64,000 nt of DNA, from the NCBI GenBank assembly GCA_014727915.1, contig WJMO01000005.1, positions 352,001-416,000 on the forward strand, given 5' to 3'. The stretch comes from Candidatus Altiarchaeales archaeon. Lineage in GTDB: Archaea > Altiarchaeota > Altiarchaeia > IMC4 > SCGC-AAA252-I15. Each line of letters starts with the position of its first letter. The first letter of the stretch is position 1. Both the position numbers and the translations under genes were made by a program. The notes under the pieces were generated by a model that did not search any database, was not told where the DNA came from, and was given only the letters and a program-made list of their open reading frames with translations. Of the stretch, positions 1 to 64,000 are shown piece by piece.

Positions 1-373
1 GCCTGTATAGGCGGTGGTTGTTTATGGACCCCACCCTTATCTCAGTGCCTGATATGAGGTCCAGGTACCTGTTACCGTCTATGTCTGCCACCGCGGCTAT
101 GGTCTGGTCCTCATCCCCGTACTCTATCTCCGCCTCACGCGGTATTATGGTGTTGTACTTTGTCTTACCCTCCTCGTCGTAGACTGCCACGGAAGTCCGG
201 TAGGGGTGGAAGCTCAACGCGTAGATCTCATACTCTCCGTTCTCGTTCAGGTCGAAGCATTCTATCCTGTTGACGCCCTTGGCTATGCTCTGGCTCCAGT
301 CCGGCTTCAGCGGAGCCTCCGCAGCCCACGCCACATGGGACAGCATCAACAATGCCAAAAGAGCCCTTTTCAT
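1..373 (-). CDS. Secreted protein with FG-GAP/VCBS-like repeats (partial, runs off the window edge)
   Basis: Translated by hand from ATG at 373: MKRALLALLMLSHVAWAAE signal peptide, then DLNENGEYEI and DIDGNRYLDLI Ca-binding-like repeats; frame is open to position 1. Confidence 0.7.
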   Translation of the reverse strand, partial: MKRALLALLMLSHVAWAAEAPLKPDWSQSIAKGVNRIECFDLNENGEYEIYALSFHPYRTSVAVYDEEGKTKYNTIIPREAEIEYGDEDQTIAAVADIDGNRYLDLISGTEIRVGSINNHRLYR

Positions 374-435
374 GCCCTTACATATGTGAATCCACTCTAT
401 TATAATCCTCTCTTATATTCGCTGCTTACCAGTCT

Positions 436-819
436 ATGCTTATGGCGTCTTTCAAGGAGCTTGTGGAGCTGATGGCCTACATGCGCGGCCCCAGCGGGTG
501 CCCGTGGGACCGGGAGCAGACCATATCCGACTTTACAGTCCACCTTCGCAACGAGTCGGAGGAGGCCTTGCAGGCCATCGAGAAGGAGGACTATGAGAAC
601 CTAAGGGAGGAGCTCGGCGACCTGCTGTTGCATGTCCTGTTCATATCCCGGATCGCCGAGGAGGAGGGCCTTTTCACCATCCAGGACGTGATGGACGGCT
701 TGAAGGACAAGATTGTGAGGCGGCACCCCCACGTCTTCGGCGATGAGAAGGTAGCTTCCTCGGAGGATGTCATGCGCCAGTGGAAGCGGATAAAGGAGGA
801 GGAGAAGCGCAGTGGTTAG
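436..819 (+). CDS. mazG: MazG-family nucleotide pyrophosphohydrolase (single domain)
   Basis: GCPWDREQT, EELGDLL and KIVRRHPHVFG motifs; start may be 442. Confidence 0.92.
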   Translation: MLMASFKELVELMAYMRGPSGCPWDREQTISDFTVHLRNESEEALQAIEKEDYENLREELGDLLLHVLFISRIAEEEGLFTIQDVMDGLKDKIVRRHPHVFGDEKVASSEDVMRQWKRIKEEEKRSG

Positions 820-881
820 TATTTATTCCAGACTTCAGAAATATTTACTGGACAGGGTGATCTCAGGTGTCTGGGGGTAAG

Positions 882-1253
882 ATGGAGCACGAATACCATA
901 ATCTGGGCAACGACTACTACAAGCTCGGAGACTTCCAGAGTGCGGTGGACCATTACTCCAAGGCGTTGGAGCTCAACCCCGAGCTTATCGAGTCCTACTT
1001 CAACCGTGGTCTTGCATACACCCGCCTTCGGGAGTTCGAGAAGGCGGTGGAAGACCACTCGAAGGCGATATCCCTCGACCCGGGCCTGATAGAGGCATAC
1101 TATACCCGCGGCCTACTGTATGAGTACCTCCACGACTATGAAAAGGCTTTGAACGACTATGATGCGGTCTTGGAGATGAAGCCGGACTACCATGAGGTCA
1201 GGGAGCAGCGGGAGATAGCCGTTCGGAAGAAGCTAGACGACAGATTCATATGA
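882..1253 (+). CDS. TPR-repeat protein
   Basis: Three TPR units (YHNLG..YSKALELNP; YFNRG..KAISLDP; YYTRG). Confidence 0.88.
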   Translation: MEHEYHNLGNDYYKLGDFQSAVDHYSKALELNPELIESYFNRGLAYTRLREFEKAVEDHSKAISLDPGLIEAYYTRGLLYEYLHDYEKALNDYDAVLEMKPDYHEVREQREIAVRKKLDDRFI

Positions 1254-1783
1254 AGCTCTACATCCTCATCGACCGCATACCCGAACTGCCCTACTTCATA
1301 CTGTCCCTCCTGTTCCTATTCACCAATCCGATGCCTGTGTCGAGGCAGGTGTTCTCATCCGCGTTCATGTACCTCCTGGCTGCAATTGGACTGGGGCTGC
1401 TGCTTAAGTGCCTTTTGAGGACGGAACGCCCGAGGGAATACCACTGCATACCCATTGCCAGATACGACATACCCTCCCTTCACACGATGGTCTCCGTTGG
1501 CGCGGTAGCCTTCGTCTACTTCGCAGACCCCGTCTACGCGATTGTCCTGGCTCCCGTGAGCGTCCTTTACATGGTGTCCAGGCTCAAGCTTGGATTGCAC
1601 ACGCGAAACGCCGTATTCGCCGGGGCCCTGTTGGGATTGCTGGTGGGCTTATCATGCGGTTCCATGATGTGGACTCTAGACTTCAAAGGATTGGAGCCTT
1701 TCCTCTCCTCCATGTTCTTCATCACACCCCCCGCGGCCACAATGTTCCGGCTGAAATACCTGTCATACACGGGCTCGGCCTAG
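1250..1783 (+). CDS. PAP2-family membrane phosphatase
   Basis: KxxxxxxRP (KCLLRTERP), PSLH and SRxxxxxH (SRLKLGLH) motifs; hydrophobic. Confidence 0.8.
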   Translation: MKLYILIDRIPELPYFILSLLFLFTNPMPVSRQVFSSAFMYLLAAIGLGLLLKCLLRTERPREYHCIPIARYDIPSLHTMVSVGAVAFVYFADPVYAIVLAPVSVLYMVSRLKLGLHTRNAVFAGALLGLLVGLSCGSMMWTLDFKGLEPFLSSMFFITPPAATMFRLKYLSYTGSA

Positions 1784-2221
1784 GAGCCTACCGTCCAAGG
1801 CCAGGTGAACGCCATAGCCCAGGAATCCCATGCCCGCGTATAGCGGGTCTATCAATGCCAGAGGCGCTGACATCAGGGCGCCTGCGATGGGCTGGTGGAA
1901 GGCTCCCCTGTGCCTTGTGAGCCACATGCCGGCCGTAAGCGCCGAGAGTGCGAGGGCGGCGCATGCGTAACGCACATCCCCCGATATCAAATATGCGGTG
2001 GTGGATGCGGCTACCGCCGATGCGGAGCCCAGGTTGAAGAACCTCCTGATCCTGGACGTGCGGGAGTCTATGTCGGGTGCTAGCGTGTATACGACACCAA
2101 CTCCGCCCCCGATCAAGTCCTTAACGCCCACCTCGGCCTTCAAACCCGCTCTGAAAAGGAAATAGTATACTGCGGCTGCTGCGATCACGTAGGCTGTCAG
2201 ATGGGTCTTGTATCCGCTCAA
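1763..2221 (-). CDS. Membrane-bound metal-dependent hydrolase (YdjM-like)
   Basis: TH near N-terminus, PDID, HRGAFH and HLALD motifs; TTG start. Confidence 0.8.
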   Translation of the reverse strand: MSGYKTHLTAYVIAAAAVYYFLFRAGLKAEVGVKDLIGGGVGVVYTLAPDIDSRTSRIRRFFNLGSASAVAASTTAYLISGDVRYACAALALSALTAGMWLTRHRGAFHQPIAGALMSAPLALIDPLYAGMGFLGYGVHLALDGRLLGRARV

Positions 2222-2227
2222 AGGCCC

Positions 2228-2977
2228 TCACCTCATCCTGGACATGAACCTCATGCCTCCGTACAGGGCCAGTATTATCATGGCCAATGTGAAGAAGTAC
2301 ATGAGCTTGCTTCCTCCCCCGGCTTCCACTGACAATGTGGTTGTCGTCACCGGAGGTTCTGGTATGGTGTAACAGTTGGGCATGGTCTCCGAGCAGATGC
2401 ACACAGGCCCCGCCCTGTCATCCCTGAAGCACGTCTTGACCCCCACGTACAGCCTGTTGCATTCATCCATGCAGTAGCTAAGGCACTCGGCGCATGCGGG
2501 GTTGGTCTCCTCCTTGCAGCAGTCGTTCCTGCCATCCTGGTCTGCGTCGAATTCCACGCTGCAGACGGACTTGCTCCTGCCGCATTGGGGCGCCTCCAAG
2601 GTCGTGGTGGTATATGTGATCCCCTGGCTTTCAGCCTCCCTCCTCACAGCTTCCTTCTTGGCTTCCAGCCACTCGACCCTTCCCAAGGTCTCCGGGAAGG
2701 TGGTCGTGGTCACTGGGTCCTCCTTGATGACCCTGTGGGTGTCCCTTCCGATATCGTATACGCCCTCGTCTGTGTTGTTCTGGATGATCGTCGTGGTGGT
2801 CATCTTCTCAGTGTCGTGGTAGTCCTGGTTAGCGTGCTCTATCATGTACTCCCAATAGTCTTCCTGGTCCAGTATGACGGCGGTCTCGTTTTCACTGGGT
2901 GGCGTGGCTGATGAGACCACCCCTGAGGAAAGCATCAGTGCCGCTATTATCACCGCGTTCAAAGGCCTTTTATCCAC
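2228..2977 (-). CDS. Cys-rich, Thr-rich surface protein with C-terminal membrane anchor
   Basis: Signal peptide, poly-Thr linkers, ~12-Cys domain, C-terminal TM helix followed by basic tail. Confidence 0.7.
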   Translation of the reverse strand: MDKRPLNAVIIAALMLSSGVVSSATPPSENETAVILDQEDYWEYMIEHANQDYHDTEKMTTTTIIQNNTDEGVYDIGRDTHRVIKEDPVTTTTFPETLGRVEWLEAKKEAVRREAESQGITYTTTTLEAPQCGRSKSVCSVEFDADQDGRNDCCKEETNPACAECLSYCMDECNRLYVGVKTCFRDDRAGPVCICSETMPNCYTIPEPPVTTTTLSVEAGGGSKLMYFFTLAMIILALYGGMRFMSRMR

Positions 2978-3030
2978 CGCTTATGTATTGGCTCTGCCGT
3001 ATTATAAACCATAATCAGTAATAGTTTCCA

Positions 3031-3699
3031 ATGAGCAGGTTAGCCGGGTTTCCGCCAAAGGAGCGTGCTGAAGGAAAAACCGCAAGGCCGGGCGGGAGGA
3101 CATTCAGCACTGTCCTGGTGTTGGGGGTGTCCATAGCCGTGATAATAGCGGTTGTGCTGGTTTCCGCTGCACTGTTCTCGCTGGCGGCCTCCAAGTCGGT
3201 GGAAATCCCGTCTCTGCCGTTCTCTCAGACCTCGTCCACAACAACATCCACGACTTCGACCTCTTCGTCCACGTCTACCTCTTCCACGTTGACCTCTTCG
3301 ACCACTGTCACCTCCACAACGTCGCCGCCGACCTCGCAGACCACGACCACCACCGCTTCGACAACCACCACCCTGAACAGGTACCAGGTAGCCTTGTGCA
3401 TGTCCACCAACATGGACGAGCTGTACATCGGGACTAACCTGCCCTCGGACCGGCTGCTCCTCTACCTCGGCGAGTATGAGTCCCTGTTCCCTGTCACCGA
3501 GTGCCGCACGTCGGATGACAAGGACAAATGCAACGACGACATACGCGAGTTCGTAGAGGATGACATGCTTTTCATCAACGACGACACCGTTAACACCGTC
3601 GGATACCCTGTCCTCGTGAGGGGTCCCAGGGCGTATCTCATACCTTCCCCCAAGAAGATGGAAGACCTTCTCGGCTGCGGCAGCCTGGAAGGCATCTGA
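3031..3699 (+). CDS. Membrane-anchored protein with Ser/Thr-rich stalk
   Basis: N-terminal TM helix, ~50-aa S/T tract, globular C-terminal domain with Cys residues. Confidence 0.7.
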   Translation: MSRLAGFPPKERAEGKTARPGGRTFSTVLVLGVSIAVIIAVVLVSAALFSLAASKSVEIPSLPFSQTSSTTTSTTSTSSSTSTSSTLTSSTTVTSTTSPPTSQTTTTTASTTTTLNRYQVALCMSTNMDELYIGTNLPSDRLLLYLGEYESLFPVTECRTSDDKDKCNDDIREFVEDDMLFINDDTVNTVGYPVLVRGPRAYLIPSPKKMEDLLGCGSLEGI

Positions 3700-3704
3700 C
3701 TGCC

Positions 3705-4496
3705 ATGGACTCGGACGTTAAGCTGACCATAGTCTTCCTGCTCCTCATGGTCTTAGTGTTGGCTGGCCTCATCGCGGGCCTGGCGTACCTCACATACTCC
3801 GCTCCGGAGTCTCCGCCGCTGACTACCACCACTTCCTCCTCGACCACAACTTCAACGGCCTCTTCCACCTCTTCGACCACTGTAACTATCGTCTCTACCA
3901 CGACCACGACGACGCTGAGGCCGTTGCACATCTCATCCTCTCCTGATATGCTGTACAGGTTCGACGACGCGATACTGAACGTTACCTCTGATGGTGATGG
4001 GCTGTCGGGTGCGGTCGTCTACGTCAACGGCGAATTCGACGGAACCACCGTGGACGGCTTCTACCGTCTGTTGAGCTTGGAAGGGGGGGAATACGATGTG
4101 GTGGTCTCGAAGGACGGCCACTATAACGCTTCCACAAGGGTGGTGGTCTCACCTGACACCTATGCAACGTCCAAGGCCGTTCACGAGGAGCTATCGCTTC
4201 TGGAGCGTCAGATGGCCTTTGCAGATGGTAAGGCGAGCGTTCGCATGTATGAGACCTCCTTCTGCAGCAACTGCCGCCAGGTAAGGCCCAAGTTGGACGC
4301 GGTCGTCGACTCCAACAGGGACTGCATCGTCTACGAGAAGCTCAGCTGGTACTCCCACCAGAGGGAGGCGGGAGGTGGCACTCTGCCGATAATAGTCATC
4401 GAGGGCTCGCGGGGGGAGTTCCGGGTGACCGGCATTGTTCCCATGTCCACTGTGAAGTCCATGGTGGAGCGGGCTTCGGGGTGTGATGTGTCATGA
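3705..4496 (+). CDS. Membrane-anchored PEGA-like plus thioredoxin-like (CxxC) protein
   Basis: TM helix, S/T stalk, GAVVYVNG..YDVVVSKDG PEGA-like region, C-terminal FCSNCRQ and TLPII thioredoxin-fold motifs; overlaps downstream ccdA-like gene. Confidence 0.7.
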   Translation: MDSDVKLTIVFLLLMVLVLAGLIAGLAYLTYSAPESPPLTTTTSSSTTTSTASSTSSTTVTIVSTTTTTTLRPLHISSSPDMLYRFDDAILNVTSDGDGLSGAVVYVNGEFDGTTVDGFYRLLSLEGGEYDVVVSKDGHYNASTRVVVSPDTYATSKAVHEELSLLERQMAFADGKASVRMYETSFCSNCRQVRPKLDAVVDSNRDCIVYEKLSWYSHQREAGGGTLPIIVIEGSRGEFRVTGIVPMSTVKSMVERASGCDVS

Positions 4497-5152
4497 ACTT
4501 CGGATTGCTCTTCCTGAGCGTTTCATCGGGCCTTCTGGCTTCGGTCAGCGCATGCAGTCTGCCCGTCTATCCGGTCCTGTTGAACATCATGTCAAAGTCG
4601 GGTGACAGGCGAATGTCGGCGGTGTCCTTCAGCTTGGGCCTCTCCTTCACATATGCCCTGTTCTATGTTGCGGTGGCGTTCCTGGTGAAGTCCCTCGGCG
4701 AGTCCGTGTTCGACAGCTTCTCAACGTTGTATGCCGTCCTCTATTCCCTGGCTGCTATCACCTGCTTCGGGTTCGCGTTCCAGTCTCTCACGGGCTTCGC
4801 GTTCTTCACCCGGTCCTTCGGCTCTCCCAGGCACTTTGCGGGGGTGTTCGGGGCGTTCCTCACGGGCGTTCTGTTCGGCACCGTGTTGACCCCGTGCAAC
4901 ATCCCGTTCATGCTCGCCGGATTGCTTCCGGTTCTCATGTCGGGGTCCTCGGTGGCGGAGGGCCTTCTTCTCGTGTTCGCCTTCAGCTTCAGCCTGGGGT
5001 TCCCTGTCCTATTGTTCGGCCTGTTCTCAGGCTATGCGGTGGAGTCCTGGGTGAAGGAGAACATCCTGTTCATAGAGCGCTTGTCCGCGGTTTTCCTGGT
5101 ATTTGTGGGCTTCTACTTTGCCCTGGTGGTCTACGAGTTCCTCGTCATCTAG
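4493..5152 (+). CDS. ccdA: CcdA/DsbD-type transmembrane electron transporter
   Basis: About 6 TM helices with the two conserved Cys motifs SACSLPVYP and TPCNIP. Confidence 0.8.
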   Translation: MNFGLLFLSVSSGLLASVSACSLPVYPVLLNIMSKSGDRRMSAVSFSLGLSFTYALFYVAVAFLVKSLGESVFDSFSTLYAVLYSLAAITCFGFAFQSLTGFAFFTRSFGSPRHFAGVFGAFLTGVLFGTVLTPCNIPFMLAGLLPVLMSGSSVAEGLLLVFAFSFSLGFPVLLFGLFSGYAVESWVKENILFIERLSAVFLVFVGFYFALVVYEFLVI

Positions 5153-5790
5153 CGCAGGTGCTCGGCTATGGCTTCGTACAGTTGGTCCAAGTTGGTGCCT
5201 TCCTTGCAGGATATTGGCACCACCGGCATCTTCTGCAGGGCCTTCTTTACCCTCCCCGGGTCCGAATGCGGCAGGTCTATCTTGTTGGCTGCGACTATGA
5301 CCTTGACGTTGTTGGATTTGAGCACTCCGAGGAGCAGGGAGTTCACCTTAGTGTAGGGGCTTTCAGTGGAGTCCAGGACGACTATGGCGCTGTCTATCAT
5401 CCTCATGAACCGGACAGCCGATGCGATGCCGTTGGTAGCTTCCATGAGCCTTTTCCTCGCTTCTTTCTCGTCGATGCCCGAGCTGATGAACTCTTCGAAC
5501 GCGTCCGTGTGCAATCCCTTCTTGGTGGATATGCCCGGCATGTCGAAGAGGTCTATCTCCAGTTTCTTCCCTGACGGGGACTTCAGAACGACCTCCTCCA
5601 TCTGCTGTATCCGCCGGGTCTCGTGCCGGATGTCCGACACCTTCCATCCTGCGCCCCCCACGAAGTCCACTATGATCTTGTTGGCTAGTGAGGTCTTGCC
5701 GCTGTTCGGGGGCCCGTATATGCCGACCCTGACGTTCTTGCGCAGCTGGAACATGCGTTTTATCCACCTTAGGAATCTCCTGTGAGGCAT
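5149..5790 (-). CDS. Archaeal Era-like GTPase (OapA-like)
   Basis: G1 GPPNSGKT, G2 HETR, G3 DMPG, G4 NKID. Confidence 0.85.
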   Translation of the reverse strand: MPHRRFLRWIKRMFQLRKNVRVGIYGPPNSGKTSLANKIIVDFVGGAGWKVSDIRHETRRIQQMEEVVLKSPSGKKLEIDLFDMPGISTKKGLHTDAFEEFISSGIDEKEARKRLMEATNGIASAVRFMRMIDSAIVVLDSTESPYTKVNSLLLGVLKSNNVKVIVAANKIDLPHSDPGRVKKALQKMPVVPISCKEGTNLDQLYEAIAEHLR

Positions 5791-5826
5791 CTCAGTTACA
5801 GATGTGAACGAGGGGATAAATATGCC

Positions 5827-6240
5827 CTATTCGACTGCTTTCCTCAGCCTTTCCAGTATCCTCTTCAGCCCTCCGTCCCTTCTGTTTTCCCATATGCTGG
5901 GTTCGAACCTGTCCTTCTCCCCCATTACTATGTGGATGGACCTGCGCAACCCTACAAAATCCGTTTTCCCGCCTTTCAGTATCTCTTCGGCGTTGTTCAA
6001 CGGGTCCTCCTCTCCGCTCACGTTCAATGCTCTGAGGGTTTCGGCTATGTTGTGCATGTGTCCTTGGAGATCGTCTTCGTCCGCTTCCAGTGCTGCTCTC
6101 GTAAGCTCTCTTGAATAGCGTCTCAGGTCTGCTGTTGGATGGTCTTCAATCCCTTCTTTCAGGTCTGCTAGCACCTCATTGGCTGCTCTTCCTCTGATCT
6201 TCTGGAACAGTTCCCTACCGTCCCTGCTGAAGGTGACCAT
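5827..6240 (-). CDS. Hypothetical charged helical protein
   Basis: Likely start is ATG at 6240 (MVTFSRDG); the longer ORF-track start runs through AT-rich intergenic DNA. Confidence 0.6.
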   Translation of the reverse strand: MVTFSRDGRELFQKIRGRAANEVLADLKEGIEDHPTADLRRYSRELTRAALEADEDDLQGHMHNIAETLRALNVSGEEDPLNNAEEILKGGKTDFVGLRRSIHIVMGEKDRFEPSIWENRRDGGLKRILERLRKAVE

Positions 6241-6328
6241 GTTAACAGAATGGAGAAACAGAATATTATATGAAAAAATATAAATAGTTAATAAAAAACT
6301 TTTAATAATTAAGAAAAAATGGGTTTTT

Positions 6329-6355
6329 GCCATGCCCTTCTTGTTGGGGCATGGC
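6329..6355. terminator. Hairpin just downstream of the glutamine synthetase gene
   Basis: GCCATGCCC-N9-GGGCATGGC perfect 9-bp inverted repeat next to T/A tracts. Confidence 0.55.
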
Positions 6356-6366
6356 TTTTCTGCTCG

Positions 6367-8490
6367 TTAGTATATGAACAGCATCTCCCTGTATTTCGGC
6401 AGGGGCCACAGCCTCTCGTCCACTTCAGCCTCCAGCTGGTCCACTGCATTCCGGACTTCCGACATGGCCTTTATGGTCGCGGGCGGCTTGCCCTTCTCTA
6501 TCGCCTTCTCCAGCTTGTCCATTCCCGCGTATAGCTGTGCGGTGAGCTCTGAGAGCTTGCCCACGTGCTTCTTCATGCCGACAAGCGCCGTTCCCTTCCC
6601 GCCCGCAGCCTTCAACGCGGCCGCGGACTTTGCCACCTTCTTCTGGTACTTTAGCGCAGCAGGGAGTATCATTGTCTTGGCCATGTCCAGGCTCGTCCTC
6701 CCTTCGATGTCTATGGCCATCTCATACTGCTCGTGGAGTATCTCGTACCTGCTCTTCAGCTCCTTCTCGGAGAATACGCAGTATTTCTCGAACAGCTTTG
6801 TGTTCTCAGGGGTTACTATGGCCTTCAATGCCTCGTCGCTGGTCTTGATGTTGGCCAGCCCCCTCTTCTCGGCTTCCTGCTCCCATTCGCTGGTGTAGTT
6901 GTCTCCGTTGAAGATTATCCTCTTGTGCTCTTTGACGATCTTCTGGAGTATCCTCTGCAGGGCTTCGTTCACCTTCTCTCCCCTGCCCATTGCCTTCTCG
7001 ATCTCGTCCGAGATGTAGTCGAGGGACTCCGCCACTATGGTGTTCAATACCAGGTTGGGCCCTGCGCAGCTCATGGTCGACCCGACCATGCGGAACTCGA
7101 ACTTGGTTCCTGTGAAGGCGAACGGAGACGTCCTATTCCTGTCTGTGACGTCCTTAGGCAGCTCCGGCAGGGATGTCACTCCGACCGTTAGCTTGTCGTT
7201 GGCCTTGCTGGCCTTGGCGCCTCCCTTCTCCACCTGCTCTATTATGTCTGTCAGCTGGTCTCCTAGGAATATGGAGACTATCGCGGGCGGGGCTTCGTTG
7301 GCTCCCAGCCGGTGGTCGTTACCTGCGGTGGCTACCGAGGCTCTGAGCAGCTTCTGGTACTTGTCGACTGCCCTGATGACCGCGCATACCATGGTGAGGA
7401 ACTTCGCGTTCTCGTGGGGGCTGTCCCCAGGGTTCAGGAGGTTCTTGCCGTCCGGTCCGCTGAGGCTCCAGTTGTTGTGCTTACCTGACCCGTTCACTCC
7501 CGCGAACGGCTTCTCGTGTAGCAGGCATACCAGCCCGTGCTTTTCAGCGGTCTCCTTGAGTATCTGCATGACCATCATGTTGTGGTCCACGCTGAGGTTG
7601 AGCTCTTCGAAGACGGGCGCTATCTCGAACTGTGCGGGGGAGACCTCGTTGTGCCGTGTCTTTGCCGGTATCCCCAGCTTCCAGCATTCCCTGTCCACTT
7701 CCTCCATGAACGCGAGGACCCTCGGCTTTATGGAGCCGAAGTAGTGGTCGTCCATCTGCTGGTGCTTTGGCGGGCAGTTCCCGAACAGTGTCCTTCCGCA
7801 CATTACCAGGTCAGGCCTCGCCAGGTAGAATTCCCGGTCTATGAGGAAGTATTCCTGTTCCGGCCCCAGTGTTGCGAAGGCCCTCCTGTCCGGCACTTTT
7901 CCATCGAAGAGCTTTATCAGCCTCCGCGTCGATTTTGAGAGGGCTTCCATGGACCTGAGCAGCGGCGTCTTCTTGTCGAGCGCTTCTCCGGTGTATGAGA
8001 CGAACGCTGTGGGTATGCACAGTGTCGGCCCTTCCTCGGTGTATTTTATGAAGGCCGGGCTTGTGGGGTCCCATGCTGTGTATCCCCTGGCTTCGAAGGT
8101 TGCTCTTATGCCCCCTGATGGGAAGCTGCTCGCGTCAGGCTCTCCCTGTGTGAGCTCCTTCCCTGAGAACTTGAATATCGCGCCCCCGTCCTCTGTCGGG
8201 TGTATGAGGGAGTCGTGCTTCTCCGCAGTCGCTCCCGTCATCGGCTGGAACCAGTGGGTGTAGTGGAATGCTCCCTTGCTTATGGCCCACTTCTTTATGC
8301 CTTCCGCGACGTCGTCTGCTATGCCTTCCGGCAGGGCTTCGCCCTTGTCTATAACGTTCTTAAGGGTCTTGTAGACCTTCTCGGGCAGGAACTGCTTCAT
8401 CGCTTTGAAGCTGAAAACGTTCTCTCCATATCTTTCCAGCATCTCCTTTTCGATCTTCGCCTCTTCTCTCATCTTCTTTTCAATAACCAT
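6367..8490 (-). CDS. glnA: Glutamine synthetase type III
   Basis: 707 aa; [54 protein letters not shown] and [17 protein letters not shown] signatures. Confidence 0.96.
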
Positions 8491-8759
8491 CTCCTCAACC
8501 TCTTCACGTTTCGAAATTAAAGTTGATAATAAGAATATGTAGGATTCCTTTAAATACCTTTCTATTTTATGCCAAATTCTTCAATATTCTATTAATTTTT
8601 TGAATTATGTCTCATATTTGTTGGTTTTTTATTTTTTTGCGGCTTTATATGCCTGATTTCCCGCCTCACGGCCTCTGACATGTTGTCCAACCCCCCTCCG
8701 GAACATCACTCTTTTTTCCGCTGAATAGAATATCTGATATGCCCACTCGGTGATCAACG

Positions 8760-10736
8760 ATGACTAACGCGTTTCACGTAACCGTCATGTTATTGGCCCT
8801 GCTTATTCTGTCGCATGCTTCGGCCGAACCGGCAGCTCAGAACACTACGGACACCACAGGCCCGGGAGACAGTCTGGGATGCACTGACTCGGACGAAGAC
8901 TTCGACATATACACAAAGGGCAGCGTGACCGCTGACGGGGTTCTGAGGGAGGACTATTGCAGCGGGGAGACCACCTTGTACGAGGCCAGGTGCGGTGATG
9001 GCAGCCCATACTACACCCACTCCGATTGCAAGCTGGGCTGCAGTGACGGGGCCTGCGTCAGGGAGTCTAGCGTATGCGCCCCCGAAGACGGTGATAGGGT
9101 CTACACGGGACAGGGTGCTTTCCAACCAGGAGACTTCATGGTGGTCTCCCACAATCTCTACGAGTACGTTGGCGTCGCTGAACTGCCCGCTTCGCAGAAC
9201 AGGGTGAAGCTGACCCTCCGGGACACCGGCTGCGAATACCATGAGCTCGAGTTGGACCCTATAACGGGGGACAGGATAGTATATACTATAAAACAGACGG
9301 GGGAGGCGCTATTCATCGAATTGGACAAGAGGATATTCGACACCACCGCATACTATGGCAGCTTCAACAACGTCGACCTGCTGCTTGACGGCGGCCGACT
9401 CTACACCTACGCTCCCAGGCTGGACGGGGAGATATGCGGGAACAGGGATGCCCTATCATGGGACAACAACCTCGGCGGGAGGCTTCTGGAGGACGTGAAC
9501 CCGCTCATATGCCCGAACCTCGGCAGATGCGATGACAGCGACGGAGGCCAGAACCCCTATGAGAAGGGAACAGTACTCACCCCTGACGAGTCCTTCTATG
9601 ACGTTTGCTTCAGCGAGGGCGAGCTCGTCGAATACTACTGCGCGGGAGAAAGCGCAAAGTCCGCGAGGCTCAACTGCAGCGGGTCGTGCAGTGATGGCGC
9701 ATGCGTCAAGGGCGGTGACGAGCTCTTCATATACGACGAGTATCCGACGGATGCCCTGGAGGTGGCTAACATACCGGTCCTAGCCAAGCTCTCGGTCCGC
9801 ACTCGCGGGGGCTCGGGGAATGGGATGGCGAACTGCAGCTACAAGTACGGTGACATGGATTATGCGCCGTTCGAGATCACCGGAGACACCGGCCACAGTC
9901 ACAAGCTCATGTTCCAAAATGAAGGCTTGAACATAGTCTATGTCAGGTGTGCGGACCCCTCTGGGGCAGAGGACTACAGCAAGATATCCTTCACGGTCGA
10001 CCTCCCGGACGACTGCGATGACAGCGACGGCGGCCTGAGCTTCTACAAGGCGGGGTCTGTAGCGTCCAACGGCCGGACGATAGAGGACAGGTGCGTGGGT
10101 GGAGCTCTCCTGGAGGCTTTCTGCAGCCTGGATGTTGGGGAGATGCCTCCAGCCTACGACTGCGAAGCAGGCGCATGCACAGCCGAATACTACTGCCAGC
10201 ACGGGTGCGAGAACGGCGCATGCATGGTAAAAGTAATGCCAGATACCGTCAGGATAAGGCTTTTTGAGGGGTGGAACCTGGTCGCCCTCCCCGGCGGCGG
10301 CACACTGGAGAAGGGCTCATGCGACTCTATCGTGGGGTTCGTCATGGTCGACGGAGAATACCACACCCTCCAGGAGGCTTCGGGGATGCTTGGCGGAGAC
10401 CTGATGGCGTACCTAAGCATCCATGCCTTCTGGGTGCACACGGGCGAGTACTGCAGGCTACAGTTCAAAGCCAGCTCGCACACTTCCCCTGATGGCCTGT
10501 CATTGGATGCCGGGTGGAACCTCGTGCCTGTGGCGAGAGACATGGTCGGGAAGAGCATGTCAGGCCTATCGGGCGACTGCGTGTTCACAGAATATTACCT
10601 GTGGGATGCCGCCGGCCAGGAGTGGGAGGGGAAGGACAGCTCATACAAGTTCACCGAGTCTGAAAGATACGGTGGGGTTTTGTTGAAGGCCGAGGGCAGA
10701 TGCGACCTTGCCCCCTCAGAATCTCAGGAGGTGTGA
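8760..10736 (+). CDS. Secreted Cys-rich repeat surface protein
   Basis: Signal peptide; three copies of CxDSD..Y.KG.V..D.C..L.E..C..C..GAC; two C-terminal GWNLV repeats. Confidence 0.8.
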   Translation: MTNAFHVTVMLLALLILSHASAEPAAQNTTDTTGPGDSLGCTDSDEDFDIYTKGSVTADGVLREDYCSGETTLYEARCGDGSPYYTHSDCKLGCSDGACVRESSVCAPEDGDRVYTGQGAFQPGDFMVVSHNLYEYVGVAELPASQNRVKLTLRDTGCEYHELELDPITGDRIVYTIKQTGEALFIELDKRIFDTTAYYGSFNNVDLLLDGGRLYTYAPRLDGEICGNRDALSWDNNLGGRLLEDVNPLICPNLGRCDDSDGGQNPYEKGTVLTPDESFYDVCFSEGELVEYYCAGESAKSARLNCSGSCSDGACVKGGDELFIYDEYPTDALEVANIPVLAKLSVRTRGGSGNGMANCSYKYGDMDYAPFEITGDTGHSHKLMFQNEGLNIVYVRCADPSGAEDYSKISFTVDLPDDCDDSDGGLSFYKAGSVASNGRTIEDRCVGGALLEAFCSLDVGEMPPAYDCEAGACTAEYYCQHGCENGACMVKVMPDTVRIRLFEGWNLVALPGGGTLEKGSCDSIVGFVMVDGEYHTLQEASGMLGGDLMAYLSIHAFWVHTGEYCRLQFKASSHTSPDGLSLDAGWNLVPVARDMVGKSMSGLSGDCVFTEYYLWDAAGQEWEGKDSSYKFTESERYGGVLLKAEGRCDLAPSESQEV

Positions 10737-10741
10737 AGGAC

Positions 10742-10930
10742 ATGAAGAGGATATCAGCCCTTTTGTTGGCGGTGATTCTGCTTTCGGGTTGCGTGGGCGA
10801 CACGGTGGTAGAACCGCAGGTCACCCAGTCAACCACCACGTTGGCTTCTTTCCCGGCAGACGGGGGGGACTCGATAGACGGCATCTTCGACGACCCCGGG
10901 GGCATAAGGCCGCCGCCGATGCCGTCTTGA
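10742..10930 (+). CDS. Small lipoprotein (62 aa)
   Basis: MKRISALLLAVILLSGC lipobox; GGAGGTG ribosome-binding site upstream. Confidence 0.7.
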   Translation: MKRISALLLAVILLSGCVGDTVVEPQVTQSTTTLASFPADGGDSIDGIFDDPGGIRPPPMPS

Positions 10931-10961
10931 CTTTTTATCCGCTTTCTTCCCAGATATTAAC

Positions 10962-11756
10962 ATGGCCTTGGACCGTCTCGCAGCCCCCGGACCCCCAGGC
11001 CCCCTATCGGACGTTCCTGCCGTCATCTTCGACCTGGATGGGACGTTGATAGACGTTGACGTCTTCAGGCCGAGATTCGACGTCGGAGACCTGAAATCCG
11101 ACCGTGCATATTCGACCAACTCCTACCTACAATCCCTCAGGGATGGTGGCTTCGACCTCTGGCTGGTTCGCAAGAGCATTGCCAACGTCGGCAGCGAAAT
11201 ACCATCTAAGAGTTTCATTGGTGGTTGGAGTTCTGTGAAAGGCCATTTTAAGAGCCTTGAATCCGAGGGCAAAACCCCGGAGGAGATATCTTCTGCCCTG
11301 GCTGATGTATACAAAATGGATAATCTGCCCCCCGACCTGAGGAGGAGGTATGAGCTGAGGTTCAGGCAGATGGCCTTCCATGACATGAGACGCGCTGGGC
11401 TGGAAACCAAGCTTTTCACCGGATTTGAGCCCGCTGTTCTGACCCAGTACTCGGCTGCCGGCGACCTGCCTGCCAGGGCTAAGGCAGAGAAGTTCAAGCA
11501 GATCATCGAGAGCCGCCGATACGACCCGAACAGGGTCCTCATCGTCGGCGACGACCCTTCAGTCGAGGGCAGGGCTGCTGAAATACTCCGGGAGCACTAT
11601 GGCCTTCCCAAATCACTGCCTTTCGTGCACGTTGGCGTCTGCACATTCAGGGGGTCGGAGCCTCACAAGCCATTGCGCGACTACGGCCTACACATGCACT
11701 TCACCGAATCACCTGCTCCTCAACGGAATTTCCAACGCCCCCGGGGCATGAACTGA
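10962..11756 (+). CDS. Divergent HAD-superfamily hydrolase
   Basis: Motif I VIFDLDGTL and motif IV VLIVGDD. Confidence 0.72.
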   Translation: MALDRLAAPGPPGPLSDVPAVIFDLDGTLIDVDVFRPRFDVGDLKSDRAYSTNSYLQSLRDGGFDLWLVRKSIANVGSEIPSKSFIGGWSSVKGHFKSLESEGKTPEEISSALADVYKMDNLPPDLRRRYELRFRQMAFHDMRRAGLETKLFTGFEPAVLTQYSAAGDLPARAKAEKFKQIIESRRYDPNRVLIVGDDPSVEGRAAEILREHYGLPKSLPFVHVGVCTFRGSEPHKPLRDYGLHMHFTESPAPQRNFQRPRGMN

Positions 11757-11766
11757 CCTCTAATCA

Positions 11767-13344
11767 ATGTTATTACCTACACCTTCCCATAATTCTATCA
11801 TTATGCCTGAATGGTATGACCGCCGCAACCTGCTTGACCGTAATCCTGTGCTGACAAGGGATGGTAAGAGCGTTCCATTAGATGATGCCCTGCCACTGCT
11901 ATCCGAGTTCGGGAAGGGCGAGTCACAACGTTACCGGGACTTTGACCGGGCATGTGAGGAGGCTCCCGGTGCCACCCTATTCGGCAGGACAAGGGACGGG
12001 TGGGTCTACGCCGTGAATGCCCCTGCTGACCGGCTTTCTGGGATTGGCGTGGGGTTGAAGAGCCCTGAACTGGCGGCGTTCGACCGCAAGTACCGGATCA
12101 TCCAAACCCCAGAGGACCCAAAGACCAGGGCTTTGGTCGGCCGTGACCCTTTTCTCACGGACACTGGGGTGTTCGACTTCTTCGTTGTCCTCATAGGGCA
12201 AAAGCTCCTGGAAGCCGATGAGGGCAGGCACTCTCCCCTTCCGAACGACCGGCAGACAGAGGACGGCCTCATCCGGATGATATACTCCGCATACGGCGAC
12301 CGAGGGCTTAACTGGCTCCAGGAGATCGCTGACGCGGGCGGCCAGCGTAGCAGGTTCGGACACGACCCCGACCTTTCCGCGGTGGCTTCCGCGTTCATGT
12401 GCTCCAAGCAGCTCTTCACCGACCAGGCCAGCATGGACGCTCTCCTGGGCGAATACCGTGGTTGCAGGGAGTTCTGGCGCGGAGTCCCAGGAGTCGGCGC
12501 CAGTATCCTGCCCCATAAGGTCTTCCACGCGGCCTACGAGTTCAGCCACATATACACAAGCGAGGACATAAGCCGCGAGTACGATGTCATGGAGGGTGCT
12601 CTTTCGCGGACTGGCATCCCATTCCGCCGCGTCGACCTGGCGTTGGACGAGTACTGGCCGAAGGACATCAGGAGCTGGTCCCCGGACCAGAGCTACTGTG
12701 TGGAGTGCGTTGACAAGCGGAAGGTTCCTGTGCTGAGCAGAGCATCTGACTACTGGATCTCCCATTCTAACGTGCCTCACAGGATAAGCAACGGCGGGGG
12801 GATAGTCCACGGCTTCGGGAAGACCCCCTATGCAATCACTATGGGCACGATCCCAGACTCCGAGGTCAAGGGTTACTTGGAGGCGTTGAAGCGTGTGCCA
12901 GGCTATGAGGATACCGCGCATTTCAGGTTCCCCTTCGGTTTCATGCGCGTTCCCATCGGAGGCAGGTTCCAGGATTTCGAGTGGCAGGACCCTGACATGA
13001 ACCTTGACACGTTCACGGCAGCCGACACAGAGCATGGCCGGAACGGCTTGTGGGTCGACCCCTTCTACCACCGGGCCTTGCAGGGCCATCCCGCATTCAA
13101 GGACTTCAAAGAATACCACGGCGATGAGGTTCTCATCCTTGAGAGCCACCCTGATGAGACGAAGTTCCACCCGCAGAACACCTCATGGGTGGCGCCGGGG
13201 TTGAAGGCATACAACCACTGCCCAAAGTCCCTTGACATACTGCGTCCGACGGAGGGGAGGCATCTCGTATTGGACGAGCCCGTCTGCCGGATCCACCGCC
13301 ACGGCGGAGGAATGGGCTGCAACATGGGAATGGAACTCATTTGA
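11767..13344 (+). CDS. Divergent pentein-fold (arginine deiminase/amidinotransferase-like) protein
   Basis: Motifs in ADI order: YWPKD, SNGGGIV, MNLDTF, NTSWVAPG and C-terminal GGGMGCNM; start may be 11803. Confidence 0.55.
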   Translation: MLLPTPSHNSIIMPEWYDRRNLLDRNPVLTRDGKSVPLDDALPLLSEFGKGESQRYRDFDRACEEAPGATLFGRTRDGWVYAVNAPADRLSGIGVGLKSPELAAFDRKYRIIQTPEDPKTRALVGRDPFLTDTGVFDFFVVLIGQKLLEADEGRHSPLPNDRQTEDGLIRMIYSAYGDRGLNWLQEIADAGGQRSRFGHDPDLSAVASAFMCSKQLFTDQASMDALLGEYRGCREFWRGVPGVGASILPHKVFHAAYEFSHIYTSEDISREYDVMEGALSRTGIPFRRVDLALDEYWPKDIRSWSPDQSYCVECVDKRKVPVLSRASDYWISHSNVPHRISNGGGIVHGFGKTPYAITMGTIPDSEVKGYLEALKRVPGYEDTAHFRFPFGFMRVPIGGRFQDFEWQDPDMNLDTFTAADTEHGRNGLWVDPFYHRALQGHPAFKDFKEYHGDEVLILESHPDETKFHPQNTSWVAPGLKAYNHCPKSLDILRPTEGRHLVLDEPVCRIHRHGGGMGCNMGMELI

Positions 13345-13547
13345 TCTTATCGATTATTCACATGTGGTCCCCTAACTAATCATTGTTTATCCTCTGACCT
13401 TCCTCCTCTTTCGCCAGATGAGCATGATGGCCGCCGATAGAACCAGTGCTTTGCATCCCACGTCAGAGGCGGTGCCTGCACAATCAGTAATGCCATCAGG
13501 ATATTCCGTCCACCCCTAAGAAATCAGTGCAAGCCGGGGAATATAAC

Positions 13548-14279
13548 CTATCTCGCCTTTTTCTCCCTGTACTTCGACGCTCTCCTCCCGGTCTCAGGGT
13601 CTACTCCGACCATCCGGTAGTGTGTTGTCAGGTCGTTCCGGGGGTCGGGTTGGCCGTGGTATCCGTAGGTGTCGAATATGGGCCCTTCACTATCCTTCCT
13701 GAATCCGAGGCGCTCGAAGAGGTCCAGGAACCTGTCTCTGACGTCGTCGGGCAAGAATCCCACCCTGGCCTCTCCCTGGTGCGCCATTGCGTGGTCCCTT
13801 GCTATCCTGAGCGCCGGCATCAGAACCCCTGTCTTCCTCAGTGATGGGTCCAGGTACATGTGCCCGAGGTCTTTCCCCCTTGCTGATATGAATCCCATAG
13901 CCCACTCGAGGCTTTCCCTGCAGCCCCTCACCCTTATGGAACCGTCCTTCTTGTCGAACCTGAGCGCGTAGTAGCTGCAGTGGTAGTGTGTTCTACCGGT
14001 GAAGGGCATGACGAGAGTTCCCTTATCGGTCTCCACTGGTATCTTCACTGTTTCCCCGCCCGGCGTTCTGAAATCCAGGGTGCCTGTCTCCAGTCCTTTG
14101 TCCAGGCTTTCATCGGATGGCAGGGTGAGCATCCTGAGGCTTTCGACGTGTTGGTCTCCGTATCCGACCCTCTTCCTGAGCTCTTTTAGGTCTTCGAACA
14201 CCCTCCGCCTTTCAACGCCTTCCAGTCCTTCAAGCCGCCTTAATTGCTCGTCGGAGAGGACCCTCCTCCGCAAGGCCAT
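13548..14279 (-). CDS. Divergent GNAT-like acetyltransferase
   Basis: Motif A-like MYLDPSLRKTGV and motif B-like LFERLGF. Confidence 0.55.
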   Translation of the reverse strand: MALRRRVLSDEQLRRLEGLEGVERRRVFEDLKELRKRVGYGDQHVESLRMLTLPSDESLDKGLETGTLDFRTPGGETVKIPVETDKGTLVMPFTGRTHYHCSYYALRFDKKDGSIRVRGCRESLEWAMGFISARGKDLGHMYLDPSLRKTGVLMPALRIARDHAMAHQGEARVGFLPDDVRDRFLDLFERLGFRKDSEGPIFDTYGYHGQPDPRNDLTTHYRMVGVDPETGRRASKYREKKAR

Positions 14280-14312
14280 ATGGTATAAAGGGGAAGACGC
14301 GGTAAAATAATG

Positions 14313-14711
14313 CTATACCTCCTCGGTCAATCGCCCCTCCTTAAGCCAGTCCAGGGCTTCCCGGTAGTCTGTGAATGCTTTCATCGCGTATCCCTGGTTG
14401 TTGTAGACGTCCTCCATGAACTTGATGTCCTCCGTGATCTCCGGGTGCACCCCGGCTATCCTGGTGGTCTTGGGTATGCCCATCTCCGAGATGGTCTTGG
14501 GCCGGTCGTATTGGGCGGTGATCGAAGTCTTCAGGTTGCATTCCCTGTAGTCGCATAGGAGCTTCTGCGTTCCATGCTCTTTTATCTCCTCCGCGACCTT
14601 TTTGATGGCGTCTTCGTCGGCTGTCATGTCGTAGTCTCCGATGAGGCGGAGGACGAGTATCTCCTCCCCGTCCGTGAGATCGAACTCTATGCTATACCTG
14701 TCGGATGCCAT
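14313..14711 (-). CDS. STAS/SpoIIAA-like small protein
   Basis: KLLCDYR, RIAGV and MKAFTDYREALDWL pattern typical of SpoIIAA-like proteins. Confidence 0.65.
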   Translation of the reverse strand: MASDRYSIEFDLTDGEEILVLRLIGDYDMTADEDAIKKVAEEIKEHGTQKLLCDYRECNLKTSITAQYDRPKTISEMGIPKTTRIAGVHPEITEDIKFMEDVYNNQGYAMKAFTDYREALDWLKEGRLTEEV

Positions 14712-14858
14712 ATTAGAAGAAATGGAGAATAACCCACTGTTAAAGTGATTGGATGTCTACCTTAAAAGGGTAGAATATCCTAACTGTGCCTGTCCTCTCG
14801 GGGATTACCTTTTCGAAACCACCGGGTATTTATGCCTCTAAGGGATATTCTCTCCGAT

Positions 14859-15284
14859 ATGAGGCTTTTGTCTTTGTCTTTGTCCCTGGTGCTGTTGTTC
14901 TCGGGGTGTGTCAGCCAAGGGCAGCAAGGCGGCACGGCAGAGGATTCTGCCATGCGCCATGTCCCTGATGAGGGGGGAGCGGATGGCTCTCCAGGAGTCG
15001 TTAGGTTCTCCCTTACCGGCGTGAACTACCGGTTCCTCATGGACGGGGTTGAGAACCCGACTTTGAGGGTCCGCCAGGGCGATACTGTCCGGGTCGAGTT
15101 CACGAGCGCCGAGGGCTTTCACGACTGGGTGGTGGACGAGTTCGACGCTGCGACGGATAAGGTCAGCGCGCCGGCTTCGACGTATGTGGAGTTCGTCGCG
15201 GACAAGAAGGGATCCTTCGAATACTACTGCAGCGTGGGCCAGCACCGCCAGCAGGGTATGGAAGGGGAACTGATAGTGGAATAG
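14859..15284 (+). CDS. Cupredoxin (plastocyanin-like) lipoprotein
   Basis: FSGC lipobox; type-1 Cu ligands in GFHDW and YYCSVGQHRQQGM. Confidence 0.9.
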   Translation: MRLLSLSLSLVLLFSGCVSQGQQGGTAEDSAMRHVPDEGGADGSPGVVRFSLTGVNYRFLMDGVENPTLRVRQGDTVRVEFTSAEGFHDWVVDEFDAATDKVSAPASTYVEFVADKKGSFEYYCSVGQHRQQGMEGELIVE

Positions 15285-15323
15285 GGGGCATGTTTTAAAG
15301 CATCTCTGTGAATACCTTATCTG

Positions 15324-16334
15324 ATGAGGGCGTTCCTTCCTTTCCTGCTGGTGTTCATGTGCGGCTGCCTCTGTTGCGCGCCCTTCGACTTCTACACCAC
15401 CACTACCACCACTACCACGACGTTGCCTCCCTCTTTTGACCTGGGTTTTGTCGTGATGTACAACTGGGGTCCATGTGATGCTGGCTACGGCTATGAGGCC
15501 GTTCAGTTATACGGTGATGGTGAGGGCTACTACGCCTTCAACAACACCGTGACAGGCCAGTATTCGTCTAACACTTTCAAGGTTCCGAAGTCTGAGTTGG
15601 AGTCTCTGCTCAGGACCATCGACGGGAGCGGTTTCAAAGAGCTTGAGTCAGAGAACGATGATGATATGTTCTTCGACCCTGGCATCGATGGCGGGGCCTG
15701 CAGGCTGTTGACTGTCTACGACTCCGTTGACTCCGTATATGACACGCGATATAACGCGTTCGTGTCGGGTGTGGACCTGCCCGAAGTCGATAGGGTGGGT
15801 GATCATCTGGTATCCATACTTAACACCTACGGTGGCAGAACTGCTCGTTTCACCCCTCCGCCAACTGTGATAGTCACTTCCACCACGGCCACAACATCCT
15901 CTACTCTACCCGACTATAGCAGCTTCCGCGAGGACGTGATGGTGGATTACATCTGGGGGTCCTGCTGGCTTGGGGACCCGCTGGAGGGTGTTGTGATATT
16001 GGACAGCGGACTTGCAGGGTACTACTACAACGACACCGACGACAACCTCCACGCCTTCCAGGAGTTCACACTCACGCAGTCGGAGATGACGTATCTAAAG
16101 GCTGCGATACGCCAGAACCAGTTCTTCACCCTCGACTACGACTACCTGGGCTCCAACCGGGAGGAGAGCCACTGCTCCGCCCTCTATATCCACCTCGACG
16201 GGAAGCGGAGTAACGTCCAGGTGAAGAACATCCACGTCCCACGGTACAGGAACGTCGCCCAACGCCTGGAGAACATCGCCTACAAGCACAAGCCCACCTA
16301 CCTGCCAGAACTACCGGATTACCCGCTGGCTTGA
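15324..16334 (+). CDS. Lipoprotein with two repeated beta-rich domains separated by Thr stalks
   Basis: CGCLCC N-terminus; repeat YNWGPC..V.LYGDG.G.Y versus YIWGSC..VVILDSG.AGY. Confidence 0.7.
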   Translation: MRAFLPFLLVFMCGCLCCAPFDFYTTTTTTTTTLPPSFDLGFVVMYNWGPCDAGYGYEAVQLYGDGEGYYAFNNTVTGQYSSNTFKVPKSELESLLRTIDGSGFKELESENDDDMFFDPGIDGGACRLLTVYDSVDSVYDTRYNAFVSGVDLPEVDRVGDHLVSILNTYGGRTARFTPPPTVIVTSTTATTSSTLPDYSSFREDVMVDYIWGSCWLGDPLEGVVILDSGLAGYYYNDTDDNLHAFQEFTLTQSEMTYLKAAIRQNQFFTLDYDYLGSNREESHCSALYIHLDGKRSNVQVKNIHVPRYRNVAQRLENIAYKHKPTYLPELPDYPLA

Positions 16335-16356
16335 ACCTCGCCTATGTGTTGGCTGT

Positions 16357-18819
16357 TTAGAGGTATTCGTGCCAGTCTTCTCCTTCCAGCTTTCGGATTA
16401 TCCTGTTGGCTCCGTCGCTGAAGGCTATCTCACCCTCCACCCCCTCCCTAAGGCATTCAGCAGTGTTGCTGTGGTCCAGTATTCTTGTTGATACTGCGAG
16501 CAGCAGCTGGGGGTGGCGTGTTTTGTCGGGTATCCTTTCGAGGGCGTCGTTTATCCTCACGACATCCGACCTCAACCCCCTTTCCTGCAGCAGCCTCAAC
16601 GCATTCCGGATGGTCTCCTGGGGTGTTCCATACTGGCTTTCTCCGGAGGACCTGTTAGCCCACCTCTTCCACGCGTTCATGAGCGGGTTATCGTCTGCCC
16701 TGCGGGGGTTCGGCCTGTCCGTTTCCTTTGCGGGTGTTGGGGTTGATGTCGGGTTTCCCGCGGGCCTTGGAGGCCTCACCCCGCCCGCGTTCTCCACTGG
16801 ATCTGCCGTCGGAGGCTCTGAGGCCCTGGCTGCGGGTGTTGCATGCTTTACAGGCGGCTCTGGTCTTGTTCCAATTGCTTCCGCCTGTTGTGTTGGGGCT
16901 GCCTGGGTTAAGTCCAGGTTCCTGGTGGCGGTGGTGTACAGGTCTCTGCCGTTTTCAACGTCTGCTAATCCTATCCGGAACCCGTTGTCTGCCGCTAACA
17001 GCAACTCCCTCGGTTGTCCTATCCCCCTTAGGTGTTCCATGTATAGCCTGGCCATGGTGGGCCAGTTGTCCCATTCGTCTGCGTGTGATATGATCTCCCG
17101 GACTGCACCGTTGACTACTTCAACATTCAAGCCCGGTTCCCTCCTGGATTCAGTGTCGACTTCCAGGGTCATACCTGCGAGCGCCCGGGCTTCCGCGTGT
17201 GTCAGCCCCTCTTCTCTAACCCAGTCTCCCATCCTCTCCAGGTCAGGCCTGCCAGCTCTGAGCTCGTTCAACGCGTTTCTGCGGGTCGCACAGACTGGGA
17301 TGTCCGGGTTTTCTCTGTCGGTCCATCTGGCTATGGTCTTAGCGTCTACGTCGAATCCTTCAGGCAGCTGGGAGAATATCTGGGGCGGGGTCAGCCTTTC
17401 ATCCCATGTGTGTATCTCCATAACCCTGTCGTACTGGGCTAGCGTGTAGGCTGTCTTCTCCCTTTTTGCAGCGGCTTCCAGTGACTGTGTGGTCTCCGGT
17501 TCCGGCGGCCCGAACGCCCGGCATATGGGGTTATCCTGGTCGGTCGGGTACACTCTCCTCTGGAATTCCCTTATGGAGTTCGGGTCTTGGATGTTGATGT
17601 ATGACTGGCTGCCCCCGGATACAGTGGATTGTACTCCGATCCTGTCCAGTTGGAGGGCAACCTCTTCCAGGAGCGTTTCTCCCCCCGCCTGCGGCAGGAC
17701 TATGCTATTCTTCCCCACAGAGCAGGTCTTGTCTGCGAATCCTCTCACATACGCTGCCACTTCAAGCTCTGAGACCATGTGGCCGCATGGTGTCCGTTGG
17801 TTGAAATCCGTTGCTTCATTCAATCTTCTGCGGAGCTCCTGCGATATGAACTGCACATGGTATGCACCTCCCAGTTTATCTGTTCGTGGGTTTTCCCCGA
17901 CCTCCATCACCTCATTCTCCAATGGTTGTTGCATTCCTGCTCTGAAGTTCTCCACAATCCTCCTGTTGTCGTTTGTGGCCTTTATGACTCCCTGGTCGTT
18001 GGCGCCGCTTCTCCCCCCCACGTCGCTCATGGCCTGCCAGTATCCGAGGAAATAGGAGAAGGGAAGGTTCTCCTCGGTTGGGAAGTTGACTGCTCCTGAC
18101 TTGAGCTTGGGCGTGACTGTCGGCTGGTTTGATATGGCTAGGGGGAGTCTGCCCTCTGAAATCCATCCTCTGATCTGCTTCACCGACGCGCCCGCCCCAA
18201 CCCCCGTGACATTGGGGTGTGCAGCCGCCTCCGGGCCGCTGTAACCGTCTTGTATCAGGGATAGCGCAGCCCGGAACTGTCTGGCCGCGTCCTCGATCTT
18301 CTTCCGCTCCCCCTGGAAGGCTCCTTCCGGCTTCTTTTCGAGGGTGTATCTCCGCCGCTGGTCTCGGATCGCTTCAGTAGCTATCGCTTCGACTTCCTCC
18401 ACCCTTTTGATGGGGGGTGGGCCTGCCTTGTAGGACAGTGTGCCTTTGGGGTTCCTCACAACCACGGGTATGCTGCTCCCAACATACGATTGCAGGCTCG
18501 GCTCTCGACCTGCCTTATCCCCCGTCTGCTCGACTCTCCTGATAAGCTCCGTGAAGTTCCGGCCGAACCGTCGTTTCTCAGTGGTTGAGGGTTCAAGTGC
18601 AAGTCCCTGTCTTCTAATCTGTCCTCTCCGTCGTTGGTCGATCAGCCCCTCGTATTTCTCTCCGAAATATCTGAGGACGTCTTCGTTGGATCGTGTTTGG
18701 CTTCTGAATTCCTCCACTTCCTTGGGTGTGAGATCAGGGTCAACTATCTCAATGCCTACGCGTCCATCCACCTTGACAGGCCTGATGGCCGGACCCTTCT
18801 TTGGAGGAGTCATATCCAT
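16357..18819 (-). CDS. Large protein with a degenerate LAGLIDADG homing-endonuclease-like domain flanked by HTH-like motifs
   Basis: FSYFLGYWQAMSD and AAYVRGFADKTCSV resemble the two LAGLIDADG helices; LLEEVALQLDRIGVQS follows; VKQIRGW and AKTIARW are HTH-like; start uncertain. Confidence 0.55.
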   Translation of the reverse strand: MDMTPPKKGPAIRPVKVDGRVGIEIVDPDLTPKEVEEFRSQTRSNEDVLRYFGEKYEGLIDQRRRGQIRRQGLALEPSTTEKRRFGRNFTELIRRVEQTGDKAGREPSLQSYVGSSIPVVVRNPKGTLSYKAGPPPIKRVEEVEAIATEAIRDQRRRYTLEKKPEGAFQGERKKIEDAARQFRAALSLIQDGYSGPEAAAHPNVTGVGAGASVKQIRGWISEGRLPLAISNQPTVTPKLKSGAVNFPTEENLPFSYFLGYWQAMSDVGGRSGANDQGVIKATNDNRRIVENFRAGMQQPLENEVMEVGENPRTDKLGGAYHVQFISQELRRRLNEATDFNQRTPCGHMVSELEVAAYVRGFADKTCSVGKNSIVLPQAGGETLLEEVALQLDRIGVQSTVSGGSQSYINIQDPNSIREFQRRVYPTDQDNPICRAFGPPEPETTQSLEAAAKREKTAYTLAQYDRVMEIHTWDERLTPPQIFSQLPEGFDVDAKTIARWTDRENPDIPVCATRRNALNELRAGRPDLERMGDWVREEGLTHAEARALAGMTLEVDTESRREPGLNVEVVNGAVREIISHADEWDNWPTMARLYMEHLRGIGQPRELLLAADNGFRIGLADVENGRDLYTTATRNLDLTQAAPTQQAEAIGTRPEPPVKHATPAARASEPPTADPVENAGGVRPPRPAGNPTSTPTPAKETDRPNPRRADDNPLMNAWKRWANRSSGESQYGTPQETIRNALRLLQERGLRSDVVRINDALERIPDKTRHPQLLLAVSTRILDHSNTAECLREGVEGEIAFSDGANRIIRKLEGEDWHEYL

Positions 18820-19000
18820 TAAAATTCGGAAGAACAAGGTAAAAAGGGTTTTTTGGTGGGTGTTCCCTCTTCATTTATCGGTTCAAAGTGTGTCCTGTCT
18901 ATTTTTCTCCTGGCGAGCAGGGCGGAGATACTGATTATCTATCCCCTTCCGTCCATGCGGCGCGGATGCAAGATATGCCCCGGAAAAAAAGGGAGTAGGT

Positions 19001-19774
19001 CTATTCCTTCTTCGTTGGCCTCCAGATTCGGGCCAGGGTTATCGTTCCTTTCTTGTCGTCTGTTCGTATCTCTAGCTCGTCCACGTGGGCGCGTACGTAG
19101 CAGAGTCCATGCCCCACTAATCCTATCAGTTTTGTGCTTTCCCCGTGGTGGAGGTGCCTGGGTATGTCGGTCATCCTGCCCGGGTTCAACCCTATGAACT
19201 CGACTCCCCTTCGTTCTCCGTCTGTTATGGGTCTTGTGATCATCAGCCCCCGTCTTCCGTGTTCGATGATGTTCCTGCTCATCTCGCTCCACACGTACTC
19301 TTCCTGTGTGTGCATTCTCCCCTCTCGCGGGTGGGTGTCTCCTCCCAGGTATCTTTCCCCTCGGAGCTTCCTGGATATCTCGCCTCTCAGGGCGTCCGCT
19401 ACCGTCAGGCAAACCTCCAAACCAATGTTGTCCCTGGCGTGGGTCGCGTCGAACCACTGCGCGTCCGATCCTTCCTCTCTCAGTCTCTGCTGCAACCGTT
19501 TTATCCGGTCATCGTCTCCTCCGACGATGGCTTCGAGCATGTCCGGCAGCCGGTCGTGGAACCCGTCCCTGAACAGCTTCCTGGAGGTTGAGCTGGGGTC
19601 TATCCTCCAGTAGTATTCACCTTCCTCTGTGGCCTCATGGCCTCTGTAAACTGCTCTTAAGCCTAGTTCCCTCTGGGTTGGGAGTCGCCCGTCCTCGCGG
19701 AGCTCCACTGCCGCGTGCTCTATCTCCTTCGCATGGGCTCGCCTGTCGCCGCCGGTCCGGGGCACATACTTCAT
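19001..19774 (-). CDS. Hypothetical Arg/Glu-rich protein
   Basis: Long ORF; likely start MKYVPRTG at 19774; no motif recognised. Confidence 0.6.
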   Translation of the reverse strand: MKYVPRTGGDRRAHAKEIEHAAVELREDGRLPTQRELGLRAVYRGHEATEEGEYYWRIDPSSTSRKLFRDGFHDRLPDMLEAIVGGDDDRIKRLQQRLREEGSDAQWFDATHARDNIGLEVCLTVADALRGEISRKLRGERYLGGDTHPREGRMHTQEEYVWSEMSRNIIEHGRRGLMITRPITDGERRGVEFIGLNPGRMTDIPRHLHHGESTKLIGLVGHGLCYVRAHVDELEIRTDDKKGTITLARIWRPTKKE

Positions 19775-19836
19775 CGTAAAAAAGTATACGAAGGAAAACG
19801 GTAAATAACTTCGCATTCGGCTTTCGCATCCTGGGT

Positions 19837-20100
19837 TTGGCTGCTGCGATGCTCTTCAACTTTGTTCCTCTCCTTATTGTCGGGTTGGTGCTCTTTGTCA
19901 TCGCTGCCTTTGTCGAGTTGGTTGTGAAATTCCAATGGTATAAGCTCCACGCCCACTTCTTCAGGAACATGTGCTGTTCCATATACCTGTTCACCCTTGC
20001 TACGCTGGTGCTCCAGTCATTAGATGAGGGTTCCTGGGGTTCAGCAGCCATCGCAGGAGCTTTAGCGTTGCCAGCGATATACCTGATGAGGAAGAGGTGA
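19837..20100 (+). CDS. Small membrane protein (possibly 5'-truncated)
   Basis: Three hydrophobic segments and a basic tail; start uncertain. Confidence 0.45.
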   Translation: MAAAMLFNFVPLLIVGLVLFVIAAFVELVVKFQWYKLHAHFFRNMCCSIYLFTLATLVLQSLDEGSWGSAAIAGALALPAIYLMRKR

Positions 20101-20144
20101 TGGGGTTTTTTAATTTATACTGTGCTGGCTAATACATTTTCATA

Positions 20145-20627
20145 ATGGATTTTGAACCGTCTGTGAATTGGACAATCTGGTCTTTGAGGATTGCTGCCGG
20201 CCTTTATGTGTTGTTTGGTTTGGGGTTCCTTGCGATCCTGCTTTTCTCTGGTGATGACCTGTTCAAGGAGGGTATTGTGTTCATGGTTGTTTTTCTGTTT
20301 GGTTTCGCAGCTATCGTGGTCGTGTGCACTGAAGCCCTTGTCAGAGGGCTTCGGAGGGATAGTTTCTGGGCTTGGATTATTTCACTGGTGGTGTTGGGCA
20401 TATACGCGCCCAGCCTGTATTTCCCCCTTGCGCTTTTGGGCATATTGGGGCTGGTTTGGCGTTCTTCCAGGGAGCGGTTCCTGAACAAGGAAGGCGTGAA
20501 AACCGGTTCATTGCAGCCTGGAGACAAGAGGATGCTCCTCATAATCGGTGCCTGCATAATCGCCACAATACTTTTGTTTGTTGGGGTGATAGCCTGGCAG
20601 ATACTGTGGGTAACACATGCAATATGA
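20145..20627 (+). CDS. Membrane protein of unknown function
   Basis: About 5 TM helices. Confidence 0.7.
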   Translation: MDFEPSVNWTIWSLRIAAGLYVLFGLGFLAILLFSGDDLFKEGIVFMVVFLFGFAAIVVVCTEALVRGLRRDSFWAWIISLVVLGIYAPSLYFPLALLGILGLVWRSSRERFLNKEGVKTGSLQPGDKRMLLIIGACIIATILLFVGVIAWQILWVTHAI

Positions 20628-20632
20628 GAAGC

Positions 20633-21031
20633 TTATGCTAGCCTCATCTTCTCGATGATCCTGTCGTTCACTTCGCCTCTTTTCACTATCAGCATGTTCT
20701 TCTCCTTTTTCGTTACGTAGTTGGTGTCAATCTCTACTTTGGCGGTGAACACCTTCAATCTGCCAGTGTGGAGCAGTCTCAACAGGTCCTTCACCTTCTT
20801 TATCTCTTTCTTGTCTGTTCGTGTGGTTTTGGCCATGTATTTTATGTTTTTCTTGTAGAACTTCACCGTCTTATCCTGCTCCCCCTGGTCGAATCCAACG
20901 TTGAACTTTATTCCTGCCCGGGTGTACAGCGCCCTGATCTCATTAACAGCATCCCCCTCCAGTGAAACGTCAAAGACAAGGAACGTGTACTCTTTCACTC
21001 CCCTCCAAAAGAATGAACCCAACAATCCCAT
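20633..21031 (-). CDS. Hypothetical Lys-rich protein
   Basis: 132-aa ORF starting MGLLGSFF; no motif recognised. Confidence 0.6.
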   Translation of the reverse strand: MGLLGSFFWRGVKEYTFLVFDVSLEGDAVNEIRALYTRAGIKFNVGFDQGEQDKTVKFYKKNIKYMAKTTRTDKKEIKKVKDLLRLLHTGRLKVFTAKVEIDTNYVTKKEKNMLIVKRGEVNDRIIEKMRLA

Positions 21032-21122
21032 CCCTTAATCATTCGAATCCACGCATTTAACCTCGAATATCCCATTTTCATCTATTATGGCCTTGCCCGC
21101 TCCCAGAGACCCGGATGCACTG

Positions 21123-21362
21123 TCAAACATCTTTCGCCGGTGCACCCTCATTTTTACCTTTAAACCACCCTATCAACGCCAAAATCCACAGGAGCATAAT
21201 CCCAACTGCCAATATCACCAAGGGTGAGTCACCGATACCGTCCACCACAAACGAATAACCCACATAGACGGTGGCAGCCACCAACAGCAACAAAGTAACA
21301 TAACCCTGACCATCCCTCATCTTCACCTTAACCGTCTTCTTATGAAAATCCCACAAACCCAT
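21123..21362 (-). CDS. Small 2-TM membrane protein
   Basis: 79 aa with two hydrophobic helices. Confidence 0.6.
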   Translation of the reverse strand: MGLWDFHKKTVKVKMRDGQGYVTLLLLVAATVYVGYSFVVDGIGDSPLVILAVGIMLLWILALIGWFKGKNEGAPAKDV

Positions 21363-21781
21363 AATAGAACAATTGAAACCAGATAATTAAAATAGTTTAC
21401 AAAAAAATATAAAATATTATGAAAAAACTTCAAACAACTTAAACTTTCCCCACATACCTTATACAGAAGTGTTTAGAATTAAACACAACCGTAAACTCCG
21501 AGAAACCGTTTTGCTCCTGATTAGAATAACTTGGTATTGAAAACAATAATTGGGGGTTATCAATTCCTGCCTCTTTGCCGCCTTGATGCCGATTTGAATT
21601 TTGTTTGGGTCTGATGAGACACTCAGAAGACATTCGTCTTCTGGTGCGCCAAATGTCCTAAAAAGCATTTGAGCGTTCGAACTCACGGCCAAATATATTT
21701 TTATCAGTTATTTAAAATTTTTTATCAATAGTTTTTAAAATATTCTAAATAATTAAAAAAATAGAAGTTTGGGATAGTTTT

Positions 21782-23160
<1,379 letters not shown>

Positions 23161-23180
23161 GAACATACTAAAGTTTAAAA

Positions 23181-23723
23181 GTGAAACCTAAGTTGTCTGT
23201 GAATGAGCGTAAGGTATTAGCCCACCTGATAGGGGACGGGCGGATATCCTGCACAGAAATCGCCCGAAATCTGGGGATAACCAGCCAGGCAGTGGGGAAG
23301 ATCAAGGACAAGCTGGAAAAGGAGGGGTTCATACAGGGGTACACGGCGGAAGTGGACTTCGAGAAGCTGGGCGTGAACGTCTTCGCCATAGCGTTCTTCA
23401 ACTTCAAGAGCGGCAGCTGGAGCAGGCTAGAACGCCAGGACATCATGCAACGGGTCAAAGGACCCCACCTGGTCAGGGTATACCGGCTCTCCGAAGGGGA
23501 CATAACCCACATGGTCGTCTACGGGTTCCGCAGCGTCAAGGAGATGGAACACTACTTCCAAGTCCTCCAAACCGAGAGGGAGCACATCAGCGAGCTGAAG
23601 AAAGTCTACGTCATATCCTCCGAGAGCATACTCAAAGACTCCCCCAAGGAGCTCTTCCTGAAGCTCATAGACGAACTGGACCTGGACGTCCTCGCCCGCC
23701 CGGAAAAGCCCAAGCCCATGTGA
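23181..23723 (+). CDS. Lrp/AsnC-family transcriptional regulator (paralog 1)
   Basis: N-terminal HTH DGRISCTEIARNLGITSQAV..KLEKEGFIQGYTAEVD; divergent from gdhA. Confidence 0.9.
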   Translation: MKPKLSVNERKVLAHLIGDGRISCTEIARNLGITSQAVGKIKDKLEKEGFIQGYTAEVDFEKLGVNVFAIAFFNFKSGSWSRLERQDIMQRVKGPHLVRVYRLSEGDITHMVVYGFRSVKEMEHYFQVLQTEREHISELKKVYVISSESILKDSPKELFLKLIDELDLDVLARPEKPKPM

Positions 23724-23726
23724 CCC

Positions 23727-24788
23727 TCATCCGATAATGGCCTTTGCGAAATCGGCAGGGGTTACGCCAGGCGATTGGACCGCGGACGAACTGTAGATAT
23801 TTCCTATGGCATCGGCTATCGCTGTCTCATCCGCCTTCACACCAGCCAACGCCTCCTCGATCTCGCCCACAACGTCGGGGTAGATGAAGAAGTCACCGGT
23901 CAACACAACCTCGGAGATCACATCATCCTTCAACGATGAGGATGCTCTTATCAATCCTCCGGGGGACTTATGGGTTGACTCCACCACGTGAACGCCCTCC
24001 GATATCTTCACCTTCCTGAATCCGGGATGCCGGCGTTTCACCTTGTTCAACCACTCATCGGACACGAAATACCCATCCAAACCCTCAATGATCTGAAGTT
24101 CCTCGGGTGACAACTCCCCACGGACCAGCTCCACATCCAATGTCTCCTTGAACTTGGAGATCAAAACCTCCTTCACCTCATCACGCGGAGGAACGCTGCC
24201 AAGCTCCCGTTTCACGGTCGTCAGATACTCGCTCATGGACTTGTACACCTTATCCCTGAACTTCTCATCCGGCACCTTCAACAACCTGGACATGGCCTCA
24301 TAGTTGAAGTCCAAGATCAGACTGCCCACGACAACAACACAGTCGCCCATGGTCGCGGCCCCCGTACCCCCGATCTTCCTGTTATCCACCTGCAGGTCGT
24401 TCACAGGCCGGTGAAAAGCCTCAATACCCAACGCCCTATACGCCTCCACAGGAGCCTTCAAAAACCTGTTATAGACCTCGGTGATATCCCGTGGCGCATG
24501 GTCCTTGTGGAACATGATATGGTAGAACAGCTGGTCACGGTCCAGGTACACCGCACCCCCGCCCACACGACGACGGTACACTGGAAGACCCATATCCCTA
24601 CAATAGTCCAGGTCCACCTCCTTCTCCAGCTCCTGGTGCATGCCAACGCACACATACGGGTCACCGGGGCTCAACAGCGAGATCGTATCCTGCCCCCCCG
24701 CGCTCACGCTCTCCGCAACCCCGTGGTAGATGGTCTGACTCCGCAGGGCAGACACAAAACCCAAATCCAACAACCTTACCTCTCTCAT
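23727..24788 (-). CDS. lplA: Lipoate-protein ligase (LplA with C-terminal LplB domain; sLpl(AB)-like)
   Basis: RRRVGGGAVYLD, NDLQVDNRKIGGTG, C-terminal HKSPGGLIR..TGDFF; N-terminal SQTIYHGVA. Confidence 0.9.
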   Translation of the reverse strand: MREVRLLDLGFVSALRSQTIYHGVAESVSAGGQDTISLLSPGDPYVCVGMHQELEKEVDLDYCRDMGLPVYRRRVGGGAVYLDRDQLFYHIMFHKDHAPRDITEVYNRFLKAPVEAYRALGIEAFHRPVNDLQVDNRKIGGTGAATMGDCVVVVGSLILDFNYEAMSRLLKVPDEKFRDKVYKSMSEYLTTVKRELGSVPPRDEVKEVLISKFKETLDVELVRGELSPEELQIIEGLDGYFVSDEWLNKVKRRHPGFRKVKISEGVHVVESTHKSPGGLIRASSSLKDDVISEVVLTGDFFIYPDVVGEIEEALAGVKADETAIADAIGNIYSSSAVQSPGVTPADFAKAIIG

Positions 24789-24798
24789 AATATCACCA

Positions 24799-25629
24799 TT
24801 AAAACAACGTTTGAGCGGACGTCAACCCCATCGCAATGTACTGGACGCCCAAGAGGAGCAACACAACACCCCCAACATACCTTACGAACGTTAGCACATT
24901 GCTCCGCATGTACCTCTGAGCAACCTCGACAGAACCCCGCGCCAACATGATCATCAATGTCGGGGGTATGAAAGCGCCCACAGCGAACGAGGTGATGATG
25001 AGCACCGCCTTGCCCAGGGAGAACAGCAGGGAAGGCGCGGAGGCCGCGTTCGCCAACGCAACAGCGGAGATGGGAGCCAAGAACACGGACGCCTCCACCG
25101 TGCACACGAACCCCGTGACAGTCCCCCAGACCATGTACTCGACAGGGTGGTTCACGCTGAACACCGGCAGCTTCAAGTATTTGAACACCTGGGAGGTGAT
25201 GTAATGGCGGATGTCCAACAAACCAAGGAGGTCCGCGGACAACGCCACCATGAACACCCCCGCTACCAGTATGGCCACGGGTGCGATGGTATAGGATATG
25301 ACACTGCCAGCCAGGCCGGTGACAATGCCCAAGACTATGAAGGTTATGAACCTGCCCGCGGTGAACAACACCGACGAATAGAATGCCGCGCGGACGTTCT
25401 CCTCCCCCCCGGCGATATACGCAGCCAATGGCACACCACAGACAGGGCAGGATATCAGCCCGAACAACAGCCCCAGCCAGAGAGCCCACAAAGCCGAAGA
25501 ACCCGCGTTCTCCATGGCAACCGCCATATACGGCTGAAGCACGCCCATGGACTCGAGCATCCACCCGCGCACAAATACTACCAACGCAACGAACAGGAAC
25601 ACCAGAACCCCGGCCAACACCTTATTCAT
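24799..25629 (-). CDS. CcdA/DsbD-like transmembrane thiol-redox protein
   Basis: Polytopic; GLISCPVCG in the first half and GFVCTVE in the second half; GR motif. Confidence 0.65.
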   Translation of the reverse strand: MNKVLAGVLVFLFVALVVFVRGWMLESMGVLQPYMAVAMENAGSSALWALWLGLLFGLISCPVCGVPLAAYIAGGEENVRAAFYSSVLFTAGRFITFIVLGIVTGLAGSVISYTIAPVAILVAGVFMVALSADLLGLLDIRHYITSQVFKYLKLPVFSVNHPVEYMVWGTVTGFVCTVEASVFLAPISAVALANAASAPSLLFSLGKAVLIITSFAVGAFIPPTLMIMLARGSVEVAQRYMRSNVLTFVRYVGGVVLLLLGVQYIAMGLTSAQTLF

Positions 25630-26413
25630 CAGCCCTCACCTCCGCCTCCTCTTTGGGCTCGTACTTCTCCAGGAGCCTGTCCAGCTCGCTGAAGCAGGAC
25701 ACGATCAAGGATGAGACGGATATGAACTTGGTCTCCACACCCTGCTTGCCGCCTATCTGGGAGAGTAGGGCCTCGCAGCCGGCGCAGGCCAGCGGGCACA
25801 GGTCCGCCCCCGTCGCCCCCGCGTCCGACACCTTCTTCTCAGCCAACGCGGTCATGGCAGCCCCGTCAGACCCCGCCCCGCAGCAGGCGCAGGGGTCGCT
25901 CATCTCCACATAGGAGCCGCCAAGGTAATCCACAATAACCTCGTACAAGTCTTTGATCTTCACGCCCAAGGTCCGGTTCAAGTGGCACGAGTAATGGCCT
26001 GTGACCTTAACGGAGGAGTCTAGCTTCCTGTCAACCAACTTGTCCATCTCCCCCGACCTGATCAGCGCGTACGCGTACTCGAGGATGTTAACGGACTTGA
26101 ACCCCCGCCGCCTGAACTCCGGGTGCTCGCCCAGGTATGCGGTGCAGGAGGCGCAGGTGAACAACACATCCTTTATGCCCAACCTGTTCAACTGGTTCAA
26201 ATTGTACGTCAAGCACTCTTCCGCACCCTCCTCGTCGCCTATGCCCACGGAACCGTATCCGCAGCACCGCTCGTTGGGTATGGTCTTATACTCCTCAAGT
26301 ATGCCCGCTTCAACGGCCTTGTCCAACAATACGTAGGTGGACAGCCTCAACGTCTTCAGCATGCGCGAGGTCGTGCAGCCCTCGAAGAACACAAGCTTCC
26401 GTGGAATCCTCAT
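25622..26413 (-). CDS. HdrB-like protein with two CCG domains
   Basis: FEGC..RCCG..CASC and HYSCH..CCG..CAGC. Confidence 0.85.
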   Translation of the reverse strand: MRIPRKLVFFEGCTTSRMLKTLRLSTYVLLDKAVEAGILEEYKTIPNERCCGYGSVGIGDEEGAEECLTYNLNQLNRLGIKDVLFTCASCTAYLGEHPEFRRRGFKSVNILEYAYALIRSGEMDKLVDRKLDSSVKVTGHYSCHLNRTLGVKIKDLYEVIVDYLGGSYVEMSDPCACCGAGSDGAAMTALAEKKVSDAGATGADLCPLACAGCEALLSQIGGKQGVETKFISVSSLIVSCFSELDRLLEKYEPKEEAEVRADE

Positions 26414-26997
26414 CTCCTGAATTTCAACCCCTCCCTAAGTTTTTTCAAGTCCTCAATGGCTTCCCCGCCAACTTCAGCCTTCTTCAAATCGTCCTCGAAG
26501 GGGTTGAAGAACTTCCTCAGCCGCTGGGCCTTGGTTATCCACATCCACGGCAGGTTGAAGCCCGAGCCTTTTATCCTGCGGACCACGGCCTCGTAGGTCC
26601 TCTTCATCTGCGGGTTCGGTATGGCCTGGATGCCGCTGATGGCATCATCCTCCAACGCACCCTTCAACTCCCTGTTGTAGATGTCCATGCACAGCTCGTC
26701 CACGCCCAGCTTCCTCGGGCACCGCTCCACGCAGGCTCCACAGCCGCTGCACAACTCGACATGGCCTTTAACGGCGTCATCGTATCGCCCGCTCTTCACA
26801 GCCACCATGATGTCCTTGGGCCCTATGTAGTCGCCTTCAACCGCGACGATGGGGCAGACCGCCCGGCACTGCTGGCACTCCATGCACAACACCGCGTTGC
26901 TCTGGTTACGCAGCGCAATATACGCTATCATGCCCAAGGGCACAAGCGTCAGGGCCGCAGCCACCCCAGCCGTTGAAACAAGCGTGAAAACCATCAT
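26410..26997 (-). CDS. Membrane-anchored HdrC-like 2x[4Fe-4S] protein
   Basis: N-terminal TM helix; CMECQQCRAVCP and CSGCGACVERCP. Confidence 0.85.
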   Translation of the reverse strand: MMVFTLVSTAGVAAALTLVPLGMIAYIALRNQSNAVLCMECQQCRAVCPIVAVEGDYIGPKDIMVAVKSGRYDDAVKGHVELCSGCGACVERCPRKLGVDELCMDIYNRELKGALEDDAISGIQAIPNPQMKRTYEAVVRRIKGSGFNLPWMWITKAQRLRKFFNPFEDDLKKAEVGGEAIEDLKKLREGLKFRR

Positions 26998-27800
26998 GGA
27001 AACCTCAATATCTTCTTCGGGCAGGCGTCAACGCATTTCATGCACTTTATGCACTCCGAATCCGTTATCGCCTTTCCCTCCTGTATGTACTTCTCAGCCA
27101 CCAGAACGTCCATGGGACACTCCTTCTCGCAGTTCAGGCATTTGATGCACTCGCCGGCAGAGCGTATGGGAAGCAGATGAAACCTGGCGAACAATGCGAG
27201 GAAGCCTCCGACGGGACAGAGGTAACCGCACCACATCTTCCGCCCGTGGAAGAACACCAGCAGCGAGACGATAGCGAACACGGGCACGGCCATGAATATG
27301 ACATGGCCCGTCAACCCCTTGAACAGCACGCCCGCGGGGCAGTAGTCGCAGAAGGACGTGTAACCCACGAGGAACGAGAGTATCAGGAACCCGAACAACA
27401 CCACATACTTCAGGTTCACGTCCTTCAGGTCATCAGGGGCCTTGTGGGCTCCCTTGAAGGGTGAGACTTTTTCAACGGCATCGAGGAAGGTGCCGAAGGG
27501 GCACAGCCAACCGCAGAACATCCTCCCAGAAAGCATGGCAAAGCATGTGAAGGCAGCCACGATGATATACGGTGATATGGTGGGGAGTGTTGTTGAAGGG
27601 TTCAACAGGTCAACCCGCTCCAAACCCAGGTATACGATGGACTCTGCTCCGGCCCGGGCGAACAAATCCTGCAAGTGCCAGAAGGGGTCCAGCCAGCAGA
27701 CGCCCATGGGGTTGTTGAACAGGAGATAGGTCAACGCGATGGTCAAGGCTACCGCAGCCGCCTGAACACCCAACCGCATGTGAGCTTTCTTCACGTTCAT
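26994..27800 (-). CDS. NapH/MauN-like polytopic Fe-S membrane protein
   Basis: GRMFCGWLCPFG, FCDYCPAG, WCGYLCPVG and two C-terminal CxxCxxCxxxCP. Confidence 0.88.
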   Translation of the reverse strand: MNVKKAHMRLGVQAAAVALTIALTYLLFNNPMGVCWLDPFWHLQDLFARAGAESIVYLGLERVDLLNPSTTLPTISPYIIVAAFTCFAMLSGRMFCGWLCPFGTFLDAVEKVSPFKGAHKAPDDLKDVNLKYVVLFGFLILSFLVGYTSFCDYCPAGVLFKGLTGHVIFMAVPVFAIVSLLVFFHGRKMWCGYLCPVGGFLALFARFHLLPIRSAGECIKCLNCEKECPMDVLVAEKYIQEGKAITDSECIKCMKCVDACPKKILRFP

Positions 27801-28144
27801 TCTACCGTATGCTTGTCCCTCTCCTCTCTGATGTTCAACCTGGTCAAAACCTTCGTGGGGCAGCCTTCAACGCAGAGGCCGCACCTGTCCCAGTCGAACC
27901 GGTCCTCCTCCTCCACCCATGATAGGCAGGCGCTCCGGTTGATCACCGGGAACCCCCGCCCGTCCACTGACATGGCGTTCACGGGGCACTTGCTGATACC
28001 ATAGTATTCCCTCGGGCACAGGCCCTCGAAGGACGTCGCGTCCTGCCTGGCCAACAATAGCCCCACACCCACGACTACCGCCAGCATGAACAACAGGCCC
28101 ATCCACCTGTTACCCCCCCGCCTGGTAGCGTCGCGTATCTCCAC
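27797..28144 (-). CDS. Membrane-anchored ferredoxin-like protein
   Basis: TM helix; LCP..KCPVNAM..AC..CGLCVEGCP; start may be at the second Met. Confidence 0.75.
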   Translation of the reverse strand: MEIRDATRRGGNRWMGLLFMLAVVVGVGLLLARQDATSFEGLCPREYYGISKCPVNAMSVDGRGFPVINRSACLSWVEEEDRFDWDRCGLCVEGCPTKVLTRLNIREERDKHTVE

Positions 28145-28147
28145 CTT

Positions 28148-28804
28148 CTAATCCTCCCTGTACAACAGCCTCGTCGGGCACACCACAGTGCAGACCCCGT
28201 CTTCGATGCACTTGTTCCTGTCTATGACCGGCTTCACCCTCCCATACTCGCCTTCGTCCTTCACCAGCTCCAAGGCGAACACGGGACAGATGGTCTCCCC
28301 CTGCTTCCCGAGGAGGCACCGTTCCAACCCAAAGTTCCTGCTGGCGTCCATGGCCTCCAATAGCACGGGGTTGAACCTGTAACCCACATCGGGCTTCACG
28401 ATCTCGGAGACCTTATCCCCGTTGAATAACACGATGAACGACGCGTCCTCGCCGTCGGAGATGAACATCTCCCCGCTAACGACCCGCTTGAACCTCACAA
28501 CATGCCCGCCCACGTCATCGTAGGCGTAGACGGAAAGGTACTGGCCCTCATACTCTGACCCTATCCCCTCGGACAGGGACACCCTCACACCCCCGTCAAC
28601 CGCTTCGATCGAATAGGATTCCCTCGGGAACGGCGGCCTGACCTCCGGCCTGCCGGCGTAGGCGCTGCCTATAGTCTTCCCCAGCACCTTCAAACCTCCC
28701 CCGCTCATCGCCGCGCTCGCCAGGTAGACCATGACCACAACCACGGCTATGAAAGCCAGTATGTTGTTCCTATTCATTGAAGACACCATCCTCCTTAAGA
28801 TCAC
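28148..28804 (-). CDS. Membrane-anchored protein with C-terminal ferredoxin-like domain
   Basis: TM helix, beta-rich middle, RCLLG..ICPVFAL..KCIEDGVCTVVCP; start may be 28777 (MNRNN). Confidence 0.75.
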   Translation of the reverse strand: MILRRMVSSMNRNNILAFIAVVVVMVYLASAAMSGGGLKVLGKTIGSAYAGRPEVRPPFPRESYSIEAVDGGVRVSLSEGIGSEYEGQYLSVYAYDDVGGHVVRFKRVVSGEMFISDGEDASFIVLFNGDKVSEIVKPDVGYRFNPVLLEAMDASRNFGLERCLLGKQGETICPVFALELVKDEGEYGRVKPVIDRNKCIEDGVCTVVCPTRLLYRED

Positions 28805-29246
28805 GTATCGTATCCGTTATGGGCAGCTCGATGGGGCAGCTGCGCTCGCAGGCGCCCTCCAACGGGTCGTACTTGGCAGCGTCTTTGACCCTGAGCATGC
28901 GAACCTCCACGACCAAACCCTCGCCGAACCGTTCTATTGCCTCTCCAGCGGTCATCCGCTCCCCATCCACCTCAACGGTCATGTCCGGGTCCGTGCTATA
29001 GGCCTCGTCCAACCTTAGCTGGAGGTTCCGGGCGCTCATGTAGATGTCCGGGTCGTCCACGGCCGCCGCCACGACGAACTTCGCCACATCGTAGCCGAGG
29101 GGGCAGTTGAGGTTGCAGGCCCTGCACTGGTAGCAGGTCAGCGACCACGGATGCCCCGAACTATAGGCTGTGTAGGCGAACAATGCCAGGATTGCGGCTA
29201 TCACAAAGAACGCCACCACGTTGAAACGTCGATTCCCCTCTTCCAT
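28770..29246 (-). CDS. Membrane-anchored protein with a split ferredoxin motif
   Basis: TM helix; CYQCRACNLNCP near the N-terminus and ACERSCP near the C-terminus. Confidence 0.75.
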   Translation of the reverse strand: MEEGNRRFNVVAFFVIAAILALFAYTAYSSGHPWSLTCYQCRACNLNCPLGYDVAKFVVAAAVDDPDIYMSARNLQLRLDEAYSTDPDMTVEVDGERMTAGEAIERFGEGLVVEVRMLRVKDAAKYDPLEGACERSCPIELPITDTIRDLKEDGVFNE

Positions 29247-29250
29247 CTTC

Positions 29251-29400
29251 CTAGAGTATGTACATCAACAGGCCCACAACGGCCCCGCCCAATAGTCCCT
29301 CCAAGCTCACGGGGCTCGTGTTGAATGATATGTTGAACATGACACCAACCGCTAAACCGGCTCCAAGGTTCAAGGCCATTTTCATCCTAGTCTCGTCCAT
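29251..29400 (-). CDS. Small Gly-rich 2-TM protein B (49 aa; not in ORF track)
   Basis: Hand translation MDETRMKMALNLGAGLAVGVMFNISFNTSPVSLEGLLGGAVVGLLMYIL; fills the operon gap with 3-4 nt spacers. Confidence 0.8.
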   Translation of the reverse strand: MDETRMKMALNLGAGLAVGVMFNISFNTSPVSLEGLLGGAVVGLLMYIL

Positions 29401-29403
29401 CCT

Positions 29404-29562
29404 TCATAGGAGGGCCATCAGCAAGCCCACGAGCAAGCCGCCCATCACACCTCCCCTGTCCTTCCAACTGTGATCCAATGAAATGTTTATCATTATCCCA
29501 GTGACCAAACCCACCCCGAGGGCCGCCGCAAACAGTTCAACCGTGTATCCAACCATCTTCAT
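29404..29562 (-). CDS. Small Gly-rich 2-TM protein A (52 aa; not in ORF track)
   Basis: Hand translation MKMVGYTVELFAAALGVGLVTGIMINISLDHSWKDRGGVMGGLLVGLLMALL; ATGA overlap with the upstream stop. Confidence 0.8.
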   Translation of the reverse strand: MKMVGYTVELFAAALGVGLVTGIMINISLDHSWKDRGGVMGGLLVGLLMALL

Positions 29563-30881
29563 ATGAACCCCAACAAGCTTATCGTCAACGCCGCGAACCC
29601 GGTCCCAACCAGTATGCCCACCTGCTGGGGCCTCCCCGACACGCCGATGGCCGTGCCCAGGTTGCCCTCGCCGATGCCGCCGATGCCGCCGATGGGCGAG
29701 GGTCCGCAGGATGCCGCCGCATTAACGATGAAGGCGGTCAACACTATGGGAACCGCGAAGGCGCTTCCAGTAACATCTCCCAGGCGGGTGCCGAACATGA
29801 GCACCCCCGGTATCAAGGCCATCCCGATGATCCTCCCGCAGGGCATGGGCAGTATGGTGGGCAGGTTCACCAGCAGCACAGCCACACCCACGTAGCCGAG
29901 GGGCGTCAACGCCACATTCTCCAGCAATTCGATCAGGACGTCGAAGCTGCCCACCGCCACCAGCGCACCCGCCATTATGAAACCTGATATCATGGCCATC
30001 ACCGGGTGCAATATCACGCCCGCTACCAGGTCCTGTATCGAAGTTTCCGAGATCACCATCACGACCAATACTATGAGCATGAGTACCGTCTGGATCGGGA
30101 CCGGCGGCTTCAACACGAACACCGAGGTTATGGTCAGCAGGAATATGCCCAACGCCAGGTAACCGGACCTGGGGATCTTCTCAGTCTTCTCCTTTTTCTC
30201 CTCAGCCTCCTCCTCAACGTTCAACAATGACTCGGACGGCATTATCCTGTATATGAACCTGGTTGACAGCATGGTAACCGCCGTTATCAGCATTATAGCT
30301 ATCTGCTGGGCGTTCCCGAAGGATCCCAGCTCGTAGCCGCCCATCCCCTCCCCGACCATGCCGATGCCGCCGATGGGCGAGGGTCCGCAGGATGCCGCCG
30401 CATTAACGATGAAGCCGAAGACGATGATGCTAGCCAGCAGGGGGCTCTTCTTCGCCTTCGCGATGTTATGGCCGAACAGTATCGCCGCGGGTATGAGCGC
30501 GGCAGCCATTATCCTCCCGCAGGGCATCGCAAGTATCGTGGGAGTGTTCACCAGCAACGCGACCGTGCCCGTCATCCCCACTGGTGTCCTGCTCGCCCGC
30601 TCGAGCAGGTGGATCGCCGCCCGGAAGGCTCCCGCAGCCTCTAGGGCTCCGGCAACCAGGAAACCAGCTATCAACGCGGTGATCGGGTGCAGGTACAGGT
30701 TGGACATGAGCTCCCTGACGCCCACGCTGTTGCCTGACATGAACGCCAATACAACCAGGACAATCGATGATAGGATCAGCGCTGACTGTATCGGGAGGAT
30801 GTCCTGCCGTATCCACCCCCGGAGCGATGCTACTATCACCCCGAAGAAGATTATCAACCCGGTCAAGCCCAGCAAGTCCAT
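29559..30881 (-). CDS. Internally duplicated polytopic membrane protein (ion-transporter-superfamily-like) with four symmetric Cys
   Basis: Each half carries LHP, LVNxPTILxMPCGRI and FIVNAAASCGPSPIGGIG; roughly 12-14 TM segments. Confidence 0.75.
   Translation of the reverse strand: MDLLGLTGLIIFFGVIVASLRGWIRQDILPIQSALILSSIVLVVLAFMSGNSVGVRELMSNLYLHPITALIAGFLVAGALEAAGAFRAAIHLLERASRTPVGMTGTVALLVNTPTILAMPCGRIMAAALIPAAILFGHNIAKAKKSPLLASIIVFGFIVNAAASCGPSPIGGIGMVGEGMGGYELGSFGNAQQIAIMLITAVTMLSTRFIYRIMPSESLLNVEEEAEEKKEKTEKIPRSGYLALGIFLLTITSVFVLKPPVPIQTVLMLIVLVVMVISETSIQDLVAGVILHPVMAMISGFIMAGALVAVGSFDVLIELLENVALTPLGYVGVAVLLVNLPTILPMPCGRIIGMALIPGVLMFGTRLGDVTGSAFAVPIVLTAFIVNAAASCGPSPIGGIGGIGEGNLGTAIGVSGRPQQVGILVGTGFAALTISLLGFI
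29679..30414. repeat. 55-bp perfect intragenic direct repeat (29679-29733 and 30360-30414)
   Basis: GCCGATGCCGCCGATGGGCGAGGGTCCGCAGGATGCCGCCGCATTAACGATGAAG occurs twice, identical. Confidence 0.9.
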
Positions 30882-30882
30882 A

Positions 30883-31245
30883 CTAGAACCTCACCTTCCC
30901 CACTCTGTTGGCTATGGTCCTGGAGCCGATTTCGGTCAATCCCACCCTGGAGCCGACGGAGAGCTTGTCTATGCAGATGTTGCAGGGGCTTGTCTCAGCG
31001 GATACTACACTACCATCCTCCAATTCGACTTTCAAGGGCAGGCTGGCCTTGCCGGACTGGTCGCCCGTAGAACATGACATGCACCCGTTCACGGAGCAGG
31101 CTTTCACACCCTCCAAACCCAGCGAGAGTATAACACCTGTCCGCTGGGGTCTGAATAGGGTCTTGAAGTTCAGGTAGACCAGGTAGATGCCCAGGGCTAT
31201 CAAAAAACCGAAAACGCCCTGGTTTACCGCTTCGACCGGGTTCAT
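30883..31245 (-). CDS. Membrane-anchored Cys-rich small protein (120 aa)
   Basis: True start MNPVEAV (31245, or GTG 31251); TM helix, then CSVNGCMSC and SPCNIC; the ORF-track extension overlaps gcvH. Confidence 0.75.
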   Translation of the reverse strand: MNPVEAVNQGVFGFLIALGIYLVYLNFKTLFRPQRTGVILSLGLEGVKACSVNGCMSCSTGDQSGKASLPLKVELEDGSVVSAETSPCNICIDKLSVGSRVGLTEIGSRTIANRVGKVRF

Positions 31246-31247
31246 GA

Positions 31248-31676
31248 TCACTTGGCGTGCTTCTGGACTTCGGCCTTCTGCCACTCCACGGCGGCGTCGC
31301 CCTTCATGAGGTTGTCCACCTCGCCGGGGTCGCTCATCTCGACCTCGAAGATCCAGCCCTCCCCGTAGGGGTCGCTGTTTATCTTCGAGGGGTCGTCGTA
31401 TAGGTCCTGGTTCACCGCTGTTATGCTCCCCGAAACTGGCGCGTAGAGGTCGCCCACCCATTTCTTCGTCTCTATGGTGCCGACCTTGTCGTCCTGTTTG
31501 ACCTCGTCGCCCTCGAAGGGCATCATCACATAGCTTATCTCTCCGGCCAGCTTCTGCGTGAAGTCTGTGGCGCCGACCTTGCACTTGTTGCCTTCGACCT
31601 TCGCCCAGTAGTGCTCCCTGTGATAGTAGAGCTCTTCCGGGAGGTCGTATCCTTCAACGTCAACCATCCAAATCAC
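31248..31676 (-). CDS. gcvH: GcvH-like lipoyl carrier protein (LbpA-like KW motif)
   Basis: LYYHREHYW, VGATDF, GTIETKKWVGDLYAPVSG (lipoyl Lys before Trp), INSDPYGEGW. Confidence 0.88.
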   Translation of the reverse strand: MIWMVDVEGYDLPEELYYHREHYWAKVEGNKCKVGATDFTQKLAGEISYVMMPFEGDEVKQDDKVGTIETKKWVGDLYAPVSGSITAVNQDLYDDPSKINSDPYGEGWIFEVEMSDPGEVDNLMKGDAAVEWQKAEVQKHAK

Positions 31677-31683
31677 CTATGAA

Positions 31684-32520
31684 TTATACTGGGGTGTAAG
31701 CGTATGCCTTGCCAAACGGCCTTGATGAACTGGGAGCTATCTTCGTGAACTTCTCTCCCTTCAGGAGCTCCGCTGGCACGTTGAAGTGGTCGCAGAACTT
31801 CTTCAATATCTCGTTCAACTCCCTCTGGTCCTCCTCGCTCATCTCCTTATTGGACGCGTATATGCCCAGCAGCTCCTCGCGGACGTCCCCGCGCATGTAT
31901 ATCTTCCCCCCGTGGATGCCGGCTCCAAGGTCTGTCTGGGCCAGTTCACACTCCATGAGCTTGATCTTCTTGGGGTCGATGTTCTTCTTCTCCATGGGCT
32001 TGCTCCGGTCCTTTATCGCATCTGTGAAGTCCAGTCCAAGGACTGCTATGATCCCCCCTGCCATGTACTCTCCACAGTACTGTTTCACGCTGCCGCCGTA
32101 TACTATGGTGGGCACGTTCTCCTTGAACTCCTTCATGTGTATGCCGATCCTGGATCCGCCGTTGCCCATTATGTATATCTCGCCGCCGCGGGCGCCCATG
32201 CCCGTAATGTCCCATGAGTCCCCGTAGACGATTATCTCCCCCTTGTTCAGCGTGTTCCCGAGGAGGTATTCGCTGCATCCGTGGACTATCACCTTCGGGC
32301 CTTCCATGAACACCCCCAAGTCCAAGCCCGCGTCGCCGAACAGTTCCAAGGTTATGTCCTTCTTTATCCCGGCTCCGATGAACCGCTGGCCGTTGACGTT
32401 CTTGACCACGATGTGCTCCCAGCCGTCGGCTACCGCCCCCCGGATCCTCTTGTTCAACACCCGGTAGTCCATGTATTCGCCGTTCTCCCGCGCGTTTATT
32501 ATGAACTTGTTCTCTGACAT
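31684..32520 (-). CDS. Glutamate synthase GXGXG-domain subunit (GltB3)
   Basis: NVNGQRFIG, repeated GXGXG beta-helix units, GEYMAGG; start MSENKF. Confidence 0.88.
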   Translation of the reverse strand: MSENKFIINARENGEYMDYRVLNKRIRGAVADGWEHIVVKNVNGQRFIGAGIKKDITLELFGDAGLDLGVFMEGPKVIVHGCSEYLLGNTLNKGEIIVYGDSWDITGMGARGGEIYIMGNGGSRIGIHMKEFKENVPTIVYGGSVKQYCGEYMAGGIIAVLGLDFTDAIKDRSKPMEKKNIDPKKIKLMECELAQTDLGAGIHGGKIYMRGDVREELLGIYASNKEMSEEDQRELNEILKKFCDHFNVPAELLKGEKFTKIAPSSSRPFGKAYAYTPV

Positions 32521-32525
32521 ATTCT

Positions 32526-34055
32526 TCACTCTCCCGCGTGCTTGACACCCAGTATCTGGGCCTCGTGGGGGTTGGGTCCGATGTACCTCAGCCTGCCCCT
32601 GTTGCCTATGAAGGACTCGACCGCGTCGATGCCCATTATGCCCAATACCTCCTCCAATTCCGCGTGCCAGGCGTTGAACAGGTTCACAACCCTCTGGGTG
32701 GCCCATTCCACGTCCACCCGCTTGCCCAGGTCCGGGCGTCCGGTGGCAATGCCCCAGCTGCACTGGCCCCTGTGGCACTGCTGGCATACGGTGCAGCCCA
32801 TGGCCATCAGCACCGAAGTGGATATCATCCCGCAGTCCGCCCCCAAGGCGAGCATCTTGACCAGGTCCGCGGAGCTCCTCAGAGAACCGCCAGCGACCAA
32901 TGTTACCTTGTGCCTGATGCCCTGGCGGGTCAGGTGCCGGTCCGTCGCGGCGACAGCCAGCTCTATGGGTATGCCCGTGTTGTCCCTCACAACCCTCGGT
33001 GCGGCTCCCGTGCCCCCGCGCAAACCGTCTATGGTGATGAAGTCCGCGTTCGCGTGCACTATCCCCGAGGCGATGGCAGGCGCGTTGTTGACGGCCGCGA
33101 TCTTCACACCCACAGGGACCTTGTAGTCTGTGGCCTCGTGCAATGCGGCTATCAGCGTTTTCAAGTCTTCAATTGAGTATATGTCGTGCTGTGGGTTGGG
33201 GCTCAAGGCGTCGGTACCCTCGGGTATGCCCCTGGTGTCGGCGATCATCTCGTTCACCTTCTCGCCTGGCAGCTGCCCTCCGTGTCCCGGCTTAGCGCCC
33301 TGCCCGATCTTGATTTCCAACGCCGCCACGTCCAGGTAGTCCGGCCCCACTCCGAAACGCCCGGATGCGACCTCGCTGACTATGTTGGCCTTGTAGGGTC
33401 TTAGGCTGACGTGCAGTCCGCCCTCTCCTGTCCCCATCAGCGTGCCCACCTTCTCGGCGGCCCGAATCATTGAGATGTAGGCGTTGTATGACAGCGATCC
33501 CAGGCTCATGTGGCCTATGAACAATGGCATGGACATCCTGACGTTAGGGGGTATGTCCTCGACCTCGTAGCCTTTCTTCATGTCCTTGACGTCCAGCCGG
33601 TCGATCTTCTTCCCCAGGAATGTGACCGTCTCCACAGGCTCTCTCAGCGCGTCTATGGCCGGGTTGGTGACCTGGCATGCGTCCCATACGAGGTTGTCGA
33701 ACACGGACGGTTTAGGCTGGTCGCAGCCCATCCCCGTCAGCAATACCCTGCCGGTCCGGGCGTTCTCGTAGATCACTCTGTGGTAGTATGTGGTCCAGTT
33801 CGCGTGGGGTGAATAGGTTCCCGGGTGGTTCCGGACGGTTATCGCGTCCACGGGGCAGAATACGGTGCACCTCTGGCATGCGACGCAGTTGCTGTCCTTT
33901 GAAACATAGGGTTTCTTCTCGTCTTTATCCCATTTTATGCAGTCGTAGGTGCAGTTCACAGCGCAACGCCTGCACTTGGTGCACTTGTCCAGGTCTATGT
34001 CGACCTTGAACTTGGCTAGCATAGTGTCCTGTATGGTCTTCAACTCATGGTTCAT
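32526..34055 (-). CDS. gltB: Archaeal glutamate synthase FMN-binding subunit with N-terminal 2x[4Fe-4S] (GltB2)
   Basis: MSLGSLS, GTGEGG, VASGRFGV, EIKIGQGAKPGHGGQLPGEKV, HDIYSIEDL, CTVCQQCHRGQC; start MNHELK. Confidence 0.93.
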   Translation of the reverse strand: MNHELKTIQDTMLAKFKVDIDLDKCTKCRRCAVNCTYDCIKWDKDEKKPYVSKDSNCVACQRCTVFCPVDAITVRNHPGTYSPHANWTTYYHRVIYENARTGRVLLTGMGCDQPKPSVFDNLVWDACQVTNPAIDALREPVETVTFLGKKIDRLDVKDMKKGYEVEDIPPNVRMSMPLFIGHMSLGSLSYNAYISMIRAAEKVGTLMGTGEGGLHVSLRPYKANIVSEVASGRFGVGPDYLDVAALEIKIGQGAKPGHGGQLPGEKVNEMIADTRGIPEGTDALSPNPQHDIYSIEDLKTLIAALHEATDYKVPVGVKIAAVNNAPAIASGIVHANADFITIDGLRGGTGAAPRVVRDNTGIPIELAVAATDRHLTRQGIRHKVTLVAGGSLRSSADLVKMLALGADCGMISTSVLMAMGCTVCQQCHRGQCSWGIATGRPDLGKRVDVEWATQRVVNLFNAWHAELEEVLGIMGIDAVESFIGNRGRLRYIGPNPHEAQILGVKHAGE

Positions 34056-35182
34056 CCTAGGTTCACCCCCTCGAACACTTCCCCGGTCCCGCGGGTCTTG
34101 ATGCCCTCCTTTGACACTATGACCGGCACGCCCGGGTTGGGCTGCCAGTAGTCGCCAGTGTCGCATACGGTGCGTATCGAAGACAGCTCGCTGGCGCAGT
34201 AGAACGTGTTGCTGTCCCCGTCGTATGCGGCGATCATGGGCCTCAGCTTCTTCCGGTCCGTGTGGGCTATCATCGTCGGCTCCGGGTCGTCCGTAGTTAT
34301 CACGATCGAGAAGGGGCCGTTGGCCAGTGCGCTCCGGTAGGTCTGCCTTATGTAATTCATCCACCGCTTTCTCTCGGGACTCATGAGGTTGATGTCCCTC
34401 CAGTAGGGGGGTGCTATGGCGGTGGTCGCTATCTGGTGGACTATCCCCTTCGGGTATCCGCTCCTCCGTATTATGTAATCTACTATGTAGGCGAGGACTT
34501 CAGTGTCCGTCCTCAGCATGCACTGGTATCCCCGTTCTTCGAGGTAGTTTACGTTCGTCCCGTAGGATGTGATCTCTCCGTTGTGGACGACCGAGGTTCC
34601 GAGTATGTTGAATGGGTGAGCGCCGCCCCACCACCCCGGCGTGTTGGTGGGGAACCTGGAGTGGGCGCTCCACATGAACGCTTTCATCTCGTCTATCCTG
34701 TAGAATTCGGCTATGTCCGCGGCCCAGCCGTTTCCTTTGAACACGGCCATGTTCTTGCCGCTGCTCATGCAGAAGGCCCCGTCAATGGTGGAGTTCACGT
34801 GCATGACAACGTCCTTGATGTGCTCGTCGGCGTCCTCCCTCTTGGTGTTCACGAAGAACCTCCATATCTGCGGAGGTTCCCTTATCCTCTCCGTCTCCCT
34901 TATGGGGACTTCCTCGTCGAAGATCACGTCCGTGTGGGCGTTTAGGTACTCCTCCACCCTCTGTTTAGTGGGTGCCTTACCCGGCACTTCTTCGAGTATG
35001 AGCTGTATGCAGTAGTCGTCCTCGTGCTTTGGGAATATGCCGTGGGCTGCGAAACCCGCTCCCAGACCGTTCTCCCGTTCCTTCTGGAGGCGTATCATGT
35101 CCGCTATCTGCTTCCCCTCCACGGGCTTCCCGTCTATGTTGAACAGTGCCGCTATCCCGCACGCGTCATATACTCGGTTCAT
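34052..35182 (-). CDS. Glutamate synthase class II glutamine amidotransferase subunit (GltB1)
   Basis: DACGIA near N-terminus, RENGLGAG, HSRFPTNTPGWWGGAHPF, VHNGEI, TDTEV, LRP; start MNRVYD. Confidence 0.92.
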   Translation of the reverse strand: MNRVYDACGIAALFNIDGKPVEGKQIADMIRLQKERENGLGAGFAAHGIFPKHEDDYCIQLILEEVPGKAPTKQRVEEYLNAHTDVIFDEEVPIRETERIREPPQIWRFFVNTKREDADEHIKDVVMHVNSTIDGAFCMSSGKNMAVFKGNGWAADIAEFYRIDEMKAFMWSAHSRFPTNTPGWWGGAHPFNILGTSVVHNGEITSYGTNVNYLEERGYQCMLRTDTEVLAYIVDYIIRRSGYPKGIVHQIATTAIAPPYWRDINLMSPERKRWMNYIRQTYRSALANGPFSIVITTDDPEPTMIAHTDRKKLRPMIAAYDGDSNTFYCASELSSIRTVCDTGDYWQPNPGVPVIVSKEGIKTRGTGEVFEGVNLG

Positions 35183-36492
35183 TTTTTCTTCTTCTTGCTC
35201 TTTTCGATTATCCTGGTTATCTCCTCTGGGTCTGCCGGTTTCAACGGGTCCATCCCCAGGCGCCTCCTTATCATCTCGTTCTGTCGCATCCCGTATCCTG
35301 TGGACTTGATCATGTCCATCTTCATATGGATCACATCGGGTGCCTTGCCATTCTCCACCGCGACCTCCCTCAATTTCAGGAACAGGTCCTTCAAGCCTAT
35401 GTTGTTGGGGCATCTTGCCATGCACTTCCCGCATTGCAGGCAGTGCCATATGAGCGGGTTCTCTATGGCCTCGTCCAGCTTGCCTTCTTTCAGGAGGTCC
35501 ACGATCTCCAGCGGGTCGAAGGGCTTCCCCGTATCCTCTGTTATCTGGGCTTCCGTGCACTCCAGCCTGCATGCTTCGCAGTGGCTTATGAGGTCGTTGT
35601 AGTCGAAGTACTTCTTCACTTCCTCAAGTTTGGCTCCTTCCTCGTATTCGACACCGATTTTCTCGAGGGCTGGTTGCACGCTGGTCGCGTGCATCTTCAA
35701 TGCCATGTCCTCTGGACTTAACCCCAGTGCCAGTCCTATGAGCTCTGTGACGTAGAAGACGGGTATCGCGTGCTCTCTCATCTCCTTGGAGAGCCGGTCG
35801 AACTGCAGGAAGCATGTGGGGCATGCTGTGACCATGCAGTCCGCGTTCTCCTTTGCATGTGCCAGCTTGTTCTTCAGCAGCTTGTCCGCGTCTTCGCTGT
35901 TGAATGCTGCTATGGGTACTCCGCAGCAGTCCATCTTGTACGGGTAGTCGGCGGTTTCAGCCCCTAGTTTCCCGACGATCTCGTCGAGGGATGTCGGGGT
36001 GTCCGGGTGGTCGCTTTTGACTGCCTGGGGCCATAGGGCGTGGCATCCGTAGTGGACTGCGACCTTCAGGCCCTTCAGGGGCTTTTTCACCTGGCTGTTT
36101 ATGACGTTGATCTTGTTGTGTATGGCTTCTAGTATGTGTTCGACTTTCACGCTCTTCTCGTATCTCTCGGATTCCTTGAGCATGTCGTTTATGTGCTTTC
36201 GGGTGTCGGGGTATTCCAGTTCCCTGTGGGCTTTTTCGAATGTGTTGTAGCATCCGCTGCAGGCCACGAGGATGTGGTCTCCTGCGAGTGCCATGTTGCG
36301 CGCGCTTAGTGCGAGTGCTGCGTCGTGGTCGTATGCTTTCGCGGACACTGGGTCTGGGCAGCAGGTCCATCCGTCTATCTCGTCTGCTTGCAGTCCAATC
36401 TTTTCGAGGGCCTTGTTTGTTGTTAAGATCAGGTATGGTAGTGTGTTGCTTATGGTGCAACCCCAGTAGATCGATGTTTTTTTCAATTTCAC
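35179..36492 (-). CDS. HdrB-HdrC fusion (heterodisulfide-reductase-like)
   Basis: WGC..WTCCP..ACSGC and VHYGCH..CCG..ACPTC HdrB domains, then HCEACRLEC..WHCLQCGKCMARCP HdrC-like domain; start GTG 36492 or TTG 36486. Confidence 0.9.
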   Translation of the reverse strand: MKLKKTSIYWGCTISNTLPYLILTTNKALEKIGLQADEIDGWTCCPDPVSAKAYDHDAALALSARNMALAGDHILVACSGCYNTFEKAHRELEYPDTRKHINDMLKESERYEKSVKVEHILEAIHNKINVINSQVKKPLKGLKVAVHYGCHALWPQAVKSDHPDTPTSLDEIVGKLGAETADYPYKMDCCGVPIAAFNSEDADKLLKNKLAHAKENADCMVTACPTCFLQFDRLSKEMREHAIPVFYVTELIGLALGLSPEDMALKMHATSVQPALEKIGVEYEEGAKLEEVKKYFDYNDLISHCEACRLECTEAQITEDTGKPFDPLEIVDLLKEGKLDEAIENPLIWHCLQCGKCMARCPNNIGLKDLFLKLREVAVENGKAPDVIHMKMDMIKSTGYGMRQNEMIRRRLGMDPLKPADPEEITRIIEKSKKKKK

Positions 36493-36494
36493 AC

Positions 36495-36530
36495 CAACCT
36501 AAATATGGCATTTATTATTTAAATATTTAA
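36495..36530 (-). promoter_or_regulatory. Promoter of the Hdr-glutamate synthase operon
   Basis: ATATGGCATTTATTATTTAAATAT (+ strand) shared with the gdhA promoter; TATA-like. Confidence 0.6.
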
Positions 36531-36719
36531 TGATTTATGGTATAATGGTTTAATTATTAAACTAAATGCTTGTTTTAGGTGGTTAGAAATAATGTGTATT
36601 TTTATATGGAAAATGATTAAAATATTATAAATATTTTAAAAAATTATTGATTTCACAATATTTATATATCAATTGTAAATATCCCAACAACAAAAGAGGT
36701 TTAAGGGTTAAATTTAAAA

Positions 36720-37259
36720 GTGAAAAACAGGCTTTCCGATAATGAGAAGCGGGTTCTGACCTGCCTCATAAAAGACGGCCGGACCACATGCACGGAGATG
36801 GCCAGGGAACTGGGCATAACCAGCCAGGCTGTGGGGAAGATCAAGGAGAAGCTGGAACGGGAGGGGTTCATAAGCGGGTATACCGCGGTCGTCGACCAGG
36901 AACAGCTGGGAATCACCGTGCTCGCCATAGCGTTCTTCAGGTTCAAGTCCGGAGCATGGACCAAGATGGAAGAGAAGGACATACTCGACAGGGTCAAGGG
37001 ACCCCACCTCATAAACGTCTACAGGGTCCCAGTCGGCGACGTCACCCACATGGTAGTCTACGGATTCCGGAACATAAAGGAGATGGACAACTACTTCCAC
37101 CGCCTCCAGACCGAACGGGAGCACATAAGCGAACTCAAGAGCCTCTACGTCCTATCGACGGGGAGCGTCATGAAGGATTCACCGAACGAGCTCCTGCTGA
37201 AGATAATAGACGAGATGGGCCACGAGGAAATGGCAAGGCCCGAGACACCGTCAGCCTAG
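36720..37259 (+). CDS. Lrp/AsnC-family transcriptional regulator (paralog 2)
   Basis: Highly similar to 23181-23723 (GITSQAVGKIK, RVKGPHL, THMVVYGFR, LQTEREHISELK). Confidence 0.9.
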   Translation: MKNRLSDNEKRVLTCLIKDGRTTCTEMARELGITSQAVGKIKEKLEREGFISGYTAVVDQEQLGITVLAIAFFRFKSGAWTKMEEKDILDRVKGPHLINVYRVPVGDVTHMVVYGFRNIKEMDNYFHRLQTEREHISELKSLYVLSTGSVMKDSPNELLLKIIDEMGHEEMARPETPSA

Positions 37260-38176
37260 CCCCAGTAGGGGTTCTTCACGTACTTGAACGCGTTCAAACC
37301 CGCGAGCCCTCCCTCGCCTATGGCCTGGGGTATCCTTATCCACTTGCCGACGATGTCGCCGGCCGCGAACACGCCCTCGATGCTCGTCCTCAGGTCGGAG
37401 TCGACGACGATCTTCTCCTGGTCGTTCAGCTCCACGCCGATCCTGTTGAGGAACTCCGTGTTGGCGGCGGTCCCAAGGCTGAACAGCACGTGATTCACCT
37501 CCCAGACCGTCTTCGAATCGTCCTTGTTGTTCAATAACGTGACCTTCTCCACCTTACCGTCTCCGTCGATGTCGAAGACCTCGGTGTTCCACAGCACGTT
37601 CACGCACTCGTCCTTCACGCACGCCACGTTCTTGTCCGTCGCCCGGAACGCGTCACGCCTGTGTATGATCGTAACATCCGCGCCGTTCCTCTTCAGCTCC
37701 ACCGCGCACTCCACGGCAGTGTCACCCCCGCCGACGACAATTATCCTCTGGCCATTGTACCTTGCAGGGTCGGGGAGGCAGAAGTTCACGCCTGACAGGT
37801 CCTCGCCCTTCACGCCCAGCTTCCGAGGCGAACCCAAACCCACGGCCAATATCACAGCAGAGCACGCGTATTCGCCCCGGTTGGTCTTCAACTTCAGGCC
37901 TTCCTTCAGCTTCTTCACGTCCGAGACGGTCTCGTTCTCGTTTATGTCCACGCCCTCCTTCAATGCGTGGTCTACCATCATCTTCGATACTTCAGCGCCG
38001 GTCTTCTCGTAGATGCCAAGGTAGTTGTCGACCTTCTTCCAAGGGTACTGGTTCGTCAGCGCCCCCCCGGCATTCCCTGATTCGACGACCAACGTCTTGA
38101 GCTTATAATATGCCGTCGTGATCGCGGCAGACAATCCTGCGGGCCCGCCCCCGACAATGACAACGTCGTAGTCCAT
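37256..38176 (-). CDS. TrxB-fold FAD/NAD(P)H oxidoreductase lacking CxxC (ferredoxin-NADP reductase-like)
   Basis: GGGPAG, GGGDTA, HRRDAFR, FAAGD; VNFCLPD in place of CATCDG. Confidence 0.8.
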   Translation of the reverse strand: MDYDVVIVGGGPAGLSAAITTAYYKLKTLVVESGNAGGALTNQYPWKKVDNYLGIYEKTGAEVSKMMVDHALKEGVDINENETVSDVKKLKEGLKLKTNRGEYACSAVILAVGLGSPRKLGVKGEDLSGVNFCLPDPARYNGQRIIVVGGGDTAVECAVELKRNGADVTIIHRRDAFRATDKNVACVKDECVNVLWNTEVFDIDGDGKVEKVTLLNNKDDSKTVWEVNHVLFSLGTAANTEFLNRIGVELNDQEKIVVDSDLRTSIEGVFAAGDIVGKWIRIPQAIGEGGLAGLNAFKYVKNPYWG

Positions 38177-38269
38177 TGTAACAGATAAGATGAAAGTCAC
38201 GGTATAAAAATCCTATTTTCACTGTGAAAACGTCCTGCTTATAATCTACTATCGGTAATATCTACCAAC

Positions 38270-40969
38270 GTGGCCTCGGAGAACTGGCATGCGCTGGACC
38301 TCAAGGGCGTATATGGTGGATTACAGTCTTCAGAGGGGGGTTTGACTTCTGATGAGGCGGGTGCGAGGCTGGCAAGGGACGGCCCCAACAAGCTCGCGGA
38401 GAAGAAGGGGATATCCCCCCTGCAGATACTAGCGGAGCAGTTCAAGGACTTCCTCATACTGCTGCTGATCGGCGCGGCGGTCATCAGCATCGTAGTGGGC
38501 GTGTACGAGCAGAGCGTCCAGGAGATGGTCGAAGCCTCTCTCATACTCGTCATAGTCCTCTTCATAGTCGTGGTCGGATTCTACCAGCAGTACAACGCGG
38601 AGAAGGAGCTGGAGGCGTTGAAGGAGCTTATGACGCCTCAGGCGGTCGTTCTAAGGGACGGGGCGAAGAAGAACGTCGACGCGGGCGACCTAGTAAAGGG
38701 GGACATAGTGTTCCTGGAGTCCGGGAGCAGGATACCCGCGGACCTCAGGGTCGTGGAGGCCATCGAGCTCAGGTGCGACGAGAGCTCCCTCACAGGCGAG
38801 AGCACGCCCGTGGACAAGCGGGAGGCTGAGGTCGAAGCCGACGCGCCTCTGGCTGACAGGGCCTGCATGCTCTACATGGGCACGAACGTCGTCTACGGCC
38901 GCGGCAAGGCGGTGGTCGTGGGCACGGGCATGGACACGGAGCTGGGGAAGATCGCAGGCCACCTCCAGGACATCAAGGACGAGCGGACGCCCCTCCAGGA
39001 CAGGCTGGACAGGCTGGGCAAGCAGATCGGCGTCGGCGTCATATTCCTCTGTGTGGTCGTCTTCGCGGCCGGGCTTCTGGCGGGGGACATGCCGTGGCTG
39101 GAGATGTTCATGGTAGCCATAGCCCTAGCCGTAGCGGCGGTGCCGGAGGGACTGCCGGGGGTGGTGATAGTCGCCCTCGCGTCGGGCACCAGGCGGATGG
39201 TCAAAGAGAACGCAATCATCCGGAAGCTCCCAGCCGTCGAGACCCTCGGGTCGACGACGGTAATATGCAGCGACAAGACCGGCACCCTCACAAAGAACGA
39301 GATGACAGTGAAGCGCATATGGGTTGACGGGAAGAGTGTTGAAGTGGAGGGTGAAGGGTACTCCCTAAAGGGCGGATTCAAGGGCGAAGTCGGCCCGGAC
39401 CTGAAGGAGCTGCTGAAGGCGGGCGCCCTCGTATGCGAGGCTACCGTCGACGAACGGGGCAACATCACCGGCGACCCCACCGAAGCCGCTATCGTGGTGG
39501 CTGCGGCCAAGAACGGGCTCAGACAGGAAGGGCTGAAGGCCGAATACGCTCAGGTGGATGAGGTCCCTTTCAGCAGCGAGCGCAAGCGGAAGTCGACAAT
39601 ACATGAGGGCCCGGAGGGTATGGTCGCGTATGGTCTGGGCGCGCCGGACGTGGTATTGGAGTCGTGCACGAAGCTGCTGAGGGGCGGCATGGAGGTCCCC
39701 CTTGCTGAGAAGGAAAGGGAGGGGATACTGGACGCCAACCAGGACTACGCCTCGAAGGCATACAGGGTGTTGGGCCTAACCAGGAGGAAGCTCACGAGAG
39801 GCTACGACCACGGTAGGGTCGAGGAGGGGATGACCTTCCTCGGGTTGGTGGCGATGATAGACCCGCCTAGGGAGGAGTCCCGGGAGTCCGTCGAACTCTG
39901 CAGGGAAGCGGGCATCAGGGTGGTCATGATAACCGGCGACCACAAGCTGACGGCCACCGCCATAGCCTCCGATTTGGGGATACACCATGAGGGTGACAAG
40001 GTGCTCACAGGCCCCGAGCTGGAGAAGACCAGCGACGAACAGCTGAGGGAGCTAGTGGGCGAGGTCTCCGTCTATGCCAGGGTCTCGCCGGTGCACAAGC
40101 TCAGGATAGTGGACGCGCTACAGTCCAAGGGTAACGTGGTCGCGATGACCGGCGACGGCGTCAACGACGCTCCTGCGCTGAAGAAGGCGGACATCGGCGT
40201 GGCCATGGGCATAACGGGGACGGACGTCAGCAAGGAGGCGTCGGACATGGTGCTGACCGACGACAACTTCAGCTCCATAGTCAAGGCCGTTGAAGAGGGG
40301 CGGGGCATCTACGACAACATACGGAAGTTCTTCGCCTACCTCATATCCGGTAACATAGGGGAGGTGGCGGTCGTGTTCCTCTCGTCGGTGATACCGGGGG
40401 TGCCGATCGCGCTGACGGCTTCGCAGATACTGATAATCAACCTTGTGACGGACGGGCTGCCCGCCCTCGCGTTGGGGGTGGACCCCTTCGAGCCCGGGGC
40501 CATGAAGAGGAAGCCACGCCCTCGGACGGAGCCACTACACCACGGCCTCTCACCCTTCATACTCTGGTATCCCCTGCTGATGATAATCGTGACCATGGGG
40601 TTGTTCCTATGGGTCTGGGACCCGGTGCGTGAGAACGTGTTCGAGGCGCAGACCACCGCATTCCTCAGCATAGCCTTCTTCGAGATGTACCAGGCCTACG
40701 CTAGCAGGAGCACCCGGTATCCCGCGTTCAGGGTGGGGCTTTTCAAGAACCGGTGGCTCGTGGCGGCGGTCACATTCTCGCTTCTCGTCCTGCTGTTCCT
40801 CTTGTACGTCCCCGTGGCGATACCCTTGACATCATTGAGTCTGCAGGAGCTCACGCATTCCGCGGCCCTGGAACCCGACATGTTCCTCACCGTGGCGGTT
40901 CTGTCGAGCATGGGCTTCATATACCTGGAGCTGCATAAGTGGTGGGACACCCGGGGCATGCGATTATGA
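38270..40969 (+). CDS. P-type ATPase, P2A (Ca2+-transporting-like)
   Basis: LTGES, AVPEGLP, DKTGTLT, MITGD, TGDGVNDAPALK, INLVTD. Confidence 0.95.
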   Translation: MASENWHALDLKGVYGGLQSSEGGLTSDEAGARLARDGPNKLAEKKGISPLQILAEQFKDFLILLLIGAAVISIVVGVYEQSVQEMVEASLILVIVLFIVVVGFYQQYNAEKELEALKELMTPQAVVLRDGAKKNVDAGDLVKGDIVFLESGSRIPADLRVVEAIELRCDESSLTGESTPVDKREAEVEADAPLADRACMLYMGTNVVYGRGKAVVVGTGMDTELGKIAGHLQDIKDERTPLQDRLDRLGKQIGVGVIFLCVVVFAAGLLAGDMPWLEMFMVAIALAVAAVPEGLPGVVIVALASGTRRMVKENAIIRKLPAVETLGSTTVICSDKTGTLTKNEMTVKRIWVDGKSVEVEGEGYSLKGGFKGEVGPDLKELLKAGALVCEATVDERGNITGDPTEAAIVVAAAKNGLRQEGLKAEYAQVDEVPFSSERKRKSTIHEGPEGMVAYGLGAPDVVLESCTKLLRGGMEVPLAEKEREGILDANQDYASKAYRVLGLTRRKLTRGYDHGRVEEGMTFLGLVAMIDPPREESRESVELCREAGIRVVMITGDHKLTATAIASDLGIHHEGDKVLTGPELEKTSDEQLRELVGEVSVYARVSPVHKLRIVDALQSKGNVVAMTGDGVNDAPALKKADIGVAMGITGTDVSKEASDMVLTDDNFSSIVKAVEEGRGIYDNIRKFFAYLISGNIGEVAVVFLSSVIPGVPIALTASQILIINLVTDGLPALALGVDPFEPGAMKRKPRPRTEPLHHGLSPFILWYPLLMIIVTMGLFLWVWDPVRENVFEAQTTAFLSIAFFEMYQAYASRSTRYPAFRVGLFKNRWLVAAVTFSLLVLLFLLYVPVAIPLTSLSLQELTHSAALEPDMFLTVAVLSSMGFIYLELHKWWDTRGMRL

Positions 40970-42598
40970 CCTGTTCGAGCACGCCGACCTGAGCATGTTA
41001 TCAGTTATCCTATCGCATAGTGATATGTTGGATGTGAGGCTTGCCAGTTCCATGTAGCACTTGGTGCCGTTGGCCATCCTCCCGCAGTATCTGGGGTTCA
41101 TCTCCCTCAAGGCCACCCTCTCCAGGCACCTGTCCGCGACTCTCTTGTCGGTTATCCTCGTGCACAGGAGGTAGTCCTCTGTCTGGAGGTTAACCTCGTC
41201 TACGCACTCTCTTCTCATGGTTTCATCTTCCATCAGGCTGCAGTATTCCGGGTCGTTTTGGTGGATCGCGAACTCGAGATGGCATGAGTCCCTCCATCCG
41301 GTGTCCAGCGTGTCGCATATGCTCTGGTCCTTCGCTTCCTTAGCGTGGGAGAGCACGCACTCGTTCCTGTGCGTTCTGTCCTCTATCCTTTTGCACACCT
41401 CCAGGGGGTCGATGCTCTCATTGTGGTCGACTTCCATCGGTTTCTCTTCGAAGGTCAGCCTGACGAACCTGTAGAAAGTGTTCCTGGTAGTTCCCCCCTC
41501 GCCGACGTGCGGGTTCCAGTACTCCCAGACTATCTCCTTGTCCTCTGTGACTTCGAATGCCCTGCCTTTCGCCGATTCCGTGATGAGCGTGTTGCCGTTC
41601 GGGAGCCGCTGGGCGCCGCCCCGGTCGAGGCTGTAGAATGACTCCACCGGGTCTCCCTTGTATATCCATATGGGCCTCATGGACTTCGGGTTCACCTCCA
41701 GCACCCGGGAGTGGTTGACTTCCACGCCGTTGTCGAAGACCAGGACCTTCCCGGTTCCCAGCAGTGTCGCGTGATGGGGTTTCTGGAGATCCTCGTATCC
41801 CCACTGCCACAGCACCTCCTCCCTGTCGAGGTCCAATACGGCCAGTGTGTTGATCTCCCTGACGCAGACGAGGACGTCCCCTCCCGGGAAAGCGTCGGTC
41901 CCGCCTATGTAGTGGATGGAGTTCGTATGCAGGAAGTCCAGCGCTCTCTCTTGCTCGGGGTAGTAGAACCTGTGGTTCCCCGCGGACTCTGCCATCCTCT
42001 CCGTCAGGTTCCTGTCATTTAGCAGAATCCCGGATATCGAGTGGTTCCCTATCATCTCTCCCTCCGGGGTGTAGACCTCGATCTGGTTGTCGACTACCGG
42101 TATGTCCTCGGATATCTCTGGGATATCCGCCCTCCTGTTGGTGAGCACGTAGAGGTTCCCGTCCCCGTCGAGGGAGAGGTCGTGGTGGGTCCTCCCCTCC
42201 ATCGTCCATTCTCTCGAGGAGTTCCACCCGACCCTCATAACGCCCTTGTCAGCTATCATGACGTATAGCTCCCGTGGGCTCAGTGGCACTATCACCGCGC
42301 ACCCGTCCGTTCCGAGGTCGATGCTGTTCACGGTGTTCCCGTACATGTCCACGTAGTAGATAGTGTCGCTCATGTCGTCGCAGTAGACGTTCAGGTTCGG
42401 GTACGCGTTGGGCTTGTGCTCTACGACATTGGCCTTGCCCTTGTCCTCGTCTTGGATGGGGGTTTCCGTGATGTAGGGAAGGGTCTTGAGGTGGTCGCTG
42501 TCTTGCGGTATGTCGGGTTGTCTATTGACCGTGTCGTAGGTGGCTGCGCCCAGGGCGGCGACCATCAGGATTATCAGGTATATAGTCACCCTCTCCAT
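40964..42598 (-). CDS. Arylsulfotransferase (ASST)-family protein with C-terminal Cys-rich repeats
   Basis: THHD, DFLHTNSI, KPHHA, LVFDNG, AQRLPNGNTLITES, IVWEY; tail of CxxIxD..RxxC repeats. Confidence 0.82.
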   Translation of the reverse strand: MERVTIYLIILMVAALGAATYDTVNRQPDIPQDSDHLKTLPYITETPIQDEDKGKANVVEHKPNAYPNLNVYCDDMSDTIYYVDMYGNTVNSIDLGTDGCAVIVPLSPRELYVMIADKGVMRVGWNSSREWTMEGRTHHDLSLDGDGNLYVLTNRRADIPEISEDIPVVDNQIEVYTPEGEMIGNHSISGILLNDRNLTERMAESAGNHRFYYPEQERALDFLHTNSIHYIGGTDAFPGGDVLVCVREINTLAVLDLDREEVLWQWGYEDLQKPHHATLLGTGKVLVFDNGVEVNHSRVLEVNPKSMRPIWIYKGDPVESFYSLDRGGAQRLPNGNTLITESAKGRAFEVTEDKEIVWEYWNPHVGEGGTTRNTFYRFVRLTFEEKPMEVDHNESIDPLEVCKRIEDRTHRNECVLSHAKEAKDQSICDTLDTGWRDSCHLEFAIHQNDPEYCSLMEDETMRRECVDEVNLQTEDYLLCTRITDKRVADRCLERVALREMNPRYCGRMANGTKCYMELASLTSNISLCDRITDNMLRSACSNRS

Positions 42599-42884
42599 CA
42601 CATATCCCTCAATGATTGGATTCTCTGAATTTAATTCCAAAAAGAATATATTATGCAAATATGAATAAAAATAATTGAAAAGTATTTATATATGAATACA
42701 GATGTTATGCATAAGGAAATGGATGAGGTAAAAAATATGCGGAGGTGAATAAATGGGCTGTAGGACATCGATAGGAAGATGAGTGGAAAAGCCGGGTGAC
42801 CTGACACGGACACAAACGCCACAGGAGAATGGCAAAACCGTCTGGAGCATTCCAGCAACATCGGGCGCCCGGCTGAAAACCAAC

Positions 42885-43718
42885 TTAATGCCAGGGCCTC
42901 TCACGCGCTACATGACCCTCCTCCAACCTGCCTATCTGCCAGCCCCTGACTTCCCTCAACTCGCCGCCAGTGTAACCCGACTGTATGTAATACGTCACCT
43001 TCGAAAACCCGGTGCCACCCTCCTTGTCAGGTATGAACGTGACCCAATCCTTCTCGTCAGCCAGCCTCATGATGGGCGTGTGAACGCCCTTGGACATCAC
43101 CACGAGAGGCTGGCTTCGGTCGTTGACTGAGTGCGTGTCCAGCTGGTCTGCGCCAACGTAGACGAGGCCCCAGTGGGCCCTCGAGACGATGCCCTCCAAC
43201 TCCAGGCCATTCTCCCCCTCCCTGCACCTGAACGTGACAGGCTCAGCATCCAAGTAATCCCTGCTCTTCCCCCACTCGCCCTTCCACTCGGGGATGAACG
43301 TAAGGTCGACGTGTTCGCGCCCATCCCTGGTCTGGACCCTCGTCACCTCAACCAGCGAACGGTTCAACGGCTCGTCATCGCGCCTGTGAATGGGGGAGCC
43401 ATACCTGCCCAGGAACCGGTTGAGGTACTGCCTCTGCAATCCACCGTCCAACTCCGATATATCCGACGTAGCGACCGTGTCATGGTCGACCTTGAACCTC
43501 GACTCCCTCCGGTTCGCAAGATAGTATACTGTCCCTGCAGTCCCCCCGAGGCCAGTGAAGCCGGCAGCCACTGTCAAACCTATCCCCTTCAACATGGTGC
43601 GCCTGGTGAACCTCCTCCTGTCCACGTTCAGGGACTCCACAGGCTCTTGAATCCCTCCGCCTGGGGGTTGGGCCTCCGACTCCCCCTCCTGCCTCCTCTC
43701 AACCTGCCTGTTGCCCAT
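42885..43718 (-). CDS. Hypothetical protein with twin-arginine-like signal or anchor
   Basis: RRRFTRRTMLKGIG followed by a hydrophobic Gly-rich segment. Confidence 0.6.
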   Translation of the reverse strand: MGNRQVERRQEGESEAQPPGGGIQEPVESLNVDRRRFTRRTMLKGIGLTVAAGFTGLGGTAGTVYYLANRRESRFKVDHDTVATSDISELDGGLQRQYLNRFLGRYGSPIHRRDDEPLNRSLVEVTRVQTRDGREHVDLTFIPEWKGEWGKSRDYLDAEPVTFRCREGENGLELEGIVSRAHWGLVYVGADQLDTHSVNDRSQPLVVMSKGVHTPIMRLADEKDWVTFIPDKEGGTGFSKVTYYIQSGYTGGELREVRGWQIGRLEEGHVARERPWH

Positions 43719-43801
43719 AGTAACCTGTTATGAACTGGGCATCCAAGGTTAATATCGGCGTTTTATCCCCGGATTTAACCTGAAAATCCTAATCTTCTAC
43801 C

Positions 43802-44977
43802 ATGCGGTTCGGCAACGTTGAGAAGTCGTATGTCGCGCGCTTCCTGAGGAGCCTCTCCTTCTTCGGGGCGGTGACCGTGCCCTACATGCTCGACTGGCTA
43901 CAGGTCGATTACACCAGAATATTCCTGCTGCAGGCGTGGTTCTGCCTGTGGATCGTGATATTCGAAGTGCCGACGGGCGTGTTCGCAGACAAGGTAGGGA
44001 GGAAGGTCAGCCTCATGCTGGGGACCATGCTGTTCATAGTAGACCTGGTGATATTCGGGACCACCAGAGACTACATGATACTGTACGTTGCAGAGTTCTT
44101 CGGCGCACTCGGCATCGCACTCTACTCGGGAGTCGACAAGTCCCTCATCTACGACTCCCTACTCGAAGAGGGCAGGGCAGGTGAGGGGAGGAAGTGCTTC
44201 TCAAACTATGAGGCTGCAGGAACCCTCGCAGTCGTGATATCCTTCCCTTTGGGGTCGTACCTGGCTGGGTCGGGGCTGATAGCCTATCCCATGTCCCTTG
44301 CGTTCATGTTCCTCCTCTCCGCGTTGACGATAGCGCTATCTATGGGCTTGATACTCTCCATGAAAGAGCCAGAGCGGAGGAAGCCTGTCGAGAGCGGGCT
44401 GAAGATGAGCATAATCGGGTTGACAGCCATCATGAAGGACAGCAGGCTCAGGAGGTTCGCGTTGAACTCGGTGCTCATATCCTCCCTCACCTTCTTCATG
44501 TTCTGGTTCTACCAGCCCCTCACGGAGATGGCAGGATACGATGTGAGATGGTTCGGGATAGTGGGCGCCTCCTATAACCTGGTGGCAGCCGGGCTGCTGC
44601 TGAACGTCCACAGGATAGAGAAGCTATTCGGTATGAAGAGGCTGCTCGAGTGCACGGCAGTGCTGCCAGGCCTGTTCTTCCTCGGCCTCGCGTTCACTGG
44701 GAACGGCGCGTTCATCATAGCCTCCATATTCGTGATAGCAGTCTCCAAGATACTCAGGGCGCCGATACTGGCAGACTACATGAACCAGCACATCGAAAGC
44801 GACCTCCGGGCGACGGTGCTGTCGTCGGTGTCGCTGATGGAGCGGCTGATAATATTCATACTCTACCCGATAGTCGGAATGCTCGCAGACGCTAATCTTA
44901 GGATAGCATTCGTGATGCTCGGCCTGCTCATACTCATATCAGCCGCCCTCGCCAGGATAGACCACATGTACCTCTAA
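43802..44977 (+). CDS. MFS transporter
   Basis: FEVPTGVFADKVGRK motif A; about 12 TM; RATVLS. Confidence 0.92.
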   Translation: MRFGNVEKSYVARFLRSLSFFGAVTVPYMLDWLQVDYTRIFLLQAWFCLWIVIFEVPTGVFADKVGRKVSLMLGTMLFIVDLVIFGTTRDYMILYVAEFFGALGIALYSGVDKSLIYDSLLEEGRAGEGRKCFSNYEAAGTLAVVISFPLGSYLAGSGLIAYPMSLAFMFLLSALTIALSMGLILSMKEPERRKPVESGLKMSIIGLTAIMKDSRLRRFALNSVLISSLTFFMFWFYQPLTEMAGYDVRWFGIVGASYNLVAAGLLLNVHRIEKLFGMKRLLECTAVLPGLFFLGLAFTGNGAFIIASIFVIAVSKILRAPILADYMNQHIESDLRATVLSSVSLMERLIIFILYPIVGMLADANLRIAFVMLGLLILISAALARIDHMYL

Positions 44978-44982
44978 AGGGG

Positions 44983-46152
44983 CTATTTTATCAGTGTTCT
45001 GGTGCCCTGTCCCCTGATTGTGAAGGGTCTTTCCATCTGCCCCCCTGGGTCCATCATCTCAGGCAGGGCCTGCACCATCACCTTCGCCAGGGGTGCTTCA
45101 GGCTGGTACTGTGTCATCTCCCTAGCTAATGCTGGAGCGTCTCTGGCAATCCCCAACGCCAACTGCTCAAGCCTATTCTGGGGTATTTCAGGTACATGGG
45201 TCGGTTCGCCGATCCCCAGCGTCCCATGTATCAGGCGGGGGAACGCACCAGGTGTATCCCACATATGGGCGAACATCGCATCCACTTGGCTCTGCTGGCT
45301 GCTGACCCTGTTCAATAGACTGGCGGTCTCATCCTGTTGGAAGGTTGGATCGTCAACCCTTAACTCCCGCAGCCTAAGGCAGTCCCTCACATGCGCTCCC
45401 AGGAATTTAGGGATCAGATTGCCGGTGCCGAATATTGCACCATTGAAGTTAAGTCCAGGGTCGGCGAGTAACAGTTTGGCGCGGTGGTCGAATCCCGCCT
45501 GGAAGGTGAGTTCAGGACATGCTTTCGCGTAAATCTGAGCCACAACCTTGTCCTCGTGGGTTAGCTTCCCGCCATCCATCTTCTTACCAGTCATTTCAGC
45601 ATGATTGATGAGGACCTTCAGATGCTCTGGAGCCGGGAATCCAAGGGTGTTTCCAGCAGTCAACTGCGGGAAGATATACGGCATGTATATTGTGCCACTT
45701 CTTTCAGGTATTGCATCCATCACCCTGCAGTGGTACTCTGTCATAATGCGATGCAGATAAGCTGGGTCAACAGGGTCCTGCCCGAACCCTTGCGCGAATT
45801 CGGATATTCTATGAATGGGGTCAGTCACCAAGACGCCGAAAACACCCTTGCTTGCAGCATACTCTGTTATTTCAACTGCATGCTCCAGTTTTTCAGCGCC
45901 AGTCCCGACAACCACCTTCTTACCATGCTTTTCGCCTAACTCGATGCCGAGGTCAACCAGCCTTCTCGCATCATCTCTGGACTTGGCCAATACATTCCTG
46001 CCCCACCCTGTAGTGCCTAAAACAACGGCAACGTCCAGTTCAGGGATCAGATAGTCCCATATCTTCCGAGTTCCCTCGAAGTCAACACTGTCTCTGGTAT
46101 TGCCTGCAGTGACAAGCGGAACCCCAAAGCCGAATTCCGTGACAGCACCCAT
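44983..46152 (-). CDS. Divergent DHDPS/NAL-family aldolase-like protein
   Basis: PLVT, VLGTTG, VVVGTG, MPYIFP (Tyr) and GGKLT (Schiff-base Lys); extended C-terminus; start MGAVTEF. Confidence 0.7.
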   Translation of the reverse strand: MGAVTEFGFGVPLVTAGNTRDSVDFEGTRKIWDYLIPELDVAVVLGTTGWGRNVLAKSRDDARRLVDLGIELGEKHGKKVVVGTGAEKLEHAVEITEYAASKGVFGVLVTDPIHRISEFAQGFGQDPVDPAYLHRIMTEYHCRVMDAIPERSGTIYMPYIFPQLTAGNTLGFPAPEHLKVLINHAEMTGKKMDGGKLTHEDKVVAQIYAKACPELTFQAGFDHRAKLLLADPGLNFNGAIFGTGNLIPKFLGAHVRDCLRLRELRVDDPTFQQDETASLLNRVSSQQSQVDAMFAHMWDTPGAFPRLIHGTLGIGEPTHVPEIPQNRLEQLALGIARDAPALAREMTQYQPEAPLAKVMVQALPEMMDPGGQMERPFTIRGQGTRTLIK

Positions 46153-46254
46153 GTAAAATATCACGCAAACAAAGGATATAAGAAGATGATACTGTGTAAA
46201 AATATTATTCACAAAAGCATCAAATATGCAATAATGCATAAAAATTTACGTTAT

Positions 46255-46271
46255 TATTTATATATGAATAC
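46255..46271 (+). promoter_or_regulatory. TATA promoter of tRNA-Cys
   Basis: TTTATATA about 30 nt upstream of the mature tRNA 5' end. Confidence 0.7.
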
Positions 46272-46293
46272 CCTTTTTTTGTGTATGTTGTCA

Positions 46294-46415
46294 GCTGGGG
46301 TTGCCTAGCCTGGCGAGGCGGTCGGCTGCAGATGTCGAAATGAGAATTTCGACAGAAAAAACCCGTAAGGGTTTTTAGAGACCGACACACGAGAGTTCAA
46401 ATCTCTCCCCCAGCT
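46294..46415 (+). tRNA. tRNA-Cys(GCA) with a 49-nt intron at 37/38 (46332-46380)
   Basis: Acceptor GCTGGGG/CCCCAGC with U73; D arm GCCT/AGGC; anticodon stem GTCGG/CCGAC with loop CT-GCA-G|A; T arm GAGAG-TTCAAAT-CTCTC; CCA not encoded. Confidence 0.95.
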
Positions 46416-46462
46416 TTCGCACACACTATATTTTATAATACTCACCATACATACACACGAAG

Positions 46463-46636
46463 ATGAGCGAGGAATCGAACGCGGTCTTTGAGGCGATGTT
46501 CGCCTTGGAGGACATAAGGGAGCTGCTCCGGGAGACGGCGCCTGAGCACAGGCTCGGCGAAGAGCAGAAGAAGGCGTTGGAGGAATCGCTGAAGAGAATA
46601 ATGTCGTCACTGAAGGCGTTGGAGGATTTGAAGTGA
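46463..46636 (+). CDS. pscN: Small SepCysS accessory protein (SepCysE N-terminal-like, SepCysSn); 57 aa, not in ORF track
   Basis: MSEESNAVFEAMFALEDIRELLRETAPEHRL..; FEAxFALEDIR motif; GTGA overlap with pscS. Confidence 0.72.
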   Translation: MSEESNAVFEAMFALEDIRELLRETAPEHRLGEEQKKALEESLKRIMSSLKALEDLK

Positions 46637-47769
46637 AGGTCGCGGAATTCGAACTGAGGGACCGGGACGAGGACTACATAAATATCAACCCCCTCCAGAC
46701 TGCGGGGAAGACCTACGCCGACACGCGGAAGGCGATAATCTCCTACATCGACGGGTACAGCGTATGCGACTGGTGCAAGGGAGACCTGTGCAGCATCGAG
46801 AAGCCCCCGGTCAAGAAGTTCCTGGAGGACGTGTCAGGATTCCTGGGCATGGACTCCACAATACTGACCAACGGATGCAGGGAAGCCAAGTACTCCGTCC
46901 TCCACACTCTCACGGAACACGGGGACTCGGTTGTCGTGGACGGCAACAAGCACTACACAACATACGTGGCTGCAGAGCGGGCCGGGCTGAAGATATACGA
47001 GGTCAAGAGCTCCGGACACCCAGAATTCAAGATAGAACCCGAGGGATACGCGGAAGCCTTCGAGAAGGTGAAGGCGGAAACTGGAAGGCTTCCCAAGGTG
47101 GCGGTGCTGACTCACGTGGACGGCAGCTACGGTAACATCGTGGACTCTGCCAAGGTGAGCGGAATATGCAGGGATTACGGCGTCCCCTTACTGTTGAACA
47201 CCGCATACTCGTCTGGGAGAATGCCAGTAGACGGTAAAAAACTGGGGGCAGACTTCATAGCATGTTCCTGCCACAAGAGCTGGGCCGCCGGGGGAGGCAA
47301 CATAGGATTGCTCGCGACAACCGATGAGTGGAGCGACAACCTCTTCCGGCAGAGCACCGAATACAAGGTGAAGACGCTGGAGATACTCGGCTGCTCGACG
47401 AGGGGTTCGTCCACGCTCGCGCTAATGGCTAGCTACCCCCACGTGAAGGAGAGGGTAAAGAGGTGGGATACGGAGGTCGAGAACGCACGTTGGCTCGTGG
47501 ATGAGTTGGAGCGGCTGGGACTGAAGCCTTTGGGCGTCCAGCCCACGGAACACGACCTTAACTTCGTAGAATCCGACGTCCTATACGAGATATCCCAAAC
47601 CCACAAGAAGAAGAACTTCTACCTATACCATGAGCTGAAGAGGAGGGGAGTGGTGGGTGTGAAGGCCGGGCTGACGAAGCAGTTCAAGTTCAGCACCTAC
47701 GGGAAGTCGAGGGAGCAGGTGGAGCACCTGGCGTGGGCGTTCAAGGACATAATAGAGAAGTTCGGCTAA
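46633..47769 (+). CDS. pscS: O-phosphoseryl-tRNA:Cys-tRNA synthase (SepCysS)
   Basis: ININPLQTAG, GYSVCDWC, LTHVDGSYGN, SCHKS (PLP Lys), LGCSTRG. Confidence 0.95.
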   Translation: MKVAEFELRDRDEDYININPLQTAGKTYADTRKAIISYIDGYSVCDWCKGDLCSIEKPPVKKFLEDVSGFLGMDSTILTNGCREAKYSVLHTLTEHGDSVVVDGNKHYTTYVAAERAGLKIYEVKSSGHPEFKIEPEGYAEAFEKVKAETGRLPKVAVLTHVDGSYGNIVDSAKVSGICRDYGVPLLLNTAYSSGRMPVDGKKLGADFIACSCHKSWAAGGGNIGLLATTDEWSDNLFRQSTEYKVKTLEILGCSTRGSSTLALMASYPHVKERVKRWDTEVENARWLVDELERLGLKPLGVQPTEHDLNFVESDVLYEISQTHKKKNFYLYHELKRRGVVGVKAGLTKQFKFSTYGKSREQVEHLAWAFKDIIEKFG

Positions 47770-47770
47770 G

Positions 47771-48376
47771 ATGAAGGCAGTGGCCCTATTCTCCTCTGGC
47801 ATAGACTCGCCGGTCGCCGCGTACCTTATGGCGAAGAAGGGCGTTGAGGTTATCGCGTTGCACATGGACAGCCGACCCCACACCGACGACGCCGGAGTCG
47901 AGAAAGCCCGCGGACTTGCCGAGAAAGTGGGGGCTAAGCTGAGGGTCTTCAACAACTCACGGTTCCACCAGGAGGTCCGGGACAACTGCAACCCTAAACT
48001 CCACTGCATACTCTGCAAGAGGCACATGTACCGAGTCGCGGAGAGGATCGCCGAACGCGAAGGCGCCGACTTCATAGTCACAGGGGAGAGCATCGGCCAG
48101 GTGGCCTCCCAGACGGTGGAGAACCTGGAAGTGCTCGACAACGCAGTCAAGATGCCGGTCATAAGGCCCCTGATAGGGTTCGACAAGGAGGAGACCATAC
48201 GCATAGCCCGTGACATCGGAACCTATAGCATATCCTCGCGGAAGTCCGCCGGCTGCCCGTTCGTCCCAAAGGCCCCTGCGACGAAATCCAGGATCGAGGA
48301 CGTACTTAAAGAAGAAAGCAAAATAGACTTGGACGCGTTGGTTGAGCAGGGCGCATCCAATGCGGAGGTAACTTGA
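47771..48376 (+). CDS. thiI: ThiI-like PP-loop sulfurtransferase lacking THUMP
   Basis: SSGIDSPVA, CILCKR, TGESIGQVASQT, RPLIG, GCP; only 201 aa. Confidence 0.82.
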   Translation: MKAVALFSSGIDSPVAAYLMAKKGVEVIALHMDSRPHTDDAGVEKARGLAEKVGAKLRVFNNSRFHQEVRDNCNPKLHCILCKRHMYRVAERIAEREGADFIVTGESIGQVASQTVENLEVLDNAVKMPVIRPLIGFDKEETIRIARDIGTYSISSRKSAGCPFVPKAPATKSRIEDVLKEESKIDLDALVEQGASNAEVT

Positions 48377-48377
48377 A

Positions 48378-49169
48378 ATGGACGCATACGGGATACTCGA
48401 GAAGGTAAGGGAAGAGAAGCCGCTGGTACATCACCTGACGAACTGGGTCACGATCTACGACTGCGCCAACATAACCAGGGCTTTCGGCGCGCTGCCGGTG
48501 ATGGCCCACGCAGCCGAGGAAGTCGAGGAGATGGTCGGGATCGCAGGAGCCCTCGTGCTAAACATAGGGACTCTAACGCCTGAACTCGTCGACTCCATGA
48601 TAAAGGCTGGGAAGGCAGCCAACAGGAAAGGGATACCCGTAGTATTGGACGCAGTCGGCGTCGGAGCAACCAGGCTGAGGACCGACAGCGCACTGAAGAT
48701 ACTCGAAGAAGTCAAGGTAACGGTGTTGAAGGGGAACTACGGGGAGGTTGGTGTTCTCGCAGGCGCGGAAGCCGAAGTCAAGGGCGTGGAGTCAATGGGA
48801 GTGGAAGGAGACCCCGTTGAGCTGGCCAGGGGCCTCGCAGGCCAGTTGGGCCTCACAGTGGCGATGACCGGGAAGCAGGACATAATATCCGACGGGACTA
48901 CCACCTACCTGGTGGATAATGGGACGGAGATGATGGGGTCCATAGTCGGAACCGGGTGCATGGCAGCATCCGTCATAGGCGCGTTCACAGCGGTTGAGAA
49001 AGACGCGCCAAAAGCCGCTGCCGCAGCCCTCTCATGCTATGGGATAGCCGGAGAACTCGCTTCAAAGGATTCCAGAGGGCCGGGAACCTACAAGGAACGG
49101 TTCTACGACGAGGTATACGGCCTTAAAAGGGAGGAAGCCGAATCCAAAACCCGGCTAACACCAATTTAA
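48378..49169 (+). CDS. thiM: Hydroxyethylthiazole kinase
   Basis: PLVHHLTNWV, GALPVM, NIGT, LKGN, GTGC. Confidence 0.95.
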   Translation: MDAYGILEKVREEKPLVHHLTNWVTIYDCANITRAFGALPVMAHAAEEVEEMVGIAGALVLNIGTLTPELVDSMIKAGKAANRKGIPVVLDAVGVGATRLRTDSALKILEEVKVTVLKGNYGEVGVLAGAEAEVKGVESMGVEGDPVELARGLAGQLGLTVAMTGKQDIISDGTTTYLVDNGTEMMGSIVGTGCMAASVIGAFTAVEKDAPKAAAAALSCYGIAGELASKDSRGPGTYKERFYDEVYGLKREEAESKTRLTPI

Positions 49170-49244
49170 CACTGTTTTAACCCGGCTTTCACCCCAATCT
49201 CATAGTTAGGGACAGCATAGTATTTAGTGTGGAGGTGGGGTGAA

Positions 49245-49409
49245 ATGGCTGCCCAAGCGATGTTAATATACGTGGCATACGGAGCCACAGTGTATCTACT
49301 AGCCTACCTGCTTTACCTCGCATCCAGGGTTGCCACTCTGAACGGAGGTAAGACCTGCTTCAAACCCTACGACAGGGATAGCCTCATCTTGAAAAGAAAG
49401 CAATTTTGA
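49245..49409 (+). CDS. Small single-TM protein (54 aa)
   Basis: GGAGGTG/GGTGA RBS, ATG, hydrophobic N-terminal half. Confidence 0.5.
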   Translation: MAAQAMLIYVAYGATVYLLAYLLYLASRVATLNGGKTCFKPYDRDSLILKRKQF

Positions 49410-49429
49410 GCGACCACCCACACGAAGCC

Positions 49430-49482
49430 ATACACAGGTGGGATGAACCCACCTCGGAGAGGGGCCGCCCACTCCCCTCTCC
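49430..49482. terminator. Two adjacent hairpins between convergent small ORFs
   Basis: AGGTGGG-N5-CCCACCT and GGAGAGGGG-N9-CCCCTCTCC; coordinates approximate. Confidence 0.5.
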
Positions 49483-49493
49483 CAAACCATGGC

Positions 49494-49637
49494 TCAGTCT
49501 CCCTTGTAGGTCCTGACGCAGAATGTCTTCCCTGACCGGTCGCTTTCGATGCAATGCCCGAAGTCGCCCAAGGAGGAGTTAATGCCCTCCAAGGCGGTGG
49601 CGATCCGCTCAAGGTATCCTTTAAGCTCCTCATCCAC
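49494..49637 (-). CDS. Small protein (47 aa; not in ORF track)
   Basis: GTG start after GGAGGTG; MDEELKGYLERIATALEGINSSLGDFGHCIESDRSGKTFCVRTYKGD. Confidence 0.6.
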   Translation of the reverse strand: MDEELKGYLERIATALEGINSSLGDFGHCIESDRSGKTFCVRTYKGD

Positions 49638-49685
49638 CCTATACACCTCCAAAATAATTTATTAGATGCCTCTATATTCTACACT

Positions 49686-50294
49686 ATGAGAGGGTTCTAT
49701 TATATAACCGACCGGAAGCTCTCGTCCAAGCCGGATGTGGACGGGGTCAGAGAAGCGGTGGAAGGCGGCGCAGCCGTCGTTCAATACCGGGAGAAGGAAC
49801 TGGACCCTGTAGAAAAGTCGGAAATCGCAGCGGAGATGAAGAGGATATGCGAAGGGCGGGCGGTGTTCCTCATCAACGACAATGTGGACATCGCATTGGA
49901 GGTGGACGCCGACGGGGTGCACCTGGGCCAGGAGGACACACCACTCGCAGAGGCAAGGCGGCTGCTTGGCCCCGACAGGATAATCGGAGTCACAGTGCAT
50001 AACGTGGAAGAGGCGTTGGCTGCTGAGGCCGGATGCGCGGACTACGTGGCCGCCAGTCCCATATACGCGACATCCACGAAGGAGGATGCGGGAGAGCCGG
50101 CGGGGTTGGAGCTGATAGTGGATGTTAAAGCGGCTGTGAAGATACCAGTGGCCGCCATAGGCGGCATAGACGAGTCGAACATCGATGATGTTGTGTCCGC
50201 GAGGGCTGACATGGCCTGCGCCATCTCCGCCACGGTCACCAAAGAAGATATAAGGGCTGCCGTCGAATATTTCGCAAGGAAATGGACGAAGTAA
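49686..50294 (+). CDS. thiE: Thiamine-phosphate synthase
   Basis: YYITD, VQYREK, INDN, GVHLGQED, TSTK, AIGGI; start MRGFY. Confidence 0.95.
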   Translation: MRGFYYITDRKLSSKPDVDGVREAVEGGAAVVQYREKELDPVEKSEIAAEMKRICEGRAVFLINDNVDIALEVDADGVHLGQEDTPLAEARRLLGPDRIIGVTVHNVEEALAAEAGCADYVAASPIYATSTKEDAGEPAGLELIVDVKAAVKIPVAAIGGIDESNIDDVVSARADMACAISATVTKEDIRAAVEYFARKWTK

Positions 50295-51805
50295 TCGTGC
50301 TGGACTTCGGAGGCCAGTACTGCCACCTTATTTCCAGGAGGATAAGGGAGCTTGGAGTATACTGTGAGGTCCTTCCATCGGACACATCCGCAGGGGAGTT
50401 GAGGAATAGGGACGGGTTGAAGGGTGTGATACTCTCCGGTGGCGCGGCCTCAGTATACGATGATGAATCGCCCCAGTGCTCTGAGGGCCTCTTCGAGCTG
50501 GAGCTTCCCATGCTGGGGATATGCTACGGCCACCAGCTAATAGCGCACCACACGGGGGGCAAGGTGAAATCCGGCGACGCCGGCGAATACGGCCTGACAG
50601 AACTCACCATAAAAGACTCCGGCAAACTGCTGGAGGGGTTGAAGAAGAAGACGCGGGTGTGGATGAACCACAAGGACATAGTCGAGAAGCTGCCGGAAGG
50701 GTATTCGGTGCTTGCTTCAACGGACCACAGCCCAGTAGCTGCATACGCCAACGATAAAAGGAAAATATACGGTGTGCAATTCCACCCTGAAGTCACCCAC
50801 ACGGAAGACGGGATGAAAGTGTTGGAGAACTTCATAGCCCTCTGCGGCGCCTCAAGGGACTGGAGCATGGCAGACTTCATAGATAAATCCGTAGTAGAGG
50901 CGAAGGAGGTCATAGGGGATCGGAAGGCCATAATCGGTTTGTCCGGGGGTGTGGACTCCTCAACAGCCGCAGTGCTCGTGTCCAAGGCGTTGGGCGACCG
51001 GCTCACCGCAGTATACGTGGACACCGGACTCATGAGATACAGGGAGACGGAGTTCATGGACGAGACGTTCAGCGGGAAGGAGATGAACTTCATCATAGTC
51101 GACGCCGCCGACAGGTTCTTCAAGGCGTTGGAGGGCGTCACCGACCCGGAGCTGAAGAGGAAGGTCATCGGCGGCACGTTCATAGAGGTGTTCGAGGAGG
51201 AGGCCGAGAAGGTCGGAGCGGAAGTCCTCATCCAGGGCACAATATACAGCGACAGGATAGAGTCCGGGGTGACAAAGCACTCCGACAACATCAAAAGCCA
51301 CCATAACGTTGGCGGCCTCCCCGAGGAGATGAAGCTTGACGTCTACGAGCCGTTGAGAGACCTGTACAAGGACGAGGTCAGGGAGATAGCCCGGCAGCTG
51401 AAGCTTCCGGAGGAGATAATAACACGCCACGTCTTCCCAGGCCCCGGCCTGGGCATACGGGTGCTCGGGGAAGTCACGCCCGAGAAGGCTGACATATGCC
51501 GGCGGGCAGGATACATAGTGGAGGAGGAGCTGAAGAGGGCGGGAGTCTACGAAGAGTACTGGATGGGCTTCGCTGTTCTACTGCCCGTGAAGAGCGTGGG
51601 CATACAGGGGGACAGCAGGAGCTACAAGTACCCGGTGGTGGTGCGGGTGATAGAGTCCAAGGACGCCATGACAGCCAACTTCAGCAAAGTCCCATATGAG
51701 CTGTTGGAGGCTATCTCCACGAGGATAACCAACGAGATAGCCGAAGTGAACAGGGTCGTCTACGACATAACCAACAAGCCTCCCGCCACCATGGAATGGG
51801 AGTGA
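50282..51805 (+). CDS. guaA: GMP synthase (fused GATase and ATP-PPase)
   Basis: LDFGGQY, GICYGHQ, QFHPEV, SGGVDS, IKSHHNVGG, KPPATMEWE. Confidence 0.97.
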   Translation: MDEVIVLDFGGQYCHLISRRIRELGVYCEVLPSDTSAGELRNRDGLKGVILSGGAASVYDDESPQCSEGLFELELPMLGICYGHQLIAHHTGGKVKSGDAGEYGLTELTIKDSGKLLEGLKKKTRVWMNHKDIVEKLPEGYSVLASTDHSPVAAYANDKRKIYGVQFHPEVTHTEDGMKVLENFIALCGASRDWSMADFIDKSVVEAKEVIGDRKAIIGLSGGVDSSTAAVLVSKALGDRLTAVYVDTGLMRYRETEFMDETFSGKEMNFIIVDAADRFFKALEGVTDPELKRKVIGGTFIEVFEEEAEKVGAEVLIQGTIYSDRIESGVTKHSDNIKSHHNVGGLPEEMKLDVYEPLRDLYKDEVREIARQLKLPEEIITRHVFPGPGLGIRVLGEVTPEKADICRRAGYIVEEELKRAGVYEEYWMGFAVLLPVKSVGIQGDSRSYKYPVVVRVIESKDAMTANFSKVPYELLEAISTRITNEIAEVNRVVYDITNKPPATMEWE

Positions 51806-51807
51806 AC

Positions 51808-52749
51808 ATGGACATCAGTGAATTGGGCGGCGAGTTCGCCCTCATTGAGAGGCTCACACGGGCGGGCGGTGCCGTGGTAGGTGTCGGCGACGACGCCGCA
51901 GTCCTGGAATACACTGGAGACAAATACCTTCTTGTGACTACTGACATGCTATGCGACGGCGACCATTTCCGCCGGGATTGGAGCGCACCCGAGGACATAG
52001 GCGTGAAGGCGATGGAGTCCAACGTCTCCGACATCGCCGCCATGGGCGGCCTGCCAACATATGCGCTCGTCTCCATATCCTTGACGGACGATGTTACAGT
52101 GGAGTTCATGGACGGATTCTACAAGGGACTCTACAGCGTCGCAGACGAGTACGGGTTCAGCGTCGTCGGGGGTGACACCACCCACTCGAATACGATGGCA
52201 GTGTCCATAGCATTGTTGGGCGAGGTTGAGAAGGACATGATGTCCCTCCGCTCGGATGCCATGGTAGGCGACCTAATATGCGTCACCGGAGACCTGGGCA
52301 AGAGCAAGGCAGGCCTTGAGCTCATGCTCGTGGGCTTGGGAGGGGATACCTCCGCCCACACGAGGCCCAGGTGCAGGCTCCGGGAGGCGAGGGAGATAAC
52401 AAGGCACTGTAACGCGATGATAGACGTCAGCGACGGACTGGCAAGCGAAGTCAACCACATATGCAGGATGAGCGGCGTCGGAGCAGTGGTGCACAGGGAC
52501 AGGATACCCGTGTCAGAGCCGACAAGGGAATCTGCTATGAAATTGGATGCAGACCCCATAGGATATGCGTTGAACGGTGGGGAAGACTACGAGCTCGTGT
52601 TCACTATCGCAGAGGGCGACCTGCCGAAGATTAAGGTCGGGTGCCCGATCACGGTCGTGGGCGAGATAGTGGAAAAGTCAGAGGGTACGATATTGGACGA
52701 TAGTGGCGTGTTGAAACCCCTCGAGGGCGGGTACAACCACTTCCAGTGA
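51808..52749 (+). CDS. thiL: Thiamine-monophosphate kinase
   Basis: GEFALI, GDDAAV, NVSDIAAMGG, GGDT, IDVSDGL, GGEDYEL, GYNHF. Confidence 0.95.
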   Translation: MDISELGGEFALIERLTRAGGAVVGVGDDAAVLEYTGDKYLLVTTDMLCDGDHFRRDWSAPEDIGVKAMESNVSDIAAMGGLPTYALVSISLTDDVTVEFMDGFYKGLYSVADEYGFSVVGGDTTHSNTMAVSIALLGEVEKDMMSLRSDAMVGDLICVTGDLGKSKAGLELMLVGLGGDTSAHTRPRCRLREAREITRHCNAMIDVSDGLASEVNHICRMSGVGAVVHRDRIPVSEPTRESAMKLDADPIGYALNGGEDYELVFTIAEGDLPKIKVGCPITVVGEIVEKSEGTILDDSGVLKPLEGGYNHFQ

Positions 52750-52782
52750 CTAATAAACCTCTGGGGCTAATATCTTCATGCG

Positions 52783-53508
52783 ATGTCAGTCAACGTTAAC
52801 GCGCCAAAGGACCTTCCGAAGGGCGCGATGGTGATCGAAGCCTTCCCCAGCAGGGGCTATGTCAGCACCCTGGCAGCAAACCAGCTTATAAAGAAGCTGG
52901 AGATGGATATGGTGGGGCACATAGAATGCGATAAGCTAGATGCCATAGCAGTCGTCCACGACGGTCAGCCACTCCACCCCATACGGATATACCACAAGGA
53001 CAACCTCATAGTCATATTCTCCGAGCTCATGATACCCTTCAACCTGGTTCACGAGTTCACCGCGGCCATAGGCGACTGGTTCAAGGAACTGCAGCCAGAG
53101 TCCGCGATACTCCTGGCGAGCGTGCCAGGGGTGTCGACTGAGAAGGAGCATGAGATAATGAACGTGTCCACAGACGAGGGCATGAAGAAGAAGCTCAAGA
53201 AGATGAAGGTGAAGGGCATGGACGAGGGCGTCCTCACGGGGATGTCCAGCAGCCTGATGATAAAATGCTGCGCCCATGACATCCCCGCCACCTCACTGAT
53301 GGTAGAGACCTCATACATACCAGACGTGCTGGCTGCAGCCTCCCTGCTGGAGATAATAGGGGGCCTTCTGGACATGGAGATAGACGTCGATGAGCTGATG
53401 GAGGCTGGCCATGAGATAGAGAAGAAGTTCAAGGAGACGCTTAAGCAGATCCACCAGGGCCAGGAGAACTACCATGAGATACATCAGCTGCAGAGCATGT
53501 ACCGTTGA
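52783..53508 (+). CDS. PAC2-family proteasome assembly chaperone
   Basis: FPSRGYVS.LA, P.RIY, PD..AA motifs; C-terminal MYR resembles an HbYX tail. Confidence 0.85.
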   Translation: MSVNVNAPKDLPKGAMVIEAFPSRGYVSTLAANQLIKKLEMDMVGHIECDKLDAIAVVHDGQPLHPIRIYHKDNLIVIFSELMIPFNLVHEFTAAIGDWFKELQPESAILLASVPGVSTEKEHEIMNVSTDEGMKKKLKKMKVKGMDEGVLTGMSSSLMIKCCAHDIPATSLMVETSYIPDVLAAASLLEIIGGLLDMEIDVDELMEAGHEIEKKFKETLKQIHQGQENYHEIHQLQSMYR

Positions 53509-53510
53509 AG

Positions 53511-54056
53511 ATGAGCGTGCAGGAACTGCTGGAAGAGACCCTTTCCGAGAGCTTTGAACTATATCGCAGGAACTTCATAGCATTGGTACTTGCCACGTTG
53601 GCAGCTTCTGTCCTCTCAATATTCATAGTGACAGTAGCGCCCCTGTTCTTCGGCTTGTATGTGATGGCCGTCAAGGCGTTGAAGGGGCGCAAGCCTCTGA
53701 CAGGGGATGTCTTCAAAGGCTTCGACTACTTCATACTCAGCTGGGTTCTGTTCATCATAGTCGGTGCAATGTCATTGGCGGGGCTCATATTCCTGATAGT
53801 GCCCGGGATCGCGGTCATGGTGCTTTTCCAGTATGCCGTCCCCATCGCGCTGCTGGAGAAGAAGGGCGCGGTAGACAGCCTGAAGCGCAGCTACAAGATG
53901 GCGGTGGGTAACCTCGGGTTCTCGGCGTTGCTATGGCTCATCCTCATGGTATTGAACGTTGCCGGGGGCTCGATAACCTTCGGGATCCTCCTGACCCAAC
54001 CCTATTCCGTGGTGGCGCTCTGCCTGGCAGCCAAGAAACTATTGAAGAAAAAATAG
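53511..54056 (+). CDS. Membrane protein of unknown function
   Basis: Polytopic; LIVPGI and DSLKRS pattern. Confidence 0.75.
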   Translation: MSVQELLEETLSESFELYRRNFIALVLATLAASVLSIFIVTVAPLFFGLYVMAVKALKGRKPLTGDVFKGFDYFILSWVLFIIVGAMSLAGLIFLIVPGIAVMVLFQYAVPIALLEKKGAVDSLKRSYKMAVGNLGFSALLWLILMVLNVAGGSITFGILLTQPYSVVALCLAAKKLLKKK

Positions 54057-54098
54057 GAACAGTTTAAAGAAAAGTTAAAATAATTGAAAAAAGGGGGT

Positions 54099-56081
54099 TT
54101 AGCCCCCTTTCTTGTTGTGCTTTACAAGGCTTTTCACGCACATCATGCCTGCCATGAGGGATATGACGTACAGCACGTACTTGAGCCATGCTGCCACCAC
54201 GAGCACGCTTATCTCCAGTGGCTCGTCCTTGTGGACCAGGTGGGAGGTGACGGATATGGTCTTGCCCATGTATGGGAGCTCCAATCTCACGGGCAGCACG
54301 CCCTCCCTGACGGGCACGTTCAAGGCTCCCTCGCCCGCTCCTAGGACGCTCATGGACTTCTGCATCACCATGGGAGCCTCGGCTTCATCGACCATCGCAT
54401 AGTCTGCGTCGTAGACTACCGCCCTGCTCTCATAGCCTGCTGAACTGCCTCCCATGCTGAATATGCCCATGGACAGCACCCCGAAGAACGCCACCACGAA
54501 AAGGCAGATTACGACCAACACCGCCGCTCCTGCGAGCATCCACTTCACGGACTGCTGGGACACGTATCTCCTTATGACCCACACCATCGAGGCTATTATC
54601 GACAGTATGAGCAGCACCCAGCTGAAGTAGAAGAGCCCCACGCTGAATACCAGGTATAGGAGCGCGTATTTGAAGCTGGACTTCATCATATAACCCAGCC
54701 CGAAGAACACTATCGTGAATATCAGCACCGACTCCAGCGATGGCAGCTCGCTGCCTCCCTTGGCGCCGTAGGTCCACAATACGATGTAGTCCTTTGGCAG
54801 GAGTATCTGCGTCGTGGCCTCGGTGATTGTGAGGTCCGTGTTGGCGACGGGCACGTCGATCATGTCTATGAACTTCAGCGGCTCCCTGGACTCGAAGTAT
54901 ATCATGTCCAACGTCCCATGCTCTGTCTTCGGGAACGAGAGGAATAGCTTGTCATCGTCTTTTGTGAGCTTCACCGAGCTCCTGTAGCCAGTGGCCGCAT
55001 ACAATGGCGTGCCGGGGGCTTCGATGCCTATGTAGTCCATGCCCGTGTTGCTGTACTTGTAGGTAAGCTCGGCCAGCATGCTCCCCTTCTCGGTGATGGC
55101 TATCCTGTTGACGGCCCTGCTCACCGAAGCCGCAAGGGACGGGAACATCTCAAGCTTGTCCACGGTTATGCTGAACGCGTCCTTGGGCGACGCCAGGAAA
55201 GCCCTCGCATTGCTGTAGGATGGGCTTATCGAGGATTGGCTGAGGTCTATCTCCTCCGCCCCGGTGGATATTGTTATCTTCTTCTGGGGGTCTGACTCTA
55301 TGAGCACATGGTGCCGTCCCTCATCCAATGGTATCCTCAGGTTCCTGCTGTCGAACGTCCCTGATATGGCCACGTTCGCGGTTTCACCCTCCAATTCCAT
55401 GGTTAGGACGCTGCCCGAGATGCTGTAGTCCGTCGCGCCGACGACTGAGACGATGCTCTCCCCGTTGCGTAGTGTGAGGGTCGCCTGACCGAGCGAGCTT
55501 CCGAAGGACCGGTAGTCCAGGCGGTAGCTGAACTGGTCCCTCTCCGCGTATGAGTATTTGAAGCTGCCGTCCACGAGCATTGCGACCTTGTCGCTCCTCT
55601 GCACTATGACCTCACGCTCCTTGAGGCCGTACTGGTCTCCTTTGATGGCGTATCCGTTCTCTATGTCGAATGTCATCTCGTTCACTGGGCCCGGGACATA
55701 GAGTCTGACCTGGCCCCGGGTCCTGATGGTCAGGTCGCCCCTGAACGTGAACTCGCCCTCCTCCAATATCATGTAGTAGCCTTCCTTGTCGAATGAAACG
55801 GTAACGGGACGTCCGTTGACCCTCATGTTGTCGACGAGAACGTCCTCCGGCCTACCGAGGATGTAGACTTTCACATCCTCCCCGGCTATGACCTCCCCCG
55901 TTCCCTCAAGGGTGAGCATGTTCTCGTTGAGGTCTCCCGAGACCGTCATGTCCTCGAGCGCGTAGAAGCTGGGTTTCGTCTCGTTTACGATCACTATCTC
56001 AGCCGAGCTGTTCTCGGCCAACAATACCCCCAATACTATGAACAAAACCGGCACTAACAATATGAGATTCCTGTTTTTCAT
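54099..56081 (-). CDS. Large secreted/membrane protein of unknown function
   Basis: Signal peptide, beta-rich extracellular region, TM bundle, C-terminal GVLPVRLELP motif and TM helix. Confidence 0.75.
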   Translation of the reverse strand: MKNRNLILLVPVLFIVLGVLLAENSSAEIVIVNETKPSFYALEDMTVSGDLNENMLTLEGTGEVIAGEDVKVYILGRPEDVLVDNMRVNGRPVTVSFDKEGYYMILEEGEFTFRGDLTIRTRGQVRLYVPGPVNEMTFDIENGYAIKGDQYGLKEREVIVQRSDKVAMLVDGSFKYSYAERDQFSYRLDYRSFGSSLGQATLTLRNGESIVSVVGATDYSISGSVLTMELEGETANVAISGTFDSRNLRIPLDEGRHHVLIESDPQKKITISTGAEEIDLSQSSISPSYSNARAFLASPKDAFSITVDKLEMFPSLAASVSRAVNRIAITEKGSMLAELTYKYSNTGMDYIGIEAPGTPLYAATGYRSSVKLTKDDDKLFLSFPKTEHGTLDMIYFESREPLKFIDMIDVPVANTDLTITEATTQILLPKDYIVLWTYGAKGGSELPSLESVLIFTIVFFGLGYMMKSSFKYALLYLVFSVGLFYFSWVLLILSIIASMVWVIRRYVSQQSVKWMLAGAAVLVVICLFVVAFFGVLSMGIFSMGGSSAGYESRAVVYDADYAMVDEAEAPMVMQKSMSVLGAGEGALNVPVREGVLPVRLELPYMGKTISVTSHLVHKDEPLEISVLVVAAWLKYVLYVISLMAGMMCVKSLVKHNKKGG

Positions 56082-56190
56082 GCTTAACTATGGCTAAGGC
56101 TAGTATATAAAATTCAACGTTTATTTTCGGCATCGCCCGAAACTCTGAGGTTTATATTCGCAGGGATTAAATCGTTTATATGGTGGGCCT

Positions 56191-56682
56191 ATGAACCTGT
56201 ATCGTATGCTCCGAAACCTCAGGAAGAGCCCTGATAACGTTGAGAGGGACAGGCTGATGGCGCGCTTGAACGGCAGGCGATACTTCACAGAGGACGAGCT
56301 TAACGAGATATTCTCATACAGGAGACTGGGATACCACCACAACGCCAACGCGGTCGAGATAACCACCAAGGCCTTCGAACCGGATTCCTCCCTGGGGGAT
56401 GGGATACGGGTCTTGAAGCGTTTGAACGGTGTGGACATGGCATCCGCATCCCTGATACTCTCGTTCCAGAATCCATTCTCCTACGCCGAGCTGGACAGCC
56501 GCGCATGGAACAAGCTCAGGAAATACCACGGCTTCAAGGGCGTGGAAAAGGACTTTAAATCCGATTTCTCCACTGTAGAATACGGGAAGTACCTGGAGGC
56601 CCTCAAGCTGATCGCTGAAGACTATGGGATGCGGGTGGCTGACGTCCAGTTCGTCCTGGCGTCGAACGTTAATGATGACTAA
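56191..56682 (+). CDS. Helix-hairpin-helix (DNA glycosylase-like) protein
   Basis: LKRLNGVDMASASLIL..P..Y..LDSRAW resembles an HhH motif plus conserved Asp. Confidence 0.55.
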   Translation: MNLYRMLRNLRKSPDNVERDRLMARLNGRRYFTEDELNEIFSYRRLGYHHNANAVEITTKAFEPDSSLGDGIRVLKRLNGVDMASASLILSFQNPFSYAELDSRAWNKLRKYHGFKGVEKDFKSDFSTVEYGKYLEALKLIAEDYGMRVADVQFVLASNVNDD

Positions 56683-57304
56683 TATCATAATGTTGGGCCC
56701 CCCGGGCTCTGGTAAGGGAACTCAGGCGGAGATGATATCCGAAAAGTACGGTTGGCCCCAGATATCCACCGGCAACATACTGAGACATGCGATCGAAGCC
56801 AAATCCAAGCTGGGATTGGAGGCCGAGTCCTACATGGGCCGGGGGGAGCTGGTCCCCGACGAGGTCGTTGACGGCATAGTCGCTGAGAGGCTCTCCCACG
56901 AGGACTGCAGGTCAGGGTTCATACTGGACGGTTTCCCCCGGGACCTCCACCAGGCTCATGCGTTGGAGGAGATAGCCTCCATAGACCATGTCTTCGACAT
57001 AAGAGTGCCGGACCAGGCCATCGTTGACAGGCTGTCCAAGCGGAGGGTCTGCGACTGCGGGGAAACATACCACCTGGAATACAACCCCCCCAGAGCCGAG
57101 GGTGTCTGCGACGAGTGCGGAAAGCCCCTCTACCAGCGGGACGATGACAATGAGGGGACCATAAGGAACCGTCTGAAAGTATACCATGAGAAGACAGAGC
57201 CCCTGATAGGATACTACCGGGAGAAGGGGTTGCTGGTTGAATTGGACGGCACCCGGGACATAGGGGAGGTCTTTGATGGTATGTGCTCCCGCCTGGACGG
57301 TTGA
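56672..57304 (+). CDS. adk: Adenylate kinase (bacterial-type, Zn-lid)
   Basis: GPPGSGKGTQ, GELVPD, FILDGFPR, CDCG..CDECG lid, QRDDD. Confidence 0.95.
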   Translation: MMTNIIMLGPPGSGKGTQAEMISEKYGWPQISTGNILRHAIEAKSKLGLEAESYMGRGELVPDEVVDGIVAERLSHEDCRSGFILDGFPRDLHQAHALEEIASIDHVFDIRVPDQAIVDRLSKRRVCDCGETYHLEYNPPRAEGVCDECGKPLYQRDDDNEGTIRNRLKVYHEKTEPLIGYYREKGLLVELDGTRDIGEVFDGMCSRLDG

Positions 57305-57307
57305 ACA

Positions 57308-58546
57308 ATGATGGAATGGAGGGATTTTGCGGCCTTAACACTGGTTTTGATCTTAGCCGGTATTGTCTCGGCCGATGTGGTCAAGGTCTATGAGCTGAGG
57401 CGTCCGATACACCTTGGCAGTAAGAATATCTCAGACTGGGATGCATCTAGGCCGTACGGCCTTGAATTGGAGGATGAATTCCGGGTTGACGGCCCCTATA
57501 AAAAAGCTTGGATAAGCATGCAACTCTATGACAGGTTCTACCATCAGGGCACGCTCCTCTCATTCAACAACAAGACACTATCCAACCTATGTCGTGTGAG
57601 GGAATATGACAAATGGGTGTTGTGCAACATAACCATAGCCGATGAACTGTTAAGGCCTGAGAAAAACACGTTTTCCCTGCGTTCCATCTGGACTCTCAGG
57701 TATTCCGACCACACCGACTTCATGTTCAAAGACCTTGGGATCTTCCTGGAGTACGAGTCTTTAGAGCCTGAGTTCCTGGTGTCCAAGACTCAGTCGTCGT
57801 ATGAGGTCGTCTCAGGAGAGCCTGTTAACGTCACGGTATCCCTGACAAACATCGGGGTCAAACCGGCCTATAACATGTCCGCACGCGACATAAAGCCGCC
57901 TGGCGCCTACCTGGTTTCCGGCTCTTTGGAGAGGGAGTTCAGCCCCCTCCGCGGGGGCGACATACTATGGTTCGAATACCAGCTGGTGGCCGATGAGCCG
58001 GGAGGCTATGAGTCATGGGCTGGGAGATACTCATACTATGACGGTAACTGGACCCTTCACACGGGGGAGATAGACCCCACAGTATTCGATGTCAGGCCGT
58101 CAAAGCCCTTCCTCCTGGTCCGGAAGAACGTATCCTCCCCCACCCTCTATTTTGGCATGGGGGGTGTTGTCACCGTGACAGTATACAACAACGGCTCTTT
58201 CGGGGCTCATAACGTCATGTTACGGGACTATCTGCCGGCTAACTTCACGGTTTCAGGGGGCTCTCCGAACGCGTCACTGGGCTTCATAGGCGCCGGCGAG
58301 AACTTAACAGTCGAATATAACATCTCGCCCAAGGACCCTGGCACATTCTCTTCCACGGCTGTGGTCGAATACGAGGACTCCACGGGATTCGACTATGAGG
58401 CCCGGAGCAACCACGTGGAGATAACATCGGTAGTGCCTCCCTCAGTGGTTGAGGGCTTGAACCCGCTGCTGGTCCTGGCCGCAATAGTCGTGCTGATGGT
58501 GTTCCTCCTTGTTGTGTTCATACTTGTTAAGTCCCGCGGCCTCTAG
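57308..58546 (+). CDS. Surface protein with two DUF11/BatD-like Ig domains and C-terminal TM helix
   Basis: Signal peptide; repeated V.K..GE.V.VTV...N.G...A.N...D..P. Confidence 0.75.
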   Translation: MMEWRDFAALTLVLILAGIVSADVVKVYELRRPIHLGSKNISDWDASRPYGLELEDEFRVDGPYKKAWISMQLYDRFYHQGTLLSFNNKTLSNLCRVREYDKWVLCNITIADELLRPEKNTFSLRSIWTLRYSDHTDFMFKDLGIFLEYESLEPEFLVSKTQSSYEVVSGEPVNVTVSLTNIGVKPAYNMSARDIKPPGAYLVSGSLEREFSPLRGGDILWFEYQLVADEPGGYESWAGRYSYYDGNWTLHTGEIDPTVFDVRPSKPFLLVRKNVSSPTLYFGMGGVVTVTVYNNGSFGAHNVMLRDYLPANFTVSGGSPNASLGFIGAGENLTVEYNISPKDPGTFSSTAVVEYEDSTGFDYEARSNHVEITSVVPPSVVEGLNPLLVLAAIVVLMVFLLVVFILVKSRGL

Positions 58547-59067
58547 AAATACAGCGCTACTTCGCTGTCCCATGCGACATAGCATTTGGCTTCGGTCTCC
58601 TTTATGGTGAGGTAGTATACGTTGCCCTCATCGTGCAATGTCCCGCTGGAGTCCACCCATGAGCCTATGTTATGCTCTTCGACCTTGAATCCTACCTTGT
58701 ATTCCCTCCATAGGTGGCGTTGTATGACCCCCCGGGCATCAAGTTCAGGAGCCATATAGTATCCCGCGCAGTAGTAGTACTCCCTCCTTTCCCCGACGTT
58801 CTTCCCCCAGTAGCAGTCTATCGTATGGCTCGCCGACATCTTACTTGAGCTAGGAGATGAAAAATCGTCTAAAAAGGCGTTTTCAAGCTCTGGTTTGATT
58901 AGCTTGGCGTCTAGGTAATCGGATGACAGGCGTATCTGAATGCCTTTGGAGGCTACGTTGCATGGGGTGACATAGACCCTCGGTTTTGTCTTGGCCTTCT
59001 TTTTTCCGATGCAGGCCCCGGCAGACAACAGCAGGATGATAATTAATAAGATGTATATGTGGCGCAT
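58543..59067 (-). CDS. Lipoprotein of unknown function
   Basis: Hydrophobic leader ending SAGAC. Confidence 0.7.
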   Translation of the reverse strand: MRHIYILLIIILLLSAGACIGKKKAKTKPRVYVTPCNVASKGIQIRLSSDYLDAKLIKPELENAFLDDFSSPSSSKMSASHTIDCYWGKNVGERREYYYCAGYYMAPELDARGVIQRHLWREYKVGFKVEEHNIGSWVDSSGTLHDEGNVYYLTIKETEAKCYVAWDSEVALYF

Positions 59068-59122
59068 ATTTAATCACTTCTTTTATTAATAATATCTGTC
59101 CTTTAATAAAAGAATTCAAAAA

Positions 59123-60337
59123 ATGGTTCGTAGGAACTCCAACATAGCGAAACTCCATGCAGGCTACCTTTTCCCGGAGATCAACAGGCGCAGGAGGAAG
59201 CTACTTGAACAAGACCCGGACGCCAGGATAATCAGCTTGGGGGTCGGCAACACCACGGAGCCCCTGACCGGCCACATCAGCGAAGGCCTCGTAGGCTCTG
59301 CGAAGGGCCTTGGCACCGTTGGGGGATACTCAGGCTACGGGGACGAGCAAGGGCTCACGGAGCTGCGGTCCAAGATAGGCGAGAGGGTATACGGTGGCTC
59401 CGTCGATGCGGGGGAGGTCTTCATATCAGACGGGGCGAAATGCGACATAGGCAGGCTTCAGGTGATGTTCGGCAGTGGGGTGACGGTCGCCGTCCAGGAC
59501 CCCGCATACCCGGTCTACGTGGACGGCAGCGTTATAGTGGGCGCTACCGGAGGCTACAATGAAGGCAGGGCTTTGTTCGACGGCATAGAGTACATGTCTT
59601 GCACGCCCGAGAACGACTTCTTCCCGGACCTGCAGAACACTCGGCGCACGGATCTGATATACTTCTGCTCCCCGAACAACCCCACCGGGGCGGTGGCTTC
59701 CAAGAAGCAGCTTAAGGAGCTCGTGGATTTCGCGGCAGATAACCGGTCCATAATCATCTTTGACGCGGCCTACAGCGAGTTCATCTCAGACAGTAAGCTT
59801 CCGAAGACCATATTCGACGTGAAGGGATCAAGGGAGGTGGCGTTGGAGGTGAACAGTTTCTCCAAGATGGTAGGTTTCACTGGCGTCAGACTCGGGTGGA
59901 CGGTCGTGCCCGATGAGTTGAAGTTCGATGACGGTTCGGGCGTCAACAGGGACTGGGACCGGGTCACATGCACCATATTCAACGGGGCGTCCAACATAGC
60001 CCAACAGGGGGGCCTCGCGTCATTGGACGACGAGGGCTTGGCGGAGATGCGCGAGACCATAGCATACTACATGGAGAATGCGCGGATCATAAAGGACGCC
60101 TTGGATGAGATGGGGGTTACGACGTACGGGGGCGTTAACGCACCCTACATATGGGCTCACTTCCCCGGGCGGAACTCCTGGGACGTGTTCGAGGAGATAC
60201 TGAACAAATGCCATGTGGTTACCACACCAGGCAGCGGCTTCGGGCCCGCAGGGGAAGGCTTCATACGCTTCAGCGCGTTCGGCCACCGACAAGACATTCA
60301 AGAAGCGGTTGAAAGGCTCAAAGCTAAACTAAGATAA
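59123..60337 (+). CDS. dapL: LL-diaminopimelate aminotransferase
   Basis: GYLFPEI, GYGDEQG, ISDGAKCD, DPAYPVY, CSPNNPTG, SFSKMVGFTGVRLG, TPGSGFG. Confidence 0.95.
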   Translation: MVRRNSNIAKLHAGYLFPEINRRRRKLLEQDPDARIISLGVGNTTEPLTGHISEGLVGSAKGLGTVGGYSGYGDEQGLTELRSKIGERVYGGSVDAGEVFISDGAKCDIGRLQVMFGSGVTVAVQDPAYPVYVDGSVIVGATGGYNEGRALFDGIEYMSCTPENDFFPDLQNTRRTDLIYFCSPNNPTGAVASKKQLKELVDFAADNRSIIIFDAAYSEFISDSKLPKTIFDVKGSREVALEVNSFSKMVGFTGVRLGWTVVPDELKFDDGSGVNRDWDRVTCTIFNGASNIAQQGGLASLDDEGLAEMRETIAYYMENARIIKDALDEMGVTTYGGVNAPYIWAHFPGRNSWDVFEEILNKCHVVTTPGSGFGPAGEGFIRFSAFGHRQDIQEAVERLKAKLR

Positions 60338-60371
60338 TAAAAAAAGTTAGAAAAAGAAGAACTTTCAGGCT

Positions 60372-60683
60372 TTATCCGAAGAGTGAGGCCAGGCCGCTTG
60401 CGGCTTCTTCCTCGCTTGCTCCGTCGTCTTCCTTCTTCTCTTCTTTCTTCTCCTCTGCTGGTGCGCCACCACCCGCGGCTGGGGCTGGTGCTGCTGCAGG
60501 GGCTGCGACAACTGCCTTCTCGATGGCTTCGTCGATGTTGACTCCGTCCAAGCTGGCTACCAGGGCCTTCACCCTGGCCTCGTCAACGTCGACTCCCGCT
60601 CCCTTCAAGACGGCTGTGACGCCCTTCTCATCCACTTTCTTGCCTGCTGAGTGCAAGAGCATAGCAGCGTAAACGTATTCCAT
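60372..60683 (-). CDS. rpl12: Archaeal ribosomal stalk protein L12/P1
   Basis: [11 protein letters not shown], Ala-rich hinge, acidic tail ending GLASLFG. Confidence 0.97.
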
Positions 60684-60759
60684 CTCAAATCCTCCAAAAA
60701 CTAACGCAAAAACGTAGCAGAGATATAGGGATTCCCGATATAAAAGTGTTTCACCCCCG

Positions 60760-61428
60760 TTATCCGAGGATTGAGGTCCGAACTATGGTGGTCAGGAACC
60801 GGACCCCCTCCCTGAACGCGCTGAGCTTTGACGCGCCCTTGCGGTCGTCGTATCCGATGGGCACCTCCCTGAACAAGTAACCCCGCTTATGGGAGCGTAT
60901 GGTGATAACAATCATCATATCCAACGTGTCCGGGAGGGGCTGCAGCTCATCGAACGTCGTCTTGCTGAACACCTTCATCCCGCTGCTGACATCATACACC
61001 CGCTTCATCAGCAGGATGCTCGTCAGATAAATGAAGAATGTGTTCCCCAATTTGCGGATGAACGGCATTCCAGCGTTAACCCCCAGGAACCTGGACCCTG
61101 ACACGATGCACCCGTCGCCTTTGAACTCTCCCAGCAGCTTTGGTATCGCAGCCGGCGGGTACGTGTGGTCGGCGTCCAACAGGCAGATAACGCCATAGCT
61201 GCTGTTCTCCACTCCCGTCTTTATGGCGGCACCGTAGCCTCTGTTGGTCTCGTGGCGTATTATCCTCGCCCCCGCAGACTCCGCCACCTCGCCAGTGCGG
61301 TCGCTGCTACCGTCATCGACAACAACGATCTCGTGGGTCACACCAGCCAAAGCGGCCCTGACTTCTTCCACGGTCTCTCCCACGCCATCCTCTTCGTTCA
61401 GCGCGGGAACGACCACACTCAACTCCAT
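60760..61428 (-). CDS. GT2 glycosyltransferase (dolichol-phosphate mannose synthase-like)
   Basis: [30 protein letters not shown]; start MELSVV. Confidence 0.9.
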
Positions 61429-61469
61429 ACAGAACACATACTCCGACAGTATTAAAAAACAGTATTGTG

Positions 61470-61635
61470 TGTTGTTTTGCGGTGGGGTTGTCCTGCGTTC
61501 ACTCCGTTGGGGAGCATCACTTCCCCGGTGAACCCCACCAGGTTCATGGTTGCGCAGGGGCCGCGTCCACCGCAATGTTGCCCCTCACTTGACGCACCCG
61601 ATCATCGAATCACAGGTGCCTTCGCAGAAGGGCAA
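61470..61635 (-). ncRNA. Candidate two-hairpin box H/ACA pseudouridylation guide RNA
   Basis: Two stem-pocket-stem hairpins, each followed by ACA 15-16 nt from the upper stem; canonical K-loop GUGA-UUCGA-UGAUC in hairpin 1; own TATA (61657-61664) and downstream T-tract. Confidence 0.75.
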
Positions 61636-61670
61636 GTATGATATGGGAACCACTAGCTTATAAAAACAGG

Positions 61671-62861
61671 CTATTCCCCCTTGTACACCTTCAGAGCGCA
61701 GTATTCCCCGCACATGCTGCACTCCCCTCCCTTTTTGTCTCCCTTATAGCGTTTTTTAACGTCGGGGTCCAGGGCGAGCTCGAACATGCGGTCCCAGTCC
61801 AGGTTGAACCTGGCCCTGCTCATCTCATCATCCCTGCCACGCCGGCCCAGCTTCACAACATCCGCGGCGTGAGCCGCTATCTTGGATGCAATTACGCCCT
61901 CGCGCACGTCCTTGACGTCTGGGAGCCCCAGATGCTCGCTTGGTGTCACATAGCATAGGAAGTCAGCGCCGTACATGCCGGCAACAGCCCCTCCGATGGC
62001 GGAGGTTATGTGGTCGTATCCGACGCCGACATCGCAGACCAGCGGGCCAAGCACGTAGAATGGAGCTCCCTGACACGCTTTCTTCTGCAACTCAATGTTC
62101 CGCTGAATCTGGTCCAATGGCACATGCCCCGGCCCCTCCACAATCACTTTAACACCGGCCTCCCACGCCCGCTTTGTCAGCTCTCCGAGAACCTTCAGCT
62201 CGTGGAGCTGAGCCTTGTCGGTGGCGTCATGGAGGCACCCCGGCCGCAGAGCGTCTCCCAGGCTCACCGTAACCTCATATTCCCGAAGGACTTCCAGGAT
62301 GTCATCGTAGCCGGTGTAAAGGGGGTTCTCCAGGTTGTGCTTTCGCATCCACGCCGCCAGGAAACAACCTCCCCTGCTGGTGACCGGTATTATCCGCTCT
62401 CCCGCGTGTTTGACGCCCTCCAATGTGACGCCGGCGTGTATGGTCATGAAGTCCACGCCCTCCCGGCACTGGCTTTCGACCTCTTTCAGGTAGTCTTCTA
62501 GGGTGAACTCCAAGCCCCTCCCGGCGTAGGCCTGGTATATGGGCACCGTTCCCAGGGGAACGGACGTCTCCTTGAGGATCCTCTTCCTTGTGCTGCTGGT
62601 GTCGCCTCCGACGCTCAAGTCCATCAGCGTGTCCGCGCCGGCGTCCACGGCGACCCTGGCCTTCTCCAACTCCAGTTCAACGCTCAGTTCCCCGGGGCTG
62701 AAGCCGATGTTGGCGTTGACCTTCGTGGCGACGCCCTCGCCGATGGCCAGGGGGTCGATGTCACGACGGGCGTTCTTCACCAAAACCAGGCTTCCCCCGT
62801 CCACAGCCTTACTCAGCCTTTCCCTGGGGACATCCTCCCGCTCAGATATGACATCCAACAT
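61671..62861 (-). CDS. thiC: Phosphomethylpyrimidine synthase
   Basis: TKVNANIG, LMDLS, GTVPIYQ, MTIHAG, SRGG, EGPGH, YDHI, CYVTPSEHL, CSMCGEYC. Confidence 0.96.
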   Translation of the reverse strand: MLDVISEREDVPRERLSKAVDGGSLVLVKNARRDIDPLAIGEGVATKVNANIGFSPGELSVELELEKARVAVDAGADTLMDLSVGGDTSSTRKRILKETSVPLGTVPIYQAYAGRGLEFTLEDYLKEVESQCREGVDFMTIHAGVTLEGVKHAGERIIPVTSRGGCFLAAWMRKHNLENPLYTGYDDILEVLREYEVTVSLGDALRPGCLHDATDKAQLHELKVLGELTKRAWEAGVKVIVEGPGHVPLDQIQRNIELQKKACQGAPFYVLGPLVCDVGVGYDHITSAIGGAVAGMYGADFLCYVTPSEHLGLPDVKDVREGVIASKIAAHAADVVKLGRRGRDDEMSRARFNLDWDRMFELALDPDVKKRYKGDKKGGECSMCGEYCALKVYKGE

Positions 62862-62984
62862 CTTATCGCAGACTATTTAACAAACGAGGCTATATTATAA
62901 GAACCCGCCTAAAATAAAACACCCTCTACATGCCCGTATAGGGTAGCGGATATCCTACGGGGTTGCGGACCTCGTGACTCGCGT

Positions 62985-63347
62985 TCAAGTCGCGGTACGG
63001 GCATCTTTGTCCTTCTTTTTTTTCCTGAATTCCTCACTGTTCTTAACTAGTATGAATGCTATGATTGTGCTCTTGGCGAGTTCGATGAATATCATGTTGG
63101 TAGTCTGGGGTGTCGTCTGGGTGAGGGCTAGTGTCACTATGGCGAGTATGATGTTGAGGGCGGAGAGGGCGACTGCGCCGAGGTAGCAGTATCTTATCCT
63201 GAATATTATGCCTGCCCCTAGGGCTGTGAGCGCCGTTCCCAGGGCGGTCACGCCTCCTCCTCCCGGCAGGGTTAGCATCCCAGTGACCAGGAACCAAGCC
63301 CCCACCAGCGTCACCCAGGCGCTCTTCTTCCTCTTCTTGACCTTCAT
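62985..63347 (-). CDS. Small membrane protein
   Basis: About 4 TM helices with Lys-rich ends; start MKVKKR. Confidence 0.65.
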   Translation of the reverse strand: MKVKKRKKSAWVTLVGAWFLVTGMLTLPGGGGVTALGTALTALGAGIIFRIRYCYLGAVALSALNIILAIVTLALTQTTPQTTNMIFIELAKSTIIAFILVKNSEEFRKKKKDKDARTAT

Positions 63348-63357
63348 CTTGGATGTT

Positions 63358-63651
63358 CTAGCAGGATAGGCAGGACTTGAATCTCTCAAATGCGAGCTTC
63401 CCCGCTCTGAACAGGTAGTAGGCTATAACTGTGCCGCTCCAGAGAGCTACGAGGAAGTCCAGGCTGAAATCCCCCTTCACCCGGTAGTCCCATAGTGCCA
63501 GTGCCAATAGCAGGGCTGATAACATCAAGGTGCCGGCATGATATGCTATGTATGCCATCCTGTCAGCGTATCCAAAATACTCTGCTGGTATCCTGAAATC
63601 CTTAAGCTTCCTGAGATGCTTGATATGCCCTTGAGAAAGCACGATCCTCAT
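63358..63651 (-). CDS. Small 2-TM membrane protein
   Basis: Two hydrophobic helices; start uncertain (ATG 63651). Confidence 0.5.
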   Translation of the reverse strand: MRIVLSQGHIKHLRKLKDFRIPAEYFGYADRMAYIAYHAGTLMLSALLLALALWDYRVKGDFSLDFLVALWSGTVIAYYLFRAGKLAFERFKSCLSC

Positions 63652-64000
63652 CTTCTCAGTCACCACCTGCGGCGGAGTTGTCGTCAGCGCCCTCGGCGGT
63701 GGCCTTGACAACGTATGTCTCGGTTAAAAACTCTGCCTTGTCCACGTTTATCTACTCTGCATACTGGAATATAACCTTTCTTAGAATTCTCTTACCCCCC
63801 GCATCTCCGGGCTCCTCTCCTCTCTCAGAGGGCATTTAGCCCCTGAATGCGAGCGCCAATCCTGTCATGCGGGCAACCTATGAAAGCGTGAATAGAGGGT
63901 GTTTCAGAAGCCCTAGAACTGTTTTCTGGGGGTTTTTTCACCTTCTATCCTGGAGGGTATGCGCTCCTCCTATTCGGGAACCTCGGGTCACTGTGGCTTT

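What the first reader, a model, noticed from the sequence alone, without database searches (positions are those of the whole stretch)
23727..36492. 17-gene operon linking glutamate synthase to a lipoyl carrier, two HdrBC modules and an unknown membrane Fe-S complex
Seen in sequence: 17 co-oriented genes with overlapping or near-zero spacers, in the order hdrB-hdrC fusion, gltB1, gltB2, gltB3, gcvH/lbpA-like, Cys-rich TM protein, 440-aa duplicated membrane protein, two ~50-aa TM hairpins, three TM-anchored ferredoxin-like proteins, NapH-like, TM-HdrC, HdrB-like, CcdA-like and lipoate ligase. No GltD, HdrA, glycine-cleavage P/T or E3 gene is in the operon. Established: HdrB CCG domains turn over disulfides; LbpA and sLpl(AB) partner the sulfur-oxidising sHdr complex; split archaeal GOGAT needs an external reductant. 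Inference: the protein-bound lipoamide dithiol/disulfide is the Hdr substrate. The soluble HdrBC fusion would pass electrons between the carrier and GOGAT, while the membrane HdrBC/Fe-S module recycles the carrier, possibly coupled to an ion gradient. I know of no characterised lipoate-dependent, membrane-coupled glutamate synthase system.
Basis: partly seen in the sequence, partly recalled or inferred. Interest (0 to 1): 0.93.

Follow-up and report, generated by a model that had tools for sequence, protein, structure and literature searches.

The report
Hdr-linked glutamate synthase operon, Altiarchaeota
An uncultured archaeon has joined in one operon a glutamate synthase that carries a heterodisulfide-reductase-like electron-input subunit, a spare lipoyl carrier protein with its own ligase, and a widespread but unstudied membrane iron-sulfur module, which hints that protein-bound lipoate may serve as a redox shuttle here.

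Summary
The 17-gene minus-strand operon is real. Gaps between genes are -20 to +16 nt, and a related Altiarchaeota genome has the same gene order. It is a composite of three units.

(A) An HdrB-HdrC fusion followed by split GltB1-3. All 11 Altiarchaeota loci that can be judged have this arrangement, usually in nitrogen-assimilation neighbourhoods. A second local GOGAT type carries a ferredoxin plus flavoprotein instead. The fusion is therefore most likely the enzyme's electron-input subunit.

(B) g06-g16, a membrane module made of a Cys-rich TM protein, a 4-Cys IT-fold transporter-like protein, small TM proteins, three anchored Fe-S proteins, NapH-like, TM-HdrC, HdrB and CcdA. It recurs without GOGAT in Altiarchaeota, in Thermoplasmata and in a reduced form in bacterial-type contigs.

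(C) A second GcvH paralogue and a second lipoate ligase. This GcvH2 type occurs in 25 of 61 Altiarchaeota genomes. Of those, 23 lack GcvT and 23 have HdrB. It lies beside three different Hdr-type modules.

A dedicated "membrane-coupled GOGAT machine" is not supported as a general system: the full fusion is seen in only two related genomes. New variant of a known kind; interest about 0.72.

The parts
35179..36492 (-). g01, an HdrB-HdrC fusion of 437 aa. It has two CCG domains with 10 invariant Cys, then an HdrC-like part with 7 invariant Cys. Proposed electron-input subunit of the GOGAT.
   Evidence: invariant Cys in 7 of 7 aligned sequences; HdrB E 1e-49; HdrC E 5e-9; conserved position upstream of GltB1-3.
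34052..35182 (-). g02, GltB1: the class-II glutamine amidotransferase part of the split GOGAT (376 aa).
   Evidence: GATase_2, E 8.6e-13; orthologues at 57-79% identity.
32526..34055 (-). g03, GltB2: an N-terminal 2x[4Fe-4S] ferredoxin domain followed by the FMN/Glu_synthase domain (509 aa).
   Evidence: Glu_synthase, E 5e-124, plus Fer4 families; the only GOGAT in the genome.
31684..32520 (-). g04, GltB3: the GXGXG domain (278 aa).
   Evidence: GXGXG, E 3.6e-23.
31248..31667 (-). g05, GcvH2: a second GcvH-family lipoyl carrier (139 aa). The lipoyl-Lys K69 lies in the motif E-T-x-K-W.
   Evidence: a second copy exists in the genome; two identity classes: 55-76% and 33-47%; K69 invariant in 27 of 27.
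30883..31245 (-). g06: an N-terminal TM helix plus a C-terminal Cys-rich domain (CxxC...CxxC), 120 aa, with no known family.
   Evidence: no family; C58, C88 and C91 in 15 of 15; C55 in 11 of 15; adjacent to g07 in 19 of 20 loci.
29559..30881 (-). g07: a 440-aa internally duplicated membrane protein. It has the IT-superfamily (DASS/ArsB-like) fold and four invariant Cys (C121 and C348 in MPCGR; C165 and C392 in SCGPSP).
   Evidence: alignment A1; AF2, pLDDT 87.7; VcINDY TM 0.68; ArsB TM 0.67; 68 representatives in 1.84 billion proteins; halves 47% identical.
29404..29562 (-). g08: a 52-aa TM protein with a Gly-rich C-terminal helix.
   Evidence: conserved next to g07; a similar segment is fused to the C-terminus of g07 in bacterial-type members.
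29251..29400 (-). g09: a 49-aa TM protein, paralogous to g08.
28770..29246 (-). g10: a TM-anchored Fe-S protein of 158 aa (CxxCxxCxxxCP ... CxxxCP). Its N-terminus carries an RRF motif.
   Evidence: 6 Cys conserved in 16-17 of 17; Tat-like RR motifs in some lineages.
28148..28789 (-). g11: a TM-anchored protein with a domain of about 120 aa and a C-terminal Fe-S motif (213 aa).
   Evidence: Fer4, 23.6 bits; 5 Cys conserved in 12 of 12.
27797..28144 (-). g12: a TM-anchored Fe-S protein (115 aa).
   Evidence: (6 Cys conserved in 9 of 9).
26994..27800 (-). g13: a NapH-like polytopic Fe-S membrane protein (268 aa).
   Evidence: two Fer4_5 domains, E 7.7e-18; NapH/MauN, E 6.8e-31, below the curated cut-off; fused to a GltD-like flavoprotein in Thermoplasmata.
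26410..26997 (-). g14: a membrane-anchored HdrC-like 2x[4Fe-4S] protein (195 aa).
   Evidence: Fer4_8; 8 Cys conserved in 11 of 11; charge distribution suggests N-out, C-in.
25622..26413 (-). g15: a divergent HdrB-like protein with two CCG domains (263 aa).
   Evidence: CCG, E 2.8e-14; 10 CCG Cys conserved in 16 of 16; HdrB, E 3e-6.
24799..25629 (-). g16: a CcdA/DsbD_2-family membrane protein (276 aa).
   Evidence: DsbD_2, 26.6 bits against a cut-off of 24.9. It recurs next to the module in Altiarchaeota, bacterial-type and some Thermoplasmata loci.
23727..24788 (-). g17: a fused LplA+LplB-type lipoate-protein ligase (353 aa), the genome's second ligase.
   Evidence: a second LplA at C12:299064-299660; close orthologues only in G033 and G005.
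36493..36719 (.). An AT-rich 227-nt intergenic region with a TATA-like TTTAAATA about 31 nt upstream of g01. This is the likely operon promoter.
   Evidence: read from the sequence; promoter function is inferred.
36720..37259 (+). A divergent winged-HTH regulator (179 aa), orthologous to the regulator beside HdrBC-GOGAT in other Altiarchaeota.
   Evidence: HTH_24; 58% identical to L054:2324-2908.

Best explanation
The operon is a composite that is probably nitrogen-regulated. It is built from three units that are inherited separately elsewhere.

Unit A (g01-g04) is a split archaeal glutamate synthase. Its fourth, electron-input subunit is an HdrB-HdrC fusion. Shown: the conserved gene order, the intact non-cubane-cluster Cys motifs, and the fact that a sister GOGAT type carries a ferredoxin plus flavoprotein instead. 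Inferred: the fusion oxidises a dithiol at its CCG clusters and passes the electrons through its HdrC-type cluster(s) to the 2x[4Fe-4S] domain of GltB2, then to FMN and 2-iminoglutarate.

Unit C (g05, g17) is an orphan lipoyl carrier, GcvH2, with its own ligase. Shown: both are second paralogues; GcvH2 occurs mostly in genomes without GcvT and follows HdrB. Inferred: dihydrolipoyl-GcvH2 is the dithiol used by the Hdr-type modules.

Unit B (g06-g16) is an independent membrane redox module. Shown: it is conserved without GOGAT in Altiarchaeota and Thermoplasmata, with a reduced core in bacterial-type contigs. Inferred: its membrane-anchored HdrC/HdrB pair interconverts the same (or another) disulfide/dithiol couple. 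Electrons would then travel through the NapH-like protein and three anchored Fe-S proteins. The 4-Cys IT-fold protein would bind or move a thiophilic substrate, or relay reducing equivalents across the membrane.

Only in this lineage (G000 and G033) are the three units fused into one transcription unit.
For: Operon structure: the gaps are tight and L001 has the same order.

Unit A:
- Full-length g01 homologues in 9 further Altiarchaeota genomes are all (9 of 9) followed directly by GltB1-GltB2-GltB3.
- Counting G000 and G033, 11 of the 13 genomes with this GltB2 type show the fusion. In the other 2 the contig ends 116-328 nt upstream of GltB1.
- The neighbours are Amt, PII and a conserved wHTH regulator.
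- The genome has no GltD-type protein and only this one GOGAT.
- The second GOGAT type (5 genomes) has a Fer4_11 ferredoxin and a Pyr_redox_2/Rubredoxin_C flavoprotein between GltB2 and GltB3. Those genomes show no HdrB or GcvH hit.
- g01 matches true HdrB at E 1e-49, and all 10 CCG Cys are invariant.
- Precedent for a variable fourth subunit: the FrhB-like subunit of F420-dependent GOGAT (passages of PMC3087415, and PMC9012536).

Unit C:
- A canonical gcvT-H-P set, an LplA and an E3-like gene lie elsewhere in the genome.
- The GcvH2 class (55-76% identity) is in 25 of 61 genomes. 23 of those 25 lack GcvT and 23 of 25 have an HdrB-like gene, against 5 of the 36 genomes without GcvH2.
- All 11 genomes with HdrBC-GOGAT have a GcvH2-type gene (one of them, G013, interrupted by stop codons), as do 9 of 10 with g07.
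- The lipoyl-Lys is invariant in 27 of 27.
- GcvH2 is the first gene of a GcvH2-FwdA-FwdC-HdrA::MvhD-polyferredoxin-HdrC-HdrB operon in G031, and the same start is seen in G030. It lies directly upstream of g06 in G025/L007.
- g01 and g15 are the only CCG proteins in this genome.

Unit B:
- 20 of 20 genome loci with a g07 relative keep the module. g06 is present in 19 of 20, HdrB-like in 18 of 20 and NapH-like in 18 of 20; the misses are at contig ends.
- The Cys motifs are conserved.
- The module lies beside soluble HdrA...CB clusters in L004/L100 and in G031/G030.
Against: - No biochemical or expression evidence exists.
- Of the 23 other GcvH2 loci fetched, only 4 have an Hdr-type gene in the flanks, 3 more have a ligase or a CcdA-like gene, and 16 have none of these.
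- None of the 9 other HdrBC-GOGAT loci has GcvH2 nearby.
- The GcvH2/HdrB co-occurrence follows family boundaries. Related genomes are not independent, so it may simply reflect shared ancestry.
- GcvH-like genes without GcvT or HdrB also occur: family f9, 8 of 8 genomes.
- The bacterial-type modules have no HdrB, NapH or GcvH detectable by tblastn. The core of unit B therefore does not need a CCG protein.
- CCG proteins are not always disulfide enzymes. SdhE, LutA, GlcF and GlpC families also score against g01 and g15.
- g01 scores below the curated cut-off of the CoB-CoM HdrB model, 205 against 345 bits.
Confidence: 0.5

Rival explanations
1. One reading: all 17 products form one dedicated system, a lipoate-dependent, membrane-coupled glutamate synthase. 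The membrane module exists to recycle the carrier for GOGAT, possibly using an ion gradient.
For: All 17 genes form one tight operon in two genomes. Within family f1, units A, B and GcvH2 are all present in 2 genomes and all absent from the other 19, which fits inheritance as one block. The only two CCG proteins of the genome are both in the operon.
Against: The module occurs without GOGAT in 19 of 20 genome loci and 20 of 20 long metagenome loci. HdrBC-GOGAT occurs without the module in 9 of 9 other loci. In family f6 only 2 genomes (G015, G022) have both units, on different contigs. Nothing links the module to an ion gradient. g07 has a transporter fold but unknown function.
Confidence: 0.15
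2. Juxtaposition without a shared carrier. The HdrB-HdrC fusion feeds GOGAT from another thiol (a small thiol or a redoxin), or acts only as an Fe-S adaptor for ferredoxin. Unit B is a general envelope redox or transport system, for example moving reducing power outward (CcdA, NapH-type, anchored Fe-S proteins) or handling a sulfur, selenium or metalloid species at the 4-Cys site. GcvH2 and the ligase serve something else.
For: GcvH2 neighbourhoods are mostly unrelated to Hdr (16 of 23). Bacterial-type modules lack HdrB and GcvH but keep DsbD_2 and a DUF59 Fe-S assembly protein, and lie next to a PPIase and an outer-membrane-like protein. In Thermoplasmata the NapH-like protein is fused to a GltD-like NAD(P)H flavoprotein and an MsrB gene lies nearby. 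g07 resembles ArsB and DASS transporters. A TrxR-like flavoprotein lies upstream in both G000 and L001.
Against: It does not explain why a second GcvH and a second ligase sit inside the operon. It does not explain why GcvH2 heads an HdrA-Fwd operon in G031/G030 and precedes g06 in G025. It also leaves unexplained why GcvH2 persists in 23 genomes that lack GcvT.
Confidence: 0.27
3. The GcvH, ligase and HdrBC genes form a sulfur-oxidising sHdr-LbpA system, as in Hyphomicrobium or the Sulfolobales.
For: The operon has two HdrB/HdrC-type pairs, a GcvH-like lipoyl protein and a dedicated ligase. This resembles the gene association described in passages of PMC6067878.
Against: No HdrA or MvhD-type gene and no other CCG protein is in the genome. 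No TusA is present. GcvH2 has no conserved Cys, unlike LbpA as described in PMC6067878. GcvH2 scores above the GcvH cut-offs and below those of the GcvH-like models. The operon context is nitrogen assimilation.
Confidence: 0.03

Closest known systems
Archaeal split glutamate synthase with a separate electron-input subunit, such as the putative F420-dependent GOGAT with an FrhB-like 'subunit 4' in Methanothermobacter and ANME
   Same: The core is three GltB-derived proteins (amidotransferase, Fe-S/FMN, GXGXG) plus one extra gene in the operon that supplies electrons (passages of PMC3087415, and PMC9012536; Pfam).
   Different: Here the extra subunit is an HdrB-HdrC fusion with two CCG domains, not an FrhB- or GltD-type protein. 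I found no paper describing this combination in searches.
Thiol:fumarate reductase TfrAB of methanogens (NCBIfam NF004898, TfrB)
   Same: A CCG-domain Fe-S subunit is joined to a non-Hdr reductase. Both g01 and g15 score against TfrB (E 3.5e-15 and 5e-16). That TfrB uses CoM-SH plus CoB-SH as donor is recalled, not taken from any call.
   Different: The catalytic partner is different, the order of the CCG and Fe-S parts differs, and Altiarchaeota are not methanogens, so the thiol must be another one.
The sHdr-LbpA-sLpl(AB) sulfur-oxidation system
   Same: Hdr-type CCG proteins occur with a GcvH-like lipoyl protein and a dedicated lipoate ligase (passages of PMC6067878).
   Different: There is no HdrA, no TusA and no conserved LbpA cysteines. 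The organism is anaerobic and the context is nitrogen assimilation.
HdrABC-MvhAGD and the Hdr-formylmethanofuran dehydrogenase assemblies of methanogens (PDB 5odc, 8rvu, 7bkb)
   Same: The g01 N-terminal part is 1e-44 to 1e-49 similar to these HdrB chains. Relatives G031 and G030 have an FwdA-FwdC-HdrA::MvhD-HdrC-HdrB gene cluster.
   Different: This genome has no HdrA. In G031/G030 the cluster begins with GcvH2, which methanogen clusters do not have (that last point is recalled).
NapGH-type quinol dehydrogenase and the NosR/NapH family
   Same: g13 has the two Fer4_5 CxxxCP motifs and a C-terminal 2x[4Fe-4S] domain. It is accompanied by small ferredoxin-like proteins that may face outward.
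   Different: It scores below the curated NapH cut-off (107.7 against 213 bits). No Nap, Nos or Mau enzyme is in the operon. The partners are HdrC/HdrB and a 4-Cys transporter-like protein.
IT-superfamily elevator transporters (DASS/VcINDY, ArsB, TRAP-M, AbgT)
   Same: The g07 model aligns with them at TM 0.6-0.68. It has an internal duplication and SLC13-like language-model features.
   Different: No significant sequence membership: CitMHS scores 25.6 bits against a cut-off of 31.9. It is a closed family of 68 representatives. The hairpin-tip and helix-break positions hold four invariant Cys, and it is always embedded in an Fe-S gene cluster.

Membership tests
Archaeal split glutamate synthase (GltB1/GltB2/GltB3) | Three separate proteins carrying the class-II amidotransferase, the Fe-S plus FMN Glu_synthase domain, and the GXGXG domain | tested here: met
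   GATase_2 E 8.6e-13; Glu_synthase E 5e-124 with N-terminal Fer4 domains; GXGXG E 3.6e-23.
Archaeal split glutamate synthase (GltB1/GltB2/GltB3) | A known electron-input partner (GltD, FrhB-like subunit or ferredoxin) | tested here: not met
   No Fer4_20/GltD-type protein in the genome, which is 90.6% complete. The conserved partner is the HdrB-HdrC fusion. An FrhB-like gene was not searched for.
CoB-CoM heterodisulfide reductase HdrB/HdrC | Two CCG motifs (CXnCCXnCXXC), giving 10 Cys for two non-cubane [4Fe-4S] clusters | tested here: met
   g01: C12, C44, C45, C78, C81 and C150, C189, C190, C224, C227 are invariant in 7 of 7. g15: 10 Cys in 16 of 16.
CoB-CoM heterodisulfide reductase HdrB/HdrC | A score above the curated equivalog cut-off | tested here: not met
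   TIGR03288: 205 bits against a cut-off of 345. TIGR03290 (HdrC): 52 against 160.
CoB-CoM heterodisulfide reductase HdrB/HdrC | An HdrA (or HdrE) partner and CoM/CoB metabolism | tested here: not met
   No other CCG protein and no MvhD/FlpD domain in the genome. The operon has no HdrA. CoM/CoB biosynthesis was not tested.
sHdr-LbpA sulfur-oxidation system | sHdrA flavoprotein together with sHdrC1B1 and C2B2 | tested here: not met
   Two HdrB/HdrC-type pairs are present, but there is no HdrA-type gene in the operon and no further CCG gene in the genome.
sHdr-LbpA sulfur-oxidation system | Accompanying sulfur transferases (TusA, DsrE, rhodanese) | tested here: not met
   TusA: 0 matches in the genome. 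DsrE and rhodanese were not searched. The requirement is taken from the abstract of 10.1101/2023.12.18.572138 as shown in the listing.
sHdr-LbpA sulfur-oxidation system | An LbpA-type carrier with conserved N- and C-terminal cysteines and its own ligase | tested here: inconclusive
   A dedicated ligase is present (g17). However, GcvH2 has no conserved Cys: its single Cys is kept in 2 of 27. The feature is taken from passages of PMC6067878.
Glycine-cleavage H protein (GcvH) | A GCV_H fold with the lipoyl-lysine | tested here: met
   NF002270: 137.8 bits against a cut-off of 117. TIGR00527: 117.2 against 115.85. K69 is invariant in 27 of 27.
Glycine-cleavage H protein (GcvH) | It works with GcvT and GcvP, shown by being encoded with them or at least in the same genome | tested here: not met
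   The genome's gcvT-gcvH-gcvP cluster has its own H protein. 23 of 25 genomes with GcvH2 have no GcvT.
NapH/MauN/NosR-type membrane Fe-S protein | Two CxxxCP (Fer4_5) motifs in the membrane part plus a C-terminal 2x[4Fe-4S] domain | tested here: met
   Two Fer4_5 domains, E 7.7e-18. 15 Cys are conserved in 15-16 of 16.
NapH/MauN/NosR-type membrane Fe-S protein | A score above the curated cut-off and a Nap, Mau or Nos partner enzyme | tested here: not met
   TIGR02163: 107.7 bits against a cut-off of 213. No such enzyme is in the operon.
IT-superfamily transporter (CitMHS/DASS/ArsB) | The fold: two repeats with re-entrant hairpins | tested here: met
   AF2 pLDDT 87.7. Foldseek against VcINDY, ArsB, NaS1 and TRAP-M: E 2e-6 to 1e-3, TM up to 0.68. 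The halves are 47% identical.
IT-superfamily transporter (CitMHS/DASS/ArsB) | Sequence membership above the family threshold | tested here: not met
   CitMHS: 25.6 bits against a cut-off of 31.9. The profile search finds only its own 68-member family.
CcdA/DsbD_2 | A Pfam DsbD_2 match above the cut-off | tested here: met
   26.6 bits against a cut-off of 24.9. The catalytic Cys pair was not examined across homologues.
Lipoate-protein ligase (LplA with LplB/C-terminal domain) | A catalytic LplA-B_cat domain plus the accessory C-terminal domain | tested here: met
   LplA-B_cat E 1e-39; Lip_prot_lig_C E 5.4e-9. It scores below the equivalog cut-off of TIGR00545 (144.5 against 280 bits).

The most novel reading that the evidence does not exclude
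Altiarchaeota are not methanogens, and I assume they lack CoM and CoB. They may use a lipoylated GcvH paralogue (GcvH2) as the protein-bound 'heterodisulfide' of Hdr-type enzymes. Three modules would form a lipoamide dithiol/disulfide cycle analogous to the CoM-S-S-CoB cycle: a soluble HdrA(MvhD)BC-Fwd cluster, an HdrBC-fed glutamate synthase, and a membrane HdrBC-NapH-Fe-S complex with a 4-Cys transporter-fold subunit. The membrane complex would be a new kind of energy-linked or transmembrane redox module, shared with Thermoplasmata and anaerobic bacteria.
Probability: 0.2. Interest if true: 0.9.

Novelty: new variant of a known kind. Interest (0 to 1): 0.72.

Why it matters
The physiological reductant of archaeal split glutamate synthases is known or proposed for only a few lineages. 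A conserved HdrB-HdrC input subunit would add a thiol-linked form of a central nitrogen-assimilation enzyme, and that form can be tested with purified proteins.

GcvH-like lipoyl proteins occur here in genomes that have Hdr-type genes but no glycine-cleavage T protein. This extends the idea of lipoate as an Hdr partner, so far tied to aerobic sulfur oxidisers, to anaerobic archaea whose energy metabolism is still unclear.

The membrane module defines a small, sharply conserved and unannotated family. It has 68 representatives among 1.84 billion proteins and also occurs in cultured Desulfobacula, where genetics and proteomics are possible.

Tried and rejected
1. Intramembrane Fe-S idea for g07. 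I asked whether g07 is an RnfA/E- or NqrD/E-like protein that holds an Fe-S centre between two Cys pairs. Foldseek instead placed the model in the IT-superfamily of elevator transporters, so I dropped the Rnf/Nqr likeness. Whether the four Cys bind a cluster remains open. I could not measure Cys-Cys distances because the model coordinates are not readable in the script box.

2. Complex prediction of GltB2 (alignment A4) with g01 (alignment A3). The verdict was 'no answer' (score 0.01). This is not evidence either way.

3. sHdr membership was rejected.

4. A strict GcvH2-Hdr neighbourhood rule was rejected. Only 4 of 23 fetched GcvH2 loci have Hdr-type genes nearby.

5. Lpl2 as a marker. Close orthologues of g17 occur only in G033 and G005, and many genomes have several ligases. 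There is no usable pattern.

6. GcvH next to the module in Thermoplasmata. All 8 of 8 genomes that bear the module have 2-5 GcvH-family genes. In the two complete chromosomes (G063, G065) the nearest lies roughly 70-105 kb from the module; the other six were not checked for distance.

7. Tat export of g10-g12. TatC is present. RR motifs are seen in 3 of 3 Thermoplasmata and 5 of 9 Altiarchaeota g10 proteins, but in 0 of 5 bacterial-type ones. The result is inconclusive.

8. Shared operator between the two regulator-flanked intergenic regions. Only an AT-rich 10-mer is shared, so I make no claim.

9. Literature. Searches returned no paper on an HdrBC-linked GOGAT, on this membrane module, or on lipoyl carriers in Altiarchaeota Hdr systems. 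The library is limited to open-access papers and bioRxiv, and supplementary files were not consulted. I saw passages only of PMC9012536, PMC12054007, PMC6067878, PMC10332631, PMC3087415 and PMC13261682. All other papers I saw only as search listings.

Full report
**What is there.** The window comes from an Altiarchaeota genome. The closest loci are Altiarchaeota MAGs, and the window is contig C12:352001-416000 of a 1.81-Mb assembly that is 90.6% complete. Between 36492 and 23727 the minus strand carries 17 ORFs. With the start codons chosen, the distances between neighbouring genes run from -20 to +16 nt. Upstream lies a 227-nt AT-rich spacer with a TATA-like box about 31 nt before g01.

- g01 is an HdrB-HdrC fusion with two CCG domains and Fer4_8. 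Residues 1-279 match solved methanogen HdrB chains at E 1e-49, and residues 324-422 match HdrC.
- g02-g04 are the three parts of a split GOGAT.
- g05 is a GcvH-family protein.
- g06, g08 and g09 have no family.
- g07 has only a sub-threshold CitMHS hit.
- g10-g12 are TM-anchored proteins with atypical but fully conserved Cys patterns.
- g13 is NapH-like, g14 is a TM-anchored HdrC-like protein and g15 is a divergent HdrB-like protein with two CCG domains.
- g16 is DsbD_2/CcdA-like.
- g17 is a fused LplA/LplB-type ligase.

A related genome (L001 = G033) has the same 17 genes in the same order, with the last one cut by the contig end.

**The operon is a composite: unit A.** I searched 61 Altiarchaeota genomes with g01 and fetched the surroundings of the nine other full-length matches. 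In 9 of 9, the fusion is followed directly by GltB1, GltB2 and GltB3. In two of these the genes are fragmented. None of the nine has GcvH, the ligase or any membrane-module gene in its flanks. Their neighbours are a divergent wHTH regulator, two Amt genes, PII and GMP synthase.

The regulator upstream of g01 in the window (36720-37259, plus strand) is 58% identical to that regulator. A 67%-identical paralogue (23181-23723) lies divergent to a glutamate dehydrogenase gene just downstream of the operon.

A search with GltB2 separates two GOGAT types. Type I (65-83% identity) is in 13 genomes. Eleven of these have the HdrB-HdrC fusion. In the other two the contig ends 116-328 nt upstream of GltB1, so they cannot be judged. 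Type II (52-54% identity) is in 5 genomes of family f1. It has the order GltB1-GltB2-ferredoxin (Fer4_11)-flavoprotein (Pyr_redox_2 plus Rubredoxin_C)-GltB3. Those five genomes gave no HdrB-like or GcvH hit.

The genome under study has no GltD-type protein and only this one GOGAT. Methanogens are described as having an FrhB-like 'subunit 4' in a putative F420-dependent GOGAT (passages of PMC3087415; PMC9012536). The simplest reading is that the HdrB-HdrC fusion is the exchangeable electron-input subunit of the type I enzyme. Its ten CCG cysteines and seven HdrC-part cysteines are invariant in 7 of 7 aligned sequences. That it oxidises a dithiol is inferred from what HdrB does. The same call that scores it against HdrB also scores it against SdhE, LdhH, GlpC and GlcF families, which are not disulfide enzymes.

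**Unit B.** A scan with the 440-aa protein g07 found 20 loci in species-representative genomes. Nine are Altiarchaeota (62-81% identity) and eleven are Thermoplasmata or Methanomassiliicoccales-like MAGs (44-48%). tblastn of all operon proteins against these loci shows a conserved module: g06 is next to g07 in 19 of 20, an HdrB-like gene is present in 18 of 20 and a NapH-like gene in 18 of 20. The misses are at contig ends. In Altiarchaeota the order is g06-g07-(g08/g09)-g10-g11-g12-g13-g14-g15, often followed by a 4xCBS protein and CcdA. In Thermoplasmata the order is rearranged (g10...g14-g15-g06-g07-small TM-NapH). There the NapH-like protein is fused to a GltD-like Fer4_20 plus Pyr_redox_2 flavoprotein in L012-L015 (ORF lengths and clustering for all four; Pfam run on the L013 protein only).

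GOGAT genes are present in only 1 of the 20 loci, GcvH in 2 and the ligase in 1.

A metagenome scan added 65 loci, and I examined the 20 that are at least 10 kb long. Two are Altiarchaeota-type with the full module and two are Thermoplasmata-type. Twelve are of a type I call 'bacterial', after the NCBI names of the closest proteins (Desulfobacula, Deltaproteobacteria, Spirochaetota, Terriglobales). These keep g07-g10-g11 and an HdrC-like gene but give no HdrB or NapH hit. Their conserved neighbours are a DUF59 Fe-S assembly protein, DsbD_2 and two large Fe-S proteins. The last four are more divergent. GOGAT is present in 0 of the 20 and GcvH in 1 of 20.

**What g07 is.** An alignment of 40 family members has four invariant cysteines, in two copies each of MPCGR and NAAASCGPSPxGGIG. 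In bacterial-type members a C-terminal extension resembles g08/g09, which argues that the two small ORFs are real subunits. The two halves are 47% identical.

The AlphaFold model built on that alignment is confident (pLDDT 87.7, pTM 0.88). Foldseek places it among IT-superfamily elevator transporters: VcINDY at TM 0.68, ArsB at 0.67, also NaS1, TRAP-M and YdaH. The language-model atlas agrees, giving SLC13/CitMHS-like features. In the model's secondary structure the four Cys fall in the short breaks between helices (117/122, 163/173, 343/349 and 390/400). In this fold those are the hairpin tips and helix breaks that form the substrate site; that last statement is recalled. A profile search of 1.84 billion representatives finds only 68 proteins at E<=1e-3, so the family is small and closed. 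All named members are 'hypothetical'.

**Topology.** This is inferred from charge distribution only. g14 and g06 have uncharged N-termini and positive residues after the helix, which suggests cytoplasmic domains. g10-g12 have positive N-termini, which suggests their Fe-S domains face outward. RR motifs resembling Tat signals occur in 3 of 3 Thermoplasmata and 5 of 9 Altiarchaeota g10 proteins but in 0 of 5 bacterial-type ones. TatC is present in the genome. This remains inconclusive.

**Unit C: the lipoyl carrier.** The genome has a canonical gcvT-gcvH-gcvPA/PB cluster at C12:307-311 kb, with another LplA and an E3-like gene nearby. g05 and g17 are therefore extra copies.

Across the 61 genomes, matches to g05 fall into two classes. 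A GcvH2 class (55-76% identity) is found in 25 genomes, and a canonical-like class scores 33-47%. GcvT is found in 15 of 61 genomes, all in family f1. Thus 23 of the 25 GcvH2 genomes have no T protein, and in those genomes GcvH2 cannot be working in glycine cleavage.

GcvH2 presence also follows HdrB-like genes. The counts are: both present 23, HdrB only 5, GcvH2 only 2, neither 31. All 11 HdrBC-GOGAT genomes have a GcvH2-type gene (in G013 it is interrupted by stop codons), as do 9 of 10 genomes with g07. These counts follow family boundaries and related genomes are not independent, so they are suggestive only.

The lipoyl lysine is invariant in 27 of 27. There is no conserved cysteine, unlike LbpA as described in PMC6067878.

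Gene neighbourhoods of GcvH2 are mixed. Of 23 other loci fetched, four have Hdr-type genes: G033 (this same operon), G025 (directly upstream of g06), and G031 and G030. In G031 and G030, GcvH2 is the first gene of GcvH2-FwdA-FwdC-HdrA::MvhD-polyferredoxin-HdrC-HdrB. One locus has a ligase next to GcvH2, two have a CcdA-like gene, and 16 have none of these.

Unit B also lies next to soluble HdrA...HdrC-HdrB clusters in L004/L100 and in G031/G030. In this genome the only CCG proteins are g01 and g15.

**How it most likely works.**

Shown:
- the gene content;
- the conservation of units A and B as separate entities;
- the paralogue status of GcvH2 and its independence from GcvT;
- the fold of g07.

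Inferred:
- Dihydrolipoyl-GcvH2 is oxidised at the CCG clusters of g01, and the electrons reach GltB2's ferredoxin domain and FMN. The lipoamide couple is about -0.29 V (passage of PMC6067878). That this is negative enough for reductive amination of 2-oxoglutarate is recalled.
- The membrane HdrC/HdrB pair acts on the same couple, and exchanges electrons through NapH-like and anchored Fe-S proteins with a still unknown partner on or beyond the membrane.
- CcdA and the 4-Cys g07 handle thiol chemistry across the membrane.

In relatives with HdrA::MvhD-Fwd clusters, the same carrier could be the high-potential acceptor of a bifurcating Hdr. I put about 0.7 on the claim that g01 is the GOGAT input subunit, about 0.35-0.4 on lipoyl-GcvH2 as its substrate, and about 0.25 on unit B recycling that carrier.

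**Comparison with known systems.** The core enzyme is a member of the archaeal split GOGAT family, but with an input subunit that I did not find described. It works like thiol:fumarate reductase would (recalled). It resembles the sHdr-LbpA-ligase association but fails that system's defining features: no HdrA, no TusA and no LbpA cysteines. Unit B combines members or look-alikes of known families (NapH, HdrC, HdrB, CcdA, IT transporters) in an arrangement for which I found no description.

**Limits.**
- The one complex prediction gave no verdict and is listed only under Tried and rejected.
- Absences in MAGs that are 57-97% complete are 'not found', not proof of absence.
- The label 'bacterial-type' for the metagenome loci rests on the names of the closest proteins, not on binning.
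- Supplementary files of papers were not seen.

**Verdict.** This is a new variant of a known kind: a split GOGAT with an Hdr-type input. In two genomes it is fused to an orphan lipoyl carrier and to an uncharacterised, widely distributed membrane Fe-S module. Interest 0.72.

Noticed in passing
window 36720-37259 (+) and 23181-23723 (+): Two paralogous winged-HTH regulators, 67% identical, bracket the operon. One is divergent from g01. The other is divergent from the glutamate dehydrogenase gene (21782-23134, minus strand). The first is 58% identical to the regulator beside HdrBC-GOGAT in another Altiarchaeota genome (L054).
   Followed up: partly
window 37256-38200 (-); L001:3274-4218 (+): A TrxR-like flavoprotein (Pyr_redox_2, 314 aa) has only a single Cys where, from memory, thioredoxin reductases carry CxxC. 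It lies upstream of the operon here and directly upstream of g01 in L001. It may be a ferredoxin/NAD(P)H-type reductase linked to the system.
   Followed up: no
L138:3116-10259 (G031:C3), also L142 (G030): A minus-strand operon: GcvH2-FwdA (Amidohydro_3)-FwdC (GXGXG)-HdrA::MvhD fusion (811 aa)-polyferredoxin-HdrC-HdrB, with FwdB further on. In other words, a formylmethanofuran-dehydrogenase/Hdr cluster headed by a lipoyl carrier in a non-methanogen.
   Followed up: partly
L166:5838-13116 (G043), L167, L168: A second GOGAT operon type in family f1: GltB1-GltB2-Fer4_11 ferredoxin-Pyr_redox_2/Rubredoxin_C flavoprotein-GltB3. In L166 it is followed by ApbE and an RnfC-like gene.
   Followed up: partly
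L013:11926-14172, and L012, L014, L015: In Thermoplasmata the NapH-like protein of the module is fused to a GltD-like Fer4_20 plus Pyr_redox_2 flavoprotein (745-755 aa; Pfam was run on the L013 protein only, the other three were grouped with it by ORF clustering). A DUF357 gene and a divergent MsrB gene lie upstream.
   Followed up: partly
61 Altiarchaeota genomes: GcvT is confined to family f1 (15 of 61 genomes). Yet GcvH-family genes occur in 46 of 61, including all 8 genomes of family f9, which have neither GcvT nor an HdrB-like gene. Orphan GcvH-like proteins are therefore common in the phylum.
   Followed up: partly
L016:2445-4325, L017-L020; proteins P0367-P0377: In some Thermoplasmata, g07 is split into its two halves and the first half is fused to g06 or to longer N-terminal regions (411-933 aa).
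   Followed up: no
L002:7011-9496, L003:37-2471: NadA, a NifS-like cysteine desulfurase and NifU lie directly upstream of g06 in two Altiarchaeota loci. Bacterial-type loci carry a DUF59 Fe-S assembly protein instead.
   Followed up: no
window 20001-22000: GC content drops to 0.443, against 0.52-0.60 elsewhere in the window. This is just downstream of the glutamate dehydrogenase gene.
   Followed up: no
G010:C45:4036-4446; G013:C26:14408-14819: The GcvH2 matches in two genomes contain in-frame stop codons (one TGA; one TGA plus one TAA). These are possible pseudogenes or assembly errors.
   Followed up: no

What the first reader, a model, noticed from the sequence alone, without database searches (positions are those of the whole stretch)
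29559..30881. Pseudo-symmetric transporter-like protein with four in-membrane cysteines: candidate redox-coupled ion pump core
Seen: both halves keep NxPTILxMPCGRI and FIVNAAASCGPSPIGGIG, and these four are the only Cys in the protein. Established: ion-transporter-superfamily (DASS/CitM/NhaD) carriers are inverted repeats with TPIG-like motifs at Na+/substrate sites; RnfA/E and NqrD/E bind an intramembrane Fe-S centre with four Cys from two inverted halves. Inference: an elevator-transporter scaffold repurposed to hold a metal/Fe-S centre or thiol relay. Automated pipelines would probably label it a citrate transporter.
Basis: partly seen in the sequence, partly recalled or inferred. Interest (0 to 1): 0.85.

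Follow-up and report, generated by a model that had tools for sequence, protein, structure and literature searches.

The report
Four-cysteine transporter-fold protein in iron-sulfur operons
A membrane protein built like a sodium-coupled carrier, but with four never-changing cysteines where such carriers bind their cargo, is almost always encoded beside iron-sulfur proteins that face both sides of the membrane, so it is probably the core of an undescribed electron-carrying membrane complex, not a nutrient transporter.

Summary
The ORF at 29559-30881 (-) encodes a 440-aa internally duplicated membrane protein.

All four Cys are invariant in 122 of 122 aligned homologs. The AlphaFold2 model (pLDDT 89) has the ion-transporter-superfamily fold (ArsB Z 24, VcINDY Z 23). 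It puts the Cys at the two hairpin turns and the two helix breaks.

The family is small: 62 clusters among 1.84 billion representatives. Sources call it "hypothetical", and I found no paper describing it.

It is not a stand-alone carrier. In 50 of 57 loci from more than ten phyla it sits within 3 kb of iron-sulfur genes. The recurring partners are two membrane-anchored dicluster ferredoxins of opposite predicted orientation. Lineage-specific extras are NapGH-like and HdrB-like proteins, membrane-anchored reductive-dehalogenase-like enzymes, or an FMN-binding fusion.

Best reading (about 0.5): it is the core of a new transmembrane electron-transfer module, with the Cys holding a redox centre, as in NqrD/E and RnfA/E but on another fold.

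Cys-Cys distances could not be measured, and ion pumping is untested. Rivals are a thiol-disulfide relay and a carrier for iron or sulfur species.

The parts
29559..30881 (-). IT-4Cys: a 440-aa, internally duplicated, ion-transporter-fold membrane protein with four invariant Cys (C121, C165, C348, C392)
30883..31245 (-). 120-aa protein with an N-terminal TM helix and a small Cys-bearing domain (conserved SPCxxC). Its stop overlaps the IT-4Cys start (TAGTATG).
   Evidence: (tblastn match in 27 of 57 loci); no Pfam or NCBIfam hit
29404..29562 (-). Mini-ORF 1: 52 aa, a two-helix hydrophobic hairpin (G..N..GG..GG.VGLLM). Its start overlaps the IT-4Cys stop.
   Evidence: It is a paralogue of mini-ORF 2 (z 12.8). 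The same element forms the C-terminal extension of bacterial IT-4Cys homologs (z 4.6-15 in 8 of 8 tested).
29251..29400 (-). Mini-ORF 2: 49 aa, tandem paralogue of mini-ORF 1
28770..29246 (-). Fer158: a TM-anchored ferredoxin (CxxCxxCxxxCP ... CxxxCP) with its iron-sulfur domain predicted to face outwards
   Evidence: (33 of 57 loci); complex prediction (weak support)
28148..28804 (-). Fer218: TM anchor, a middle stretch with no family match, and a C-terminal 4Fe-4S motif
   Evidence: 20 of 57 loci
27797..28144 (-). Fer115: a small TM- or signal-anchored 4Fe-4S protein (NapG-like; its Thermoplasmata counterparts carry Tat signals)
   Evidence: window protein matched in 9 of 57 loci; L028 counterpart matched in 11 of 57
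26994..27800 (-). NapH/MauN-family polytopic ferredoxin-type membrane protein
   Evidence: TIGR02163 E 6.8e-31, below cut-off; 25 of 57 loci
26410..26997 (-). HdrC-like TM-anchored dicluster ferredoxin (Fer4_8) with its iron-sulfur domain predicted to be cytoplasmic; the most constant partner
   Evidence: (45 of 57 loci)
25622..26413 (-). HdrB-like protein with two CCG cysteine-rich domains
   Evidence: (27 of 57 loci, archaeal)
24799..25629 (-). DsbD_2 (CcdA-like) membrane protein
   Evidence: 8 of 57; bacterial counterpart in 16 of 57

Best explanation
IT-4Cys is the membrane-integral core of an undescribed multi-subunit transmembrane electron-transfer module. It keeps the two-inverted-repeat scaffold of the ion-transporter superfamily. 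At the two re-entrant hairpin turns (MPCGR) and the two broken helices (AASCGPSP) it carries four invariant cysteines. In carriers, these are the four elements that converge to form the ion and substrate site (recalled knowledge). I infer that the cysteines hold a mid-membrane redox centre, most likely an iron-sulfur cluster. That centre would relay single electrons between a cytoplasm-facing TM-anchored HdrC-like dicluster ferredoxin and an outward-facing, weakly paralogous TM- or Tat-anchored ferredoxin (Fer158). Lineage-specific modules plug in on either side. These are HdrB-like CCG proteins and NapGH-like proteins (some fused to a GltD-like NAD(P)H oxidoreductase) in archaea, membrane-anchored reductive-dehalogenase-like enzymes in Deltaproteobacteria, Spirochaetota and Acidobacteria, and a flavinylation-type FMN domain plus a fumarate-reductase-like flavoprotein in a third bacterial group. 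Shown: the fold, Cys invariance, conserved synteny, the opposite charge bias of the two ferredoxin anchors, and the fusions. Inferred: that the Cys bind a cofactor, what that cofactor is, that electrons pass through it, and any coupling to ion movement.
For: 1. The four Cys are invariant in 23/23 and 122/122 homologs, down to 25% identity.
2. The model has pLDDT 89.2 and pTM 0.90. C121 and C348 lie in the turns between H102-117/H122-144 and H329-343/H349-371. C165 and C392 lie at the breaks H148-163/H173-181 and H376-390/H400-408. The fold matches ArsB (Z 24.2, 396 residues aligned, 4.3 A) and VcINDY (Z 23.1), with Foldseek TM 0.67 to VcINDY.
3. tblastn of the window's neighbours against 57 loci from more than 10 phyla found the HdrC-like protein in 45/57, Fer158 in 33, the HdrB-like protein in 27, the small Cys protein in 27, NapH in 25 and Fer218 in 20. 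GcvH and GltB, the upstream neighbours, were found in only 2 each.
4. 50/57 loci have at least one same-strand CxxCxxCxxxC ORF within 3 kb. That is 148 such ORFs in 306 kb, against 8 in 233 kb in the zone 4-7 kb away.
5. Charge bias of the anchors. Of 29 Fer158-family ORFs, 27 show 2-5 K/R before the TM helix and 0-1 after it; L035 and L051 do not. RR[DE]F Tat-like leaders are present in L027, L028, L031, L032 and L045, and RRRAF/RRREF in L055 and L057. Of 31 TM-anchored HdrC-like ORFs, 23 have no K/R before the helix and 28 have 1-3 after it. The other two of the 33 listed are soluble CCG/Fer4 proteins.
6. In L033, L035, L036 and L037 the HdrC-like protein carries an N-terminal stretch with a D..[ST]GAT motif. 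The two of these that I scanned (L035, L037) match FMN_bind. This fits an outside N-terminus.
7. The mini hairpin ORFs downstream are fused to IT-4Cys in bacteria.
8. The IT gene is split into halves in some archaeal loci. This recalls the NqrD/NqrE pair.
9. A hybrid TMH-RdhA-like gene lies immediately upstream in 17/57 loci.
10. Complex prediction of IT-4Cys with Fer158 gave weak support: score 0.32, best of 3 controls 0.00. The mark was reached by 58 of 80 solved complexes and 2 of 110 mismatched pairs. At 0.60 or under it was reached by only 7 of those 80 and by both mismatches that passed. The runs agree in at least 77% of contacts and the partner's pLDDT is at least 73. My own alignments were used.
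11. Precedent: NqrD-E are duplicated, have inverted topology, carry four conserved Cys and hold an intramembranous [2Fe-2S] with alternating access (passages of PMC10643135).
Against: - No coordinates were available, so the four sulfurs are not shown to be within cluster-binding distance. In carriers of this fold the two hairpin/helix-break pairs form two separate cation sites that flank the substrate (recalled). The Cys could therefore be two separate pairs and not one four-Cys site.
- No cofactor, expression or biochemical data exist, and no sequencing run was listed.
- Archaeal clusters already contain a NapH-like protein that could carry electrons across the membrane.
- Bacterial clusters contain DsbD_2, DUF59/SufT-like and PpiC-type proteins, which look like maturation factors and fit a supply or transport role.
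- Most bacterial and Altiarchaeota Fer158 proteins lack a clear twin-arginine leader. How an outward iron-sulfur domain would be matured there is unexplained.
- Distribution is patchy: 10 of 61 genomes of the phylum, 3 of 13 high-quality ones, and absent from the 92%-complete same-genus genome.
- The complex prediction is only a weak pass.
Confidence: 0.5

Rival explanations
1. It is a carrier for a thiophilic species, such as Fe(II), sulfide or persulfide, an iron-sulfur cluster or its precursor, or another soft metal. It still works as an elevator transporter. The Cys-lined site replaces the Na+/carboxylate site, and the carrier supplies or matures the neighbouring iron-sulfur or corrinoid enzymes, possibly outside the cytoplasmic membrane.
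For: - The complete carrier fold is retained, and the closest structure is the arsenite carrier ArsB (Z 24.2).
- Bacterial clusters encode TM-anchored DUF59/SufT-like, DsbD_2 and PpiC/SurA-like proteins.
- The small upstream bacterial protein weakly resembles the FeoB-associated Cys-rich membrane protein (E 4.5e-4, 20.8 bits, below the 27-bit cut-off).
- Many Fer158 proteins have an N-in anchor without a twin-arginine motif, so an outward iron-sulfur domain would need outside maturation.
- YeeE/TsuA-type sulfur carriers use conserved Cys in the pore (recalled; no call).
Against: - The constant partners across archaea and bacteria are the two membrane-anchored ferredoxins, not the maturation-like genes.
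- DUF59 and PpiC are confined to the bacterial group.
- Fusion with an extra TM hairpin and tight translational coupling with small subunits suggest a fixed complex.
- No extracytoplasmic iron-sulfur assembly system is known (recalled).
Confidence: 0.22
2. It is a transmembrane thiol-disulfide relay, analogous to DsbD/CcdA. The hairpin Cys and the helix-break Cys of each half form redox-active pairs. The carrier's conformational change exposes these pairs alternately to the two sides. The cytoplasmic HdrB-like CCG protein reduces them, and they reduce outside targets.
For: - There are two Cys per inverted half at elements that touch in this fold (geometry recalled).
- An HdrB-like CCG disulfide-reductase-type protein is encoded in 27/57 loci, all archaeal.
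- A thioredoxin-reductase-like gene lies nearby at 37256-38200.
Against: - CCG proteins are absent from the bacterial clusters.
- The flanking partners are one-electron iron-sulfur carriers on both sides.
- A separate DsbD_2 gene is already present in many clusters, which would make a second thiol relay redundant.
Confidence: 0.15
3. It is an ordinary citrate/dicarboxylate, sulfate or arsenite-type secondary carrier, and its cysteines are incidental.
For: There is a weak CitMHS match (E 8.3e-6). Language-model look-alikes are SLC13/CitMHS permeases. The fold matches.
Against: - The CitMHS score is below Pfam's cut-off.
- The family profile finds no sequence of a solved structure at E <= 10.
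- The four Cys are invariant in 122/122 homologs.
- Conserved iron-sulfur neighbours occur in 50/57 loci.
- The family is tight: only 62 clusters among 1.84 billion representatives.
Confidence: 0.03

Closest known systems
NqrD/NqrE and RnfA/RnfE (Pfam Rnf-Nqr, PF02508)
   Same: Two homologous halves of inverted topology contribute two Cys each, four conserved Cys in all, near the membrane centre. Partners are a TM-anchored cytoplasmic ferredoxin-like domain and an outward FMN or iron-sulfur domain. Split (two-gene) forms exist (passages of PMC10643135).
   Different: The fold is different, with no sequence relation: there is no PF02508 hit, and the matches are to ion-transporter-superfamily carriers. 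The halves are usually fused in one chain. No NqrB/RnfD-like or NqrC/RnfG subunits are present, although some loci have an FMN_bind fusion. The cofactor is unproven.
DASS/SLC13 carriers (VcINDY), ArsB, CitMHS, TRAP DctM (ion-transporter superfamily)
   Same: The overall fold and size match, with inverted repeats that each have a re-entrant hairpin and a broken helix. Scores are Z 24.2 for ArsB, 23.1 for VcINDY and 20.3 for SiaQM, and TM 0.67 to VcINDY.
   Different: Sequence identity to these structures is only 12-16% (ArsB 16, VcINDY 14, SiaQM 12). It is below the Pfam cut-off, and the profile has no PDB sequence hit. Cys motifs occupy the hairpin turns and helix breaks. It is never found as a lone carrier gene where flanks are available. 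It is encoded with small TM subunits and ferredoxins.
DsbD/CcdA/ScsB transmembrane thiol-disulfide transporters
   Same: These are membrane-embedded proteins with inverted repeats and redox-active Cys, which move reducing power across the membrane (recalled).
   Different: The fold and family differ: the DsbD_2 match belongs to a neighbouring gene, not to this protein. There are four Cys, not two. The partners are iron-sulfur proteins, not thioredoxin.
NapGH / NosGH / NosR-PceC type iron-sulfur membrane electron-transfer modules
   Same: An outward Tat-exported ferredoxin, a polytopic membrane protein and cytoplasmic iron-sulfur domains are involved. NapH- and NapG-like genes are in the same archaeal operons, and FMN_bind fusions occur in some loci.
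   Different: IT-4Cys is unrelated to NapH. The bacterial clusters have IT-4Cys without NapH.
Hybrid reductive dehalogenases with N-terminal TM helices (Atashgahi 2019, PMC6797604)
   Same: The RDH-like genes next to bacterial IT-4Cys genes have three N-terminal TM helices and two iron-sulfur motifs, like the class described in that paper (abstract and section 6 read).
   Different: They are neighbours, not homologs, of IT-4Cys. In the paper's main text the words ferredoxin, transporter, neighbour and gene cluster do not occur, so this linkage is not described there.

Membership tests
Ion-transporter superfamily fold (DASS/ArsB/CitMHS/DctM) | Two inverted structural repeats, each with a re-entrant helical hairpin and a discontinuous helix; global structural match | tested here: met
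   Model pLDDT 89.2 with hairpins and breaks in DSSP. ArsB Z 24.2 with 396 residues aligned; VcINDY Z 23.1. 34 Foldseek matches at E <= 0.001, all carriers of this superfamily.
Pfam CitMHS (PF03600) | Score at or above the curated gathering cut-off | tested here: not met
   25.6 bits against a cut-off of 31.9. Precomputed PF03600 appears on only 3 of the 120 listed homolog clusters.
Ion-transporter superfamily carriers | Polar Na+/substrate-binding motifs at the hairpin tips and helix breaks (for example SNT in DASS; recalled) | tested here: inconclusive
   The turns and breaks carry MPCGR and AASCGPSP. No residue-level structural alignment or coordinates were available to prove positional equivalence.
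Ion-transporter superfamily carriers | Solute transport activity | not testable with these tools
   Needs proteoliposome or whole-cell assays.
NqrD/E-RnfA/E (PF02508) | Sequence membership | tested here: not met
   No PF02508 match in the Pfam scan at E <= 0.01.
NqrD/E-RnfA/E (PF02508) | Shared fold | tested here: inconclusive
   No Nqr or Rnf chain appears among the rows listed by Foldseek or VIA-align.
NqrD/E-RnfA/E (works-like test) | Four conserved Cys contributed pairwise by two inverted-topology homologous halves | tested here: met
   C121/C165 and C348/C392 are invariant in 122/122. The halves are 48.6% identical. Inverted topology is inferred from the fold.
NqrD/E-RnfA/E (works-like test) | Intramembrane iron-sulfur cluster bound by those Cys | not testable with these tools
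   No coordinates were released. Needs iron and sulfide analysis, EPR and a structure.
NqrD/E-RnfA/E (works-like test) | Redox partners anchored on both faces of the membrane | tested here: met
   This rests on gene context and charge bias only: an HdrC-like protein with N-out/C-in bias in 45/57 loci, Fer158 with N-in/C-out bias in 33/57, and Tat-like leaders or FMN_bind fusions in subsets.
DsbD/CcdA | Pfam DsbD or DsbD_2 membership | tested here: not met
   No such hit for this protein. The neighbouring gene 24799-25629 has the DsbD_2 hit.

The most novel reading that the evidence does not exclude
An Rnf/Nqr-like redox engine built on an elevator-carrier fold. The transport domain of IT-4Cys would carry an iron-sulfur cluster that alternates between an inward-facing HdrC-like ferredoxin and an outward-facing ferredoxin. 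Together with the NapGH-like path in the same archaeal operons, electrons would cross the membrane twice (for example NAD(P)H to outside to HdrB-like reductase), and the conformational cycle would move Na+ or H+. This would be a quinone- and haem-independent energy-converting module, shared patchily among anaerobic archaea and bacteria.
Probability: 0.15. Interest if true: 0.95.

Novelty: new variant of a known kind. Interest (0 to 1): 0.8.

Why it matters
If the cysteines hold a redox centre, this would be a second, independent invention of an intramembrane iron-sulfur relay. So far that arrangement is known only from Nqr and Rnf. It would also be, to my knowledge, the first case of the elevator-carrier fold turned into an electron-transfer subunit.

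It would give a candidate electron route for three groups of poorly understood systems:
- the function-unknown 'hybrid' membrane-anchored reductive dehalogenases of marine Deltaproteobacteria;
- the Tat-exported ferredoxins of Thermoplasmata;
- an accessory redox operon of Altiarchaeota.

Homologs are annotated in Desulfobacula phenolica and other Desulfobacula genomes. Strains of that genus are in culture (recalled), so genetics and biochemistry are feasible.

Tried and rejected
- Measuring Cys-Cys distances: structure prediction returns no coordinates and nothing was laid in /data, so this could not be done.
- Residue-level alignment to solved carriers by sequence: the family profile found 0 PDB sequences at E <= 10.
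- Nqr/Rnf fold resemblance: no such chain was listed by Foldseek or VIA-align. This is an absence only, not an exclusion.
- A link to the upstream glutamate-synthase-like and GcvH genes was rejected as a conserved partnership. GcvH and GltB were each found in only 2 of 57 loci.
- The idea that the GcvH and LplA genes mark an sHdr/LbpA-type sulfur system was dropped. The genome has ordinary GcvT and GcvP genes elsewhere. The passages read in PMC10332631 mention Altiarchaeota only for lipoate synthesis.
- An apparent IT-Fer158 fusion in L020 (a 682-aa ORF) is a spurious out-of-frame extension in a high-GC contig. I inferred this by frame arithmetic from the and coordinates and the 484-aa length of P0110. 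I did not check it by translation.
- Expression: the look-up of sequencing runs listed no run, and no RNA holder was listed.
- ESM Atlas: it returned only the protein's own 'hypothetical' cluster and then SLC13/CitMHS permeases.
- Literature searches and passages read found no description of this family. The search was badly worded, because 'NapH' matched naphthalene.
The gene-cluster tables of PMC8238504 and the supplements of PMC6797604 and PMC12219181 might list these neighbours, and I could not see them.
Full report
**What is there**

The ORF at 29559-30881 on the minus strand encodes a 440-aa hydrophobic protein.
- Its only cysteines are C121, C165, C348 and C392.
- The motif N.PTIL.MPCGRI occurs at residues 112-124 and 339-351. 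FIVNAAASCGPSPIGGIG occurs at 157-174 and 384-401.
- The two halves align over 173 positions with 48.6% identity. The score is 406, against 44 +/- 7 for shuffled controls.

**Family**

- A word-indexed search found 445 proteins at E <= 0.001 among 8000 scored candidates. Of the 120 listed, those that carry a name are called 'hypothetical protein', except one called 'MFS family permease'. Three have a precomputed CitMHS domain.
- An exhaustive phmmer search of 1.84 billion cluster representatives found only 62 at E <= 0.001 and 29 at E <= 1e-30. These include half-length forms, and N-terminal halves fused to beta-helix/NosD-like or CARDB domains.
- The window's protein reaches only 25.6 bits on Pfam CitMHS, where the cut-off is 31.9. 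It has no meaningful NCBIfam hit.
- The family profile finds no sequence of any solved structure at E <= 10.
- The best matches are labelled Altiarchaeota at 81% identity.
- All four Cys are invariant in 23 of 23 diverse homologs and in 122 of 122 homologs, including ones at 25% identity. P120, G122, R350, E178 and several Gly are invariant too.

**Fold**

An AlphaFold2 model built on the 122-sequence alignment has mean pLDDT 89.2 and pTM 0.90.
- Foldseek gives 34 PDB matches at E <= 0.001, all ion-transporter-superfamily carriers (VcINDY TM 0.67, Pho90, NaS1, ArsB, TRAP).
- An independent all-against-representatives alignment gives ArsB Z 24.2 (396 residues, 4.3 A), VcINDY Z 23.1 and SiaQM Z 20.3. 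Scores then fall to unrelated helical proteins at Z 6 or below.
- In the model's DSSP, C121 and C348 sit in the short turns of two helix-turn-helix hairpins. C165 and C392 sit at the start of the unwound stretch of two broken helices.
- From recalled knowledge of this fold, these four elements converge to form the cation and substrate sites. The 44-residue spacing between the Cys of each half is about that between the hairpin-tip and helix-break Na+ ligands of VcINDY. This comparison is recalled, not tested.

I could not measure Cys-Cys distances, because no coordinates are released. This is the main gap.

**Context: the decisive evidence**

I fetched 57 loci encoding relatives. They come from Altiarchaeota, Thermoplasmata/Methanomassiliicoccales, Halobacteriota, Hydrothermarchaeota, Undinarchaeota, Deltaproteobacteria, Spirochaetota, Acidobacteria, Planctomycetota, Coatesbacteria and Clostridia.

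tblastn with the window's neighbours found:

| Neighbour | Loci with a match (of 57) |
|---|---|
| HdrC-like TM-anchored dicluster ferredoxin (26410-26997) | 45 |
| Fer158 | 33 |
| HdrB-like CCG protein | 27 |
| Small upstream Cys protein | 27 |
| NapH-like protein | 25 |
| Fer218 | 20 |
| Upstream GcvH and glutamate-synthase genes | 2 each |

- 50 of 57 loci have at least one same-strand CxxCxxCxxxC ORF within 3 kb. That is 148 such ORFs in 306 kb, against 8 in 233 kb at 4-7 kb distance.
- Of the seven loci without one, several are truncated contigs or high-GC loci where my ORF filter failed. Four of the seven still show a neighbour by tblastn: HdrC-like in L034, L038 and L057, and the HdrB-like CCG protein in L043.

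**Three cluster types share one core**

1. Archaeal type (the window; Thermoplasmata locus L028). The gene order is small Cys protein, IT-4Cys, mini hairpin ORF(s), Fer158, further ferredoxins, NapG-like, NapH-like, HdrC-like and HdrB-like. In L028 two further ferredoxins match the NCBIfam Tat-signal model, and NapH is fused to a GltD-like NAD(P)H oxidoreductase.
2. Bacterial type (17 of 57 loci). One or two reductive-dehalogenase-like genes lie immediately upstream (TIGR02486 at 158.6, 155.3 and 119.8 bits, cut-off 160.35). Each has three N-terminal TM helices. The clusters also carry DsbD_2, a TM-anchored DUF59/SufT-like protein, and in 6 of 57 loci a PpiC/SurA-like protein. These RDH-like genes fit the 'hybrid putative RDases' of Atashgahi 2019 (abstract and section 6 read). 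That paper's main text does not contain the words ferredoxin, transporter or neighbour.
3. A third bacterial type (L033-L040). The HdrC-like protein carries an N-terminal stretch with a D..[ST]GAT motif in L033, L035, L036 and L037. L035 and L037, the two I scanned, match FMN_bind. L035 and L037 also have a downstream FAD_binding_2 flavoprotein with Fer2/Fer4 partners.

**Sidedness**

- Of 29 Fer158-family ORFs, 27 have 2-5 Lys/Arg before the TM helix and 0-1 after it. The exceptions are L035 and L051.
- Seven Thermoplasmata-type sequences have RR[DE]F-like leaders: L027, L028, L031, L032, L045, L055 and L057. The RR flags on five high-GC ORFs are artefacts of spurious N-terminal extensions.
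- Of 31 TM-anchored HdrC-like ORFs, 23 have no Lys/Arg before the helix and 28 have 1-3 after it. The other two of the 33 listed are soluble CCG/Fer4 proteins.
- The FMN_bind fusion agrees with an outside N-terminus.
- The two ferredoxins are weakly similar over the TM helix plus first Cys motif (BLASTP E 0.002).

One ferredoxin thus faces each side of a pseudo-symmetric, inverted-repeat membrane protein.

**Further signs of a fixed complex**

- The stop of the small Cys protein overlaps the IT-4Cys start.
- Two tandem paralogous mini-ORFs of 52 and 49 aa fill the 312-nt 'gap' before Fer158.
- The same hairpin element forms the C-terminal extension of bacterial IT-4Cys proteins. For mini-ORF 1, z is 4.6-15 in 8 of 8 tested. 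For mini-ORF 2, z is 0.6-10.5. The element recurs in many loci.
- Complex prediction of IT-4Cys with Fer158 gave only weak support: score 0.32, best of three controls 0.00. The mark was reached by 58 of 80 solved complexes and 2 of 110 mismatches. At 0.60 or under it was reached by only 7 of the 80 and by both mismatches that passed. Runs agree in at least 77% of contacts and the partner's pLDDT is at least 73.

**Interpretation**

The best-supported reading (about 0.5) is that IT-4Cys is the membrane core of a new transmembrane electron-transfer module. Its four Cys would hold a mid-membrane redox centre. I favour an iron-sulfur cluster (about 0.3), because the partners on both faces are one-electron iron-sulfur carriers.

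The closest functional precedent is NqrD-E. These subunits are duplicated, have inverted topology, carry four conserved Cys, and hold an intramembranous [2Fe-2S] that is alternately accessible to a cytoplasmic ferredoxin-like domain and a periplasmic FMN domain (passages of PMC10643135). IT-4Cys is not a member of that family, since it has no PF02508 hit. It would work like it on another fold.

The rivals are:
- a carrier for Fe, S or cluster species that feeds the neighbouring enzymes (0.22). This is favoured by the DUF59, DsbD_2 and PpiC genes, and by the missing Tat motifs in many Fer158 proteins;
- a DsbD-like thiol relay (0.15);
- an ordinary anion carrier (0.03).

Ion pumping is untested.

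**Cautions**

- The module is accessory. Only 10 of 61 genomes of the phylum have it (3 of 13 high-quality ones), and a 92%-complete genome of the same genus lacks it.
- The window's genome has one copy. It has no Rnf-Nqr family match at 90.6% completeness.
- No sequencing run was listed for expression analysis.
- No paper describing the family was found. The eLife survey of flavinylation-linked transmembrane systems does not contain 'CitMHS', 'citrate transporter' or 'HdrC' in its main text.
- Supplements could not be read.

Noticed in passing
window 29251-29400 and 29404-29562 (minus strand): Two tandem paralogous mini-ORFs of 49 and 52 aa, each a two-helix hairpin, fill the apparent intergenic gap. 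The same element is fused to the C-terminus of bacterial homologs and recurs in many loci. Gene callers probably miss them.
   Followed up: yes
window 29665-29736 versus 30346-30417: The DNA encoding FIVNAAASCGPSPIGGIG is 54/54 nt identical between the two halves of the gene (72 nt at 92%). The equivalent stretches in two relatives (L001, L004) are only 76-77% identical. This looks like a recent intragenic gene conversion in this genome.
   Followed up: partly
L010-L030 (17 of 57 loci), e.g. L026:5750-9533: Membrane-anchored ('hybrid') reductive-dehalogenase-like genes lie immediately upstream of the IT-4Cys core in Deltaproteobacteria, Spirochaetota and Acidobacteria. DsbD_2 and a TM-anchored DUF59/SufT-like gene are also present. 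This is a linkage I did not find described in the papers I read.
   Followed up: partly
L035:12198-13139, L037:12630-13610, L033:12857-13843, L036:13275-14342: The HdrC-like ferredoxin carries an N-terminal stretch with a D..[ST]GAT motif. FMN_bind was scanned and matched in L035 and L037 only. In L035 and L037 this sits next to a fumarate-reductase-like flavoprotein. I did not look for an ApbE gene.
   Followed up: partly
L028:11926-14172: In Thermoplasmata/Methanomassiliicoccales loci the NapH-like membrane protein is fused to a GltD-like NAD(P)H-dependent iron-sulfur flavoprotein (748 aa). This suggests NAD(P)H as an electron source or sink for the cluster.
   Followed up: partly
window 31684-36492 (minus strand): An archaeal-type split glutamate synthase (GATase_2, FMN domain with Fer4, GXGXG) is preceded by a CCG + Fer4_8 protein (35179-36492). 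The FMN, GATase and CCG genes recur together in L001 and L046 (GXGXG matched in L001 only). The CCG protein might be the electron-input subunit. GDH (21782-23134), LplA (23727-24788) and GcvH (31248-31676) flank the redox cluster.
   Followed up: partly
Fer158 family, alignment A3: Most bacterial and Altiarchaeota Fer158 proteins have an N-in anchor but no clear twin-arginine leader, while Thermoplasmata ones have RR[DE]F. How an outward iron-sulfur domain would be matured without Tat is unexplained. Altiarchaeota copies have also lost two Cys of the second cluster motif.
   Followed up: no
window 20001-22000: GC content drops to 0.443 against 0.54-0.60 elsewhere, just downstream of the operon. 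Together with the patchy distribution in the phylum, this may mark an island border.
   Followed up: no
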